Translations under genes and position numbers: made by a program
The notes under the pieces: generated by a model
Told to the model about the DNA's origin: nothing
The model's database searches: none
What the model saw: the letters and a program-made list of their open reading frames with translations, nothing else
Part shown: piece after piece, positions 1 through 64,000 of the stretch
Numbering within the stretch: the stretch's first letter is position 1
How the letters are laid out: every line of letters begins with the position of its first letter
From: Nannocystis bainbridge
Lineage (GTDB): Bacteria; Myxococcota_A; Polyangia; Nannocystales; Nannocystaceae
Assembly (NCBI RefSeq): GCF_028368995.1
Contig: NZ_JAQNDL010000001.1
Location: 736,001-800,000, forward strand
Direction of reading: 5' to 3'
DNA length: 64,000 bases

Positions 1-291
1 CCGCATCACCCGTTCGACCATGCGCGCCGCCTGGTGGGCCAGTTGATTGGCGCGGGCCCACAGCGCCGGATCGACCGCCGCGAACGACGTCACGTGGGGC
101 TTCGGCACCACCATCACGTGACCCCAGCGGCGGACGTAGCGGGGCAGCATCACCAGCATCGCCTCGTCCTCGAAGATCGCATGGACCGCCCCGACCTCGC
201 GGCGGACGATCGCGCACATCAGACACTCGGGCGCGCCGCCCTCGGCCTCGATGCGGCGCAGCGCCTCGTCGCGTGAGATCAGCGTCGGCAT
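1..291 (-). CDS. HIT family protein (3'-truncated by window edge)
   Basis: Not in the ORF track. Manual translation from ATG at 291 gives MPTLISRDEALRRIEAEGGAPECLMCAIV...WGHVMVVPKPHV, i.e. the CxxC and GHxxVVPKxH motifs of HIT proteins; frame open to position 1. Confidence 0.75.
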   Translation of the reverse strand, partial: MPTLISRDEALRRIEAEGGAPECLMCAIVRREVGAVHAIFEDEAMLVMLPRYVRRWGHVMVVPKPHVTSFAAVDPALWARANQLAHQAARMVERVMR

Positions 292-425
292 GCCCGGGTG
301 CGCCGCGAGTGTCTCACGGCTGCCGGCCGCGACGCATCACCGGCCCCGCGCATTCCCGGTATGGGCGTGACCTTCGCGGCCGGCCGCCGCGCGCGCCCGC
401 CCGGGGCCCGTGATAGCGTCCTCGC

Positions 426-2540
426 ATGACCCCTCGCTGGCTCGGCCCGCTCGTGCTCCTCGCCTGCGCCCCGCACGAGCACCCGCGCGAGCCGCAGCGC
501 GAATGCGCCGCGGGCATGGTCGTCGTCGAGGGCTCGCTCCAAGGCAGCCCGGCGATCGATCGATTGTGCGTCGACGCCACCGAGGTCACCACCGCTGCCT
601 ACGGCGCCTGCGTGCACGCCGGCGCCTGCACCCCGACCGTCGTCGGCGACGTCGCCGAGTGCAACCTGACCCGCGCCGACCGCGGCGAGCACCCGATCAA
701 CTGCGTCGAATTCGAGCAGGCCCGCGCCTATTGCAGCTGGCTCGGCAAGCGCCTGCCGAGCGACGCCGAATGGGCCCACATCGCCCGCCCGCGGCTCGCC
801 GGCGCCGCCTGGGTTTGGGGCACCGCCGCCATCGACGCCACCCGCGCCTGCATTCACCAGAGCGGCACCTGTCCCGTGGGACAGCATCCGGCCGGCGCCA
901 GCGTCGACGGCGTGCACGACCTCGTCGGCGGCGTCGCCGAATGGGTCGTGCACGGCGAGCGGCTGCGGCTGCGCGGCGGCAGCTGGCGCGCCGCCCCCGG
1001 CCCCCCCTTCAGCGAAGAATCCACCGACTCCATGGCCGCCGCCGACTCCGGCGTGCGCTGCGTCGTCGCCCCGTTCTCCACCGTCACCGCCCCCGACCTC
1101 GAAGCCTGGACCCCGCTCACCGCCGGCCAGGCCGAGCTGCCGGTGCTGGCCGCTCCGTCGCCGCCCTTCGTGCCCCCGCGCCCGCTGGCCAACCTCCAAT
1201 TGCTGCGCGGCGACCCGCAGCGGCACGACCCCGCCCGCTGGTGGCCGGTCGGCGACGACTGGCTGACCGGCTACGACGGCGGCCAGCCCGACGTCCTCGG
1301 TTTGCCCGACGTGCTCGAGCGCGCCAGCCTGCCCGAGGGCCTCCGCGAATTCACCCCGGTGCGCCAGCTCGGCAGCGACCTCCTGCTCATGCGCGGCGGC
1401 TGGGCCAGCAGCCTGCGCTTTGTCGCCGTCGAGCGCAGCGGCTTCAAGATCCGCTGGCAGATCCCGTTCGCCAACTACGGCTCCTCCTTCGAGCAGTTCG
1501 TCGGCCCGCGCACCCTCGTCGCCGAGATCTACGGCCAGCAAGGCGACGCGATCGTCGGCTTCGGCCTGGCCGACGGCCGCGAGCTGTGGCGGATCGCCGG
1601 CGGCGAGCAGGGCCCGTTCGTCCGCGCCAGTCGCGTATGGACCGACGGCGACCGCGGCTATGTCCGCGGCGACCGCGGCCTGCTCGCCTTCGATCTGGTC
1701 ACCGGACAGGTCCTCTGGGACGGCGTCACCCTCGACGACGACTGCGGCGTGGTCGCAGGCGACGGCGTCATGGTCGTCGAGGGCCCGGAGCCCGAGGGCC
1801 ACCGACGCCTCGACGCGGCCACCGGCGCCGAGCTCGGGCGCCTCGAGGGCAGCGGCGGTCGCTGCGTGTGGGGCGTCCACCCGAACGAGGGCGGCGTGGT
1901 GCCGGCTGTCCTCGAGGACAGCCGCCTATTCTCCTTCACGGTCCCCGACGGTCGCGGCATCACAGTCCTGCGGGTCCACGACATCACCAGCGGTCGCGAG
2001 CTGTGGCGCCGCGGCGGCCTCGAGCCGCACGTCCTGGTCGCCGACCGCGAGGCTGTCTACGTCAGGCGGGCGCGCGACCTCCTCATCGGTCTCGAAGCGG
2101 CCACCGGCGCGCCGCAGATCGAGATCTCGCTGGCGGGAGAGTTCGCGCTCAGCCTGCTCGCCGGCGGTGGTCCGCGCGGACCGCTGCTGCTCAGCTTCGG
2201 CGAGGTGGGCAACGATTGGCTGCTCGGCCGCGGCGAACAACCGTCCGCCGCCGAGGCGTACACCGTGCGCGGCCGGCTCGTGCCCGACGGCCTGTCGCGC
2301 AGGAGCGTCGCCGGCGTGCCCGTGCGGGTCGGCGGCGAGCGGACGCGCACCGACGCCGCCGGCCGCTTCACCGTCAAGGGCGTGGCCCGCGGCGCCGTCG
2401 CGGTCGCGCTCGGCAACGACAGGGGCCCCGGCGAGCCCGGCGGGTCGACTGTCCGCTTCGAGCCGGTCACCGTCGTGCTCGCGGGCCGCGGCCCCTACGA
2501 CATCGGCGACGTCCCCCTGTACGCCTGGTACACCGAATGA
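426..2540 (+). CDS. Lipoprotein with FGE-sulfatase (SUMF1-like) domain, PQQ-like beta-propeller and C-terminal carboxypeptidase-regulatory-like domain
   Basis: LLAC lipobox; TEVT..Y, HPINCV, KRLPSDAEW, DLVGGVAEW and RGGSW FGE motifs; repeated D..TG..LW propeller motifs; RTDAAGRF. Confidence 0.8.
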   Translation: MTPRWLGPLVLLACAPHEHPREPQRECAAGMVVVEGSLQGSPAIDRLCVDATEVTTAAYGACVHAGACTPTVVGDVAECNLTRADRGEHPINCVEFEQARAYCSWLGKRLPSDAEWAHIARPRLAGAAWVWGTAAIDATRACIHQSGTCPVGQHPAGASVDGVHDLVGGVAEWVVHGERLRLRGGSWRAAPGPPFSEESTDSMAAADSGVRCVVAPFSTVTAPDLEAWTPLTAGQAELPVLAAPSPPFVPPRPLANLQLLRGDPQRHDPARWWPVGDDWLTGYDGGQPDVLGLPDVLERASLPEGLREFTPVRQLGSDLLLMRGGWASSLRFVAVERSGFKIRWQIPFANYGSSFEQFVGPRTLVAEIYGQQGDAIVGFGLADGRELWRIAGGEQGPFVRASRVWTDGDRGYVRGDRGLLAFDLVTGQVLWDGVTLDDDCGVVAGDGVMVVEGPEPEGHRRLDAATGAELGRLEGSGGRCVWGVHPNEGGVVPAVLEDSRLFSFTVPDGRGITVLRVHDITSGRELWRRGGLEPHVLVADREAVYVRRARDLLIGLEAATGAPQIEISLAGEFALSLLAGGGPRGPLLLSFGEVGNDWLLGRGEQPSAAEAYTVRGRLVPDGLSRRSVAGVPVRVGGERTRTDAAGRFTVKGVARGAVAVALGNDRGPGEPGGSTVRFEPVTVVLAGRGPYDIGDVPLYAWYTE

Positions 2541-2615
2541 GCGCGCGTTCGCTCATGTCGCGGCTTCGCCGGCAGATTCGCCGTCAGGGCCCGGTATGAT
2601 ACAGGAGGTGCTGCA

Positions 2616-3635
2616 ATGGTCGACGCGCAACGACAGGACGGTCAGGACGCCGCGAGGCAGCGGCACGACGCGGTGCTCCTGCGCGTGGCCGAGACCGCAG
2701 CGATCGACGCCGGCGACCTCGACCGTGCGCTCGCGGTCCTGACCGAAGCCGCCGCCGAGGGCCTGCAGCTGGAGCGCGCCTCGGTATGGGTCTACACCCC
2801 CGACCAGGCCGCGATCGAATGCCTCGACCTCTACCAGCGCGGCGCCGGTGAGCACGACACCGCGCCGACCCTGCTGGCCGCGGCCGAGTTCCCGGCCTAC
2901 TTCCAGGCCCTGGCCGCCGCCCGCACCCTCGTCGCCGCCGACGCCCGCACCGACCCGGCCACCCGCGAGCTCGCCGACACCTACCTCGCCCCGCACGGCA
3001 TCGGCGCCGCGCTCGAGGCCCCGATCCGCCGCCGCGGCCGCCTCGCCGGCGTCCTCTGCAACGAGCACGTCGGCCCCGCGCGCCCGTTCTCGCGCGACGA
3101 GCAGGCGTTCGCCGCCGCGATCGCCGACAACGTCGCCCGGGCCCTCGACGCCGCCGACCGCCGCCGCGTCGAAGACGGCCTGGCCCACGCCAAGGCCGCG
3201 CTCGAACAGCTCGACCGCGAGAACCGGGCCCTCATCACCCGCCTGCGCCGCAGCGTCGAGCGATTGTCCACACCTGTGCTCGAGGTCTGGAGCGACGTGC
3301 TGGCCCTGCCGATCATCGGCATCCTCGGCGAGGAGCGCAGCGCCCAGATGACCGAGCGCCTGCTCGGCGAGCTGGCGCGCACGCGGGCCAGACACGTCAT
3401 CCTCGACCTCACCGGCCTCGACGACTGCGACGAGCAGACCGCCGCCGCCATCGGCGTCATGGCCCGCGCCGTCCGCCTGCTCGGCGCCGAGTGCGTCCTC
3501 TGCGGCGTCCGCCCCGACCTCGCCCGCGCCTTCGTCGACCTCGACCTCGACCTCCGCGGCCTGCAGATCCTCCGCGACATGCGCCACGCCCTGCAGGACG
3601 TCGTCACCCGCCGCGCCCACGCCCGGACCCGCTGA
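2616..3635 (+). CDS. GAF + STAS domain protein (RsbR-like)
   Basis: GAF (ERASVW, LEAPI, GVLCNEHVG) followed by LSTPVLEVW..VLALPIIG and VILDLTG STAS signature; GGAGG Shine-Dalgarno upstream. Confidence 0.9.
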   Translation: MVDAQRQDGQDAARQRHDAVLLRVAETAAIDAGDLDRALAVLTEAAAEGLQLERASVWVYTPDQAAIECLDLYQRGAGEHDTAPTLLAAAEFPAYFQALAAARTLVAADARTDPATRELADTYLAPHGIGAALEAPIRRRGRLAGVLCNEHVGPARPFSRDEQAFAAAIADNVARALDAADRRRVEDGLAHAKAALEQLDRENRALITRLRRSVERLSTPVLEVWSDVLALPIIGILGEERSAQMTERLLGELARTRARHVILDLTGLDDCDEQTAAAIGVMARAVRLLGAECVLCGVRPDLARAFVDLDLDLRGLQILRDMRHALQDVVTRRAHARTR

Positions 3636-3646
3636 GCTGGCCCATC

Positions 3647-3745
3647 GGGCATGTCCGACGAGACATGTCGTAGGGGACAGGAGACCGCCGACTCGACATG
3701 GCCCTCAGAGCATGTCTCTCGAGACATGTCCTGCGGGACACTGGC
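3647..3745. repeat. 14-bp-phased RRRCATGYYY array (copy 1)
   Basis: Cores at 3650, 3664, 3678(CAGG), 3697, 3711, 3725, 3739(CACT); one 19-bp step; between convergent stops 3635 and 3758. Confidence 0.9.
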
Positions 3746-3757
3746 CCGCCGGCCCGC

Positions 3758-4270
3758 TCAATCCTGCCAGTAGCAATAGCCCGACTGGCACTGCATCCCG
3801 TCCGGGCAGATCTGCCCGCCCGCGCAGTAGAGGGCGCAGCCGTTGGCGCCGCTGCCGAGGATCGCCGCGCACACCGGCACGGAGGTCCCGGTCGCCGGCG
3901 GGGCGAAGCAGTCGCACACGTCGACGCAGTCGCGGATCCCACACACGCTGAGGCCGCCGCTGGTGGGCGCCAGGCACAGCAATTGGCCAGTCGCCCCGCT
4001 CTCCTGCCATTCGCAGCCGGACAGGTCGCCGGGCTGACACTGCCCCCAATCCCCGATCGCGTGGGCGGCACAGCCGTCGTCGACCGTGGTGTTCTGCCCG
4101 GCCGTGCTCGTGGTGCCCGTGGTCGTCAGCTCGGCGCTCGTGTCCGTGGCCGTCGTCGTCGTCGTCGTCGTGCTCGTCCCGGCCGCCGTGTCGGTGGTCC
4201 CCCCGATCTGGCCCTGACAGGCGAACGACAGCGAGAGCAGGAGCGTGGCGGCGCGGCGCGAGGCGAGCAT
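3758..4270 (-). CDS. Cys-rich lipoprotein with Thr-rich linker
   Basis: MLASRRAATLLLSLSFAC lipobox, Thr-rich linker, Cys-rich C-terminus; start trimmed from ORF 3758..4708. Confidence 0.75.
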   Translation of the reverse strand: MLASRRAATLLLSLSFACQGQIGGTTDTAAGTSTTTTTTTATDTSAELTTTGTTSTAGQNTTVDDGCAAHAIGDWGQCQPGDLSGCEWQESGATGQLLCLAPTSGGLSVCGIRDCVDVCDCFAPPATGTSVPVCAAILGSGANGCALYCAGGQICPDGMQCQSGYCYWQD

Positions 4271-4475
4271 CGCCGCGATCCTACCCGGACTCGCCGCCGC
4301 CGACGCCGGACCCGCCACCGACCGCGAAGCGCCCGTGCTCGCCGCGCGCCGGCCCCCTGTCGCCGCGATCACACGCCCCGCGAACGACCGTACGCGCCCG
4401 CAGACCGCCCGCCTCGCGCGCGATCGCCCGTAGCCGCCCGCCCGCGCGCCGGTGGAGCCGCGGCGCCCGTCGCCC

Positions 4476-4841
4476 ATGACTGCGCCGGTGAACCACTCCG
4501 CCCGCACCCTCGCCCTCCTCCTCGCCCTCGCGGCCCCCGAGCGCGCGCGCGCCGGCGACGACGAGGACGACGGGTACCTGGCCGGCAACAACCACGGCCG
4601 CATCGACCTCATCCACCTCGACAGCGCCGTCCAGGGCCGCGGCCCGTGCGTGCAGATGAAGCCGTCGATCCCCGGCAAGTCGGCGTGGGCCTGCCTGTGG
4701 CGCAACACCCCCCTCTACGTCGAGCTGCGCGAGCTGCTGCAGGCCGCCTTCATCACCGGCAAGCGCTGCATCGTCTACTGGAGCGGCGTCGACCCCCGGG
4801 GCCACAAGACCATCGACCGCGTCGAGTGCTGGCGCACCTGA
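4476..4841 (+). CDS. Small secreted hypothetical protein
   Basis: Signal-like LALLLALAAPERARA, four Cys, GC3-rich codons. Confidence 0.6.
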   Translation: MTAPVNHSARTLALLLALAAPERARAGDDEDDGYLAGNNHGRIDLIHLDSAVQGRGPCVQMKPSIPGKSAWACLWRNTPLYVELRELLQAAFITGKRCIVYWSGVDPRGHKTIDRVECWRT

Positions 4842-4866
4842 GACGGCGCGACCTGGCAGGCCTTTC

Positions 4867-4890
4867 GGACATGACCATGAGACCATGCTT
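4867..4890. repeat. 14-bp-phased CATG array (copy 2, two units)
   Basis: GGACATGACC-ATGA-GACCATGCTT; cores at 4870 and 4884, just 3' of the stop at 4841. Confidence 0.55.
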
Positions 4891-4904
4891 CAAACGCTGT
4901 GTAC

Positions 4905-5076
4905 GAGAGCCCGAGGACGGCCATCTCGGAGTGGATCGAAGTGTTCTATAATCGCCCGCGTCGCGACTCGTCGATCGGCGACTCGACCCCGATCGCCTAC
5001 GAGGAGAACTTCTACGCCGAGCAGGCGCAGACTCAAGCGGCATAAGCAAGGTGTCCACCTTTTCGGGGCAATCCCT
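4905..5076 (+). mobile_element. IS3-family remnant: transposase C-terminus plus right terminal inverted repeat
   Basis: Frame reads ESPRTAISEWIEVFYNRPRRDSSIGDSTPIAYEE...* (TAA at 5043), matching the IS3 OrfB end (IEvfYNrxRrHSslgy.sP..fE); followed by GTGTCCACCTTTTCGGGGCAATCCC, an IS3-type IRR. Confidence 0.8.
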
Positions 5077-5100
5077 CTCGCAAGCAGAGGTCGCTAGGGA

Positions 5101-5412
5101 TCACTCGGGCGAACGGTTGCCGCTCGGTCCAGGCGGAAGCTCGGCCCGCCCTGTTGCCAGCGCACGGCGCCGGCGGACGACGAGGGCACGCAGGCCCCGC
5201 TCGACGACACCGAACCCGAGAACGGGCCCGAGCAACGCGGCGATGAACGCGGCTGGCAGCTCGAAGCCGGCGTAGAGCACGATCCAGCCGAGGGCGACGG
5301 AGAATGCGCCAATCGCCGCGCCGAGGAACGAGCAAAACAGCGGCCAGTCCCACTTGAGCGCGCGCCAGAACCACCAGGTGGGCAGGAACCCGAGACGCTG
5401 TGGATGCGTCAT
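5101..5412 (-). CDS. Small membrane protein
   Basis: MTHPQRLGFLPTWWFW... followed by two hydrophobic segments; 3' part of ORF 5101..6165. Confidence 0.5.
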   Translation of the reverse strand: MTHPQRLGFLPTWWFWRALKWDWPLFCSFLGAAIGAFSVALGWIVLYAGFELPAAFIAALLGPVLGFGVVERGLRALVVRRRRALATGRAELPPGPSGNRSPE

Positions 5413-5471
5413 CAGACGGCGCTGCGCGTCGCGCTGGCTCGGGAAACTCGCGGGAACTAGCACGCCCACGG

Positions 5472-5987
5472 TCACCCCTCCGTCCAACCCGGCTCGCAGG
5501 TCTCGGGCTCGCTCTCGCATGCCTTCTCGACCAGCCAGCCGCACCCGACGGCGAGGGCCGCCGAGACGGCGCACGTGAACGCCGCCGCGGGCGGGATGCA
5601 CCCGAGCACGCCGATGAACGCGCATTTCGCTTGTTCCTCCGCCTTGCCGCGCGTCGCTCCGCAGGCGTCGGCGGGCGCCCCTACGTCCGCCTCGAACACC
5701 CGGACCTGAAGCACGGCGAAGGCCGCGAGCATTTCGACCGCGCGGGGCGACGTGTCGGCAAGCAGCTCGACGCCCGCCGGCGTCGCCTGGGGGCCGTCGT
5801 CCGAGCCCGTGAAGAGCAGGACGCCGTCGGCGACGTACTCGGTAAGCAGGCCAGCGCCTTGCTTGGTGGTTCGGAGCTCGAGCTGAACCGCCGCCCGTCC
5901 CCGGTAGCGAGTCGCGGAGCGGACCCGTCGAACGCCGGTCGTTGCGTCGCAAACGTCCGAGACAGGCGCGAGAGACTGCGCCAGCAA
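5472..5987 (-). CDS. Hypothetical protein with Cys-rich hydrophobic C-terminus (start uncertain)
   Basis: ORF track 171 aa; C-terminal KCAFIGVLGC...TC...GCGWLVEKAC...TC. Confidence 0.45.
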   Translation of the reverse strand: MLAQSLAPVSDVCDATTGVRRVRSATRYRGRAAVQLELRTTKQGAGLLTEYVADGVLLFTGSDDGPQATPAGVELLADTSPRAVEMLAAFAVLQVRVFEADVGAPADACGATRGKAEEQAKCAFIGVLGCIPPAAAFTCAVSAALAVGCGWLVEKACESEPETCEPGWTEG

Positions 5988-6306
5988 CCGCTGGGCTCCG
6001 GCTGCGTGGACCAGAGCGGCGTCGGTGGCGGCGAGGAAGTTTGAAAGGATGAGAGTGACAGTTCACGAGCTCGCCTCGCAAATCTGACAGCCACGGGTGA
6101 ACGCATCTCGTGTCCTTCACTGGCGACGAAAGCGAGGAAGCGAGTGCTCCGGTTCGCGTGCGCAACGAATTATGGTCCTGGAGATCTGGGGGAAACGCGA
6201 CGGGTCCGCGCGACAGAGGCCGATCTGGGGGGCTGGAATGAGCACGCAGGACGGGCGTTCGGCACCGAAGTGCGGGACAGCGCGGTGCCCCGAGTATCCT
6301 TGTCGC

Positions 6307-7093
6307 ATGCGCCGCCTCGCGCTCGCCGTCGCCGTCGCCGCCCTCGCCTGCGGCACCAACACGTCGCCGGGGTTCTCGACGGGGCCGGGTATGACGTCCG
6401 TGACGACGCCGGGCACGTCGACCTCGACCTCGTCCACCAGCTCCGCGGGCTCGTCTTCGACCTCCACGTCCGGCGGCGCCGAGCCCGAGGCTTCGACCGG
6501 CACATCATCAGCGTGAACACGGACGAAAAGTGGCGCGGCCTACACTGCGAAGCGGCCGAAAACTGCGGGAACAAGGGCAACTGCGGCCCAAACGCCATGG
6601 ACTACGTCTGCGGCTCGCACGCCGACACCGTGTTCAAGTGCGACCGGACCCGCGGCGCCGGCCTGCTCTACAACGCCGGCCCCTACGCCACCAACCACGT
6701 GTGCGAGCTCTACGGGGGCAACCGCTACATCATCGAGGGCGAGACCGGCCCGGACGCGTTCGCCTGCATCGCCCAGGTGGGCACCTTCGGCGACGATCCG
6801 CCGCTCGCCGACACCCTCGTCGCCGCGGTGTCCGACGAGCTCAACGGCCCGGGCGGCTGCAACGAGGGGTTCTTGCGCGACGACGCGCTGCTCGTGTTCG
6901 TCTTCATCATGGACAACGAGGACGACGAGTCGGCGTCGGCTTCGCCGTCCCGATCGGCGCCGGCATCCAGGGCATGATCGGCGACCACTTCCTGCTCGGC
7001 TTCGAGCCGCGCGCGGTGTTCGACATGTTCTTCGGCGGCCGCGGCGTCGCCTCCTCGTTCGACGCCCGCGTCACCCTCGGCGCCAAGTTCTGA
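6307..7093 (+). pseudogene. Chimeric pseudogene: lipoprotein N-terminus, vWA-like lipoprotein core fragment and outer-membrane beta-barrel C-terminus in three frames
   Basis: Frame 1 MRRLALAVAVAALAC + Thr/Ser linker stops at 6516; frame 2 carries F.CIAQVG...NGPGGCNEGFLRDDALLVFVFI; frame 3 ends VGVGFAVPIGAGIQ...FDARVTLGAKF* at 7093. Confidence 0.65.
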
Positions 7094-7116
7094 GCCGGCT
7101 CGCGGGGAGGCGCCGA

Positions 7117-7182
7117 TCACATGCCCTCGGAGACATGCCCGTTCGAACATGCTCCAATCGACATGTCCGATACGACATGTCC
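7117..7182. repeat. 14-bp-phased RRRCATGYYY array (copy 3)
   Basis: CATG at 7120, 7134, 7148, 7162, 7176; just 3' of the stop at 7093. Confidence 0.92.
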
Positions 7183-7485
7183 CATGAGCCTCCCTGACCA
7201 CTCGGCAGCGATCCCACCGCGGCCCGCCTCGCCGTCTCGGGCCGATCCCCCGCCGCGGACGTCGTCGCCCGTGCCGCCCCCGCGACGATCTCGCGGACTC
7301 GCCGTCGGCGCCGCTGCCCGCCGCGGCGACACGATCACTACCGCCGCCAGCCGCCGCGGATCGCGGAGTCCCCGAAGCGAGCCGCCGCGGACGGACCTTC
7401 GCGTCTCTGGCCGCCGCGCCTCCGCGGCGCGAGAACGCACGTACCACCGGCGACGCCCTCCGCTATCCTCCCCTCGCTCGCGTCC

Positions 7486-9297
7486 ATGTCCCAAGCAAGC
7501 TCCGCCCCGTCGCATCCCCCGCGTTATGACATCGTGATCGGCGGGGGCGGCCTCGCCGGTCAGGCCCTCGCCCGTCAGCTCCGCCGCGAGGTCCCCGAGG
7601 CCACCGTCGCCGTCGTCGAGCGCCAGCGCCGGCCGCTGCCCGTCGCCGCCCACAAGGTCGGCGAGTCGTCGGTCGAGCTGTCCTCGCACTACTTCAGCGT
7701 CATCCTCGGCCTCGACGAGTACCTGCGGGCCAAGCACTACCTCAAGAACGGCCTGCGCTTCTACCCCGGCGGCGGCCACACCCACGCGCTCGAGGACCGC
7801 ACCGAGATCGGCCCGCCCGAGCGGGCCACGGTGCCCTCCTTCCAGCTCGATCGCGGCCGCCTCGAACAGGACCTTCGGGACATGAACGAAGAGGCAGGCG
7901 TCACCTTGATCGAGGGCTGCGTCGTCAGGGACGTCACCCTCGCCGAGGACGACGGCGACCACCTCGTCCACGTCGAGGCCCACGGCGGCGGCGAGCCGCG
8001 GACCTTGCGGGCCGGGTGGTTCGTCGACGCCACCGGTCGCCGCGGCCTGCTGCGGGCCAAGCTCGGCCTCACCCGCCCGAGCGGCCACCTCGCCAACGCC
8101 GCCTGGTGGCGCGTCGCCGGCCGCGTCGACGTCGCCGACCTCGTGCCCGCCAGCGCGACCACCTGGCACGGGCGCGACCCCGAGCACATCCGCTGGTACT
8201 CGACCGTCCACTTCATGGGCCCCGGCTACTGGCTCTGGTACATCCCGCTGGCCCCGGGCGACGACGGCCAGGCCCACACCTCGATCGGCATCGTCGTCCA
8301 CGACGAGCTGCACCCGTTCGACACCATCCGCACCCGCGAGCGCTCGCTCGCCTGGGTCGAGAAGCACGAGCCCCTCTGCTTCGCCCAGATCAAGGACCTG
8401 CCGATGGTCGATTTCCTGACCCTCAAGCACTACAGCCACGCGACCGAGCGCATGTACTCGCCGCAGCGCTGGTCGCTGATCGGCGACGCCGGGGCCTTCA
8501 CCGACCCCTTCTATTCGCCGGGCTCCGACTTCATCGCCCTCGCCGCCAGCTTCACCGTCGAGATCGTCAAGGCCCGGCTGCGCGGCGGCGACTTCGCCGA
8601 GGCCGCCGAGCGCTTCAATCGCCTCTACCTGCTGTTCTTCGACACCACCTGCGAGCTCTACCGCAAGGCCGCCCCCGTCTACGGCAGCCCGCGCGTGCTG
8701 CCGGCCAAGGTCTACTGGGACGACTTCGTCTACTGGTCGTTCGTCTGCCAGTACTTCTTCCGCGGCCTCTACAAGCTGCCGGGCGACCAGCAGGCGCGCT
8801 TCGAGCAGCTCGGCCTCGAGTTCGCCGCCCTGCAGTTCCGCGCCCAGAAGCTGCTGAGCGAGTGGGCTCGCCGCGCCGACAACACCCCGCGGCCCGTCAG
8901 CGTCGACCTGCCCGTCATCCCCTCGATGCTCGCCACCCTCTACCTCGACCTCGTGCGCGACATGAGCCCCGACGAGGTCTTCGCGTACATGCAAGACAAG
9001 CTGGTCCAGGCCGGCGAGATCCTCGGCGAGCTGGCCCTGCGCGCCCTCGCCGACCTCGCCCCCGGCGCGCGCGACGAGCTGACCCGCGCCGTCGACCTCC
9101 CGAGCTGGCCCCGCCGCCCCCCCGCCGACCGCATCGCCAACGAGGCCGAAGTCGGCGGCAAACGCCGCCGCGCCCTCCTCCCGGTCATCCGCGACATGGA
9201 GCGCACCCTCGGCCGCCTCACCGGTGACCACGACGCCGCCACCCTCGAGGCCCTGGTCGCCCACGCCTTCGCCCCGCCGGCGCAGGCCGCAGGCTGA
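7486..9297 (+). CDS. Flavin-dependent halogenase family protein
   Basis: GGGLAG FAD motif, HKVGES, FVDATGR, WLWYIP (WxWxIP halogenase motif), GDAGAFTDPFYSPG. Confidence 0.85.
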   Translation: MSQASSAPSHPPRYDIVIGGGGLAGQALARQLRREVPEATVAVVERQRRPLPVAAHKVGESSVELSSHYFSVILGLDEYLRAKHYLKNGLRFYPGGGHTHALEDRTEIGPPERATVPSFQLDRGRLEQDLRDMNEEAGVTLIEGCVVRDVTLAEDDGDHLVHVEAHGGGEPRTLRAGWFVDATGRRGLLRAKLGLTRPSGHLANAAWWRVAGRVDVADLVPASATTWHGRDPEHIRWYSTVHFMGPGYWLWYIPLAPGDDGQAHTSIGIVVHDELHPFDTIRTRERSLAWVEKHEPLCFAQIKDLPMVDFLTLKHYSHATERMYSPQRWSLIGDAGAFTDPFYSPGSDFIALAASFTVEIVKARLRGGDFAEAAERFNRLYLLFFDTTCELYRKAAPVYGSPRVLPAKVYWDDFVYWSFVCQYFFRGLYKLPGDQQARFEQLGLEFAALQFRAQKLLSEWARRADNTPRPVSVDLPVIPSMLATLYLDLVRDMSPDEVFAYMQDKLVQAGEILGELALRALADLAPGARDELTRAVDLPSWPRRPPADRIANEAEVGGKRRRALLPVIRDMERTLGRLTGDHDAATLEALVAHAFAPPAQAAG

Positions 9298-9388
9298 CTT
9301 GTCCAAAGGGACATGTCTCGATGGACATGTCCTTCACCACAGGTCCATCAGGACATGCCCCCATGTGCATGTCCCCAGAGACACGACC
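9295..9388. repeat. 14-bp-phased RRRCATGYYY array (copy 4)
   Basis: Cores at 9298(CTTG), 9312, 9326, 9340(CAGG), 9354, 9368, 9382(CACG); fills the gap between convergent stops 9297 and 9391. Confidence 0.92.
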
Positions 9389-9390
9389 GC

Positions 9391-10011
9391 TCACCGCACG
9401 AAGTTCAAATGATAATGCGGCGTGCTCGTGCGGCTCTCGTCGACCACCGCGATCCCGCGCGCCTTGGCCAGCCGCTTCAGGATCGCCCGCTCGCGCTTCT
9501 CGAGCCCGTGGCAGCGGACATCGACCGCCCCCTCGCGCAGGTGCTTCGACACGAAATCACCCGCTGCCACCTGGGCCTGGATCACCGCGGTCAAGGCCGC
9601 CAGCGCCGCCGCTCGCCCTGCTGTCCGTGCCGTCGCGTACGCCTCCACGACCGCCCTGGCCGCCGACTTGTTGGCGTAGTTGCGGACCACATCGTCCCCG
9701 CGCTCGAGGTTGCGCAGCATCAGCTCCGCCTGCACCTCGGGTCGCCGCGTCCCGTCCGTGATCATCAACGGCTTGCCGGTCGCCTGGTGGAACGCCGCCG
9801 CCAGCTCCGCCAGCCGCGGCTCGATCGCCGGCGGCACCTCGACCCCGGGCGCCTGCGAATAATCGGCGTTCACCACCACGACCGACGCCGCGGCGCTCTC
9901 GACCGCCAGCGGCGCGCTCGACGATTCACCCGTCGACACCTCGGCGCTCGCCGGCTCGCCCGTCAGCGCCCCCAGCAGCGCGATCGCTCGACCGATCATC
10001 CCCGCGACCAT
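9391..10011 (-). CDS. M15/LAS-type zinc peptidase-like secreted protein
   Basis: ITDGTR..EVQ, SKHLREGAVD (H-x6-D) and PHYH (HxH) motifs. Confidence 0.65.
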   Translation of the reverse strand: MVAGMIGRAIALLGALTGEPASAEVSTGESSSAPLAVESAAASVVVVNADYSQAPGVEVPPAIEPRLAELAAAFHQATGKPLMITDGTRRPEVQAELMLRNLERGDDVVRNYANKSAARAVVEAYATARTAGRAAALAALTAVIQAQVAAGDFVSKHLREGAVDVRCHGLEKRERAILKRLAKARGIAVVDESRTSTPHYHLNFVR

Positions 10012-10192
10012 ACCTCAACTCTCCGCAGCGACCGCTCGCCCCGCTCGGCCGCGACCTCGTCCCTGGGCTCGTCCCGCGACCTCGCCGCCTCGCGCGGCCG
10101 GTTCGGCGAGGGCCCGCGCGGCTCCCCAGTCGAGCGATTTCGCCCCCTCGTCTTGCTGCCCCATCGACCCCGACCTTGATTACCCTGCACCC

Positions 10193-10693
10193 GTGATCGC
10201 GCGACCGCTCCTCGTCCTCGTCCTCCTGGGCGCTTGCGGCTCCGAAGCGGCCAAGCCTGCCCCTGCGCCGGCCGAGCCGCCGGCCAAGGCCTCCGAGCCG
10301 CCGGCCAAGGCCGCCCCGTTCGCCGAGCCCAAGCTCAAGCCGCCCCCGCCGCCCGAGGGCGCCGCGCTCCTGCCCGACCGCAAGCTGCCGCTCTACGTCC
10401 AGCGCTGCGACACGGGCCACCCCTGCCCCGATCTGCTGCAGCCGGCCGGCGAGACCCACTGCCGCGACCTCGAGCTCGGCGGCTTCAAGCACTGGCGCCT
10501 GCCTGACCGCCTCGAGGTCAAGCGCTTCGGCGAGATCGCCGACCTCGCGCAGGCCGAAGGCTTCCACTGGACCCGCACCGCCTTCGCCGAGGACACCGCC
10601 CAGGCCTGGATCGTCGACCCGAAATCGGGCCAGGAGACCACCATCCCGCGCGATCGCAAGCCGTTCCGCGTCCGCTGCGTGTTCGAGCCGTGA
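10193..10693 (+). CDS. Lipoprotein with DUF1566/Lcl-like domain
   Basis: LGAC lipobox; C..LELGGFKHWRLP...E, HWT, AWIV and VRCV motifs. Confidence 0.7.
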   Translation: MIARPLLVLVLLGACGSEAAKPAPAPAEPPAKASEPPAKAAPFAEPKLKPPPPPEGAALLPDRKLPLYVQRCDTGHPCPDLLQPAGETHCRDLELGGFKHWRLPDRLEVKRFGEIADLAQAEGFHWTRTAFAEDTAQAWIVDPKSGQETTIPRDRKPFRVRCVFEP

Positions 10694-10761
10694 CCGCCCC
10701 GCCGGTCCTTCCGCGCGCGCCCCGTTCGAGCCGCGCGCTCCCGCCTGCTATCGTCCTCCGC

Positions 10762-11280
10762 GTGCGTCGCCTCGCCGTCGTCCTCGCCCTCGTCGCCTGT
10801 GGCCCGCCGTCCTTGCCGGCGGTGACCGACGGCGACGCGGCCGGCCCCGGCACCACGGCCGGCGCGGGCAGCTCGAGCACGACCGGCTGCATGGTGAGCG
10901 GCGACTGCGACACCGACGCGATCTGCGTCGCCGCCTACGGCCCCACCACCGGCGAGCTGGGCGGCGAGCGCGGCCCGGCCGAGTGCACCGACGAGACCGC
11001 CTGCATCGACGCGCTCGATCTGACGCGCTGGTGCTTCGATCACCAGTCGTGCTGCGGCGACCTGCGCTGCCGCACCGCCGACGGCGTCTGCGAACCACCT
11101 GACCTCGGGGTCAGCACCGGCGAAACCACGACCGGCGATCCCACCACGAGCGACGACACCACCACGACCTCGACCGGCGCCACCACGACCGGCGCCACCA
11201 CGACCGGCGACACCACGACCGGCGACACCACCACGACCGGCGACACCACCGGCTCGACCTCGAGCAGCACCACCGGCTGA
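10762..11280 (+). CDS. Cys-rich lipoprotein with Thr-rich repeat tail
   Basis: VRRLAVVLALVAC lipobox; Cys-rich core; (TTTGA/D)n tail. Confidence 0.7.
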   Translation: MRRLAVVLALVACGPPSLPAVTDGDAAGPGTTAGAGSSSTTGCMVSGDCDTDAICVAAYGPTTGELGGERGPAECTDETACIDALDLTRWCFDHQSCCGDLRCRTADGVCEPPDLGVSTGETTTGDPTTSDDTTTTSTGATTTGATTTGDTTTGDTTTTGDTTGSTSSSTTG

Positions 11281-11288
11281 TCGCCCTC

Positions 11289-11440
11289 GCCGATCGACCT
11301 CAGGCCGCTCACCGCCCTGGCGATCGACCTCGAACCGCCCCTCGCCGTCACGGCGATCGACCGCGAGCCAGAGTGACGACCCTCCGGGCGATCGACCTCG
11401 CGCCTGCAGATCGCCGACGGCCAGGCGATCGACCTCGCGC
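11289..11440. repeat. Five short direct repeats (GG)CGATCGACC(T/G)C(G) with unique spacers
   Basis: CGATCGACC at 11291, 11321, 11354, 11389, 11426 (steps 30/33/35/37); between convergent stops 11280 and 11461. Confidence 0.8.
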
Positions 11441-11460
11441 CTCCGCGGCGCGTCCGGCGC

Positions 11461-12078
11461 TCAGCCGACGCGATAGTTGGTAGCCAGGCGCACGTACTTG
11501 TGCGCCAGACCACGGTGCATCGCCTCGTCGGCCGCCGTCAGCGTGCGGATCACCTTGCCGGGTGCGCCGAGCACCAGCGAGTGCGGCGGCACCACCGTGC
11601 CGGCGGTGACCAGCGCTCCGGCGCCGACGATCGAGCCCTCGCCGATCACCGCCCCGTCGAGGATGGTCGCCTGGATCCCGACCAGCGTCCCGCCGCCGAT
11701 CCGGCAGCCGTGCACGACCGCCCGGTGGCCGATCACGACCTCCTCGGCGACGAAGGTGGGATCGCGATCGCCGAGGTGGATCACCGTCCCGTCCTGCACA
11801 TTGCTGCGCTCGCGGATCTCGACGCGGTTCACGTCGCCGCGCAGGACGCAGCCGTACCAGACGCTCACGTCGTCGGCGAGCAGCACGTCGCCGATCACGG
11901 CCGCGCCCGCGGCGATGCGGACCCGCTCGCCCACCGCGGGCGCGCGGTCGAGATAGCGCTCGACGATCGCCCCGGGAAACCGGGCCCGGAGCGCGCTGGC
12001 GCGGTCCTCGGCCGCCGCGGCGCCCGCCGGCGGAGCATCCACGCACGCGACCGAATCCACCACTGTTCGCGACGCCAT
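11461..12078 (-). CDS. Gamma-class carbonic anhydrase family protein (hexapeptide repeat)
   Basis: VIGDV.L.DDVSVWYGCVLRGD, NVQDGTVIH, IGHRAVVHGC; start trimmed from ORF 11461..12987. Confidence 0.9.
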   Translation of the reverse strand: MASRTVVDSVACVDAPPAGAAAAEDRASALRARFPGAIVERYLDRAPAVGERVRIAAGAAVIGDVLLADDVSVWYGCVLRGDVNRVEIRERSNVQDGTVIHLGDRDPTFVAEEVVIGHRAVVHGCRIGGGTLVGIQATILDGAVIGEGSIVGAGALVTAGTVVPPHSLVLGAPGKVIRTLTAADEAMHRGLAHKYVRLATNYRVG

Positions 12079-12148
12079 GAGGGCCCGGAGTCTACCCGTC
12101 TCGCTCGAGGGCTTGCCATCCCCGCGTACGATCGCGTAGAAAAGCCCC

Positions 12149-13348
12149 GTGGCAGCGTCGACGCGATCCAAACCCGCCAAAAAGGCCACCAGCAAGGCCA
12201 CGGCCGCCAAGAGCACCAGCGCCAAGGCCAAGGCCGGCGCCAAGCCGGCCGTGACCAAGAAGGCCCCCGCAGCGGCCAAGAAGGTCGCCGCCGCGAAGCC
12301 CGCCGAAAAGCCCGCCAAGGCTGCCAAGCCTGCCAAGGCCGTCGCCAAGGCGACCCGGGTGAAGGCCAAGGCCAAGGCGGCCGAGGAGCCGAAGACCACC
12401 AAGGTCGCCAAGGCCCCGGTCAAGCCAGCCAAGGCTGAGCCCAAGGCCGAGCCCAAGGCCGAGCCCAAGGCCAAGGTCCCGGCCAAGGCCGCCAAGAAGC
12501 CCGCCGAGGTCGCCAAGCCCGCGCGCAAGCCGGCCAAGGCCCCCGAGCCCGACCTCGAGGACGAGGACGAGGACGCGGTCGAGGCCGCCGAGGAGGAGAT
12601 CGACGAGGTCGAGGCCGATTCCGACGACGACGACGCCGTCGTCGCCGTCCAGGCCCCCCCGGCCCGCCGTGGCAACGAGCTCGACGAGTCCATCCTGTCG
12701 CGCGCGCCCCCCGCCTCGCAGTCCCCGCTCGGGCTCCAGCCCGCGGTCCCGCCGGCCGAGCGCAAGAAGAGCGTGCTGGAGATCGCCGAGGAGGACGACG
12801 AGTTCGACGACGAGCCGCCGCCCCCCAGCCTCGAGAACCTCGGCGCTTTGCTCCAGCGGGTCCACCACCTCGCGCAGTTCGGCACCGAGACCGAGATCCG
12901 CGAGGAGCTGCCGCCGCTGGTCGAGCTGCTCGAGCAGATCGACGACCCGGCCGTGCTGCCGCGCCTGCTCGACCTGCTCGAGGACAACGACCCGCACGGC
13001 GTCTACTGGAACATCCTCTACGTCCTGGAGAACTTCGACCAGTACCTGGCCGTGCTCCTGGGCGGCCTGCCGTCGCTCTACCACCGCGCGCCGGAGTGGG
13101 CCTACACCTGCGTCATCCGGATCCTCCGCACCCGCGGCGACGAGGACGATTGCACCGCGCAGTTCGAGCAGATCATCAACAACGGGCCGCCCGAGACCCG
13201 CACGCTGATGCTGCAGATCCTCCGCGAGCTCAGCGAGCACCCCGACACCGACGCCGACCAGCGGCAGAACGTCGCCCGCACGGTCACCGCGCTCGGTGGT
13301 GACGCCCCCGTCGCCGACAAGGCGCCCGAGCCGACGCCGGCGAGCTGA
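12149..13348 (+). CDS. Histone H1-like Lys/Ala/Pro N-terminus, acidic linker and Imm30-like helical C-terminal domain
   Basis: About 130 aa of AKPAK/KAEP repeats, D/E tracts, then LLEDNDPHGVYWNILYVLE...APEWAY..IRIL. Confidence 0.7.
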   Translation: MAASTRSKPAKKATSKATAAKSTSAKAKAGAKPAVTKKAPAAAKKVAAAKPAEKPAKAAKPAKAVAKATRVKAKAKAAEEPKTTKVAKAPVKPAKAEPKAEPKAEPKAKVPAKAAKKPAEVAKPARKPAKAPEPDLEDEDEDAVEAAEEEIDEVEADSDDDDAVVAVQAPPARRGNELDESILSRAPPASQSPLGLQPAVPPAERKKSVLEIAEEDDEFDDEPPPPSLENLGALLQRVHHLAQFGTETEIREELPPLVELLEQIDDPAVLPRLLDLLEDNDPHGVYWNILYVLENFDQYLAVLLGGLPSLYHRAPEWAYTCVIRILRTRGDEDDCTAQFEQIINNGPPETRTLMLQILRELSEHPDTDADQRQNVARTVTALGGDAPVADKAPEPTPAS

Positions 13349-13349
13349 G

Positions 13350-15911
<2,562 letters not shown>

Positions 15912-15925
15912 GCGCCCCACCAGGG

Positions 15926-16033
15926 CAGCATATCCCCGCGGACATGCCCGTTCGCGCATGCCTGAACGAGCATGTGCAAACGCGCATGTGCGAACGAGCA
16001 TGTCCGAACGCGCATGTCCGAACGGACATGCTG
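15926..16033. repeat. 14-bp-phased RRRCATGYYY array (copy 5, eight units)
   Basis: Cores at 15929(CATA), 15943, 15957, 15971, 15985, 15999, 16013, 16027; just 3' of the Lon stop. Confidence 0.95.
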
Positions 16034-16469
16034 GTCCGGGGCTCCACCAGCGCCCCCGGGGACCGGCCGCGAGGTGCCCGGGGCCCGGCCGCGGTGTTTC
16101 GGTCCACCGATGCGAGACCGCGGCTCGCGCCTCGAACTCGCCGTGCCTCGCCCCCGTGCCCTTCGCACCGCGACGGCCCGAGCGAGCCGCGCGCCCGCGA
16201 GCGCGACGCCGCGGCCCCATTGTCAGCAGCAGGTCCCTCCAAACCAACCCGCACGGCGCGCTCATGCCATCACTCCCTCGCTCTGCGCGCCTACGCCCAT
16301 TGCGAGCACACGCCCTATCGATAGCCTCCCGGGGCCCCCGCTCCGCGTCTCGATCCCCCACCACGACAACCGCCGCCGATCGCCGATTCGCCGACTCGAT
16401 CCTCGTTCCTCGCGCCCCCGAGCGAACCCGCCCGCGCCCTGCCGACCGGCCGTGCTACCCTGCGCGGAC

Positions 16470-17471
16470 ATGTGGGCTCTGGACAATCGCACCGGCTACG
16501 CCGCGGCCCGCAACTGGGCGCGCGACAAGGACGGGGTGCACTGGTGGATCGTCGCCGTCAAGGCCACCTTCGACGTGAGCCCGCAGGGCCGCGCCGTGCT
16601 CGCCGACGTGCAGCCCGAGCCCGTGCTCGCCCCCGAGTATTTCGGCGATCCGGGCGCCTCCAGCCTGCGTCACGACTCCGACCTGCTCGCGCCCAAGCCC
16701 GGCACCGACGTGCTGGCGATCGCCCACGCCCACGCCCCCGGCGGCCGCCCGGCGACCGCCGTCCCCGTGACCCTGCGCGTCGGCGCCCTGACCAAGCAAT
16801 TGCGGGTCCACGGCGAGCGCACCTATGATTCGCTGGGCGTCGGCCTGTCCGCGCCGGAGCCATTCTCGACAGCCCCCATTCGCTACGAATACGCCTTTGG
16901 CGGCTTCGACACCGCCGACCCCGACCCGGCCCGCCAGCGCATGGACGAGCGCAACCCGGTCGGTCGCGGCTTCGTGCGCCGCTCGCTGACCCGCGCCGGC
17001 CAGCTCGCGCACGCCATCGAATATCCCGACGGCGATCCCGCCGACGCAGGCCCGGCCGGCTTCGGCCCCGTCGATCCGTCCTGGTCGCCGCGCCGCCAGC
17101 TCGCCGGCACCTACGACGCCCGCTGGGAGCAGACCCGGCGCCCGCTGCTGCCCGCCGACTACGACCCTGAATTCGCCATGAGCGCCCCCGCCGACCAGCG
17201 CGCCGCCGGCCCCGTCCTCGGCGAGCGCGTCGAGCTGCACAACATGACCCCCGAGGGCATTCTCCGCGTCGAGGTCCCCCGCGTCGCCCTCGCCTTCACC
17301 ACCCGCTTCGGCGCGCGCCGCCAGGAGCAGCCCTCGCGGCTGACCGCCCTGATCCTCGAGCCCGAGGAGCGCCGCCTGTCGCTGGTGTGGCAGAGCTGCC
17401 TGCGCGTCGCGGCGCCCGACGCCGACTACCTCGACGTCACGGAGATCCGCGAACACCGAGGTGCCGCATGA
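16470..17471 (+). CDS. DUF2169 family T6SS effector adaptor
   Basis: MWALDNRTGYAA..W.RDKDG...VAVKATFD, PKPGTDVL, NPVGRGF, PAGFGP, AGTYD..W, APADQ. Confidence 0.9.
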   Translation: MWALDNRTGYAAARNWARDKDGVHWWIVAVKATFDVSPQGRAVLADVQPEPVLAPEYFGDPGASSLRHDSDLLAPKPGTDVLAIAHAHAPGGRPATAVPVTLRVGALTKQLRVHGERTYDSLGVGLSAPEPFSTAPIRYEYAFGGFDTADPDPARQRMDERNPVGRGFVRRSLTRAGQLAHAIEYPDGDPADAGPAGFGPVDPSWSPRRQLAGTYDARWEQTRRPLLPADYDPEFAMSAPADQRAAGPVLGERVELHNMTPEGILRVEVPRVALAFTTRFGARRQEQPSRLTALILEPEERRLSLVWQSCLRVAAPDADYLDVTEIREHRGAA

Positions 17472-17742
17472 ACGCGCCGATCGCCGACGGCGAGGCCCCG
17501 TCACTGCCCGCTCCGAGATCCCGCATGAACGCGCCGCCCAGCCCTGACAGCGCGCTCGGGTCACTCGCGCCGCGAACACCAAGGTGCCGCATGTACGCGC
17601 CGCCCAGCCCTGACCGCGCGCTACCGTCACGCCTCGCCCTCGCCCCGCGAACACCGAGGTGCCGCGTGAACGCGCCGCCCAGCCCTGACCGCGCGGTCCC
17701 GTCACGCCTCGCCCTCGCCCCGCGAGGTGCCGCGTGAACGCG
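17448..17742 (+). repeat. Five imperfect copies of the gene junction GAGGTGCCGC(A/G)TGAACGCGC; encodes an 89-aa repeat ORF (17468..17737)
   Basis: ATG/GTG of each copy at 17468, 17525, 17591, 17666, 17734 (steps 57/66/75/68). Confidence 0.85.
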
Positions 17743-18783
17743 CGGCTCGAAGTCGTCGCCATCGGCGCGCGCACCCCCGTCGGTCACGACGCGATCAGCA
17801 GCGCCGCCGCCGTACGGGCCGGCATCGCCCGCTGCAGCGAATATCCGTTCGCCACCCCCGACGGCGCCCCCCTGGTCGCCGCCGCCGACTCGCGCATCGA
17901 CCCGCTGCTCGAGGGCAATCCCCGGCTCGTACCGCTGCTCGCCAGCGCGCTCGCCGAGGTCGCCCGCACCCTCGCCCGCGGCGCCCCGCATGCCGGCCCG
18001 CAGCACCTCCTGCTCGCCCTCCCCGAGGCTCGCCCCGGCTTCGACAAGCGCGAGGCCGCCGAGCTCCTCGGCCTCGCTCTGGCCTGCCTGCGACGCCTGG
18101 GCGTGGCTGCCGAAGCTCGGGTCGCCGGCCACGGCCACGCCGGCGCCGTCCAGGCCGTCGAGCACGCCGCCCGCATCGTCGCCGCCGATCCCGACGCCCT
18201 GTGCTGGATCGCCGGCGTCGACAGCTGGCTGCACGCCGACACTCTGTTGTGGCTGGAGGACCAGCGCCGCTGCGCCCAGCCCGGTGTGCGCAGCGGCTTC
18301 ATCCCCGGCGAGGCCGCCGGCTGCCTCGCCCTGGCCAGCCCCGAGCTGCGCCGGCGCCTGCGCCTGCCGGCCCTCGCCCTCGTGCGCGGCGCCCGGACTG
18401 CCCGCGAGGCCCACCTGCGCACCAGCGACACCGGCACCTTCGGCGAGGGCATGCGCGACGCCGTCGTCGGCGCCGCCAGTGACCTGCGCCTGCCCGACGA
18501 GCGCATCGACACCCTCTACAACGACATCAACGGCGAGCGCTACCGCAGCGAGGAATGGGGCTTCGTGGCCCTGCGCACCGCCGAGCTGTGGAAATCGCTG
18601 CAATACGACGCCCCCGCCGATCGCTGGGGCGACGTGGGCGCGGCGACGGTGCCCCTCGCCGCCATCCTCGGGGTGCAATCTTTCCGCCGCAGCTACGCCT
18701 CCGGCCCGCGGGTCATGATCACCGCCGGCTCCGACGGCGGCCTCCGCGGCGCCCTGCTCCTCCAGCGCCCCGCGGGCCCCTGA
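17734..18783 (+). CDS. Beta-ketoacyl-synthase-like T6SS cassette protein (PRK06147-like)
   Basis: IGARTPVG...AAVRAGI, AGVDSWL, GFIPGEAAG, DINGERYRSEEWG, WGDVGAA; located between DUF2169 and PAAR-like genes. Confidence 0.85.
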   Translation: MNARLEVVAIGARTPVGHDAISSAAAVRAGIARCSEYPFATPDGAPLVAAADSRIDPLLEGNPRLVPLLASALAEVARTLARGAPHAGPQHLLLALPEARPGFDKREAAELLGLALACLRRLGVAAEARVAGHGHAGAVQAVEHAARIVAADPDALCWIAGVDSWLHADTLLWLEDQRRCAQPGVRSGFIPGEAAGCLALASPELRRRLRLPALALVRGARTAREAHLRTSDTGTFGEGMRDAVVGAASDLRLPDERIDTLYNDINGERYRSEEWGFVALRTAELWKSLQYDAPADRWGDVGAATVPLAAILGVQSFRRSYASGPRVMITAGSDGGLRGALLLQRPAGP

Positions 18784-18800
18784 GACGCCTCGAGGTCCCG

Positions 18801-19976
18801 ATGTCCAGCATCTCCGTCAACCCGCCCAAGACGCCCGTCACCACCGGCAGCAACGGCATCGCCGCCGCCACCGTGCCCAACGTGTGCAAGATGCCGGGCC
18901 CGCCCGCCCCGTTCGTCCCGACCCCGCTGCCCAACATCGCCAAGTCCGGCAACTCGCCCAAGGATTTTTCAAAGAAGGTCACCTTCGACGGCTGCAAGGT
19001 CGCCATCAAGGGCGCGACCTTCAAGTCCATCGGCGACCTCGCCAGCAAGGCCACCGGCGGCGGCATCGTCTCGGCGAACGTCGAGGGCCCGGCCCGCTTC
19101 GTCGGCCCCGGCTCGCTCGACGTCAAGGTCGAGGGCAAGAACGTCCACCTGCTCAGCGACCCGATGCTCAACAACTGCGGCCCGAGCGGCAGCCCGCCGA
19201 ACGCCGCCACGCTGCTCGGCCTGGTCCAACCGACCGGCCTCGTCGCCCTCGTCGGCGACGAACAATGCGCCCTCTGCCACAAGTCCCACGGCGACGCGGC
19301 GCGGCTCGAGGAGACCGCCGACACCAGGGCCGACGCCAGCACCTTCCAGGCCGCGGCCACGGCGGCGCGGGCGAAGAAGATCAAGGTGCGCGGGACGATG
19401 CTGGGCGTCGTCCGCTGCAAGGACGATTTCGTCTACGCCGCCAACTCGGGCGGACAGATCCCCGAGCTTCACCAGGAACTCTCGAAAGAGTGGCACACCC
19501 CCGTTCCGGAGCGGCTGTTCGCGTTCGAGTCGCTCGTCGGCGACGAACGACGCGAGCAGTTCCAGGACATGTGGAAGAACCTTGGCGAGGCGAGTCGCGC
19601 CTGGAAAGCCCGCAAGGAGCTCAAGGACGCGACGAGGACGGAGCAGCAAAAAGAGAAGGACGCGGGCGAACCCTTCTATCCGCCAGGCTCCTGCGCCGCT
19701 CAGAAAGCCGTCGTGCTGGCACTGATCCACGGTGCCCGACCCGTGGGTCTCACCGAACGCTGGTCCAGTCCCACCGGCCCGAAGTCTCGCGTGCTGGTCC
19801 ACTTCCGTTCCAGGCCAGGCGGCAGGCGAAAGCTCGGTTACTTCGGCGGGGAAGATGCCGTACCGCCCTGTGGCACCTGTCAGGTGATGCTGACGATGTT
19901 GCTTTGCCCGGACGAACGCGCTCCCAAGTGCGATCACCAATCACCCGGTTCGCAGGTCTGTCGATGCACCCCGTAG
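18801..19976 (+). CDS. PAAR-like DUF4150 protein with C-terminal deaminase-like toxin domain
   Basis: PNVCKMPGPPAPFVPTPLPN, GSLDVKVEGKNV..L.D.M.NN; C-terminal YAANSG, PPGSCAAQK, VPPCGTC. Confidence 0.8.
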   Translation: MSSISVNPPKTPVTTGSNGIAAATVPNVCKMPGPPAPFVPTPLPNIAKSGNSPKDFSKKVTFDGCKVAIKGATFKSIGDLASKATGGGIVSANVEGPARFVGPGSLDVKVEGKNVHLLSDPMLNNCGPSGSPPNAATLLGLVQPTGLVALVGDEQCALCHKSHGDAARLEETADTRADASTFQAAATAARAKKIKVRGTMLGVVRCKDDFVYAANSGGQIPELHQELSKEWHTPVPERLFAFESLVGDERREQFQDMWKNLGEASRAWKARKELKDATRTEQQKEKDAGEPFYPPGSCAAQKAVVLALIHGARPVGLTERWSSPTGPKSRVLVHFRSRPGGRRKLGYFGGEDAVPPCGTCQVMLTMLLCPDERAPKCDHQSPGSQVCRCTP

Positions 19977-20704
19977 AAGATGAAATGGAACGCTTCCTCG
20001 CCCGGCTCATGCCTGGCATCGATCTCGGGTGGGAGGGAGCTTCGACGGCGGAGATCCGCGAGATCGAGGCCCTCGCCGGGCGTCCGCTCCCCGACTTCTA
20101 TCGCTGGTTCCTCGCGCGGATGGGGCGCAACATGGGAGCGCTCGGCTACGCCAGCGTCGACTTCTCCGCCGCCCGCATCCTCGCTTGCTATCGAGAAGAG
20201 CTCCGCAGTCCGGATCCTCGTTACCTCCTGATCGGTTATGAAGACGATCCGGTGGTCCCCATGCATACCTGGTACGATCTCGCTCGCCCGATGCGGGGTG
20301 ACGCGCTCGTGCTGAGTCGGGGCATCGGAGACCCGCTCATACAGCTCGACTTCGAGACCTTCCGTGAGCAACTCGCCTGGAAAGCGATGCTGAACTTCCG
20401 GCTCGACGCCTTGCCAGCATCATGCAAGGGCAGCTTCAAATCCCACCGGGCGGACGTGCGAGCCCGCCTCGATCAGGCAATGAACGCCTTGAACTTCGAG
20501 CAGCCCGTCCCCTCCGGAGATTTCTGCGGAATTTTCGATCGCACAGACGCCGCCATGATCTGCAGCGTCACCCCGAGAGAAGAACCGGAGAAGATCCTGT
20601 TCTTCCGGCTCGCCGCCGCGAATGCAGGTACCATGCGCCGGATCCTCGGCGTCATCGCCAGGGAGACGGACCTCGAGGTCGTGATCGATCCTGGACAACC
20701 GTGA
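19964..20704 (+). CDS. SMI1/KNR4 (SUKH) family immunity protein
   Basis: GASTAEIREIEALAGRPLPDFYRWFLARMG motif; overlaps the toxin stop; alternative start at 19985. Confidence 0.85.
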   Translation: MHPVEDEMERFLARLMPGIDLGWEGASTAEIREIEALAGRPLPDFYRWFLARMGRNMGALGYASVDFSAARILACYREELRSPDPRYLLIGYEDDPVVPMHTWYDLARPMRGDALVLSRGIGDPLIQLDFETFREQLAWKAMLNFRLDALPASCKGSFKSHRADVRARLDQAMNALNFEQPVPSGDFCGIFDRTDAAMICSVTPREEPEKILFFRLAAANAGTMRRILGVIARETDLEVVIDPGQP

Positions 20705-20797
20705 AGCGATGCGAAGCCTCGACCGCTAACCACGCACGCTCTGAAGGCGGCCTCGCCCGCATCATCGCGTCCCGTCGTTGACGGCATGGTCCCTTCG

Positions 20798-22039
20798 TCA
20801 CGCCGCCCGCCGCTCCCAGCGTAGCGGCAGCGAGCGCAGCCCTCGTAGGCTCGAGTAATCGTTCCAGTCCGCGCGGCCTTCCGCCCGGGCGAACGCCGGC
20901 AAGCGGCCGATCAGCTCCGTGAACGCGATCTTGCCTTCCAGCCGGGACAGCGGCGCCCCCACGCAGAAGTGGATCCCCTGCCCGAACGCCAGGTGACCGC
21001 GGGTATCGCGGTGAATGTCGAAGCGATCGGGCTCCGGGAATTGTCGCGGGTCGCGGTTCGCCGCGCTCAGCAGCAGCAGCACCAGCTCGCCCGCTGCCAA
21101 CTGCGTCCCCGCCACCTCGACCGCCGCCCTCGTGCGGCGGAACAGCATCGTCGCCGGCCCGTCGTAGCGCAGCACCTCCTCGATGAACGGCGGCACCAGC
21201 CCAGGATCGGCGCGCAGCTCCTCCAGCACCTCCGGGTGCTCGAGCAGCAGGTGCGTCCCTGTGGCGATCACATTGGTCGTCGTCTCGTTGCCTGCCACCA
21301 GCAGCAGCACCGCCGTCCCGAGCACCTCCCCGGCGGTGAGCGCTCCGTCCTCGCTCTCCGCGCGGACCAGCAGGCTGATCAGGTCGTCGCGCGGCCGCTC
21401 GCGGCGCGCCGCGATCATCGCCTGCAGGTATGCGAAAAGATCGCGTCGGCTCGCCACCAGCCGCACCGACTCCTGCCGCGACGCGCATTGCTCCCGCGTC
21501 ACCTTCGCCAGCGTCAGCAGATCATCGCTCCAGCGCTTGAACTCCGCCCCGCGCGCCGCATCGACCCCCAGCATCTCCGCGATCACCGTCACCGGCAGCG
21601 GGATCGCCAGGTCCGATACCACGTCGAATTGCTCGCGTTGCAAGATCGCATCGACCAGCCCGCTCGCGACCTGCTGCACCCGTCTCGCCAGCAGCGTCAT
21701 CGCCCGCGGCGTGAACGCGGCGCTGACCAGCTTGCGCAGCCGCGTGTGCTCCGGCGGGTCCGCGTTGAACATGCTCGGCCCACGCGCGCGCTCCAGCTCC
21801 TGCCACGCGCGCGCGTCGATGTGCGGCGGTCGCAGGCGATCGAGCCCCGTGTCCGACGAGAACAGCTCCGGCTGGCGGAGGATCCTCGCCACCTCCGCGT
21901 GGCGCGTCACGGCCCACCACCCGTAGCGCTGCAATCGATGGACCGGCGCCGCCTCGCGCATGTGGGCGAACAGCGGGTGCGGGTCGCTCGCCGCCTCGGG
22001 CGAGAACAGGGCCGTCGAGAAGTCCATGGCGTCCTCCAC
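20798..22039 (-). CDS. Cytochrome P450
   Basis: DPPEHTRLR, AGNETT, EEVLR, HLAFGQGIHFCVG. Confidence 0.97.
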   Translation of the reverse strand: MEDAMDFSTALFSPEAASDPHPLFAHMREAAPVHRLQRYGWWAVTRHAEVARILRQPELFSSDTGLDRLRPPHIDARAWQELERARGPSMFNADPPEHTRLRKLVSAAFTPRAMTLLARRVQQVASGLVDAILQREQFDVVSDLAIPLPVTVIAEMLGVDAARGAEFKRWSDDLLTLAKVTREQCASRQESVRLVASRRDLFAYLQAMIAARRERPRDDLISLLVRAESEDGALTAGEVLGTAVLLLVAGNETTTNVIATGTHLLLEHPEVLEELRADPGLVPPFIEEVLRYDGPATMLFRRTRAAVEVAGTQLAAGELVLLLLSAANRDPRQFPEPDRFDIHRDTRGHLAFGQGIHFCVGAPLSRLEGKIAFTELIGRLPAFARAEGRADWNDYSSLRGLRSLPLRWERRAA

Positions 22040-22263
22040 GCGGCCCAGGGTACGAGCGGCGCTCGCCGCAGCAACGCGACCACCGTGCGCGTGCCCGGGA
22101 GCCCGCAGAACCCGGCGCGCCTCGCCGCCGGCCTCACAGGCGCACGCAGCGTCGCCGCTGACCTCGGCGGGAGCCCCTCGCCGGCGCCCCCGCCGTCCTT
22201 CGCCCGCCCGAGCGCCGCTCCCGCCGGCGACGCTATCTCCTGGCGATCATCATGTGCCCTTCA

Positions 22264-22329
22264 GAACATGTCTCAAAGCACATGCCCCGAAGCCCATGCC
22301 CCGATAGACATGCCCTCACGGGCATGTCC
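22264..22329. repeat. 14-bp-phased RRRCATGYYY array (copy 6)
   Basis: CATG at 22267, 22281, 22295, 22309, 22323; immediately 3' of the P450 stop at 22336. Confidence 0.92.
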
Positions 22330-22335
22330 GAAAGT

Positions 22336-23613
22336 TCACCCGCGCACCGCCGGCACCGCCGCCGGCGTGCGGAAGAACAGGCTCGGCAGGTAGCTGCGGC
22401 GCGCTCCTTCGGCCAGGCGGAGGTTCGGCAGCGCCGCGCGCAGCGCCTGGATCGCCGCGCGGACCTCGAGCCGGGCCAGGCTCGCGCCGAGGCAGCTGTG
22501 CACGCCCCAGCCGAACCCGAGGTGGCGCGCGCCGTTCGGGCGGGTGAGGTCGAAGCGCAGCGGATCGGGGAACACGCGCGGGTCGTAGTTGGCCGCCCCG
22601 AAGAACGTCATCACCGTCGCGCCGGCCGGGATCTCCACCCCGCCCACGCTCGTCGCGCGGGTCGTGTGCCGCGGCTCCATCTGCACCGACGCATGCATGC
22701 GCAGGGTCTCCTCGATCGCAGCCTGCAGCAGCGCCGCGTCCTCCCCGACCCGCTGCCACAGCGACGGCTCGCCGAGCAGCGCGAACAGCAGCGAGCCCAT
22801 CAGGCTGGCCGACGTCTCGTAGCCCGCGAACAGCAGCACCACCAGGTGCGAGATCAGCTCCTCGGTCGACAACGCGTCCTCGCCCTCGCGCGCGCGCAGC
22901 AGCGCCGAGATCAGGTCGTCGGCCGGCTTGGCCCGGCGCTCGGCGATCAGATCGGCGTAGTAGCGCTGATAGGCGAGGAAGCCGTCGGCCGCGGTCAGCT
23001 TCGCCGCTTCATCCAGGGCGGGGTCGTACAATTTGAACCAGTCGTCTTGCCACAGCTTCAGCTGCGGCATGTCCTCGTACGGCACCCCGACCAGCGCCGC
23101 GATCACCCGCATCGGCAGCTTGAACGTGAAGTCGCGCATCATCTCGAGCTCGCCCTGCCCGCTGGCGAGCTCGGCCGCGAGCTCGCCGGCGAAGCGGCGG
23201 ATCTGCGGCTCCATCTCCGCCACCCGGTTCGGCGTGAACGCCTTCGAGAACAGCAGCCGCGCCCGCGTGTGCGACGGCGGGTCGTTGTTGAACAGCCCCG
23301 GCGGCAGCGGGAACGTACCTTGCTGCAGCCGCGCCAGCAGCTCGGGCGTGAACGGCACCACCGGCTCGAGCAGGCGCGCCGACGAGAACAGCCCCGGGTC
23401 GCGCAGCACGTGCATGACCTCCGCGTGGCTCGTCACCAGGTAGGCGAAGAACGCCTTGCTGTAGGCCACCGGCGCGCGCGCGTGGGCCTCCGCGTAGAAG
23501 CTGCGCGCCGGGTCCTCCTGGTACACCGGCGAGAACGGCTGGAACAGGTCGCCGACGGCGAGGCGCTCGGCCTCGGAAGCAGGTGAAGGGGACACGCGGG
23601 CGTCGTCGGTCAT
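22336..23613 (-). CDS. Cytochrome P450
   Basis: DPPSHTRAR, AGYETS, EETLR, HLGFGWGVHSCLG. Confidence 0.97.
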   Translation of the reverse strand: MTDDARVSPSPASEAERLAVGDLFQPFSPVYQEDPARSFYAEAHARAPVAYSKAFFAYLVTSHAEVMHVLRDPGLFSSARLLEPVVPFTPELLARLQQGTFPLPPGLFNNDPPSHTRARLLFSKAFTPNRVAEMEPQIRRFAGELAAELASGQGELEMMRDFTFKLPMRVIAALVGVPYEDMPQLKLWQDDWFKLYDPALDEAAKLTAADGFLAYQRYYADLIAERRAKPADDLISALLRAREGEDALSTEELISHLVVLLFAGYETSASLMGSLLFALLGEPSLWQRVGEDAALLQAAIEETLRMHASVQMEPRHTTRATSVGGVEIPAGATVMTFFGAANYDPRVFPDPLRFDLTRPNGARHLGFGWGVHSCLGASLARLEVRAAIQALRAALPNLRLAEGARRSYLPSLFFRTPAAVPAVRG

Positions 23614-23751
23614 CGCCTCCAGGGGTTACCAGACTCGCCCGCCTGCGAGCAATCGCCGGCGGTCGCGCGCACGGGCGCCCATGCATGTGCAAGCGGGTCC
23701 GCGTCCGCCGAGTCCGAAGCGGGGGACCGGGCCCCCCCTGGACGGACACGT

Positions 23752-23803
23752 GCCCGTGCTCTTTCGAACATGTCCTGGAGGACATGTACCGAAGATCACG
23801 CTG
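23752..23803. repeat. 14-bp-phased CATG array (copy 7)
   Basis: Cores at 23755(CGTG), 23769, 23783, 23797(CACG); in a divergent promoter region. Confidence 0.75.
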
Positions 23804-23951
23804 TGATCGCCGCGTTCACCGTGGCGGTCGAATGAGACAGTGGCACACACGAAACACCGCGGACAGCGCGTTGGGGGCTCTGATACCGTTGTTCCGACGC
23901 GGCGACATATGCGCCGCGCGTCGACATCAGCAGCCTCGAGGAGTTTTCGAA

Positions 23952-25421
23952 ATGACGATCCCTAGCACCCGACGAGCCTTCTTGCGTGGCGGCGCGGCCG
24001 CCGTCCCCGTCCTCGCCTTCAGCCCGTCGGCCCATGCCTGGCTGGCCTGCACCGACGCAGCCGCCGACGCGATCGCGATCCCTGGCCTCGACGGCGAGCT
24101 CTTGACCGCCCCAGCCGACCGCGCCGCCGCGGCCGACGACTGGGGTCACATCGTCAGCGACATGCCGCTCGCGGTCCTCGTGCCCGCCTCGGTCGACGAC
24201 GTTCGCAAGGCCGTCAAGTTCTGCCGGAAGCACTGCATCAAGGTCGGGCCGATGAGCATGGTCGGCAACAGCCACAGCACGCAGGGTCAGTCGCAGGCCA
24301 AGTGTGGCCTCGTGATCGACATGTCGGGGCTCTCGGAGATCCACGCCGTCAACGCCACCGACGCGGTGGTCGACGCCGGTGTGCGGTGGTTCGAGCTGCT
24401 GCAGCAGACCCTGCCGCTCGGCAAGAGCCCGCCCGTGCTCACCGACCACATCGACCTCAGCGTCGGCGGCACGCTCTCGGTCGGCGGCATCGGCGGTCAG
24501 ACCCCGCAGCACGGCCTACAGGCCGACAACGCGCTCGAGCTGTGGGTCGTCACCGGCGACGGTGACCTCGAGGTGTGCTCGCCGACCAGCAACGCCACCC
24601 TCTTCAACAGCGTGCGCGGCGGCCTCGGGCAGTTCGGCATCATCGTCAAGGCGCGCGTCAAGCTGATCGCCGTCAAGCCGCTGGCGCGCCGCTACTCCGC
24701 CGTCTACGCCGACGTCGCCACCCTGCTGGCCGACCAGGTCGCGCTGATGAACGAGGGTCGGTTCGACTACGTGGAGGGCCTCGCCTTCCCGCAGCCCGAC
24801 GACAGCTACGTGCTCACGATCGAGGCCGTCAAGTACTTCGACGCCGGCTCGCCGCCGAATGACGCCGCCATGATCGCCGGCCTCCATTTCATCCCCGGCA
24901 CCGACACGGCCGAGACCCTGCCGCTTTACGACTTCTACAACCGCCTGGAGCCGATCGTCGAGTTCACCAAGTTCACCTGCGAGTGGTACCTGCCCCACCC
25001 GCTCACCGACTTCTTCCTGCCGCTCTCGGAGGCCGCCGACTTCATCGAGTCGACCCTCGCCCAGACCCCGGCCGTCGACGTCGGCTACGGCCCCGTGCTC
25101 ATCTACCCGTTCCCCAGGGCCAAGGTGACCGCGCCGTTCATCCCGCTGCCCAACGAGAAGGTGACCGTGCTGTTCTCGCTGCTGCGCTGGGCGTCCTCGG
25201 CGGACCCTGCGGTGGCGGCGGACCTGGTGGAGAAGAACCGCACGGTCTACGAGGGTGTGCGTGAAGTCGGCGGAAAGCGCTACTCGATCGGCAGCGTCGA
25301 GCTGTCGTTCGCCGACTGGATCCTCCACTTCGGCGCCCGTTGGCCGCAGTTCTTGGCACGCAAGTTGATCTTCGATCCCAAAAACACCCTGACGCCCGGC
25401 CAGGGCATCTTCCCTTGGTGA
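23952..25421 (+). CDS. Tat-exported FAD-binding oxidoreductase, cytokinin-dehydrogenase-like (VAO family)
   Basis: STRRAFL Tat motif; ADDWGHIV, HSTQGQSQ, LSVGGTLSVGGIGG, GGLGQFGII, PHP, FDPKNTLTPGQGIF. Confidence 0.88.
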   Translation: MTIPSTRRAFLRGGAAAVPVLAFSPSAHAWLACTDAAADAIAIPGLDGELLTAPADRAAAADDWGHIVSDMPLAVLVPASVDDVRKAVKFCRKHCIKVGPMSMVGNSHSTQGQSQAKCGLVIDMSGLSEIHAVNATDAVVDAGVRWFELLQQTLPLGKSPPVLTDHIDLSVGGTLSVGGIGGQTPQHGLQADNALELWVVTGDGDLEVCSPTSNATLFNSVRGGLGQFGIIVKARVKLIAVKPLARRYSAVYADVATLLADQVALMNEGRFDYVEGLAFPQPDDSYVLTIEAVKYFDAGSPPNDAAMIAGLHFIPGTDTAETLPLYDFYNRLEPIVEFTKFTCEWYLPHPLTDFFLPLSEAADFIESTLAQTPAVDVGYGPVLIYPFPRAKVTAPFIPLPNEKVTVLFSLLRWASSADPAVAADLVEKNRTVYEGVREVGGKRYSIGSVELSFADWILHFGARWPQFLARKLIFDPKNTLTPGQGIFPW

Positions 25422-25510
25422 TGGCGAACTCGGCGCCGCGCGCGGCCTCGCTCGCGGCGCGATTCAACGTGCACCCAACACCCTGCCGGTCCGCTATCCT
25501 GACCGCGCGC

Positions 25511-25945
25511 ATGAGCGAGTCGTTCATCCCCCGTGACGCCCGCGGCGTCATCGACACCCGTACCGAACGGCTGTGGCTTCACCCCGATGGTTACGTGATC
25601 GGCGAAGTGCGACCCGGCCTCATCGCCGACCTCGATGACGCGATCATCAACGTCGAGGCCGTGGCCAAGCTGGCCGTCGGCATTCCGCGGCCGCTGCTGC
25701 TCGACATGCGCGCCCACGCGAGCTCGGCGACCCGCGAATGTCGCGAGTACTACGCCGGCGCCGAGGCCCAGCGGGTCAACCTCGCGGTGGCGATGCTGGT
25801 GCGCTCGAACGTCAGCCGCGTGATCGGCAACTTCTTCCTCGGCCTCAACAAGACCCGCTTCCCGTTCCGCATGTTCGCCGACGTCGACGAGGCGACCGCC
25901 TGGCTGCGCAGCTTCATCGCCAAGGGCCCTGCCGAGCGGTCGTAG
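25511..25945 (+). CDS. Small STAS/SpoIIAA-like protein (paralog 1)
   Basis: PLLLDMR, RECREYY, SRVIGNFF, PFRMF.D.DEA.AWL. Confidence 0.75.
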   Translation: MSESFIPRDARGVIDTRTERLWLHPDGYVIGEVRPGLIADLDDAIINVEAVAKLAVGIPRPLLLDMRAHASSATRECREYYAGAEAQRVNLAVAMLVRSNVSRVIGNFFLGLNKTRFPFRMFADVDEATAWLRSFIAKGPAERS

Positions 25946-25955
25946 GGACGATCCC

Positions 25956-26339
25956 ATGGCCCAGCGAGAGATCGTCACCCGCACCGAACGGATCTGGATC
26001 GAGGACGGCATCGTGCGCTGCGTGGTGCTGGCCACGGCCACCCACACGCTTGAAGACGCCGAGGTGAACGCGCGCACCGTCGTCGAGCTGGCCGAGGGTC
26101 GCAAGCTGCCGATGCTGCTCGACACCCGGGACTCGCGCGGCCTCGACCGCGACGCGCGCCTCTTTTACGTCCGCCCCGAGGCCGCCGAGCAGGTCTCGGC
26201 GCTGGCGATGCTGATCGACTCGCAGATCGGCCGCATGTTCGGCAACTTCTACACCAACGTCCACAGGCCGCCGTTCCCGCTGCGCCTGTTCAACACCGAG
26301 AGCGACGCGGTCGCCTGGCTCAAAGCGCAGGTCGTGTGA
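25956..26339 (+). CDS. Small STAS/SpoIIAA-like protein (paralog 2)
   Basis: PMLLDTR, RDARLFY, GRMFGNFY, PLRLF.TESDA.AWL; colinear with the upstream paralog. Confidence 0.75.
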   Translation: MAQREIVTRTERIWIEDGIVRCVVLATATHTLEDAEVNARTVVELAEGRKLPMLLDTRDSRGLDRDARLFYVRPEAAEQVSALAMLIDSQIGRMFGNFYTNVHRPPFPLRLFNTESDAVAWLKAQVV

Positions 26340-27445
26340 ACGATCCGTCAGGCCATCGGCCCGGGCGGGACCCCGCCGCGGAGCCACCGGACGCCCGCAT
26401 CGCCGCGCTGCTGCGGGCCGCCGCCGCGCTGGCGCCCGACGCCGCCGCGTTCGCCAGCGACCCGCGGGCCGCCGCCGAGACCGCCCTGGCCGTCGCCGCC
26501 GCCGAGCTCGCGGCCCTGCGCGCCTATCGCGAGCGGACCGAGCGGCAGATGGAGGAGCTCTTCAACACCATCACCGCCTACGCGGCGCTCGAGTACGACC
26601 GCCGCGCCGTGGTCCTCGACGACAACGACGAGCTCATCAACGCGATGGCGATCGGCCTCAACATGATGGGCGAGGAGCTGTCGCACACGATGAAGGCGCT
26701 GGTGCGCGCGCGCGACGAGGCGCTGGCCGCCAGCCGGGCCAAGAGCGCCTTCCTCGCCAACATCAGCCACGAGCTGCGCACGCCGCTGAACGCGATCATC
26801 GGCTACGCCGAGATCATCCGCGAGGACCTGGTCGAGACCGGCCAGGACGCGCTGACCCTCGACGTCGACCGCCTGCAGGTCGCCTCGCGCCACCTGCTCA
26901 ACCTCATCCAGGACGTCCTCGACCTCGCGCGCATCGAGGCCGGCCGCGTCGACGTGCGGCTCGAGACGACCGACCTGCGCACGCTGCTGCAGGAGCTGCA
27001 GACCACCCTGGCGCCCTCGGTCAAGGACGCCGGCAACGTGCTGCACGCGCGCGTGCAGGTCAGCCGCCCGCAGATCCTCACCGACCCGCTGCGGCTGCAG
27101 CAGATCCTGCTCAACATCCTCGGCAACGCCAACAAGTTCACCGTCGGCGGCGACATCACCCTCTCGGCCGGCGACCACGTCGAGCACGGCCGCGATTTCG
27201 TCGACATCACCGTCGCCGACACCGGCATCGGCATCCCCGCCGACAAGCTCGAGACCATCTTCGACGCCTTCACCCAGGTCGACGAGACCTCGACCCGCCG
27301 CTTCGGCGGCACCGGCCTCGGATTGGCCATCAGCCGCCGCCTGTGCGACCTGCTCGGCGGCTCGATCGTCGTCACCAGCGAGCTGCGCCGCGGCTCGACC
27401 TTCCGCGTGCGCCTGCCGGTCGACGGCCCCGAGCGGCACCGCTGA
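26336..27445 (+). CDS. Cytoplasmic sensor histidine kinase
   Basis: AKSAFLANISHELRTPLN, QILLNILGNANKFT, DTGIGI, GGTGLGL; GTGA overlap with the upstream gene. Confidence 0.95.
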   Translation: MNDPSGHRPGRDPAAEPPDARIAALLRAAAALAPDAAAFASDPRAAAETALAVAAAELAALRAYRERTERQMEELFNTITAYAALEYDRRAVVLDDNDELINAMAIGLNMMGEELSHTMKALVRARDEALAASRAKSAFLANISHELRTPLNAIIGYAEIIREDLVETGQDALTLDVDRLQVASRHLLNLIQDVLDLARIEAGRVDVRLETTDLRTLLQELQTTLAPSVKDAGNVLHARVQVSRPQILTDPLRLQQILLNILGNANKFTVGGDITLSAGDHVEHGRDFVDITVADTGIGIPADKLETIFDAFTQVDETSTRRFGGTGLGLAISRRLCDLLGGSIVVTSELRRGSTFRVRLPVDGPERHR

Positions 27446-27494
27446 CCTGCTCGCCGGGACATGTCCTCGCAGACATGTCCCGAGGCACAGCTCA
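27443..27494. repeat. 14-bp-phased CATG array (copy 8)
   Basis: Cores at 27446(CCTG), 27460, 27474, 27488(CAGC); fills the gap between convergent stops. Confidence 0.85.
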
Positions 27495-29471
27495 GAACGA
27501 GCCGATCATCTTGAAGTAGACGATCGACGAGCCGGTCGCCCGCTGGCCGAAGTAGGTCTTGTCGCCGCCGAGCAGGGCGAAGCTGCCGAGCTCGAAGTTG
27601 ACGTAGCCCCACGGCGGCGCGAACAGCAGCGCCGGCGCGATCACCCCCGAGGGCCCCTTGGTCTTCGGGTTGTTGCCCGGCAGGTCGACCATGCCGAACG
27701 CGCGGAACACCAGCTTGCGGCCGAAGAAGATCAGGTCGGTGCCGCCGAGGATGTAGTTGCCGATGTGGCCGGCGCCGAACTCGTTGATCATGCCGCGCAG
27801 GTACTGCGCCTGCACGTACACGTGCTTGCCGAAGGTGTAGTCGAACCCGGCGGTGGCCTTGATGAACGGCTGCTTCTTGATCGCCGGGCCGGAGATGAAC
27901 GCCTCCGGGTTGGCCATGTTGTCGTTCGGCGTGACGTCGACGCCACCGCCGGGCAACGGCGGCAGGTCGATCGTGAACTGCCTGGCCTCGGGGATGATGA
28001 GGGCCGCCTCGCCCCACAGGCCCATGTTGCCGAGGAACGGCACCTGGGTGGCGAAATCGAGGCCGATGACCTGCATCTTGGGATAGATGAGGCGCACGTC
28101 CGAGCGGAAGTGATAGCCGTCCGGCGGGTCGGTCGGATCGTTGAGCGCGTGGACCTGCGTCGTCTTGGCCTCGACCGGCAGCGGGATGTCGTGGCGGCCG
28201 TAGTAGTACGACGCGCTGATGTCGACCTCGCCGAGCCGCGAGCCCATCTTGAACGCGAACTGCCCGTTGGAGAACTTGTTCTCGGGCATCTCGACGTGGC
28301 CGAACACCCGCGGCACCAGCTTGGGGTTCTTCGGCAGGTAGTCATCCTGCAGGTACGTGATCTTCGCCAGCTCGCGGTCGTTGGCGAACGGCGTCTCGGC
28401 GTACGGGTCCCTCAAGCCGGCGGCCGCCGACGGGGGCAGCAGCGCCGGGAAGAACAGCGGGATGTAGACGCCCTGGAAGTAGAGCTTGTCGCGGTCGCGC
28501 AGCGGCGAGTAGTCGATCACCGCCATCTGGTTGGCGATCGGCTCGGTGAACAGCGGCCGATCCTCGAGGTCGTCGGCGTTGATGTTGTTGGTCGGGTTGA
28601 ACTTGTCGGCGGTGCCCCACACGACGATCTGGCGCCCGATCTTGATGTCGAGGCCGGGGGCGATGTCGGTGAGGGCGACGTAGGCCGCGCGGCTCTCGAG
28701 GTGGAACCGCTGGATGTAGACCTGCGAGGCCAGGTCGTCGAGCTCGCGCGACTGGTTGGTGCCCATCAGCACCGGGTCGACCTCGCCGACCACCTGCACG
28801 TGCTTGTTCGGCGTGTACGCGAAGTAGAACTCGAAGCGGTTCTCGTTACGGCTGATCTTGCGCGTCTCGACGCGGTCGACGTCGTAGTGGAGGCTGCTGA
28901 TGATGCGGAAGCGCGTGTGCAGCTTGCCGCCCGTCTTCTGCAGGATCTGCTCGCTCGGGCTCTGCAGCTTCTGCTTGCCCACCGGCGCGTCGGCCTGCTT
29001 GCTCGCCGGCTCCGCCGTGGTCGAGACCGTCGTCGTCGGCCCGGTCGAAGCGCCCGCGGGCTGGCTGCTGCCGCCGCCGAACACGTCGTCCATCTCGAGG
29101 TCGCGCGCCGTGGTCGTGCCCGCCGGCTCGCTGCCCCGCGCCGGCGCCTCGGACGAACCAGTGTCGGCGCCAGCGCCGAACACGTCGTCCATCGACAGCG
29201 CGCCGCTATCGCCCGGCTTCGCGGCCGGCTTCGTTGCCTCGGGCGGCTTCGCTGCCTCGGCTGGCTTCGCTGCCTCGGGCGGCGGTTTGGCCGCGCCGGT
29301 GCCGAACACGTCGTCGACCGAGACGTCGGTGTTCGGCTTCGCCGTCTTGGCCGCGCCCGGCTTGTCCGGGACGCCCTCGGGGCCTTGATAGTCGCGAGCA
29401 GCAGGCGCATGGGTCACGGCCCAGAGCGCCCACTGCAGACAGGAGATCGTTACGCCGACGGGGGGTAGCAC
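27492..29471 (-). CDS. Outer-membrane beta-barrel protein (DUF1302-like)
   Basis: KIGRQIVVWGTADKFNPTN motif, terminal Phe, N-terminal MDDVFG repeats; lies downstream of LolA-like and MMPL genes. Confidence 0.75.
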   Translation of the reverse strand: MLPPVGVTISCLQWALWAVTHAPAARDYQGPEGVPDKPGAAKTAKPNTDVSVDDVFGTGAAKPPPEAAKPAEAAKPPEATKPAAKPGDSGALSMDDVFGAGADTGSSEAPARGSEPAGTTTARDLEMDDVFGGGSSQPAGASTGPTTTVSTTAEPASKQADAPVGKQKLQSPSEQILQKTGGKLHTRFRIISSLHYDVDRVETRKISRNENRFEFYFAYTPNKHVQVVGEVDPVLMGTNQSRELDDLASQVYIQRFHLESRAAYVALTDIAPGLDIKIGRQIVVWGTADKFNPTNNINADDLEDRPLFTEPIANQMAVIDYSPLRDRDKLYFQGVYIPLFFPALLPPSAAAGLRDPYAETPFANDRELAKITYLQDDYLPKNPKLVPRVFGHVEMPENKFSNGQFAFKMGSRLGEVDISASYYYGRHDIPLPVEAKTTQVHALNDPTDPPDGYHFRSDVRLIYPKMQVIGLDFATQVPFLGNMGLWGEAALIIPEARQFTIDLPPLPGGGVDVTPNDNMANPEAFISGPAIKKQPFIKATAGFDYTFGKHVYVQAQYLRGMINEFGAGHIGNYILGGTDLIFFGRKLVFRAFGMVDLPGNNPKTKGPSGVIAPALLFAPPWGYVNFELGSFALLGGDKTYFGQRATGSSIVYFKMIGSF

Positions 29472-29488
29472 CGAAGGTCACGCGAAGA

Positions 29489-30259
29489 TCACCCGCGCAT
29501 CAGCGTGCGGCGGGAGAACAGATCGTCGGAGACAGGGGTCTTCACGTCGATCTCGGACAGGTTGATGACGGTCTCGTCGCCCGTCTTGAGGTTCTTCATG
29601 CGGATCTTGGTCGGGATCTGGGTCCCCTCGAACGGGGTCCACGCCTCGCGCACCTGGGTGCGGACGTGCTTGCCGGAGGGGTCGAAGTAGTGGATGCGAG
29701 AGACGCCGCCGACCTTCGAGTCGATGAAGATCTCGAGCTTGCTGAACGAGCTCGTCTGGCCGGTCTTCGGCTTGAGCACCAGCTTGGTCTCGTCGCCGGT
29801 CTTGCCGATCAGCTCGGCGTCGAACGACGGCGACAGCTTGGCGAGCACCATGTCCTCGGGCGTGAACTCGCTGCCGAGGAAGCCCTGGTTCTGCATGTGG
29901 GCCGCCACGCGGCGGACCTTCTGGAACTCGGGGCTGTACATGTAGATGGTGTCGCGGTCCTCCATGAGGATCTTCATGCCGGCGACATCACCAGGGGCGG
30001 TGAAGTGGATGAACTGCTTCTCCAGCCCCTTCATCGACATCTTGAAGACCATCGTCTGGCGGAGGTTGCCGCTCTTGAAGATCTCCATCGACGCCGTATA
30101 GGTCTGATCGGGGAACTTGGCGGCCCGCTCGTCGGCGACCTTGAGGATCGCAGCACCCTTGCTGAACGCGTCCTCGGCGGCGCTGACTGCTTGCGGGGCG
30201 ACCATCACGGTCGCGGGCAACACGAGGGCCGAGGCGAGGAGGAAGGTGACTGACTTCAT
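29489..30259 (-). CDS. Outer-membrane lipoprotein-sorting protein (LolA-like)
   Basis: Signal peptide; F.APGDVAG, KVRRVA, FLGSEFTPED, DDLFS.R.L. Confidence 0.88.
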   Translation of the reverse strand: MKSVTFLLASALVLPATVMVAPQAVSAAEDAFSKGAAILKVADERAAKFPDQTYTASMEIFKSGNLRQTMVFKMSMKGLEKQFIHFTAPGDVAGMKILMEDRDTIYMYSPEFQKVRRVAAHMQNQGFLGSEFTPEDMVLAKLSPSFDAELIGKTGDETKLVLKPKTGQTSSFSKLEIFIDSKVGGVSRIHYFDPSGKHVRTQVREAWTPFEGTQIPTKIRMKNLKTGDETVINLSEIDVKTPVSDDLFSRRTLMRG

Positions 30260-30495
30260 GGCTTCGAGCTCCGGATTGTATCAGGGGGACAGGTGACGCG
30301 CGCCGCCACGCCGGGCGACCGCACGCGGCGCGTTGGACGACCGGACTCGCCGGCTATTCTGCCCGGGCCGCGCCATGACACCCAGTTGTGGGCGATAAAG
30401 ACGGAGCGCGCCGCCCGAGAGCACGACCTCTCGCATGAGGCCGGTGATCCGGATCACACAAGTCACTCCGCGGCCTCCGCGACAGTGCTGCGCAC

Positions 30496-33210
30496 CTATT
30501 TGCGCACCCCCGGTCGCGCCAGCCAGGGCGCGAACCAGCAGGCGCCGAGGGCCGCGCCGACCAGCGCGATGGCGAGGCCGAGGCCGAGGTCCCGCAGCGG
30601 CGCCATCTCGGACGCGAGCAGCACGAGGAACGCCGCCGCGAGCTGCAACGCCGAGATGAGCGTGACCACGCCGATGTCACTGACGGCCCGCGCGCCCGCG
30701 TCGGCGGTCGTATAGGTGCGCGCGCGGAAGTTGAGGTGGATCGCAAAGTCGACGCCGGCGCCGACGGCGATGCAAGAGATCATGCTGGTGCCGACGCTGA
30801 TCGGCATGCCGAGCAGGCCGAAGATGCCCATCGTCACGCACAGACACCACACCGCCGGCACCAGCGCGAGCATCTGGCGCGCCAGCAGCAGCGTCAGCGC
30901 CAGGCCCACCAGCGACACGGCGGTCGAGGTGAACAGGCTGCGCGTGACGCTCTCCGCGAACGCGGCGCCGATCACAGGCTGGCCCGTGAGACGTGTCTTG
31001 AAGGACAGGTTGCGACCCTCGCCGTCGGCGACGCGCCACTCGTCGTCGTCGAGCTCCGACAGCGCGCCCTTCACCGAGCTGCAGCTCGGACCGGCCGCGT
31101 CGGCCGGCGCCTGCAGCGGCAGCTCGAGCGCGCCGCAGCGGGCCTCGACCTGGAAGCGCACCAGCGCGTCGTCGGCCCACGGCCCGAGGTGCTTGGCGAC
31201 GAAGCCGATGCCCTCCGGATCCTTGGCGGCGAGCGTCGGCAGCTTGCTGCGCAGCAGGGCCTCGAGCTCGGCGCCACGCGGCGCGACCAGGCTGGCCGGA
31301 TCGATCGCGTCGATCTCCTCGCGCGGCACGCCCTCGACCGGGCTGTCCTCGGAGTCGAGCGCGCGGTCGCGGACCTCGGTCAGCGCGGCGAGCAGCGCCG
31401 GCGACGGCGCGCTCGACGGTGAGGCCTGAATCAACTTGTCGGCGTCGACGGGCCGGCCGAGCAGCCGCGACAGCCGCTGCCCGACCTCCTGCACCTGAAC
31501 CGCGCGCACCTTGGGATCGGTGGTCGGCCCGACGACGAAGCGACCGGCGGCGTGGCGATCGAGCAGCGCCCGCACCGCGTCGGCGACTTCCACCTGCGCG
31601 TCGCCCGACATCGGCGCCAGCTTGATGTGGATCAGCGCGCCGGCGGTGTCGTCGGTGACGATCTGCGCGACCGCGGGGTGGCCCTGCAGCAGCGCGAACA
31701 CCCGCGACGCGCGACCCGGCGTCTCGGGCACGCCGCGGCGGCCGCCGAGCGCCTCGTTGAGCAGCGCGTGCGGCTCGACGATCGAGCGCACGTCGACCAC
31801 GCCCTCGATCGCCCGCACCTGCTCGGCGAGGTCGCGGATCTCTCGCAGCGCCGTCGGCTCGGCCAGCGCCTTGCGATCGCTGTCGCCGAGCTGCTCGGCC
31901 TCGACCGCGACCTGCAGGTACGTGGACCCGCCGAAGTGGTCGTTGAAGAACCGGTTCGAGCGCATCGGCTCGCTGTCCTCCGAGAACACCTCGGTCGGAT
32001 CGGAGTCGGCCCGCAGCGTCGACGCCACCCCGGCGCCGATCACCGCCAGCGCGAGCATCAGCCACAGGTTCGGGCGCAGGCGCAGCGGCATCGGCCGCTC
32101 GGCCCGCGGCGGGAGCAACCTGTCCGGAAGGACAGACAGGATCGCCGGCAGCACCAGCAGCGCCAGCGCCAGCAGCACCAGCACGCCGACGCCCGCGGTC
32201 ACGCCGAACCGCTGCATCGGCAGCTGCGGCATCATCGTCAGGGAGAAGAACGACACCGCGGTGGTCAGGCCGCTGAGCAGCACCGGCAGCCACAGCTCGC
32301 GCAGGGTCGCGCTGGCGCGCTCGCGGCTGGTGCCGTGCTGACGCTGGTAGCCGGCCAGCATGTGCACGCCGAAGGCGCCGCCGAGCGCGACCATCAGCAC
32401 CGGCATCGAGCTGCTGACGATCGTCAGCGCCTCGCCGAGCACCCCGTGAGCGCCGAGCACCAGGCCGACGCCCAGGCCGGTGAGGATCAGGTTGATGCCT
32501 GCCGCGACCACGCTGCCGAGCAGCACCGCCGAGACCAGCACGAGCACGCCGATCACGATCGGCGACAGCTTGTCGAGGTCGGCCCGGCTGGCGGTGGCCG
32601 CCACGTCCTCGATGAAGGGCGCGCCGCCGAGGTGGGTCTCGCCCTGCCAGCCGGTCGCTAGCGCGCCGCGGATCTCCCGGATCGTCGCCGAACGGGCGTC
32701 GGCGGCCGCGGCCCGGTCGTCGTGGTGCATCAGGAACACCATCAACGCCGCGGCCCGACCGTCGCGCGAGATCATGCTGCCGACGGCGTCGGTCGAGCCG
32801 AGCACCTTCTCGCGGATGAGCGCCGGGTCGCGCAGCGCCTCGGGCACCAGCTCCGCGATCTCGAGCCCGTCGTCGGTGACGCGCGGGTCGGGCAGATCGG
32901 CGAACGACAGCACCATGCGCACGCCGTCCTTGCGCTCGATCTCGCGGCCGAGCTCGCGGACCTCGTCGACGCGCTCGGGGGACAGCAGGTCGCCGTCGGG
33001 CTTCGTCAGGCCGACGAGGCCGACCTCGAGCACGCCGAAGCGCTTGGCGACCTCGCGGAACACGACCACGTCGGGGTGGTCGGGCGGCAGGAACGCGAGC
33101 ACGTCGTTGTCCTCGCGGATGGCCGCGAGGCCCGGCAGGATGATCGCCGCCACGGCGACGGCGAGCGCGAGGATGGCCCAGCGGGCGCGGACGAACGGGT
33201 GGTCGCGCAT
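30496..33210 (-). CDS. MMPL/RND family transporter
   Basis: Two TM bundles with periplasmic loops; SGLTTAVSF, HFGGS, GAGVDFAIH. Confidence 0.9.
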   Translation of the reverse strand: MRDHPFVRARWAILALAVAVAAIILPGLAAIREDNDVLAFLPPDHPDVVVFREVAKRFGVLEVGLVGLTKPDGDLLSPERVDEVRELGREIERKDGVRMVLSFADLPDPRVTDDGLEIAELVPEALRDPALIREKVLGSTDAVGSMISRDGRAAALMVFLMHHDDRAAAADARSATIREIRGALATGWQGETHLGGAPFIEDVAATASRADLDKLSPIVIGVLVLVSAVLLGSVVAAGINLILTGLGVGLVLGAHGVLGEALTIVSSSMPVLMVALGGAFGVHMLAGYQRQHGTSRERASATLRELWLPVLLSGLTTAVSFFSLTMMPQLPMQRFGVTAGVGVLVLLALALLVLPAILSVLPDRLLPPRAERPMPLRLRPNLWLMLALAVIGAGVASTLRADSDPTEVFSEDSEPMRSNRFFNDHFGGSTYLQVAVEAEQLGDSDRKALAEPTALREIRDLAEQVRAIEGVVDVRSIVEPHALLNEALGGRRGVPETPGRASRVFALLQGHPAVAQIVTDDTAGALIHIKLAPMSGDAQVEVADAVRALLDRHAAGRFVVGPTTDPKVRAVQVQEVGQRLSRLLGRPVDADKLIQASPSSAPSPALLAALTEVRDRALDSEDSPVEGVPREEIDAIDPASLVAPRGAELEALLRSKLPTLAAKDPEGIGFVAKHLGPWADDALVRFQVEARCGALELPLQAPADAAGPSCSSVKGALSELDDDEWRVADGEGRNLSFKTRLTGQPVIGAAFAESVTRSLFTSTAVSLVGLALTLLLARQMLALVPAVWCLCVTMGIFGLLGMPISVGTSMISCIAVGAGVDFAIHLNFRARTYTTADAGARAVSDIGVVTLISALQLAAAFLVLLASEMAPLRDLGLGLAIALVGAALGACWFAPWLARPGVRK

Positions 33211-33217
33211 CGTCGGC

Positions 33218-34126
33218 TCACTCCCAGACGGGGGTCAGCCAGCCGCGGCGCGCCTCGACGCGCCCGCGGACCACTTCGTTGAAGTGCGCGGTGAGGCGGG
33301 CGGTGATGGGGCCGATGTCGCCGTTGCCGATCGTGCGCTTGTCGACCGAGCGGACCGCCTGGATCTGGGCCCCGGTGCCGCACAGGAACAGCTCGTCGGA
33401 CACGTAGAGCTCGGTGCGGCCGATGACCCGCTCGACGACCGTGAGCCCGAGGTCCTCGGTCGCCAGGGTGATCAGCGAGCGGCGGGTGATGCCGTCGAGG
33501 TTGTCCTCGGTGCTCGGCGGCGTGTAGAGCACGCCGTCGCGGATGATGAACACGTGCTCGGCGCTGCCCTCCGAGACCTTGCCGTACTCGGTCAGGAAGA
33601 TCGCCTCGTCGTAGCCGTTGTCGTGGGCCTCGCGGCGCGCCAGGGCGCTGTTGAGGTAGAGGCCGGTCGCCTTGGTCCGCGCCGGGATGGCGTTGTCGGT
33701 GGCGCGCCGCCACGACGACACGCACACGTCGATCGCGTCCTTCTCCATGTAGCGCTGGAGCGGCAGGCAGTAGATCACCAGCATGCTGTCCTCCTCGCGC
33801 ATCACCGGCGCCAGCTTGGTCGAGGCGTTCAGCACCAGCGGCCGCACGTAGACGTCGTGGTGCACCTCGTTGCGTCGGAGCAGCTCGCCGATCAGGCCGC
33901 AGGTCGAGGCGTGGTCGCCCGGCAGGCGCATGTGCAGCACCCGCGCCGAGTGCGTCAGGCGGGTGATGTGGTCACCGACGCGGAACAGGTTGATCTGCTG
34001 CCCGTCGGCGGCGAGGTAGCCGCGGATCCCCCCGAAACAGCCGAGACCATAATTCAGCGCGCGCGTACGCACGCTGACGACCGCCTCGGCGTCGTCGACG
34101 AACTTGCCATCGAGGTAGGTGATCAT
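33218..34126 (-). CDS. ilvE: Branched-chain amino acid aminotransferase (class IV PLP)
   Basis: ALNYGLGCFGGIRGY, KATGLYLNS, SEGSAEH, LDGITR, ELFLCGT. Confidence 0.88.
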   Translation of the reverse strand: MITYLDGKFVDDAEAVVSVRTRALNYGLGCFGGIRGYLAADGQQINLFRVGDHITRLTHSARVLHMRLPGDHASTCGLIGELLRRNEVHHDVYVRPLVLNASTKLAPVMREEDSMLVIYCLPLQRYMEKDAIDVCVSSWRRATDNAIPARTKATGLYLNSALARREAHDNGYDEAIFLTEYGKVSEGSAEHVFIIRDGVLYTPPSTEDNLDGITRRSLITLATEDLGLTVVERVIGRTELYVSDELFLCGTGAQIQAVRSVDKRTIGNGDIGPITARLTAHFNEVVRGRVEARRGWLTPVWE

Positions 34127-34247
34127 GCGGCGCGGAGGATGCCAGAGGAGGCTGGCGGCTCGCCACTGCGCAGCCGCCTGCTCGCCACCGGGGCTCCGCG
34201 GGTGCAGGCGCGAGCCAGCTCACGGATCCGCGATGCCCGCAGCGCAA

Positions 34248-34271
34248 TGACATGTCTCTTGGGACATGCGA
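34248..34271. repeat. 14-bp-phased CATG array (copy 9, two units)
   Basis: TGACATGTCT-CTTG-GGACATGCGA; cores at 34251 and 34265. Confidence 0.7.
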
Positions 34272-34332
34272 GCCGCGCGGGCCGCCGCGGCGCGACCGCA
34301 AGTCCGACCTCGAAGCCGGGATTCTCGCGCGC

Positions 34333-35400
34333 TCAGAACCGGCCTGCGAGCGCCCACCCGGCCAGCCCGGGCGCGGCCCACGGCGCGGTCGCGAACGCGC
34401 GCGCGCGCCGACGCCGGTCGGCCGCGTCGTGCGCGAGCGTGATCGCGGAGAACAGCACCAGGCCGGCGCCGATGCCGGTGAGCAGCGCGGCGGCGATCCG
34501 CGAGCCGTCGCGGTCGTCGAGGCGCGTCGGGCTCGGGCGCGGCGCGTCGAGCAGCCGCCCGCGCTCGCCCAGCGCGGTCCCCAGCCAGCCGCCGCAGCCG
34601 GCCAGCAGCGCCCCGCCGAGCCCGAGCTCCAGCACCGCGGCGCGTCGCCGGGCTCGCGCCGCGATCGGCAGCAGCGAGACGAGCGCGCCGATGCTCGCGC
34701 CCCCGAGCACCGCGCCGGCCGTGTTCAGCGCGCCGGCGTCCGCGAGGTCGCGACGCAGCCGGGCCGCCGGGTACGCCGCCTCGAGCGCCGCCGCGGCCGC
34801 CGGATCGATCTCCGCGCCGGTGTCCGGCTCGACCCCGGCTGCCTCGTACGCCGCCGCGTCGCGCCGTGACGCCCGCTTCTCGCGGCCGTTCGCGGCCACC
34901 AGCAGGCCGAGGCCGGCGACGTAGGTCGCCACGAACCCGCCGAACACCCCGAACATCAGCTTGCGATCGCGCTGCAGCCGCGGATCGTCGACCGGCCCGC
35001 GTCGGGTCAGCTCGACGTCGACCGGTGGCTGACCTGGCTGAACGGTCAGGTAGAGATCGGCCCCGTGGCGGCGCCCCCGGACTTGCAGCTGCCACACCCC
35101 GGACCGCAGCGTCACCGTCGTCGTCGGGCCCGTCAGCGGCCGCGCCTGCGCCGACGACGAGTCGTGATCGATCGGTCGCAGCCGCAGCTCCGCGCCGCGG
35201 GCCGCCCGCTCGGGCCAAAACCGCAGGTCGAGCACGACCTTCGGGCGGTACACCGGCAGCGGCGGCGCGGCGACCTCGGGCGGCGGGACCGGCTCGGTCG
35301 CGCCGGCGCGCAGCGGCACACCGGTGACGGTCAGGGCCAAAGCGATGCCGGCCGACCAGCCCCTGGCGACGACCCCGGCGCGCGCTCGCGTGGACACCAT
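34333..35400 (-). CDS. Hypothetical secreted/membrane protein
   Basis: Signal peptide, PEGA-like beta region, several hydrophobic segments, C-terminal GWALAGRF. Confidence 0.7.
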   Translation of the reverse strand: MVSTRARAGVVARGWSAGIALALTVTGVPLRAGATEPVPPPEVAAPPLPVYRPKVVLDLRFWPERAARGAELRLRPIDHDSSSAQARPLTGPTTTVTLRSGVWQLQVRGRRHGADLYLTVQPGQPPVDVELTRRGPVDDPRLQRDRKLMFGVFGGFVATYVAGLGLLVAANGREKRASRRDAAAYEAAGVEPDTGAEIDPAAAAALEAAYPAARLRRDLADAGALNTAGAVLGGASIGALVSLLPIAARARRRAAVLELGLGGALLAGCGGWLGTALGERGRLLDAPRPSPTRLDDRDGSRIAAALLTGIGAGLVLFSAITLAHDAADRRRRARAFATAPWAAPGLAGWALAGRF

Positions 35401-35525
35401 CGCCGCGATGGTGCCAGGTTTCCCGCGCGGCGGCAGCCACCGTCGCGCGCGTCCCCGCTCGGGCTCACGACCCCGGGCCGCGCCCGATCGGGGCGCGGTC
35501 CCGGGACCTGGCCCCGCTCGCACCG

Positions 35526-35591
35526 TCGCATGTCCCGAAGGCCATGCCCTAAGAGACATGCCCGTTAGAACATGCCCTCTTGAACATGCCC
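35526..35591. repeat. 14-bp-phased RRRCATGYYY array (copy 10)
   Basis: CATG at 35529, 35543, 35557, 35571, 35585; just 3' of the TolC-family stop at 35604. Confidence 0.93.
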
Positions 35592-35603
35592 CGATGGCCA
35601 GCC

Positions 35604-36971
35604 TCAGATCGCCGGGAACCCGAGCGCCTGCTCGACCCCCGCGAGGGCCACGTGGTAGGCCGCGAGCGCGCGGAAGTAGGCCAGGTAGACCAGCACGCGC
35701 CCCTCCTGGGCGCGCACCGCCACCAGGAACGGCGACTGGTTGGCCAGGAACGCCTGGCGCGCGTCCTCGTACACCGCGTCGGCGGCCGGCAGCAGCTCGC
35801 CCTCGTAGAGCCGCAGCTGCGACTGCTGGAACGACGCCAGCGCGACCGCGTCGGCCAGCTGGCGGGCGATCTCGTGGGCCAGCGCCGCCCCCTCGCTATC
35901 GATCTGCTCGCGCGTCGCCCGGACCTCCGCCATCGGCCCTTGCTGGCGGTTGAACAGCGGCACCTCGAGCGACAGCATGAAGAACGCGCCCCACATCGGC
36001 TTGCCCTGCGGGACCATGTCCGGGCCGGCCGACACCACCATGTCCGGGGCCCGGTTGGCGCGGGCCAGCCGCTCCTCCTTGTTCACCACCTCGCGCGTGC
36101 TCTTGAGCCGGGCCAGCTCCGGCCGCCGGCGCAGCGCCTCGACGATCAGGTGGTCGTACGCGGCCAGGAATTCGTTGCGCCAGTCGTCGTTGTCGAGCTC
36201 GAGCCAGCTCGGCGGGCGGTCGCGCGCCGGTGATATCAGCACCAGCTCGACGCTCGGCGCATTGCCGAGCAGGCTGTTGAGGCGGATGTCGGCCTGGAGG
36301 TGCTCGAACTTGGCCTGCTCGAGCGCCAGGCGGGCGTGCAGGCGGGTCGTGCTCGCCTCGAGCACGTCCGCGCGGGGGATGTCGCCGGGCAGCGCCTCGG
36401 CCTGGCCGAGCAGCTCGTCGACGCTGCGGATCAGGGCGATGAACTGGGCCTCGCGCTCCTGGGCGAAGAACGCCTCCATGAACGTGCGCCGGGCCTCGGC
36501 CCGCAGCTCCGCCGCGAGGATCCGCAGGTCCGCGTCGTGCACGCCTACCTGCGCCCCGGCGACCTCGACCCGCCGGCGCCGCTTGCCGAGCTCGAACGTC
36601 TGCGTGAAGCCGAGTCGATAGGTGTACTCGGCGGTGCCGTTGTCCGAGAGCAGGTACGGGTTCGGCATCGAAGTGCGCGCCGTCAGCACGCGCGCGTCGA
36701 GGACCCCGCGCTTGGCCTTGAGCGCCGCCATGCGCGGGTGCTTGCTCTCGACCGCGCGAACCACTCGATCGACCGTCCACCGCTGCGTCGGCCCGGGCCG
36801 CAGCGGCGCCGGGGCCAGCTCGCGCGGCTCCGGCTTGTCGAGCGTCGGCGCGGGGTGCGGCGGCGGCGTTCCGTCGCTCACCGGCGGCCCGGCCGCGGCG
36901 TGATTCGTACCTGTCCCAAAGTACAGCATGGCGAAGCACGCCGTGGCGCGGAGCGAGGCGAAGAGCGACAT
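35604..36971 (-). CDS. TolC/CzcC family outer-membrane efflux protein
   Basis: PNP, QTFELG.KRRRRV, ALRRRPEL, LEVPLFNRQQG; start uncertain. Confidence 0.85.
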   Translation of the reverse strand: MSLFASLRATACFAMLYFGTGTNHAAAGPPVSDGTPPPHPAPTLDKPEPRELAPAPLRPGPTQRWTVDRVVRAVESKHPRMAALKAKRGVLDARVLTARTSMPNPYLLSDNGTAEYTYRLGFTQTFELGKRRRRVEVAGAQVGVHDADLRILAAELRAEARRTFMEAFFAQEREAQFIALIRSVDELLGQAEALPGDIPRADVLEASTTRLHARLALEQAKFEHLQADIRLNSLLGNAPSVELVLISPARDRPPSWLELDNDDWRNEFLAAYDHLIVEALRRRPELARLKSTREVVNKEERLARANRAPDMVVSAGPDMVPQGKPMWGAFFMLSLEVPLFNRQQGPMAEVRATREQIDSEGAALAHEIARQLADAVALASFQQSQLRLYEGELLPAADAVYEDARQAFLANQSPFLVAVRAQEGRVLVYLAYFRALAAYHVALAGVEQALGFPAI

Positions 36972-37366
36972 GGACTTCCTCGTTGTACACTGGGATCTCC
37001 CCCACGGCCGGCCCATGCATGGTTCTTCATGGGCAAAATCGCGCATTGCCGCTCTCGCGGGGTGCGGTCGCGGGCTGCCATCATTCACGGGGACCCGAGC
37101 AATCATGGCAGTCGATCCCTCGGCAGTCTCCACATTCGTCCTCCGGCCCCCATCGAATCGCAGGACTCGGGCGGCAGCGGCGCGCGGCGGGCCGGGCCGG
37201 CGAATGGCGACCGCCCCGGCGGGGCTGTGCGCTGGATCGCCGATCTGGGCGACCGGCGCCTGGACCCTCGCCGCCGGTCCGCCCTCGCGCGACCCCTGGT
37301 GCGCGGCCAGGTCCACGCGCCGGGCCTCGGCGGTGGACGCCGGGCCCGGCGCTATCGACAGAGGGT

Positions 37367-38878
37367 ATGCACACCAACGCCTCGTCGCACTCCATCACCC
37401 GCCGCGAAGAGGTTTGGGTCGCGGCCGGCCTCAGCGGCTCGGGGGCCGCGGCCTCGGGCCTGGGCGTGCGGCCCCGCCTGCCGCTGCGCGAGCGCCTGTT
37501 CGCGCCGGTCGACATCGCCTCGCTGGTGGTATTCCGGGTCGTCTTCGGCCTGCTGATGATCGTCGACGTGTGGCGCTATTACGGCAAGATCGACGCGACC
37601 TACATCCAGCCCGGGTTTCACTTCACCTATTATGGATTCGACTGGGTGCGGCCGTGGCCGGGCGACGGCATGTACGTGCATTTCCTCGTGCTCGCCCTCG
37701 CGGCCGCCGGCGTCATGGTCGGCTGCTGTTACCGCGCCGCCGCCACCGTGTTCTTCCTCGGCTTCAGCTATTGGTTCTTGCTCGAGCAGGCGCGCTACCT
37801 CAACCACTTCTATTTGATCGCCCTGCTCGCCTTCGTCATGATCGTCCTCCCGGCCCACCGCGCCTTCGCGGTCGACGCCTGGTTGCGCCCGCGGCTGCGC
37901 GCGGCGACGGTCCCGGCCTGGGCCCTGTGGCTGGTCCGGTTCCAGATCGCTGTTCCCTACCTGTTCGGCGGGATCGCCAAGCTCAACGGCGATTGGTTGC
38001 AGGGCGAGCCGATGCGCATGTGGCTGGCGGCCCGCGCCAGTCGTCCGATCGTCGGCCCGCTCTTCACTCAGGAGTGGGTCGTCTATTTCTTCAGCTGGGG
38101 CGGCCTCCTTTTCGACCTGGCCATCGTGCCGCTGCTGCTGTGGCGCCGGTCACGGCCGTTCGCGTTCGTGGCGGCGCTGCTGTTCAACCTCGTCAACGGC
38201 TACGTGTTCACGATCGGCATCTTCCCGTGGGTCATGGCCGCCGCGACGTTGATGTTCTGCGAGCCCGACTGGCCGCGGCGCTGCGGCCGGGTCCTGGCGC
38301 GCCTGTTCGGCCTCCGGCCGGCGGGCCTCAGCGCGCCGCGGCTGTTCGTCCGCCCGCGCGAGCGCGTCTCGCTGTCGCTGCGAACCGGACTGCGGCCCGG
38401 TCAGCGCTGGACCCTGGCCCTCCTCGGCACCTATTGCGGCTTTCAACTGCTGTTCCCGCTGCGTCACTGGCTGTACCCCGGTGACGTCGCCTGGACCGAG
38501 GAGGGCCACAAGTTCTCGTGGCGGATGAAGCTGCGCGACAAGGAGTCGCGGGTCCGCTTCCTCGCCACCGATCCGCACGAGGAGCGGACCTGGGAGGTCG
38601 ACGCGCGGCAGTACCTCACCCCGTGGCAGCGCACCGAGATGTCCGGCCGGCCGGAGATGATCCTGCAGTTCGCCCATCACCTCGCCGCCGACCTGCGCGC
38701 GCAGGGCCACGAGGACCTCCAGATCCGCGCCGTCGCCAACGTCTCGCTCAACGGTCGCGCGCCGCAGTTGATGATCGATCCGGAGGTCGACCTCGTGAAG
38801 CAGCCGCGCTCGATCCTGCCGGCGCCGTGGATCTTGCCGATGGCCGAGCCGGCGCTGGCGCCCGAGCGGCGGCTCTGA
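37367..38878 (+). CDS. HTTM / vitamin K-dependent gamma-carboxylase-like membrane protein
   Basis: DIASLVVFRVVFG, FHFTYYGFDWV, YLNHFYL, GIAKLNGDWL, WTEEGHKFSWRMKLRDK, VSLNGR. Confidence 0.9.
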   Translation: MHTNASSHSITRREEVWVAAGLSGSGAAASGLGVRPRLPLRERLFAPVDIASLVVFRVVFGLLMIVDVWRYYGKIDATYIQPGFHFTYYGFDWVRPWPGDGMYVHFLVLALAAAGVMVGCCYRAAATVFFLGFSYWFLLEQARYLNHFYLIALLAFVMIVLPAHRAFAVDAWLRPRLRAATVPAWALWLVRFQIAVPYLFGGIAKLNGDWLQGEPMRMWLAARASRPIVGPLFTQEWVVYFFSWGGLLFDLAIVPLLLWRRSRPFAFVAALLFNLVNGYVFTIGIFPWVMAAATLMFCEPDWPRRCGRVLARLFGLRPAGLSAPRLFVRPRERVSLSLRTGLRPGQRWTLALLGTYCGFQLLFPLRHWLYPGDVAWTEEGHKFSWRMKLRDKESRVRFLATDPHEERTWEVDARQYLTPWQRTEMSGRPEMILQFAHHLAADLRAQGHEDLQIRAVANVSLNGRAPQLMIDPEVDLVKQPRSILPAPWILPMAEPALAPERRL

Positions 38879-38908
38879 CCGGGGCCCGGCCCGCACCGGC
38901 ACCGGGCC

Positions 38909-39463
38909 TCAGAGCACCTCGAACTGTTCCATGAACGAGGCGACCTGGATCGTCCAGGTCCCGCTCGCCAGGTTCGAGATCTCGGCGGAGATGTTGTACT
39001 TGCAGACGCAACTGTCCATCGGATTGCCGCCGATGTCGTAGATCACGAGCAGCGAATTGTTGGACAGCAGCTTGACGTTGGGCGAAAAGCTCAGGTTGCA
39101 CGCCGCGTCGTGGCCGTACTCGGTGAAGCGGATGTGGCCCGCGCCGAGCACCTCGACCACCAGCGAGGCGGGGTCCTCCATGTCGGGGCAGGACGACATC
39201 GGCGGCCCGACGTCGATACCGCACTCCATCGCCGAGGTCTCGCAAGCGGGCGCCGGCTCGGTGCTCGTGCCGGTGTCCGTGGTGTCCTCGGCGGTCGTCG
39301 ACGACGTCGAGGTCGGCTCCGCGGTCGTGCTCGCCGTCGTCGTCGTGGTCGACGTGTCGGTCGTCTCGGCGGTGCCGGCGGTCGGGGCGGTCTCGGTGGA
39401 ATCGGAGTCCTGGCCGCACGCGGCGGACAGGGCGAGGACCAGGGCGATGCAGGTTCGGCGCAT
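38909..39463 (-). CDS. Lipoprotein with Thr-rich linker
   Basis: MRRTCIALVLALSAAC lipobox; C-terminal beta domain with CxC. Confidence 0.7.
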   Translation of the reverse strand: MRRTCIALVLALSAACGQDSDSTETAPTAGTAETTDTSTTTTTASTTAEPTSTSSTTAEDTTDTGTSTEPAPACETSAMECGIDVGPPMSSCPDMEDPASLVVEVLGAGHIRFTEYGHDAACNLSFSPNVKLLSNNSLLVIYDIGGNPMDSCVCKYNISAEISNLASGTWTIQVASFMEQFEVL

Positions 39464-39469
39464 AAACAC

Positions 39470-40261
39470 TCAGGAGCGGGCAGAGATCTTGTATTCGGTG
39501 GAGTTGCGTTCGCCGCGGCGCGCGACCTGGCCGGAAGCGACCAGGCGATGGAGGGCGATGCGGACCTGGTTGTCGGAGCCGCCGACGTGGGCGCGCAGCT
39601 GCGACGCGCCGATCCAGCCGGTCGTCTGCTGCAGCAGATTCATCACCGCCGCGTCGTAATGCGCGCGGCCCTCGAGCGTGCGCGCCGAGACGACCGGCGG
39701 TCGCCCGCGCTTGCTCGGCGGCGGCAGGCTGACGGCGTCGTCCTCCTCCTCTTCCGTGACGTCGTATTGCGCCCCGGGGATCCACGAGTAACGCGCGGGC
39801 TTGCCGTCGCTGCGGACCTTGCCGGCCTTGATCAGCTCGGTGACGGCGCGGTACATCGTGCTCGGGCTGCCGCCGAGCTTGGCCCGCAGTTCACCTGATG
39901 TCAGCCCGGTCCCTGCGGCCTGCAGCATCTCGACGATCGAGGCCACGTAGTCGCTGCTGGTGGCGCTCGGCGACCGCCCGGACCGCACTGGCGCAGACGC
40001 TTCCCGGGTCGCCCGTCCTCCACCGCGCTTGACCGGCCTCCCGCCTGGCTTGCTCGCGTCGCTCGGCGGCGCGGCGCTCTGGCTGAGCTCGGCGAGCTTG
40101 AGGTTGTCGAGGCCGCGTCCGAGAGGGCTCGTCAAGATCTCGCGCAGGTCGCCGAGGGTGAGCTCCGAAAACCTTTGCCGCAGCACTTGTGCCAAAAGGA
40201 TGGCCTGGTGCTCCGCGACGCTGCGCTGCAGATCGGACCGGAGGCGGTGAAGGATGCTCAT
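39470..40261 (-). CDS. Putative DNA-binding protein with two winged-helix domains
   Basis: Two repeats of Y...(I/V)..(M/L)LQ....(L/I)...(E/Q)LRA..GGS......A...L...G.V...G....Y. Confidence 0.75.
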   Translation of the reverse strand: MSILHRLRSDLQRSVAEHQAILLAQVLRQRFSELTLGDLREILTSPLGRGLDNLKLAELSQSAAPPSDASKPGGRPVKRGGGRATREASAPVRSGRSPSATSSDYVASIVEMLQAAGTGLTSGELRAKLGGSPSTMYRAVTELIKAGKVRSDGKPARYSWIPGAQYDVTEEEEDDAVSLPPPSKRGRPPVVSARTLEGRAHYDAAVMNLLQQTTGWIGASQLRAHVGGSDNQVRIALHRLVASGQVARRGERNSTEYKISARS

Positions 40262-40986
40262 GCGCAAGATATGCCGCAAACCATGGGCGGCGTCACGACA
40301 TAATTCGTCCGCGGCGCGTCCGAGCCCATTCGCGTCTCCGCGCCACGCGTCTCCACCACCATCTGCGTGCGAACAGCCCCAGCACGCTCTTTACGCCGCG
40401 TTTATAGAGCCGGAGCCCATTGGCGTCCGCACTCGCGGAAGCACAGAACACGCGCCCCTGACGATTCACCGCGCCCCGGCCTCTGCACTGAACCCGGTTC
40501 AATATCGGTACGATTACGGTAACTTGCGGGGCCCGCTTCGATGGCCGGGCGGGCCAATGCGCCGAGGCGTCTGCGCACCGCCTGCGCGCCCCGCGAACAG
40601 CGTTCTGCTTCAGCTTTCACGCCCGACAGCAGGAGCGCTGCGAATAAACAGCGATCGTCGAGCCACGTGCGCGTCGTCGCATCGCTAGCCACGTCCGCGG
40701 GCCGGAGGCGAGATCGCGGGAATGTGAGCACCGATTTGCCGATGTGAATGGGCGGTGTCACGGTCGGGCCCTCGACGGCGGTCACGGGTATCACCGGACG
40801 GCCCGCGGCGTGCGCATCCTACAATCCCCGAGGCCGTGCTCATTGAACGCTGCGGACCGTTGCGATGTGCCAGCGCCCAGTGCGAGACATCACCCGCGCG
40901 GGCGAGTATGACGAATCGGCGGTTTGTTCGGATCGGGTCGCCAGCCTGCATTCGCGTTCGGCCGCCCGACCGACCCCGACGCGCCG

Positions 40987-41010
40987 CGCTCTGTCCACGA
41001 GGACATGTCC
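40987..41010. repeat. 14-bp-phased CATG element (copy 11, degenerate two units)
   Basis: GCTCTGTCC-ACGA-GGACATGTCC; perfect palindrome at 41001-41010. Confidence 0.5.
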
Positions 41011-41112
41011 TCCCCGTCAGCCGCCCGTTCTCGCGCGGCTCGCCGGCGATCTCGCGGCGGTCGCCGGGCCCTTCCCTGCCCGGCCGGCCCCGCGTTACCG
41101 TGGCCGCCCCGC

Positions 41113-42165
41113 ATGCCCGTCCGCCGCGTCCGCACGCCGCTGCTCGCCCGCCTGCGCTTCCTGGCGTACGCCCTGCGCCTGCTGGCGCCGCGCCTGGCGA
41201 TCCTGGCCGGGCTGACGATCGCCGGCGGCCTGACCCTGCTGGCGCGCGGGAGCGCGCAGGAGGTCGGGGGCCTCGATTTCGTCGCCGCCTGCTACCAGGT
41301 CTACACCCAGCTGTTCTTCGAGCACGTCAGCGCCCTGCCCGAGGACTGGGCCCTGCGCCTGATGTACTTCACGGTCCCGATCGCCGGCGCCTTCATCGTC
41401 GCCGAGGGCCTGCTCAAGGTCGGCCTGTCGCTGTTCGACTTCAACAACCACCAGACCGCGTGGATCCGCATCATGGCCCAGACCTACCGCGATCACATCA
41501 TCCTGATCGGCCTCGGCCACGTCGGCTACCGCGTGCTCGAGGAGCTGCTGGCCCGCGGGCGCGAGGTCATCGTCGTCGAGGCGCGCGCCGAGGGCCACTT
41601 CGTCGAGGAGGCGCGGGCCCGCAACGTGCCGCTGGTGATCGGCGACGCCCGCCGCGAGAGCCTGCTGCGCGAGCTCGGCCTCGACCACGCGGCCTGCCTG
41701 GTCGCCTGCACCAACGACGACCTCGTCAACCTCGAGGTCGGCCTCGACGCCCGCCAGATCAACCCGAACATCCGCCTGGTGATGCGCTTCTTCGACCAGA
41801 ACATGGCGCGCAAGCTCGGCAAGGCGTTCTCGGTCGACTCGATCTTCTCGACCTCGGCCCTCTCGGCCCCGCTGTTCGCCGCCGCCGCCCTCGACGAGAA
41901 GATCCACGGCGCCTACCGCCTCGGCGACACGCTGATGGCGACGCTCGAGATCGAGGTCCTCGCCGGCGGCCCGCTCGCCGGCAAGAACGCGACCGAGATC
42001 CGCAGCCTGCTCGACGCGCCGGTGGTCGGCCTGCGCCGCGGCAAGGACGCGCCGACCCACCGCTTCGACCGCACCGAGCCGCGCCGCCCGGGCGAGAGCG
42101 TGATCCTCCACGTGGCGGTCGACGAGATCGCCGGCGTCAAGCAGCGCGCGCGCGCCGGCGCCTGA
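41113..42165 (+). CDS. TrkA-N/RCK (NAD-binding) potassium-channel-family protein
   Basis: Two TM segments, then DHIILIGLGHVGYRV, GDAR, TNDDLVNLE, and a C-terminal RCK-C domain. Confidence 0.85.
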   Translation: MPVRRVRTPLLARLRFLAYALRLLAPRLAILAGLTIAGGLTLLARGSAQEVGGLDFVAACYQVYTQLFFEHVSALPEDWALRLMYFTVPIAGAFIVAEGLLKVGLSLFDFNNHQTAWIRIMAQTYRDHIILIGLGHVGYRVLEELLARGREVIVVEARAEGHFVEEARARNVPLVIGDARRESLLRELGLDHAACLVACTNDDLVNLEVGLDARQINPNIRLVMRFFDQNMARKLGKAFSVDSIFSTSALSAPLFAAAALDEKIHGAYRLGDTLMATLEIEVLAGGPLAGKNATEIRSLLDAPVVGLRRGKDAPTHRFDRTEPRRPGESVILHVAVDEIAGVKQRARAGA

Positions 42166-42174
42166 GCCGCCCCG

Positions 42175-45100
42175 TCAGCGCGGCTGGAGGTACTCCCAGT
42201 GGTTGCCGTGGACGTGCAATAGATAGCCGACGCCCTGCAGCGCGGCGCCCGGCGGCGGGTCGAACTCGGTGTAATGATCGGGGCCGGGGTGGGTCGGCGC
42301 ATAGACCCGAACCCGCAGGCGATAATACCAGCAGAACGCGTGGATCTCGGGGTCGCCGCCCCACCGGCCGATCTGCCCCGGGTGGGCGCAGGTCTGCGCC
42401 ATCTCGGCCAGGTAGGGCGCGTCGATCGCATATTGCCCGCGCAGGGCCGCGTGCGTCGGCTGGCCCATCGCGTGCACCACCTGGTCGCGGACCGCCCGGT
42501 GGTCGAGGCCGCGGCCGAGCGTCAGCCGCAGGATCCCGGCGAGGGCGTGGAACAGACAATTGCCATCACCCGGGGTCGCGTGCACGAAGTACGGCCCGGC
42601 CAGGCGATCGCGCAATTGCTGGCGCGGCCTGTCCCAGGTCGACCGCTCCTTGTCGATGATCGCCTGCTTGTTGTCGGGATCGCGGGTATGGGTGTAGCGC
42701 CGATCCTTGCGCAGGACCATCGGGTCCTGGCCCTCCAGGCCGCGCTCGCCGGGCAATCGCACGCCGTTGACGACGGTCGAGCTGAGGGTGCGATCGAGCT
42801 CGCCGAGCGAATTGCGGTACACCAGCAAGCGTCCGCGCGACAGGGCGATCCGGCGGGCGATCTCGACGATACGGACCTCCTGATAATTGACGAGCCACGC
42901 GCACAGCCGCTGCAGGAACCAGTCGACCTCGGTCTCGAGCCCGCCGTCCTCGTCGCGCTCGACCTCCTCGTCGGGCGCCGGCTCGCTCTTCTTGCCCGGG
43001 TCCGGCTCGCCCTTCTTACCCTTCTTCGGCGCGTCTTTCTTGCCCTTGTCCTTCTTCGCCTTCTCGGCCTCGGCCTGCTTCGCGTCGGCCGCTTGCGCCT
43101 TGCGCAGCATCGCGTGCAGCTCGGCGAACTCCTCGCGATCGATGCCGTACTTGTAGAGGTGGGCGTCCGAGAAGCCCTCCTCCGGGGTCGCGCCGGCGAA
43201 CGATGGGATCTTCGCCACGTGCTCGATCACCGTCCGGCCGCCCGGGATGTAGGCCGGGAAGGTCGCCTCGCGCTCGTCGGCGATGCTGTCCCCGACGATG
43301 ATCCGCGCGTGGAGGTTCATCGACGGCACGTGGTTGGGCGCGTCCTCGAGGTAATCCTCGAGGGTGTGGAGGCTGGCGTAGACCTTGCCGACGTACGGCC
43401 GCTTGGCCCGGCCGAGCGCGCTCCAGCCCGGCTTGAGCCGCTCGTGGTAATGGCCGGAGTAGAACTTCATGCCATAGGCGTACTTCAGCGCGTGGCGCGG
43501 ATTGTCGCCGGTCGAGACCAGCGGGCAATAGCCGTTGAGCAGGCCGTCGAAAAGGACCCAGTCGTCCGGCGGGACGAAGCCGTACTTGGCCTTGAGATGA
43601 GCCTGGATGAACTCGTCCTCGAGCTGGAGCAGGACCTCCTCGTTGCGCTCCCCCGTGCGCGCCAGATACTGCATCCATCCGGCATAGTCGGCGGAATAGC
43701 CGGAGTAATCGGCGTGGAGCTTGAGGTATTCCGCGTACTCGAACTTGGGCTTGCCGCGGGCGTAATTGTCGTATTGATAGAGGCCGAACTCGGCGCTGAG
43801 CGGCGTCTTCTGCCGGTCCGCCTTCTTGAAAGTCGGCTCGTCGGCGACGAACCCGTGCGCCTTCAGATAGGCGCCGTAGCCGATAAAGTCGGGGCCGAGC
43901 CCGGTGAGCGCGCGGACATGGGCGACGAAGACCTCCTGCGTGGCGGGCATGACCGTGCGCCGGGCCGCCTCGGGGCTCCGCCGCGCCTCCTCGCGCACCT
44001 TCGCGAGGCCGCTGGCCTGGTCCTCCTGCCACGCCTCGCGGTTGGCCAGGTAGCGGGCGACGGAGCTGTGGAAATAATCGTACTGATTTGTATAAATGTG
44101 CTGAATGGCGTCGGCGTGGCTGTCGAAGCGGACCCCGCCGACCCGTACCTCGCCGGTGTTTCGCTTGTCGAGCAGCACCTGCTTGAGCTCGAGGGCGATC
44201 CGCTCGAGCGCCTCGAGCTCCTTCGCCGAGCAATTGCCGCGGAAGTATTCGGTGGGCGAGACGCCGGCCTGGTGGAGCACCGACATGCTGTAGATCGCCC
44301 GCCCGACCTCGTTCTCGTGGCGGCTGATCTGCCGCGCCCGCGCGTCGAAGGTGCTGGTCTTGAACGTGATGCCGCGGTACTGCGCGAGGCAGAACTTGGT
44401 GGCGAGCCCGCGCAGCGCCTCGCGGTCGCCGGCCTTGAACGCGGCCTTGGCGACCTGGAAATCGGCCTCGGCCTGACGAGTCCACTCGTCCGGGCGATGG
44501 TGGATGCCGGCCATCGCGATCTGCTCGTGCTCCTTGGCGCGAGCCCCGTCGCGCACCCCGTGCACCCGCGCGATCAGCAGGTCCGGGTCCGGCTCGATCT
44601 CCGGGCCCTGGTAGCGAAAGGTGATCTTGCGCTGGTCCCGGAGCGCGCGCACGGTCTCGGCCTTCTTGTTGCGCGCGTCGAGCACGCCGCGCTGCTTGGC
44701 GCGCCGCGACAGCCACTTCTTCTTCTTGCTCCGCTCGGACGGCCGGTCGCTCTCGGGGAACCCGAACTGCTCGATGGTGAGCGCGCGCGGGTCGTCGAAG
44801 ACCTCGAGCAGGTCCTCCTCGAACTCGTCGTCGGAGTCGTCGGATTCGTAGCCGCCGGTGTCGGGCGGCGGCTCGTCCTCGTCGTCCACCAACCATTCGA
44901 TCCACTCGCGCGCGCCCGCGTCGTCGTCGTCGTCGCCCGGGTTGGCGTCCTCGCCGCGAGCCACGCGCGCGTAGACCTCGGGGTCATAGGCGACGAACAT
45001 CGGGTGACAGGCGGCCAGCAGCTTGTGGGCCCGCTGGCACTCCACCGACTCCCACTGACCCTCCTGGATCAGCGCGTCGATCAGCGTGATCGAGGGCCAC

Positions 45101-45273
45101 ACCATGGCGCGAAACGCCTTCATCGCCCCGGCATAGACCGCGTACTCGGGCGTGCCGGCGTCTTGATCCTTCCACGAGTCGATCGCCAGCAGATACGCCC
45201 CGAGCTCTCCCAGCTCGCCCCGCGCGCGCAGCCACTCGATACGGTGCAGACAGGCCTTGGCTTCGATGCACAC
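42175..45273 (-). CDS. Large putative effector/toxin: ART-like (R-S-E) region plus C-terminal OTU cysteine protease domain
   Basis: OTU motifs TPGDGNCLFHAL, WGGDPEI, HGNHW; ART-like QYRG, LVSTG, DEREATF; GAGGT SD upstream of the GTG start. Confidence 0.75.
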   Translation of the reverse strand: MCIEAKACLHRIEWLRARGELGELGAYLLAIDSWKDQDAGTPEYAVYAGAMKAFRAMVWPSITLIDALIQEGQWESVECQRAHKLLAACHPMFVAYDPEVYARVARGEDANPGDDDDDAGAREWIEWLVDDEDEPPPDTGGYESDDSDDEFEEDLLEVFDDPRALTIEQFGFPESDRPSERSKKKKWLSRRAKQRGVLDARNKKAETVRALRDQRKITFRYQGPEIEPDPDLLIARVHGVRDGARAKEHEQIAMAGIHHRPDEWTRQAEADFQVAKAAFKAGDREALRGLATKFCLAQYRGITFKTSTFDARARQISRHENEVGRAIYSMSVLHQAGVSPTEYFRGNCSAKELEALERIALELKQVLLDKRNTGEVRVGGVRFDSHADAIQHIYTNQYDYFHSSVARYLANREAWQEDQASGLAKVREEARRSPEAARRTVMPATQEVFVAHVRALTGLGPDFIGYGAYLKAHGFVADEPTFKKADRQKTPLSAEFGLYQYDNYARGKPKFEYAEYLKLHADYSGYSADYAGWMQYLARTGERNEEVLLQLEDEFIQAHLKAKYGFVPPDDWVLFDGLLNGYCPLVSTGDNPRHALKYAYGMKFYSGHYHERLKPGWSALGRAKRPYVGKVYASLHTLEDYLEDAPNHVPSMNLHARIIVGDSIADEREATFPAYIPGGRTVIEHVAKIPSFAGATPEEGFSDAHLYKYGIDREEFAELHAMLRKAQAADAKQAEAEKAKKDKGKKDAPKKGKKGEPDPGKKSEPAPDEEVERDEDGGLETEVDWFLQRLCAWLVNYQEVRIVEIARRIALSRGRLLVYRNSLGELDRTLSSTVVNGVRLPGERGLEGQDPMVLRKDRRYTHTRDPDNKQAIIDKERSTWDRPRQQLRDRLAGPYFVHATPGDGNCLFHALAGILRLTLGRGLDHRAVRDQVVHAMGQPTHAALRGQYAIDAPYLAEMAQTCAHPGQIGRWGGDPEIHAFCWYYRLRVRVYAPTHPGPDHYTEFDPPPGAALQGVGYLLHVHGNHWEYLQPR

Positions 45274-45283
45274 GATTCGGACC

Positions 45284-45946
45284 TCAGTAGCCGTGAGCGA
45301 CCGTCAAGGCGCGCCGGGTGGCCGCGTCGAGCTCGCCGGTCGGTTCGAGCCCGTGATCGCGCTGGAACCCACGCACCGCGGCGCGCAGGGCCCGTCGGGC
45401 CTGCGGCGTCGCCTCGTCCTCGGGCGCGTCCGCGGGCAAGTAGTCGAGGTTGCGCAGCCGGGCCCGCGCGCCCTCGGGCGTGTCGACGGGCCGGAGGGCG
45501 CCGAGTCGCAGCTCGATGCGCCGCTCGTGCGCGCCCTCCGGATCGATGATCACCGTGGCCGAGCCAGCGTCGCACGGGATGAAGGCGGCGACCGCCCCCT
45601 CGGCGTCGACCTCGCCGCGGATCTGCGGCAGGCCCGGCATCTCGACGCGAAACGGCAGGCCGACGAAGCTGTGGCGAGCGCCGTCCTCGTCGAGGCGCAC
45701 CCGCACGATCGAGGGCACGGCGCGGCGACGGAACACGGTGCAGGTGTCGGTCGGCGCCGAGGCCTCCTTGTCGCGGCGCGCGGGGATCTCCAGCACTTCG
45801 CCGGGCGCGAGCACCGACCCGTGGCTGCGCGCCGCCGCCAGCGCGGCGTTGGCCGGGTGCCGCCACAGCGTGTCCGGGAAGAACCCATACAGCGCCGCGA
45901 TGCTCTGCAGGCACTCTCCGGCTCGAACGACATGAGACTTGGCCAT
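45284..45946 (-). CDS. LysM + peptidoglycan-binding domain protein
   Basis: HVVRAGECLQSIAALYG..LW.HPAN..L.PGEVL.IP; C-terminal AVRGFQRDHGL.PTGELD..T. Confidence 0.85.
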   Translation of the reverse strand: MAKSHVVRAGECLQSIAALYGFFPDTLWRHPANAALAAARSHGSVLAPGEVLEIPARRDKEASAPTDTCTVFRRRAVPSIVRVRLDEDGARHSFVGLPFRVEMPGLPQIRGEVDAEGAVAAFIPCDAGSATVIIDPEGAHERRIELRLGALRPVDTPEGARARLRNLDYLPADAPEDEATPQARRALRAAVRGFQRDHGLEPTGELDAATRRALTVAHGY

Positions 45947-46075
45947 GCGGCTCCGCGCGCGGACGGCCGCAGGACCCTGTCGGCCGCCCGTCGCTGGCGC
46001 GAGCCTACCCCGCCGCGTCGCGGCCCCGCATCCGCGTTCTCCCCGAGCGCGATCCCGAGAGCGCGCGCTGCTTCG

Positions 46076-46340
46076 CCCGGCCGACCTCGCGCGCTCGGCC
46101 TTGAACTGCGTCCCCTCCGCGCTGGGCGATGGGCCGCGTCGAGGCGAGGTCCGCCGGACCCGACCTCGCGCTCGACCTTAACTTCGTCCCCTTCGCGCTG
46201 AAGATGGGCCGAGTCGGCTCGCCGAGCCCAGCCTCGCGCGCTCGGCCTTTCGCGACTTCCCTTCGCGCTGGCGATGGACCGAGTCGAGGCGTCGGCTCGC
46301 CGAGCCCGACCTCGCGCGCTCGGCCTTTCGTTACTTCGAC
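46076..46340. repeat. Four imperfect tandem repeats of about 68-79 bp
   Basis: CC(GA/AG)CCTCGCGC(GC)TCG(G/A)CCTT at 46081, 46160, 46228, 46306; shared CCCT(T/C)CGCGCTG..GATGG(G/A)CCG.GTCG. Confidence 0.8.
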
Positions 46341-46547
46341 GATCGCTGGCGGCTCGGCCTCGCCCACGTGCGCGTCGGCGTGCGCCCGTGGTGGGTCGAG
46401 GCCGGTCGCCCTGCTTGGAGCCCACGTCGCCGACTTCGATAACGGCCACGAACGACGTGCGTGGCCGTCGCGCAGCGGCCCGGCGCATTACCGACGAGGC
46501 ACGCGGCTGCTTCCTCGCGCCTCGTCGTTCGGCGCATACTCGCGGCG

Positions 46548-47555
46548 ATGCTCCGCCGCGCCGTCCTCGGCCTCGCCTCGCTGCTCGCCTGCGACTCTGC
46601 CGGCGTCGCCCCTCCGGCCGCCCCGCAGCCGGGCGCCGCCGCGACTGCCCCGAAGGACATGCCGAAACAGCCAGGTCCTCAAGGACATGCTCCCGGGGAC
46701 ATGCCCCCCGAGACAGCCTCACCCGCCGCCGCCGCCGCGCCGGTCCCTCCGCTGCCCCCGCTGGCGCGCTACGACTGGCTGACCGAGGCCGGCGGCGAGC
46801 CGCCCGCGCGCGAGCAGCTGGCCGCCGCGATCGCTCCGCCGGCCGGCGCGCGGCGGGTCGCGCTGGCGGACGGCAGCTTCGGCGCCTGGCTGCGCGGCCT
46901 GCCGCTGCTGCCGCAGGGCGCCCCGGTGCTGCTCTACAGCGGCGCCACCAAGCCCAACCAGGCCGCGCACTTCCGGGTCGTCGACCTCGACGTCGGCGAC
47001 CGCGATCTCCAGCAGTGCGCCGACGCCGTCATGCGCCTGCGCGTCGAGTACCAGTGGGCCGCCGACCAGCGGCGCGCGATCGCCTTCAAGCTGACCGACG
47101 GCACCGCCTGGACCTTCGCCGCCTACCTCGGCGGGACCCGCCTCAAGCTGGTCGGCAAGAAGGCCGAGCTCCAGCCCGGCAGCCCGCGCCCGGCCACCCG
47201 CGAGACCCTGCGCGGCTACCTGCGCACGCTCTTCACCTACGCCGGCACCGCCTCGATCGCCGCCGAGCTGCCGCGCCGCGAGCTCGCCGGGCTCACCGCC
47301 GGCGACGTGCTGGTCCAGGGCGGCTTCCCGGGGCACGCCGTCCTCGTGCTCGACCTCGCCGAGGACGATCAGGGCCGCCGCTACTTCCTGCTCGGCCAGA
47401 GCTACATGCCGGCCCAGCAGTTCCACGTGCTCAACAACCCGAGCGAGCCCGACCTCTCGCCGTGGTACCGCGCCGACGCGCTGACGACCGGCGCGATGAC
47501 CCCCGAGTGGGGCCCGTTCACGGACCGCGACCTGCGCCGCTTCCGCGACGGCTGA
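46548..47555 (+). CDS. DUF4846 family lipoprotein
   Basis: LLAC lipobox; GSFGAWLRGLPL, DLQQCADAVMRL, YAGTAS, GGFPGHAV, QSYMPAQ. Confidence 0.85.
   Translation: MLRRAVLGLASLLACDSAGVAPPAAPQPGAAATAPKDMPKQPGPQGHAPGDMPPETASPAAAAAPVPPLPPLARYDWLTEAGGEPPAREQLAAAIAPPAGARRVALADGSFGAWLRGLPLLPQGAPVLLYSGATKPNQAAHFRVVDLDVGDRDLQQCADAVMRLRVEYQWAADQRRAIAFKLTDGTAWTFAAYLGGTRLKLVGKKAELQPGSPRPATRETLRGYLRTLFTYAGTASIAAELPRRELAGLTAGDVLVQGGFPGHAVLVLDLAEDDQGRRYFLLGQSYMPAQQFHVLNNPSEPDLSPWYRADALTTGAMTPEWGPFTDRDLRRFRDG
46641..46720. repeat. 14-bp-phased CATG array inside a CDS (copy 12)
   Basis: Cores at 46644(ACTG), 46658, 46672(CAGG), 46686, 46700, 46714(CAGC); encodes ATAPKDMPKQPGPQGHAPGDMPPETAS. Confidence 0.85.
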
Positions 47556-47557
47556 GC

Positions 47558-47651
47558 GCGCCTGTCCTCACGGACATGCCGCAACGGACATGCCGCAACG
47601 GACATGCCGTCTGGGACATGCTCTCACGGACATGTCGCAAGCGACATGTCC
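47558..47651. repeat. 14-bp-phased RRRCATGYYY array (copy 13)
   Basis: Cores at 47561(CCTG), 47575, 47589, 47603, 47617, 47631, 47645; between convergent stops 47555 and 47667. Confidence 0.95.
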
Positions 47652-47666
47652 TGCACCCGTCGCGCC

Positions 47667-47996
47667 TCAGCTCGGGTCTTCGAGCAGCTCGGCGCGGACC
47701 ACCACCGGGCCGTTGCGGTCCTTCTTGACCGTCGCCGTGACCTGGACCGGGAAGCGCCCGGGCTTGCGGATCTCGATGCGGTGGATCCCCGGCGCCAGCA
47801 GCAGCGGCCCGGTCTCGGGCTCCTGCAGTACGCGGATCTGGCCGACGTAGTTGCCGTCGACGAACACCTCGGCGTCGAGGTCGGCGGGCGCCGCCTCGAT
47901 CACCAGCGGCGCCGACTGCTCCGCCCCGCTGAGCTCGCCGCGCTTGCAGCCCCCGGAAAGCGCCAGCGCCAGCGCCAGCGCGCCGATCGGCGCCAT
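47667..47996 (-). CDS. PEGA domain lipoprotein
   Basis: LSGGC lipobox; AEVFVDGNYVG, L.PGIHRIEIRKPG. Confidence 0.8.
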   Translation of the reverse strand: MAPIGALALALALSGGCKRGELSGAEQSAPLVIEAAPADLDAEVFVDGNYVGQIRVLQEPETGPLLLAPGIHRIEIRKPGRFPVQVTATVKKDRNGPVVVRAELLEDPS

Positions 47997-48015
47997 CCAC
48001 CCCGAGCTTCTCTTC

Positions 48016-49032
48016 TTATTGCAGCCGCGCGTGTACGACATCGGGCCCCTCCACCTCCAACGCCACGAGCGTCGCCCCGGGCACCTGCACCGCGGCGAGT
48101 CGCTCCTGGAGATCGGCCGCGCTGAGCGGGCCGTCGATCTTCAAGATCACCGAGCCGTCCCCGCCGACCCCGGCCACCTTGACCGCCTGGGCGCCGATCA
48201 CCGACTCCGCGATCGCGCGCTCGACCCGCCGCACGCGTGCGGCCGGCCACGGGGTGGTGAGGCGCAGGCGCAGGCCGCTGGCGGTCTGCACGGACATGCT
48301 CGAAGAGACCTGATTCGTGGCGCTCTCGAGGGCCGCCGCCGCCGCCGCCGCCGCGTCGGGCGCGAAGCCGGTGGCGGTCGCCGAGGCGGCGCCGTCGCGA
48401 CCCTCGCCGCGCAGGACCACGGCCGCCTCGGCCACGACCCCGCGGGGATACGCGACCGCGCCGAGCTCGCGACAGCGGAGCTCGAGCGTGCGGGCCGAGC
48501 CGGCGGAGATCGTGCCGCCACGGCCGTCGCGGAGCAGACCGGCCTTGATCCACCGCTGGGCGACGGCTTCGGCGGCGCCCTCGGCACAGCCCTCGCCGCG
48601 CACGGCCACCAGCGCCGGGGCCTCCTTCGTCACGGGCGCGGCCGGCAGGGCCAGCGCCTTGGACAGCCGCCCGGTGTCGATCTCGACCGACACCACGGCG
48701 GTCGCGGTCGCCCCGTCGTCGCCCTGCTGCAACACCCGATAGGCCCGCGTCCACACCGCGGCGGCGTCCATGATCTTCTTGCGCTGGACCGCGTCGGCCG
48801 GGCCGACCTGCTCGAGCGCCGCCTCGAGCGCCGCCCGCCGCGCCCGCTCGAGCGCCTGGCCGCGAGCCTTGAGGCTGTCGACCTTCTCGCTGATGGGCGC
48901 GTGTCCGGTGCCCGCGAAGGGGGCGGCCCAGGCCGGCAAACCGCCCAGGACGGCCGCCAAGACGATCGCGGCAGCGAGGCCCCGGCCGACACGGCCGCGA
49001 CCGAAGGTCTCGCCTCGCGGATGTCTCGGCAT
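48016..49032 (-). CDS. Secreted hypothetical protein
   Basis: Hydrophobic signal, then G.G.API...ARGQALERARRAALE (FlgT-N-like); start uncertain. Confidence 0.6.
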   Translation of the reverse strand: MPRHPRGETFGRGRVGRGLAAAIVLAAVLGGLPAWAAPFAGTGHAPISEKVDSLKARGQALERARRAALEAALEQVGPADAVQRKKIMDAAAVWTRAYRVLQQGDDGATATAVVSVEIDTGRLSKALALPAAPVTKEAPALVAVRGEGCAEGAAEAVAQRWIKAGLLRDGRGGTISAGSARTLELRCRELGAVAYPRGVVAEAAVVLRGEGRDGAASATATGFAPDAAAAAAAALESATNQVSSSMSVQTASGLRLRLTTPWPAARVRRVERAIAESVIGAQAVKVAGVGGDGSVILKIDGPLSAADLQERLAAVQVPGATLVALEVEGPDVVHARLQ

Positions 49033-49154
49033 GCCCCCCAGAGCCTGACAGAGTGCCGCGGCGCGGCGCAAGTATGTCGCAAATTTCAACTGCGCCCGCC
49101 GATGCGCGGTGGCAAACTCGTCGCCGCCGCGATACACCCGCGCGGCAGAGCACC

Positions 49155-50000
49155 ATGCGGAACCCGTTTCCCGGTCATCGTCGCTACAGCATCACCCACC
49201 GCGCCGTGCAGCGCCTGCGCGAGCTCGTCCCCACGCTCGGGGAAGACGACGACGAGGCGCTGCGCGACCGCCTCGACCACGCGATCACCAACGCCGAGGA
49301 CTCGGGCAAGGCCGTACGCACGCTCGATGTCATGCTGGCCGAGCCGCAGATCCTGATCCCGCTCGAGAGCTTCGGCGACGTGCTCTACGCCATCATCAAG
49401 GAGGACACCGTCGTGACCGTGCTGCCGCGCGGCCACGGCGAGGAGATCCTCCAGCGCGGTCAGGCGCTGGAGCAGCGGGTCGCCGCCGGCGAACCGCCCC
49501 CGCGGCCCGGCGAGCGCGACGAGTGGGAGCGCCGGCGTTGGCGGCGCGACGCGCCCACGCCGGTGATCGAGCGCGTGCGGGCCTCCGGGCCCGGCGAGCG
49601 CGACGAGGCTGCCCCCGCGGCCGCGCTGATCGAGGAGGTCGTCGCCGCGAGCCCCGCGCCCGAGGTCGTCGAGCCGGTGCCCGCGAGCGAGCCCGAGATC
49701 ATCACCCGGCGCGCGCCCGACGCGGCCGCCCGCCGCGTCGGTGGTCAGCGGATCATCGCCGGCGCCGCCGCCCAGCCCCCCGAGCGCAAGCGGCCGACCA
49801 ACCCGATCGCCGACGCCCTGGCCCGCGGTCTCGCGCTCGGCAAGCGGCGCGCGGCCACCCGCGCTCTCGGCGAGGCCCTGCGCGAGCAGCCGGCCGACGC
49901 CTCGCTACAGCCGCTGTGGAACCTGCTCGGCGAGAAGGGTTTGCCCGAGGCGCTGACCGTCGGCGACCTCGTGGCCGCCGTCCGCGGATTGCCCGGCTGA
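49155..50000 (+). CDS. Hypothetical protein
   Basis: GC3-rich ORF; N-terminal SITHRAVQRLRE...TVVTVL domain. Confidence 0.7.
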   Translation: MRNPFPGHRRYSITHRAVQRLRELVPTLGEDDDEALRDRLDHAITNAEDSGKAVRTLDVMLAEPQILIPLESFGDVLYAIIKEDTVVTVLPRGHGEEILQRGQALEQRVAAGEPPPRPGERDEWERRRWRRDAPTPVIERVRASGPGERDEAAPAAALIEEVVAASPAPEVVEPVPASEPEIITRRAPDAAARRVGGQRIIAGAAAQPPERKRPTNPIADALARGLALGKRRAATRALGEALREQPADASLQPLWNLLGEKGLPEALTVGDLVAAVRGLPG

Positions 50001-50223
50001 GCACCCGTTTGCACGCCCCGCGGCTCGCCTCTCGGGGCGACCACCTCCCGGCCCGGTCCGCCTCACGGCGCGCCGGGCCGACGTTCATCGCCCGAACTGG
50101 GGGTCGCCCGGGGTCTCCCCTGCGGCGCGAACGCGCGCGCGCGGCGAGACGACGATCGCGGGATGGGGGCCACCACCGCCCCGGTTCCACGCGCCTGGGG
50201 TATGCTGACACGACCCGTCATTC

Positions 50224-52080
<1,857 letters not shown>

Positions 52081-52082
52081 CC

Positions 52083-52176
52083 GCGCCTGGCCTCTGGGAC
52101 ATGTCCAGGAAGGCATGTCCAGAGGGACATGGCGCGACGGACATGCCCAGGACAGCATGTCCCCGAGGACATCCAC
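52083..52176. repeat. 14-bp-phased RRRCATGYYY array (copy 14)
   Basis: Cores at 52086(CCTG), 52100, 52114, 52128, 52142, 52156, 52170(CATC); starts just after the stop at 52080. Confidence 0.93.
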
Positions 52177-52336
52177 GAAGATCGCCCGCGGGGGCTCCGA
52201 ACGTCCGCGCTCGGTCCCCGCCCGCCGCGACGAGCGCTGCGACACCCGCCCCGAGCTCATCACCCGCACGCCACGACGCGGTGCTGTCGATCCGGCGTCA
52301 CGCGTACGCCTGCGAGCACGGCCCCTCGCGCCCCGC

Positions 52337-54082
52337 TCACTCCGCGGTCGCCAGGCGGGCCGCGTCGGCGACCGGCTGGAGCACCACGCGCGCCAGCCCG
52401 CGCAGCAGCGGCTCGCCCGCGATCACCCGCGCGAGCGGCGGGCTGTAGGCGTAGTAGAACCGCACCAGGTCGAGCCCGGTCGCCGAGGGCTTGAGCCAGG
52501 CGTCGCGGAAGGCCCGCAGCGCCGCGACCTGGGCCGCCCACGGGGCGCCGTACGCCGCGGTGGCGACGAAGCAGAACGAGTCGACCGTCTGGAACTTCTG
52601 CGCCGTGGTGGTCGCGCTGACGGTGGTGATCGTGCTGCGGTTGGTGCAGCTGTCCTCGTACAGCACCGCGAACTGGTAGGTGTAGTCGCCCCACAGCTGG
52701 GCGACCTCGACGGTGCTCGGCTGGCCGAGCGGGGCCAGCACCGACGGGTCGAGCGGCGGCACCTCGTAGGCGCCGTCGAACACCTCGCGGGTCCAGGTCA
52801 CGTCCTCGCCGGTGACGTGGCGGATCTTCAGGCGCGCCGGGCGGAACTCCGGGTCGTCCTGCCGCGGCACCACGAAGGTCAGGCGCACGCGGTCGAAATC
52901 GACGACCTCGGCCTGCAGGTCCTCGATCGGCGGCAGCTCGCGCAGCACGCAGCTGCCCTCCCAGCCGTCGCCGTCGGTCTCGCCCTCCAGGCCCGCCTCG
53001 CCGTACGAGAACACGCCCCAGCGGAACGTGTCGCCGTTCTTCGTCATCGACCGCAGGCGGTCGGCGCCGCTGCCGTCGGCCTCGCTGATGCTCGGGTCGG
53101 GCGGGTGGATCGCCCCGGTGGCCCCGTCCCAGTCGCCGAAGCCGGCGTAGCGGGTGGCGCCGGTGAAGCCGCGCGCGAGCGGGTCGAAGCCCACCTCGTA
53201 GAGCACCGACGGCTGGCCGAGGTAGGCGACGCCGTAGGTGCTGAGCCGTGGATCGACGAAGTGGTCGGCCTCGCGGGCGAACCGGAAGGCGTCGTTCTCG
53301 TCGCCCTCGCGGCTGACCTCGACGCGGGCGGTCAGCGGCCCGCGCTCGACCACGTCGGCGGGGATCAAGAAGGCGACGAACTCGGCCCGGTCGCCGACCG
53401 GCGTGGCCGCGGTGACCCCGTCGAGGGTGTTGAGCGCCGCGAAACTCTTGGCGTCCTGCGAGTCGAGCGCGGGGTCGAAGACCAGCAGGTCGTTGCGCGG
53501 CGGATAGACGCTGGTCCCGCCCCGCGGGTCGAAGCGGCCCTTGTCGGTGCTGAAATTCTTCGGCGAGGGGCACGTCATGGTGTCGACCACCACCGTCTCG
53601 TGGGCCTCCGGCGTCAGCGGGATGCAGAAGTAGCTCTCGGCGGTGCTGCTGTTCTCGTGCCAGCCGAGCGACTCCTGGTCGAGCGGCTCGTCGTCGAAGA
53701 AGACGACCCGCGGGTAGGTCTTGCCGGTGCCGTGGGCCCAGATCGGCAGGACCGACGGTCGCGGGCCGTAGGGCGCGCGCCAGCTCGAGAGGAAGTCCCA
53801 GCGCCCGGGCCGGTTGCCGATCCCGTACTTGCCGGTCGCCTGGGTCACGAGGACGTCGAGCGCGTGCTGGCCGTCACGGTCCTCGAGCCAGATCGCCAGC
53901 TGCACGTTGGGCACCGGCGTGTAGTGGAACTCGACCAGGATCGGCTCGGTCGCCGCCGCGTGCCCCGGGACCAGCGCCGCCGCCACGGCCAGCAGAGGCC
54001 CCACGACGGCCCGCGCGCGACGCCGGGCCGGCGTCGCGGCATGCGTCCCCAGGGCTCCGAGGTGCCTCGCGCGGGCGACCAT
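52337..54082 (-). CDS. Secreted protein with FN3-like region and CFI-box-CTERM domain
   Basis: QLAIWLED, RPSVLPIWAH; C-terminal CFVATAAYG...LRAFRD..L...G...V.FYY.YSPPLA. Confidence 0.85.
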   Translation of the reverse strand: MVARARHLGALGTHAATPARRRARAVVGPLLAVAAALVPGHAAATEPILVEFHYTPVPNVQLAIWLEDRDGQHALDVLVTQATGKYGIGNRPGRWDFLSSWRAPYGPRPSVLPIWAHGTGKTYPRVVFFDDEPLDQESLGWHENSSTAESYFCIPLTPEAHETVVVDTMTCPSPKNFSTDKGRFDPRGGTSVYPPRNDLLVFDPALDSQDAKSFAALNTLDGVTAATPVGDRAEFVAFLIPADVVERGPLTARVEVSREGDENDAFRFAREADHFVDPRLSTYGVAYLGQPSVLYEVGFDPLARGFTGATRYAGFGDWDGATGAIHPPDPSISEADGSGADRLRSMTKNGDTFRWGVFSYGEAGLEGETDGDGWEGSCVLRELPPIEDLQAEVVDFDRVRLTFVVPRQDDPEFRPARLKIRHVTGEDVTWTREVFDGAYEVPPLDPSVLAPLGQPSTVEVAQLWGDYTYQFAVLYEDSCTNRSTITTVSATTTAQKFQTVDSFCFVATAAYGAPWAAQVAALRAFRDAWLKPSATGLDLVRFYYAYSPPLARVIAGEPLLRGLARVVLQPVADAARLATAE

Positions 54083-54222
54083 GGCCGGGACCATACCACG
54101 CGTCCCCGGGCCGCGCCCGTGGCCGCGGCGGCCTCGCCCGGCCCCGTCACTCGCGCGACGCTGCGCGCCCGAGAGCAGCGCAGGCTCGCGGGTGCTCGCC
54201 CGCGCGAGCGCGCTGGCCGGCG

Positions 54223-54288
54223 CAGCATGCCTCTCGGGACATGTCCACGAGGCCAGGGCCCTCAGGACATGCCCGCATGGACATGTCC
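54223..54288. repeat. 14-bp-phased RRRCATGYYY array (copy 15)
   Basis: Cores at 54226, 54240, 54254(CAGG), 54268, 54282; just 3' of the gloA stop. Confidence 0.92.
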
Positions 54289-54299
54289 CTTCGGACTGC

Positions 54300-54691
<392 letters not shown>

Positions 54692-54695
<4 letters not shown>

Positions 54696-55519
54696 TTCCC
54701 GTTCGGCTTGGCCGTCACCGTGCCGGAGGCCGGCGACGCCGGGGTGGCGACGCCGGGCGACGTCGGGCTCGCCGGCGTCGTGCCGGTCGCGCCGGCGGCC
54801 GCGCGCAGGGCCGCCTCGACGAAGCTGTCCTGCTTGCCCATCTCGACCACCAGTTGGTCGCAGTTGGCGTAGTCCTTGATCGTCACGAAATTCTCGGGCG
54901 GATCACGGAACTGGATCGGGTCGGCCTTGAGCGTGATCTCGCCGCCCCACGGCACCAGCTTGGTGGTCGACACGCCGGGCCCGTTGACCAGCGCGACCGC
55001 CACGCACGAGTTGTTCTGGCGGGTGAACAGCACGCCGATCGACACCCCGTCGCAGCCGGCCTTGGGGCACACGCGCTCGGGCGACGGGCGCACGTCGATC
55101 GGCCGGCCCGGCAGCGCCTTCTCGACCAGCTGCTTCACCTTCTGCTGGATCGACTGGCCGTAATTCTGGTTCTCGGCCGCGATCGCGCTGGGGATGATGC
55201 GGGGGAACAGCACCACCACCCCGCCGGCGACCCCCTTCGAGTGCGAGATCTCGGGCGCCAGGAAGCGGGTGTCGTTCGGCGAGCCCGCCGCCACGCCCGT
55301 GCCGCCCGCGGTCGGGTCGGTCGTGCCGCCGGAGCCGCCCGGGTTCTGCGCGTCGCCCGGCGTGGTCCCGGCGCCGTCCGCGGGGCCCGGGCCGCCGATC
55401 GTCGGCCCCGTGGCGCCGCCGCTGGTGTCGGTGGGCGGGGTGGTGCTGCCCGACGTGGTCGGGGTGCAACCCAGGCTCACGGCGGCGAGGACGAGGGCGA
55501 GGCGGGGGATCGACGGCAT
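54692..55519 (-). CDS. Lipoprotein
   Basis: [18 protein letters not shown] lipobox, G/T/P linker, [11 protein letters not shown] domain. Confidence 0.75.
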
Positions 55520-55662
55520 GGGGCCGATTGTACGAAAACGGCCCGTCCACGGCGAAAATTCGCCGATCGGGGCCGGGTCCGGGGGGTCGCCGGGGCCGCC
55601 GCCGCCGCCGGGCATGTTCGATTTCGCCCCCGTTTCGAGTACCCTGCCTGCACGGCGTCCTC

Positions 55663-56343
55663 ATGAAGCGCAGCGAAAAGGCCCTCAAAATTCAGGCCGT
55701 CCTCGACCGCCTCTACCCGCAGCCCGCGGTCCCGCTGCTCCACGGCGATCCGTTCACCTTGCTGGTCGCGGTGTTGTTGTCGGCGCAGACCACCGACGCG
55801 CGGGTCAACCTCGTCACGCCGGCGCTGTTCCAGCGCGCGCCGACGCCCGCGGCGATGGCCGAGCTGTCCGAGGCCGAGATCCTCGGGTTCATCCGCTCTT
55901 GCGGCCTCGCCCCGGCCAAGGCCAAGAACATCCGCCGGCTGTCGCAGCTGCTGCTCGAGCGCCACGGGGGACATGTCCCGAAGGACATGGCCGCGCTCGA
56001 GGACCTGCCCGGCGTCGGCCACAAGACGGCCAGCGTCGTCATGATCCAGGCGTTCGGCGTGCCGGCCTTCCCGGTCGACACCCACATCCACCGGCTGGCC
56101 GCCCGCTGGGGCCTGTCCGACGGCACCACCGTCGAGAAGACCGAGGCCGACCTCAAGGCTCTGTGGCCGCAGGACGCGTGGGCCAAGCTCCACCTGCAGA
56201 TCATCTACTTCGGCCGCGAGCACTGCCCGGCCCGCGGCCACGACCCCGAGGTGTGCCCGATCTGCGCGTGGGCCGGCGTCAAGACCCGCCTCGCCGCCGA
56301 GGCCCGCGCCCGCGCGGCCGCCCGCCTCTCCGCGTCCGGGTGA
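55663..56343 (+). CDS. nth: Endonuclease III
   Basis: LLSAQTTD, HhH LPGVGHKTA, VDTHIHR, GREHCPAR...CPIC. Confidence 0.95.
   Translation: MKRSEKALKIQAVLDRLYPQPAVPLLHGDPFTLLVAVLLSAQTTDARVNLVTPALFQRAPTPAAMAELSEAEILGFIRSCGLAPAKAKNIRRLSQLLLERHGGHVPKDMAALEDLPGVGHKTASVVMIQAFGVPAFPVDTHIHRLAARWGLSDGTTVEKTEADLKALWPQDAWAKLHLQIIYFGREHCPARGHDPEVCPICAWAGVKTRLAAEARARAAARLSASG
55969..55992. repeat. Two-unit 14-bp CATG element inside nth (copy 16)
   Basis: GGACATGTCC-CGAA-GGACATGGCC, encoding GHVPKDMA. Confidence 0.65.
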
Positions 56344-56423
56344 GCCGCGGCGCTCGCGAGAACGGGCGCCGCGAGGGGGCGGCCTGTTTCACACGAGACG
56401 AGCCGAAGCGACGCGTACTCCAT

Positions 56424-56502
56424 GGGCATGTCCTTCGGGGCATGTCCGATGCACCATGCTCCTTCAGACATGCCCTTTCAAGCATGTCCTCAAGACCTGT
56501 CG
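56424..56502. repeat. 14-bp-phased RRRCATGYYY array (copy 17)
   Basis: CATG at 56427, 56441, 56455, 56469, 56483; between convergent genes. Confidence 0.93.
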
Positions 56503-56834
56503 AGGTAGCGGCTGGTCGCCAGCGGTCCGAGCGCGGCCTCGGCCAGCGCGCGGACCGTGCGGCCGATCTCGCGGCGCACCTCGGGCTGGGCGAACATCCC
56601 CGGCGGCAGCAGCGAGGCCACGAATTTGCTGCTGCGGATCCGCAGCGCGTCGGCGCGGGTCAGGCTGCCGTGCGAGGTCGGCTCGACGTCGTGGCTGTCG
56701 GGGTCGTCGATCGCCGCCAGCGACGCCACGAACTCGGCCCGCGCCGACGCGAGGTCCAGGCGCGGGCCGTCGGGATGCAGGCGCCGGATCAGCGCCTCGA
56801 GGCCGTCGCAGAGGTCGTCCACGGCCGGCAGCAT
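56490..56834 (-). CDS. Small hypothetical protein
   Basis: MLPAVDDLCDGLEALIRRL...; co-oriented downstream of the TolB-like gene. Confidence 0.55.
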   Translation of the reverse strand: MLPAVDDLCDGLEALIRRLHPDGPRLDLASARAEFVASLAAIDDPDSHDVEPTSHGSLTRADALRIRSSKFVASLLPPGMFAQPEVRREIGRTVRALAEAALGPLATSRYLDRS

Positions 56835-56860
56835 AGCCGCCGGCCGGGCCGGGCGCGAAC

Positions 56861-58762
56861 TCAGCCGCCCGGGTCGTCGTTCTTGTGGACCCAGAAGCCG
56901 CGCATGTTGAGCGTGTTCACGTCCTGGCCGTGCAGCCAGAACCCGGGGTGGCTCGGGTCGACGCCCGGCTGCGGGTTCTCGTCGATGGCGACCACCCACA
57001 GCTGCTTGACCGAGTTCTTGTCGGCCTCGAGCTTGTTGCCGAAGGTGCGGCGCGACGTGAACACGACCCAGTTGTAGCCGCCGGAGCTGCGCGGCGCGAA
57101 CGTCGGCTCGTAGTTCCAGTGGCGGTCGCGGTCACCGGCGTAGAACGGGTGGTCGTCGCCGTTGCCGGCGCGCAGGCGGATCTCCACGCCGGGCTGCTCG
57201 ATGCTGGCGAGGAACATGTCCGACGTGCCGTTGCGGGTGTCGAGCATCGCCGGGTAGGCGCCGCGGTGGTAGATGACGTAGCGCCCGTCGGGCGTCACGC
57301 TCGGGAAGATGATCCCGTTGAGCGTCGGGTCGGCGCCCGGATCGACCAGCTTGACCGGGTTGGCCGCGGTGCGGTTGACGGCGTCGTAGTCGAGCGCCAT
57401 CAGCGACAGCGTCGCGTGGTCGACGTAGGCGATCTTGCGCCCGTCCGACGAGAACGCCGGCATGTTGAGCACGAGGTCGTCGATGCCGGTGCCCATCAGC
57501 TTGGCGCCGGTGGTCGCGTCCCACATGCCCGGCTGACCGCCCGGCGGGCCCGGCAGGTTGAGCTCGCCGTTTTCGATCACCACCGTGCCGTCGGGCGAGA
57601 TCGCCGACATCGCCCAGCTGCGGACCGGCACGCCGATGCTCGTCGAGGCGAACACCGGCGTGTTGTTGACGAGGTCCCACGTCGACACGTTGATGTCGCC
57701 GCCGATGATGAGGCGCGTGCCGTCGGCCGAGGCCGAGTGACAGGTGCTGCAGCCGTCCTGGCCGCCGGCCAGCAGGAAGTCCTCGGGCGCGTCGGCGCCG
57801 GGGTTGATGCGGAGCACGCGGCCGAGGCTGTTGGCCCAGTAGTACACCGAGCCGATCAGCGGCTCGGAGGCGATGGTCCACGTGTCGTCGGCGAGCACGA
57901 AGGCCGACGCCTGCCCGGCGGGCAGGCGGTGCACGTCGAGGCCCAGCGGCAGGCCCGAGCTCGACTCGGAGATCTGGACCCACAGCGGCTTGGGGATCGC
58001 GTGCCGCGAGGGCGGCTCGGCCAGCGTGTAGATCTTGGCGTCGACGAACTGGCCGCTGTAACGGACCAGGTACTTGTCGCCCGCGGTCGAGCCGTGCCAC
58101 ATCAGCTCGGCCGGCGACAGGCCCTTCGGGAACACGGTGCCGTCGTACGGGTACGACAGCGCGGCCGTGTCGGGCAGCGTCGCGCCGTCGAGGAGCTGCT
58201 TGTCGGCCTCGGTGATCTCGGGCGGCAGCTGATCGATCTTGAGGAACACGTTGACCGTGGCCTCGGCGACCTTGTTGCCGTGCAGCGCCTCGACGACGAG
58301 CTGGCCGCCGTACTGGCCGCCGGCCTCCACGGTGCCCTTCTCGTCGACCGACGCGATGTAGCTGGCGTCGGCCGACCAGGTCGCGGTCACCGGCTGCCCG
58401 TCACACAGCGCGTTCAGCTGCACCGGCGCGTGCACGCCGTTGTCGATCAGGATCATCGCCTCGGGCGGATCGACCGTCAGCGTGTTGCAGTTCGGGACCC
58501 CACCGGAGGTGGAGGTGGGCGCGTCGGTGGTCCCGGTCGCGCCGTCGGTGCCCTCGGAGGTGGTGGGCGCGTCGGTCGCGGTGCCGTCCGACTCTGAACC
58601 GGCCGTCATCGTCGACGCGATCCCCGTCGGGGAGGACGGCGAGCTCGCGCCCGCCGTGTCTCGCGTACCGTCGTCGCCGCACGCGGTCGGGACCGCGGCA
58701 CACGCACTCACCAGGAGCAACCCCCGCCACGGCCTCGTCGCCTTGTCGCGGTCTTTCATCAT
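56861..58762 (-). CDS. Lipoprotein with Ig-like domain and TolB-like (PD40) propeller
   Basis: PTAC lipobox-like site, YPYDGTVFP, GSVYYW, GCSTCHS.SADG, PAFSSDG, WVVFTSRR, KQLWV.AID. Confidence 0.85.
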   Translation of the reverse strand: MMKDRDKATRPWRGLLLVSACAAVPTACGDDGTRDTAGASSPSSPTGIASTMTAGSESDGTATDAPTTSEGTDGATGTTDAPTSTSGGVPNCNTLTVDPPEAMILIDNGVHAPVQLNALCDGQPVTATWSADASYIASVDEKGTVEAGGQYGGQLVVEALHGNKVAEATVNVFLKIDQLPPEITEADKQLLDGATLPDTAALSYPYDGTVFPKGLSPAELMWHGSTAGDKYLVRYSGQFVDAKIYTLAEPPSRHAIPKPLWVQISESSSGLPLGLDVHRLPAGQASAFVLADDTWTIASEPLIGSVYYWANSLGRVLRINPGADAPEDFLLAGGQDGCSTCHSASADGTRLIIGGDINVSTWDLVNNTPVFASTSIGVPVRSWAMSAISPDGTVVIENGELNLPGPPGGQPGMWDATTGAKLMGTGIDDLVLNMPAFSSDGRKIAYVDHATLSLMALDYDAVNRTAANPVKLVDPGADPTLNGIIFPSVTPDGRYVIYHRGAYPAMLDTRNGTSDMFLASIEQPGVEIRLRAGNGDDHPFYAGDRDRHWNYEPTFAPRSSGGYNWVVFTSRRTFGNKLEADKNSVKQLWVVAIDENPQPGVDPSHPGFWLHGQDVNTLNMRGFWVHKNDDPGG

Positions 58763-58914
58763 CACCTGCCCTTCCAAAAAAACTCTTCCGCCAGCCGTAT
58801 CACAGACCTACCACCCGCGCAGGCGGGGAAACCCTCTGCGCGCGGCTTCGCTGGAGACCTCGGCATCTCCCCGCCCCGGCGTTTGCGGTCCCGTGCTAAG
58901 GTGGCTGCGCAGGC

Positions 58915-61900
58915 GTGGTCGACCTCGAGGCGGACAGACTGCGCGCCTTGATGCGCGCCGCGGTGTTCAAGCAGCCGCACCAGCCGGTGCTCCTCGGCAA
59001 CTTCGAGATCATCAAGGTGCTCGGATCGGGCGCGATGGGCATCGTGTATGAGGCCTTCGACCCCCGTCGCGGCGAGAGCGTCGCGCTCAAGACGTTGCGG
59101 GCCCCGAGCGCGCGCGCACTGGCGCTCTTCAAGCGCGAGTTCCGGGCGCTGTCGCGGCTGTCGCACCCGAACCTGGTCGAGCTGCACAAGATGTATCGCG
59201 ACCACGACCAGTACTTCTTCACGATGGAGCTCATCCGCGGCTCGCCGCTGCTGACGTACCTGTGGGGCGTCGAGGCCGCTCCCGACGCGCCGACGGCCAC
59301 TCCCGTCACCGACTTCGCCCGACTGCGCGCGGCCTTCGCCCAGCTCGTCGACGGCGTGTTCGCGCTCCACCAGAGCCACAAGCTGCACCGCGACATCAAG
59401 CCGACCAACGTCATGGTCAGCCCCGAAGGCCGCGTCGTCCTCATGGACTTCGGCTTCGTCGGCGAGGAGTCCGTCGGCACGCTCGAGTCGACGGCCGGCA
59501 GCCTGGTGGTCGGCACGCCGGCGTACATGGCCCCCGAGCAGGCGGTCGGCGGCGCGCGCACGCCCGCGAGCGACTGGTACAGCGTCGGCGCCACCCTCTA
59601 CATGGCCCTCACCGGCCGCGTGCCCTACTCCGGGGAGAACCTGGCGCGCATGATGGAGCGCAAGCAGGCGTCGGCGCCCCCGCCGCCGCGCACGCTCGTG
59701 GCCGGCATCCCCGACGAGCTCGACGTCGTCTGCGTGCGCCTGCTCCAACCTGACCCGAAGGTCAGGCCCGGCGCGTCCGAGCTGATGGCGCTGTTCCACA
59801 GCGACCGCGGCCACCTGCAGCGGGTCCAGGCGGCCGCGTACGTGTCGCCGGCCGCCACCCACGTCGGCGCGCGCAGCTTCGTCGGCCGCACCGCCCAGGT
59901 GCGCGCGATCCGGCTGGCCTTCGACGCCGTCGACCGCGCGGCCGCGCCCGTCCCCCCGCCCGAGGCAGTGCCCGCGGTGGTGCTCGTGCACGGCCGCGCC
60001 GGCCTCGGCAAGAGCGCGCTGATCCGCCACGTCACCGACGGCCTGCGCCAGCGCGCGACCCTGCTGCGCGCCCGCTGTTACGATCGCGACACCGTCCCGT
60101 ACAAGGCGCTCGACAGCCTGGTCGACGCCCTGGCCCGCCAGCTGCGCCAGCGCGACGAGGCCGAGGTCGCTACCGTGCTGCCGCCCGAGATCGACTCGCT
60201 GGTCGCGCTGTTCCCGGTGCTCCACCAGGCCCCGGCCGTGGCCGCCGTCACACCTGTCCCTTCGGCCATGCCCACGCGGCGCGATCTCCGGGCCGCGCTG
60301 CGCCCGGACGCCCCGGCCTTCCGCGCGCTGCGGCGGCTGCTCGTCGGCCTCGGCGGCGGCCGCCCGCTGGTGCTGTGGATCGACGACCTGCAGTGGGGCG
60401 ACGCCGACAGCGTGCGCGTGCTGGCCGAGCTGCTGCGCCCGCCCGGGGCCCCGCGCGGCCTGCTGATCGCCAGCTACCGCAGCGAGGACGGCGACAGCCC
60501 GGCGCTGCGGGCCCTGGATGTCCTGAGGGACATGGTCGAACAGGCAGGTTCTTCGATGCAGGTGCTCGAGGTGCCGCCGCTGTCACCCGACGAGACCGAC
60601 GCGCTGGCCGAGATCCTGCTCGGGCCCGACACCCCGCCGCCGCGGCTGCGCCGGGTCGCCGCCGAGGCCGGGGGCAGCCCGCAGCTGCTTCACGAGCTGG
60701 CGCGCTTCGTCGCCCACGGGGCCGGCAGCGCGCCCGAGGTCACGGTCGACGAGCTGATCGAGATCCGGATCTCGCGCCTGTCCGCGCCGCAGCGGCGCCT
60801 GGTCGAGGTGCTGGCGGTGGCCGGGCGCCCGCTGGCCCAGGCGGTCGCGTTCACGGTCGCCGGGGTCGCCCCCGCGGCCGCCAACGCCGGGCTGGCCGAC
60901 CTCCACCAGCTGCAGGCCGCGGGCCTGGTCCGCAGCTTCACCGCCGCCGGCTCCGACCTGCTCGGCGAGCAGGGCGAGCTCGTGCTCGACGTCCAGCACG
61001 AGCGCACCCGCGACGCGGTGCTGATCCGCCTCGACGGTCCGGCCCTGCGCGAGCTCCACGGCCGCCTCGCCGCCGCGCTCGAGCGCGACCCGCAGACCGA
61101 CCCGTTCGCCCTCATCGAGCACCTGCGCGCCGCCGGCGACACCGCCCGCGCGCTCGCCCTGGCCCGCCGGGCCGCCGGCTTCTACCGCGAGGCCGACGAT
61201 TTCCTGCGCGCGGCCGCCTTCCTCCGGGTCGCCCGCGACCTCGCCCCGCCCGGGGCCGCACCGGCGCTCGCGCGCGAGCTCGGCGATGCGCTCGCGCGCG
61301 CCGGCCACAGCCGCGAGTCCGCCGAGGCCTACCTCTCGGCCCGCAACGGCAGCGACCCGGCGGGCGACCTCACCCTCGTCGGCGCCGCCGCGGCCCAGTT
61401 CATCACCGCCGGCCACCTCACCCGCGGTCAGGAGATCCTGAGCGCCGCCCTCGTCTCGGCCGGGCTGTCCGCCGGCGACGCGTCGGTGCGCGACAAGCTC
61501 GGCGCGCTGTGGCGGCGCGGCCAGAAGATGGTCCGCGGCCTCGACTTCACCGCCCGCGCCGAGGCCGACGTCGACCGCATGGACCTGGCGCGGGTCGACC
61601 TGTGCTTCGCCGCCGCGCTGTCGACCATGGCCGTCGACCCCAGCGCCGCCGCCGACGCCCAGGCGCGCCACCTGCTGCTGGCCCTGCGGGCCGGCGAACC
61701 GCGTCGGGTGGCGCGCGCCTTCGCGCTCGAGGCCTGCCTGCTGGCGCCCGGAGGCGCGCGCGCGCGCGGCCAGCTCGACCCGCTGCTCACCTCCGCGCGC
61801 GCCCTCGCCCGCTCGACCGGCGCCACCGGCATCGCCGACCTGTGCGACCTGGTCGACCTGCTGGCCGAGACCGCCGGCGGCTCGCCCACGCGCGCGCTGG

Positions 61901-62724
61901 CGCTCGCCGGGCCGCTGCTGCGCGCCGGCACCCTGCACGCGCCCGAGCTGCCGGGGCTGTCGACCCTGGCCCGCCTGTGCCAGTTCCGCGCGCTCACCCA
62001 CCTCGGCCGCTACGACGTGCTGCTCGAGGAGGTCCCGGCCCTGCTGACCGCCGCGCGCTTCGCCGACGACCGGGCCGCCCACGTCGCCTGCGCCTCGCTG
62101 GCCGCCTGGCTGGCCGCGGTCGACGGCGACCCGGACGGCGCCCAGGCGCTCGCCGCCGAGTGCGCCGCCGCCTGGCCGTCCGCCGACGCGCGCGCCTTCC
62201 ACATGCAGCACCTGCAGATCGTCGGCGCCGAGGCCCACGCGCTGCTCGCCGCCGACGATCCGGCCGGCGCCTGGGCCCGGGTCGACGCCGCCGGGCCGGC
62301 GCTGGCGCGCAGCGGCCTCGGCAACCTGCTGCCGCTGCGGATCCAGGCGACCGAGCTGACCGGCCGCACCGCCGTGGCCGCGCTCGCCGCCGGGCCGCCG
62401 CCGGGCGCCCGCGAGGGCCTGCGCCGCGCGGTCGAGCGGGCCTCCGACAGCCTCCAGCGCGACGGCGCCATGGGTCACGCCGCCCTTCTGCGCGCCGCTC
62501 TGCGCCACCTCGCCGGCGACCCCGCCGCCGCTCAGACCCAGCTCCAGACCGCCAGCGACGCGTTCGCGGCCGCCGGCATGGCCGCGCACCAGGCCGCCGC
62601 CGAGCTGCGCCTGGCCCGCCTGGCCGGCCGCAGCGGCGACGTGCCACGCGGGGCCCTGCAAGCGCTCGGCGTCGAGCACCCGAACCGCTTCGCCGACCTC
62701 CTGGCCCCGGCGCTGCCCGCGTGA
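58915..62724 (+). CDS. Ser/Thr kinase + AAA (STAND-like) ATPase + helical repeats
   Basis: LGSGAMGIVY, HRDIKPTN, DFG, GTPAYMAPE; FVGR, GRAGLGKS (Walker A), IDDLQWGD (Walker B). Confidence 0.94.
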   Translation: MVDLEADRLRALMRAAVFKQPHQPVLLGNFEIIKVLGSGAMGIVYEAFDPRRGESVALKTLRAPSARALALFKREFRALSRLSHPNLVELHKMYRDHDQYFFTMELIRGSPLLTYLWGVEAAPDAPTATPVTDFARLRAAFAQLVDGVFALHQSHKLHRDIKPTNVMVSPEGRVVLMDFGFVGEESVGTLESTAGSLVVGTPAYMAPEQAVGGARTPASDWYSVGATLYMALTGRVPYSGENLARMMERKQASAPPPPRTLVAGIPDELDVVCVRLLQPDPKVRPGASELMALFHSDRGHLQRVQAAAYVSPAATHVGARSFVGRTAQVRAIRLAFDAVDRAAAPVPPPEAVPAVVLVHGRAGLGKSALIRHVTDGLRQRATLLRARCYDRDTVPYKALDSLVDALARQLRQRDEAEVATVLPPEIDSLVALFPVLHQAPAVAAVTPVPSAMPTRRDLRAALRPDAPAFRALRRLLVGLGGGRPLVLWIDDLQWGDADSVRVLAELLRPPGAPRGLLIASYRSEDGDSPALRALDVLRDMVEQAGSSMQVLEVPPLSPDETDALAEILLGPDTPPPRLRRVAAEAGGSPQLLHELARFVAHGAGSAPEVTVDELIEIRISRLSAPQRRLVEVLAVAGRPLAQAVAFTVAGVAPAAANAGLADLHQLQAAGLVRSFTAAGSDLLGEQGELVLDVQHERTRDAVLIRLDGPALRELHGRLAAALERDPQTDPFALIEHLRAAGDTARALALARRAAGFYREADDFLRAAAFLRVARDLAPPGAAPALARELGDALARAGHSRESAEAYLSARNGSDPAGDLTLVGAAAAQFITAGHLTRGQEILSAALVSAGLSAGDASVRDKLGALWRRGQKMVRGLDFTARAEADVDRMDLARVDLCFAAALSTMAVDPSAAADAQARHLLLALRAGEPRRVARAFALEACLLAPGGARARGQLDPLLTSARALARSTGATGIADLCDLVDLLAETAGGSPTRALALAGPLLRAGTLHAPELPGLSTLARLCQFRALTHLGRYDVLLEEVPALLTAARFADDRAAHVACASLAAWLAAVDGDPDGAQALAAECAAAWPSADARAFHMQHLQIVGAEAHALLAADDPAGAWARVDAAGPALARSGLGNLLPLRIQATELTGRTAVAALAAGPPPGAREGLRRAVERASDSLQRDGAMGHAALLRAALRHLAGDPAAAQTQLQTASDAFAAAGMAAHQAAAELRLARLAGRSGDVPRGALQALGVEHPNRFADLLAPALPA
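60514..60565. repeat. Degenerate 14-bp-phased element inside the kinase CDS (copy 18)
   Basis: GGATGTCC-TGAG-GGACATGGTC; cores at 60517(GATG), 60531, 60545(CAGG), 60559(CAGG). Confidence 0.5.
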
Positions 62725-63285
62725 GCTGCAGCGCGGCCCTTCGCGCCCTGCCCCGCCTCCCGCGGGCCCTGCCTCGCTCAACGCAGCGGCCCGCCTCGCC
62801 TCCCGCGGACACTGCCTCGCAACTCACCAGAATGCGAGCCGTCGGGGCCCGGTCCGAGTCGCGCGCGGCTCTTCTCGAGCGCACCCGCGTGAGCCCGTCG
62901 CGGCCCCACACGCCCTTCGCTAGCCTCGCCGCCGGCCGGTCGCGACGCCCGCCACGGACCTCTCGCCGCCGCCCCGAAATGCGAGCCTGCGCCGCGCGAG
63001 CCTCCGGCCCCTCGGGTGACGTCGCCCCTCTGTCGGCGCCGCCCGCGTGTGCCTCGCGACCCGCGCTCGTCCGAGCCGCCAACGCGCCGTGGATCCCCGA
63101 ACTCCTGCGCGCACGACCTCTCCGCCCCGCGAGGCTGCGGACCGCGAACTCGCAGGGCCGGCGAGCGCCCGGGCGCCTGCGGACTCGTGCGCGCGGTTCG
63201 GCTTCTCCCCCGCTGTCCGCGCGTGATCCGGCGCTGGGCGCCCGCTCCGCCGAAGCCGCGGCCTCGCCGTGCTACCGTCGCCGGG

Positions 63286-63972
63286 ATGTCCGACGACTTC
63301 GAGCTCCTCGACGCCTGGCGCGGCGGTGACCTGCAGGCCGGCAGCAAGCTGTTCGACCGCCACTTCGAGAGCATCCACCGGTTCTTGCGCAACAAGGTCG
63401 GCGACGACACCGACGAGGTCATGCAGCGGACTCTGCTCGCCTGCGTCGAGACCCGCGACCGCTTCCGCGGCGCCTCGACCTTCCGCACCTACCTGTTCGG
63501 CGTCGCCCGGCTCGAGCTGCTGGCCCACTACCGGCGCCGGCGCAAGCTCAACAACGAGCTCGACATCGAGTCGAAGTCCTTCTTCGACCTCGACCCCTCG
63601 CCGAGCACCGTCGTCGCCAAGCACAACGAGCAGCGGCTGCTGCACGAGGCGCTGCGCCGGCTGCCGATCGACCTCCAGATCGCGCTCGAGCTGCACTACT
63701 GGGAGAACATGTCGGCGACCGAGGTCGCGACCGTGCTCGAGATCCCGTCCGGCACGGTCAAGAGCCGGCTGCGGCGGGCCAAGGAGATGCTGCGCGAGAT
63801 CATGGAGTCGATCACGCTCAGCAAGACCCAGCTCGAGAGCACCATGGGTGACCTCGACGGCTGGGCCAAGCAGCTCGGTGAAACCCTGCGCGAGGGCGCG
63901 GCGGTCTCACGCATGACGGCCAAGGACGACAACGACGACGAATCGCCGTCCGGAGCCGCCGCCGCCACCTGA
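63286..63972 (+). CDS. ECF RNA polymerase sigma factor
   Basis: DDFELLDAWRGGD, FRTYLFGVAR, PSPS, ALELHYWE, GTVKSRLRRAK. Confidence 0.93.
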   Translation: MSDDFELLDAWRGGDLQAGSKLFDRHFESIHRFLRNKVGDDTDEVMQRTLLACVETRDRFRGASTFRTYLFGVARLELLAHYRRRRKLNNELDIESKSFFDLDPSPSTVVAKHNEQRLLHEALRRLPIDLQIALELHYWENMSATEVATVLEIPSGTVKSRLRRAKEMLREIMESITLSKTQLESTMGDLDGWAKQLGETLREGAAVSRMTAKDDNDDESPSGAAAAT

Positions 63973-64000
63973 GTTCGGCGCCCTCGCCGCTCCTGACCCG

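Follow-up and report, generated by a model that had tools for sequence, protein, structure and literature searches.

The window, a 64-kb stretch of a Nannocystis genome, carries 88 sites scoring at least 10 bits for one short palindromic motif, and these occur singly, in pairs and in overlapping rows. A first-pass annotation had listed 18 loci of phased palindromes. All 18 are real, 17 of them recovered by an array scan and the one near 40987 by a scan for sites, but the list left out 13 single or paired loci that lie inside genes. Of the loci, seven were counted as convergent where it had claimed six. Gene contexts, and the 3'-end densities given below, rest on our own gene calls. The loci are as follows.

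3635..3743: two runs of three overlapping sites each (3635-3682 and 3696-3743); convergent intergenic, from the stop codon on
4869..4888: single site; convergent intergenic
7119..7180: four-site run; tandem intergenic
9297..9386: six-site run occupying a whole convergent intergenic region, stop to stop
15928..16031: seven-site run, 12 bp past the stop codon of a gene for a LonB-like protease
22252..22327: five-site run past the stop codon of a minus-strand cytochrome P450 gene
23754..23801: three-site run; divergent intergenic
27445..27492: three-site run occupying a convergent intergenic region
34250..34269: single strong site; tandem intergenic
35528..35603: five-site run past the stop codon of a minus-strand outer-membrane efflux gene
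40989..41022: site pair; divergent intergenic, upstream of a TrkA-N domain gene
46643..46718: five-site run inside a called ORF, within or immediately ahead of the 5' part of a DUF4846 gene (start codon uncertain)
47560..47649: six-site run; convergent intergenic, with sites or arrays here in 5 of 5 close congeners, their spacers diverged
52085..52174: six-site run after the stop of a Ser/Thr kinase gene, with an array likewise placed in 4 of 5 close congeners
54225..54300: five-site run past the stop codon of a minus-strand glyoxalase-family gene
55971..55990: single site within an HhH-GPD (endonuclease III-like) gene
56426..56487: four-site run; convergent intergenic
60516..60549: site pair within a kinase/AAA gene, retained in 9 of 9 aligned congeners
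867..886: single site within coding sequence; newly found
Starts at 1904, 11097, 14863, 30991, 32118, 35032, 36909, 59748 and 60252: single sites in coding sequence; newly found
7866..7899: site pair with a 14-bp step within a flavin-dependent halogenase-like gene; newly found
13784-13817: site pair with a 14-bp step within a gene; newly found
48280..48313: site pair within coding sequence, retained in 5 of 5 close congeners; newly found

The repeat had been described as a 10-bp palindrome with a CATG core, and this description has to be abandoned. The unit is a 20-bp palindrome, R-S-M-TGTCC-N4-GGACA-K-S-Y, whose dyad lies at the 4-nt spacer and not at CATG; the latter is merely the junction between two 20-bp sites that overlap by 6 bp. 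Across the genome, a gap of 4 bp separates 1,987 pairs of half-sites, compared with 16 pairs for a 3-bp gap and 5 pairs for a 5-bp gap. CATG methylation, or methylation of RCATGY, is ruled out as the cause of the pattern, because 888 of the 1,987 TGTCC-N4-GGACA copies have CATG on neither side and solitary sites mostly carry CCTG or CAGG in its place. The outermost unit of an array retains its inward half alone. The 20-bp site has an information content of 18.4 bits, its flanks are near background, and its profile shows no tag. Of 2,267 sites, 647 have AA/TT and 534 have GA/TC as their two central bases.

The genome contains about 12,000 sites, one third of them solitary (4,732 were scored as isolated), at a mean density of about one per 0.9 kb. 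Sites of at least 10 bits number 13,539, against 522-1,343 for other gaps, and those of at least 14 bits 10,508, against 74-241. All 5 contigs carry them, at 58-353 per 200 kb, including the surroundings of the inferred origin and terminus, and the distribution is neither restricted to those regions nor excluded from them. Spacing between sites is uneven (coefficient of variation 1.23), with site-free gaps that reach 26 kb and are frequently in lower-GC DNA; genes of low GC3 are likewise depleted (0.3 against 1.2 sites per kb). The 14-bp phasing reported earlier is borne out at both scales. In the window, counts of the distance from one CATG to another are highest at 14 (45), 28 (28), 42 (24) and 56 (12) bp, every other distance within 100 bp being found 0-5 times, and genome-wide the same four distances give 3736, 2073, 1586 and 751, against roughly 60-480 elsewhere. 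Arrays fitting a model with a 14-bp unit number 3,301 genome-wide, the same model at 12 other periods between 10 and 25 bp gives 15-244, and a control pattern with a 13-bp period gives 0-19 matches per genome.

Sites inside genes are held by selection, as judged from sequence comparison. Coding DNA contains 508 exact cores, against 9-23 under synonymous shuffling, and they occupy all three frames. Relative to the congener G005, 101 of 107 aligned coding sites are retained, and only 11 of 114 A/T third-codon bases in site cores have changed, against a background of 71.5%. The site at 55971..55990 in the HhH-GPD gene is accompanied by several amino-acid differences from three distant congeners that lack it. 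The earlier proposal that the units are under selection agrees with this conservation. Slippage, which the same annotation had argued against, can be rejected because adjacent units resemble each other scarcely more than is expected from the family profile.

Mirror positions of the palindrome do not covary (mutual information at most 0.018). G-T mismatches outnumber A-C mismatches 464 to 200 in leading-strand genes and are outnumbered 290 to 446 in lagging-strand genes, a bias that tracks the replication strand and not the transcript. Together these two observations point to double-stranded DNA, not a REP-type hairpin, as the form in which the site acts; selection for hairpins or cruciforms was rejected on the same grounds. 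They favor the dimeric reader of double-stranded DNA suggested by the first-pass annotation, and the 20-bp motif is very probably a twofold-symmetric operator, predicted to be bound by an abundant homodimeric protein.

The bias toward gene 3' ends noted in the window holds genome-wide, with 3.24 arrays per kb in convergent, 1.19 in tandem and 0.45 in divergent intergenic DNA. Site density peaks 10-60 bp behind stop codons, where it reaches 11-14 per kb, compared with about 0.4 in genes and about 2 before starts. Even where no promoter competes for the space, the interval 15-75 bp after stops holds 15-20 sites per kb, against about 3 in noncoding DNA remote from gene ends. In 168 long convergent regions the two ends are occupied 63 and 70 times and the middle 39 times, a difference of about 1.7-fold. 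Runs of at least five sites (n=391) are convergent in 234 cases, tandem in 122, genic in 27 and divergent in 8. High-confidence genes contain 33 runs of at least four sites, so that a row is not an absolute stop to transcription. U-tailed terminators are present at 49 of 4,096 gene ends, and they are rarer after array-bearing genes (6/1,245) than after others (36/2,408; p 0.005). A codon-based proxy for expression showed no link with the presence of sites.

The 14-bp period itself is mostly due to self-overlap of the site. The outer 6 bp resemble the half-site of a neighbor, so that an overlap at 14 bp would be the cheapest way to gain a further site, and a simulation with additive selection and no cooperativity still yields 14-bp rows. 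The earlier argument for selection on geometry and for cooperative polymerization is to that extent weakened. What remains of it is an excess of at most 2.5-fold at 14 bp (4,695 observed, 1,868 expected) and the avoidance of spacings of 16, 18-20 and 23-24 bp, with 4 pairs observed at 16 bp where 186 are expected. It would appear that neighboring dimers are accommodated at 14 bp, with a rotation of about 120 degrees between them, and also at 21-22 bp, but clash at the avoided distances.

If the motif is a protein site on double-stranded DNA, a role in the nucleoid or at 3' boundaries is probable. An abundant homodimer would read the 20-bp operator; lone dimers within genes would let RNA polymerase pass while organizing the nucleoid, and rows of 3-8 dimers after stops would act as boundaries at the ends and meeting points of transcription units, slowing read-through or taking up supercoils. 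The candidate reader is a Fis-like (HTH_8) family that is amplified in the motif-bearing genera. Taken as a whole, this reading, of an operator bound by an abundant homodimer with a nucleoid or 3'-boundary role and Fis-like proteins as the leading candidate, is one toward which we lean slightly.

The motif is found in three genera of one family, Nannocystaceae, probably a single clade, and grades among relatives from 0-8 sites, through 50-900 mostly solitary ones, to some 2,000 strict matches, long rows among them. Five protein families and LexA were compared as possible readers. The stand-alone Fis-like protein, of 66-82 amino acids, is present in 3-14 copies in all 20 of 20 motif-bearing genomes, whereas 36 of 41 motif-free genomes have a single copy, the remainder having none (2 genomes), two (2 genomes) or three (1 genome); in other families of its class, 0 of 141 genomes gave a match. 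Copy number correlates with sites per Mb across 23 motif genomes (rho 0.50), among kin that are not independent. Both proteins tested matched Pfam HTH_8 above its cut-off, and a three-helix model found Fis-type domains (Fis, NtrC4) as its best Foldseek matches, which were weak (best E 0.08). The recognition helix is nearly invariant in the family, and the single-copy orthologue of motif-free genera has almost the same helix, yet those genomes hold 0-8 sites. A conserved dyad upstream of the orthologue scores 6.9 bits in genome G000, to which the window belongs, 12.7 and 10.3 in two genomes of genus g4, and mostly below 5 elsewhere; promoters of the paralogues are mostly without a site. Members of the family in G000 include those at C2:2991539-2991757 and, as a paralogue, at C1:1320087-1320287. 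Amplification may have been independent in each genus, on a paralogue tree that is poorly resolved, with 31 of 55 inner branches open. The search for a co-occurring DNA-binding gene proposed earlier thus did yield a family that tracks the motif, but a gain of an HU paralogue does so too: at least four HU/IHF copies occur in 16 of 20 motif-bearing genomes and in 0 of 41 others. Since both gains mark the same clade, the match of the Fis-like family may be a single coincidence; we regard it as the leading candidate reader, tentatively.

It is possible, if rather doubtful, that another protein reads the site, such as the HU paralogue peculiar to the clade, a winged-helix family whose members carry a helical domain at the N terminus, or some other; the mechanism proposed above would be compatible with any of these. 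PadR-type winged helices share the geometry, and the spacing of the padC operator is identical, as described in PMC5728393. At three actinobacterial loci, 14-bp-phased CATG triplets lie between a gene judged by eye to be PadR-like and its divergent target. PadR itself was rejected in spite of its fitting 14-bp geometry, its gene being absent from G000 and present in 4 of 11 genomes of the genus. The winged-helix family (A1) has 10 matches in G000, one of them within the window at 39470-40261, but it occurs in 61 of 61 genomes irrespective of the motif. The HU paralogue tracks the clade, but it looks ordinary and its codon score is low (rank 8,099 of 8,348); HU-type proteins, moreover, are mostly not sequence-specific. 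LexA was rejected as well, being encoded by a single gene whose own promoter lacks the site. The partition-type protein envisaged by the first-pass annotation is unlikely, HTH_ParB being single in 53 of 61 genomes, without a link to the motif and with a separate parS cluster of 5 sites. MrpC was likewise rejected, since its published consensus in PMC4320627 sets the inner half-sites 2 bp further apart. The parts of PMC3162934 and PMC11407668 covered here hold no usable operator data. Inspection by eye of the genes listed beside the longest and promoter-side arrays gave no candidate for an autoregulated reader.

Improbable in our judgment is a mark of self spread by biased DNA uptake or recombination, comparable to DNA uptake sequences and to a proposal made for HIP1, that accumulates where it is cheapest and has no role in transcription. 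The mean density, the enrichment and conservation of sites in genes even with amino-acid changes, the depletion in low-GC3 genes and the lower-GC gaps would all suit such a mark, and additive selection by itself gives the 14-bp rows. Against it stands the excess just after stops over remote noncoding DNA, which persists without promoter competition; nor are uptake sequences known to be palindromic.

A REP-like RNA element, in which each site would supply an 8-bp stem and a 4-nt loop to a 3' UTR and so protect or end the mRNA, was also proposed earlier and is very unlikely. Its location would match that of REPs as described in PMC3733652, the folds of arrays are much more stable than those of base-shuffled sequence, and the scarcity of U-tailed terminators after array-bearing genes would fit. 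Arrays with two or four units show a small mirror excess (0.487 versus 0.465 and 0.457 versus 0.425, respectively), but there is none at 3, 5 or 6 units. Besides the missing covariation and the replication-linked bias, stable tetraloops are not favored on the transcript (GNRA 132 against 121, TTCG 81 against CGAA 86), thousands of sites are genic, and only 35 of 7,834 two-unit words are common to different loci. No RAYT gene was found genome-wide (0 matches to PF01797 in G000, which is 90.5% complete), in agreement with its reported absence from the window, and Rfam gave no match for the element. Scarcely credible, finally, is a protective or modification mark, with which a methyltransferase or defence system would tag self DNA as DNA methylases act at HIP1: the spread through the genome, restriction to a clade and depletion in foreign-looking DNA would accord with it, but 20 bp and 18.4 bits far exceed methylase sites, CATG is dispensable, spacing is uneven and gene-end rows would be useless to such a mark.

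For the preferred reading, of an operator for an abundant dimeric protein, a further and bolder form can be stated, which we consider unlikely in full. A family-specific Fis-like protein with a tiny ancestral regulon would have been amplified in dosage in the three genera, its operator inscribed in the chromosome at over 10,000 places, even where amino acids had to change, giving a chromatin programmed in sequence, and self-overlapping rows after stops would be protein-built transcription boundaries replacing intrinsic terminators. A bacterial transcription-factor site would then have become a chromosome-wide organizer, and a GC-rich genome poor in U-tailed terminators would have a means of ending its transcription units. 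For decades no function has been assigned to hyper-iterated bacterial motifs of the HIP1 kind; here the defined 20-bp site, steric spacing rules, post-stop peak, gradient among relatives and small candidate reader make the idea directly testable.

No description of the 20-bp motif was found in the literature searched, mostly papers outside subscription journals and without their supplements, where repeat tables such as those of PMC3733652 or PMC3372372 could have a bearing on its novelty. The nearest parallel is HIP1 of cyanobacteria, a hyper-abundant palindrome for which a role in the nucleoid has been proposed but no binding function is known (PMC5861425; see also PMC4390886 and PMC13756078). 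Like HIP1, the present motif has about one or more copies per gene and is over-represented and conserved in coding and noncoding DNA. HIP1, however, is a contiguous octamer linked to methylases, whereas the Nannocystis motif is a bipartite 20-bp operator with a free center, overlapping rows and a post-stop peak. Other traits of HIP1-type palindromes are a cognate DNA methyltransferase and a periodicity of 10-90 kb. REP, BIME and REPIN elements, as presented in PMC3733652, likewise consist of short palindromes that number in the thousands and lie for the most part downstream of genes or between convergent genes; their RAYT, near-identical copies, hairpin covariation and terminal tetranucleotide tag are all missing here, where many sites are genic, and the main text of that paper does not mention myxobacteria. 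Fur sites cluster at fixed 3- or 6-bp overlaps on different helix faces (PMC2189734), much as sites here overlap by 6 bp at a 14-bp step, but the Fur clusters number hundreds and are discussed there at promoters, in contrast to more than 10,000 high-information sites that avoid promoters and mass at gene ends. A structural precedent is the PadR crystal, in which four dimers occupy two 28-bp duplexes, one dimer per 14 bp (PMC5728393); CATG cores 14 bp apart are shared with Nannocystis arrays alone, whereas PadR operators are single promoter elements and solitary Nannocystis sites mostly lack CATG. Unlike the sites of parS, Noc, SlmA and MatP, the motif is neither confined to nor kept from origin or terminus, and no dedicated ParB-family reader tracks it. 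Fis is a dimeric helix-turn-helix reader whose sites are highly degenerate, and the candidate protein here has, by its structural model, a Fis-like fold. The tandem repeats of Bacillus, of constant length and variable sequence, resemble the arrays in their fixed period, diverged units and proposed nucleoid role (PMC8161180), but they comprise several sequence families with periods of 52 or 20-21 nt, whereas in Nannocystis one palindromic site, which also occurs alone, generates the period by overlapping itself.

The repeats of the window (C1:736001-800000) belong to a family spread over the five contigs (C1-C5) and 11.05 Mb of the Nannocystis bainbridge genome. A profile scan identified 3,301 arrays covering 157 kb, while 12 control periods gave 15-244, and all 18 loci listed in the first-pass annotation were recovered, 17 by the array scan and the one at 40987 by a site scan. 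CATG tetranucleotides are preferentially spaced by multiples of 14 bp, both in the window and genome-wide; the 14-bp peak comprises 3,736 pairs in the whole genome, compared with about 60-480 at other distances. The longest array (22 units, C3:1237883-1238190) lies 3' of a small conserved gene. A three-unit pattern searched in public genomes returned mostly records named Nannocystis, and genomes of the same genus carry it.

The unit of these arrays was previously described as a 10-bp CATG palindrome with a 4-nt spacer, and this description must be replaced. Lone sites have the 20-bp palindromic consensus R-S-M-TGTCC-N4-GGACA-K-S-Y, and at 1,474 array edges the outermost unit keeps its inward half and has lost its outward half. 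Facing half-sites are separated by 4 bp in 1,987 cases, whereas gaps of 3 bp and 5 bp account for 16 and 5, and CATG is missing from both sides in 888 of the 1,987 pairs. When two such sites share 6 bp, the common hexamer ACATGT fits both, which accounts for CATG as the core of arrays and for CCTG/CAGG at their edges. A refined model (18.4 bits; threshold 10 bits or more) found 13,539 sites, compared with 522-1,343 in controls, and thus about 12,000 are real. They occupy about 6,400 loci, 4,732 of them isolated sites.

Relative to the 8,348 genes predicted by our own gene caller, sites are sparse inside genes (about 0.4 per kb) and ahead of starts (about 2 per kb) and reach 11-14 per kb from +10 to +60 after stops, so that the association with gene 3' ends noted in the window extends to the genome. 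A site is present in 687 of 959 convergent regions of at least 40 bp. Most long runs lie at 3' ends, yet 33 runs of at least four sites fall inside high-confidence genes. Low-GC3 genes have a lower site density. Sites are not confined to origin or terminus; their density merely increases slightly towards the inferred terminus. A parS cluster (C1:4343336-4343723) lies at the inferred origin, and parB (C3:1147343-1147930) is on another contig, at a distance of about 350 kb to the inferred terminus. Identical proteins were called near the ends of C1 and C2 (e.g. C1:4535731 and C2:3032952), which suggests an assembly overlap or a duplication. The window also includes the following locus:
16470-20704, plus strand: a cluster reminiscent of type VI secretion accessory loci, in which a DUF2169 gene is accompanied by a gene with a PAAR-like toxin domain.

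The sites are under selection. High-confidence genes contain 508 exact cores, compared with 9-23 in three synonymous shuffles. In 299 kb aligned to the congener G005, 101 of 107 coding sites are retained and A/T third-codon bases in site cores changed in 11 of 114 cases against a background of 71.5%, a contrast somewhat inflated by picking the sites in N. bainbridge. Among the 110 of 404 intergenic sites that aligned gap-free, the invariant T and G show 3% change and the spacers about 50%. Orthologous arrays occupy the same gene ends with variable unit number.

Because the single-site profile overlaps with itself, a neighbour at 14 bp becomes 77- to 620-fold more likely (the factor varies with the profile used); the ratio actually observed is 100-295. 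There are 4,695 pairs at this distance, compared with 1,868 expected when isolated sites supply the empirical flanks, an estimate that is too low. In a simulation of modest size (24 chains for each setting), 14-bp rows arose under additive selection without cooperativity and did not arise when overlapping sites excluded each other; overlapping sites must therefore each count, and strong cooperativity is not needed. The earlier proposal of selection on geometry by a cooperatively polymerising protein is supported in part: self-overlap predicts most of the 14-bp step, leaving an excess of at most 2.5-fold at 14 bp and the avoidance of certain other spacings. Pairs are far rarer than expected at 16, 18, 19, 20, 23 and 24 bp (at 16 bp, 4 seen versus 186 expected), 21-22 bp are tolerated and 36 bp is raised, a pattern that would be expected of a bulky dimer on the helix. 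A PadR crystal structure demonstrates that dimers can physically be packed at one per 14 bp (PMC5728393).

The strict 20-bp pattern has 322-2,271 matches in eight Nannocystis genomes, 57-157 in five genomes of genus g2 and 50-666 in seven of genus g4, all of one family, compared with 0-8 in 41 genomes of 14 other genera. Three further Nannocystis congeners have 71, 893 and 2,076 matches, and 250 further genomes of the phylum 0-10; in 141 genomes that belong to the class but not to the family, a 16-bp pattern had 0-7 matches. Rows appear to be a late elaboration of solitary sites, since 14-bp pairs are many in G005 (169 pairs/457 sites) and fewer in the comparison genomes G009 (18/114), G192 (2/40) and G036 (3/79, in stretches chosen at known matches). 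In the outgroup genus g16 a strong site lies 5' of an operon, Rsb-like by eye, in all four genomes examined there.

Among possible readers of the site, PadR, LexA, ParB and a winged-helix family do not follow the motif distribution. The last is represented in the window by one gene:
39470-40261, minus strand: two-winged-helix-domain gene, of a family with an N-terminal helical domain, a basic linker and a C-terminal winged helix.
This family occurs in 61/61 genomes of the bacterial family, and its layout suggests a putative, uncharacterised nucleoid protein family. A 65-aa protein with a high codon score (C1:1377114-1377311, minus strand) resembles bacterial histones by eye.

The search for a co-occurring DNA-binding gene, which the first-pass annotation had recommended, identified stand-alone Fis-like (HTH_8) proteins of 66-82 aa, present in 3-14 copies in 20/20 motif-bearing genomes, as a single copy in 36 of 41 motif-free genomes of the family and in none of 141 genomes from other families. 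The single copy has a common gene neighbourhood in most of 11 outgroup loci examined. The recognition helix is nearly invariant over 62 aligned rows, the predicted structure has three helices with weak best matches to Fis-type domains, and several N. bainbridge copies have ribosomal-like codon scores (ranks 7, 16, 46 and 65 of 8,348, by a noisy measure). Control HU/IHF genes, in four or more copies, mark the same three genera (16/20 versus 0/41 genomes), and the match of HTH_8 to motif may therefore be one clade-level event. N. bainbridge has an extra HU/IHF-family gene at C5:217084-217377 (minus strand), and a fourth copy is found only in these genera. A dyad conserved 5' of the HTH_8 orthologue of the single-copy gene has the TG-N10-CA frame of the site with a different interior, and is not iterated; at C2:2992032 (5' of L127:1004-1219) it separates this orthologue from a divergently oriented response regulator gene, and it recurs across several genera. 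We propose the HTH_8 family tentatively as the reader, a possibility we rate somewhat below even.

The function that we infer is in chromosome organisation: most likely, an abundant homodimer would occupy sites along the whole chromosome, and where transcription units end, the rows 3' of stop codons would form boundaries or serve as sinks for supercoils. Alternatively, DNA uptake or recombination could have driven the spread of the site, or the site could be a modification mark. A REP-like RNA role, raised earlier, is likewise unlikely, and the comparisons indicate an element that acts as DNA, not RNA. Mirror positions show no covariation in arrays or lone sites (MI at most 0.018); a mirror excess is small in two- and four-unit arrays and absent in three-, five- and six-unit arrays, and adjacent units resemble each other hardly more than the family profile predicts. 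The slight bias of G-T over A-C on the transcript strand (885 versus 712) is mutational, because it is reversed for lagging-strand genes and also shows up when convergent regions are read along the leading strand (replichores inferred from GC skew, the origin call backed by the parS cluster). The 64-kb window has no Rfam match, and a search of the genome (90.5% complete) identified no RAYT gene, in agreement with the earlier remark on the window.

Similar CATG pairs occur elsewhere. Two Rhodobacteraceae genomes, G064 and G065 (loci L094, L095, L099 and L100), have 25 and 43 matches, which are GTAG-flanked near-perfect inverted repeats and probably a separate REP-type family. Three actinobacterial loci (L091-L093) carry 14-bp-phased CATG triplets in the space separating two divergent genes which, by eye, encode a PadR-like regulator and a carotenoid-oxygenase-like protein; these are likely an operator. 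A literature search of largely open-access main texts found no description of the motif. The 20-bp site is new here, as are its range of three genera, the analysis of self-overlap and exclusion, the control by replication strand and the candidate protein. Among known systems, HIP1 is similar in abundance and conservation, REP elements in position and PadR operators in overlap geometry, but in each case the site fails a defining feature of that system. Fur shares the overlap geometry of the site rows.
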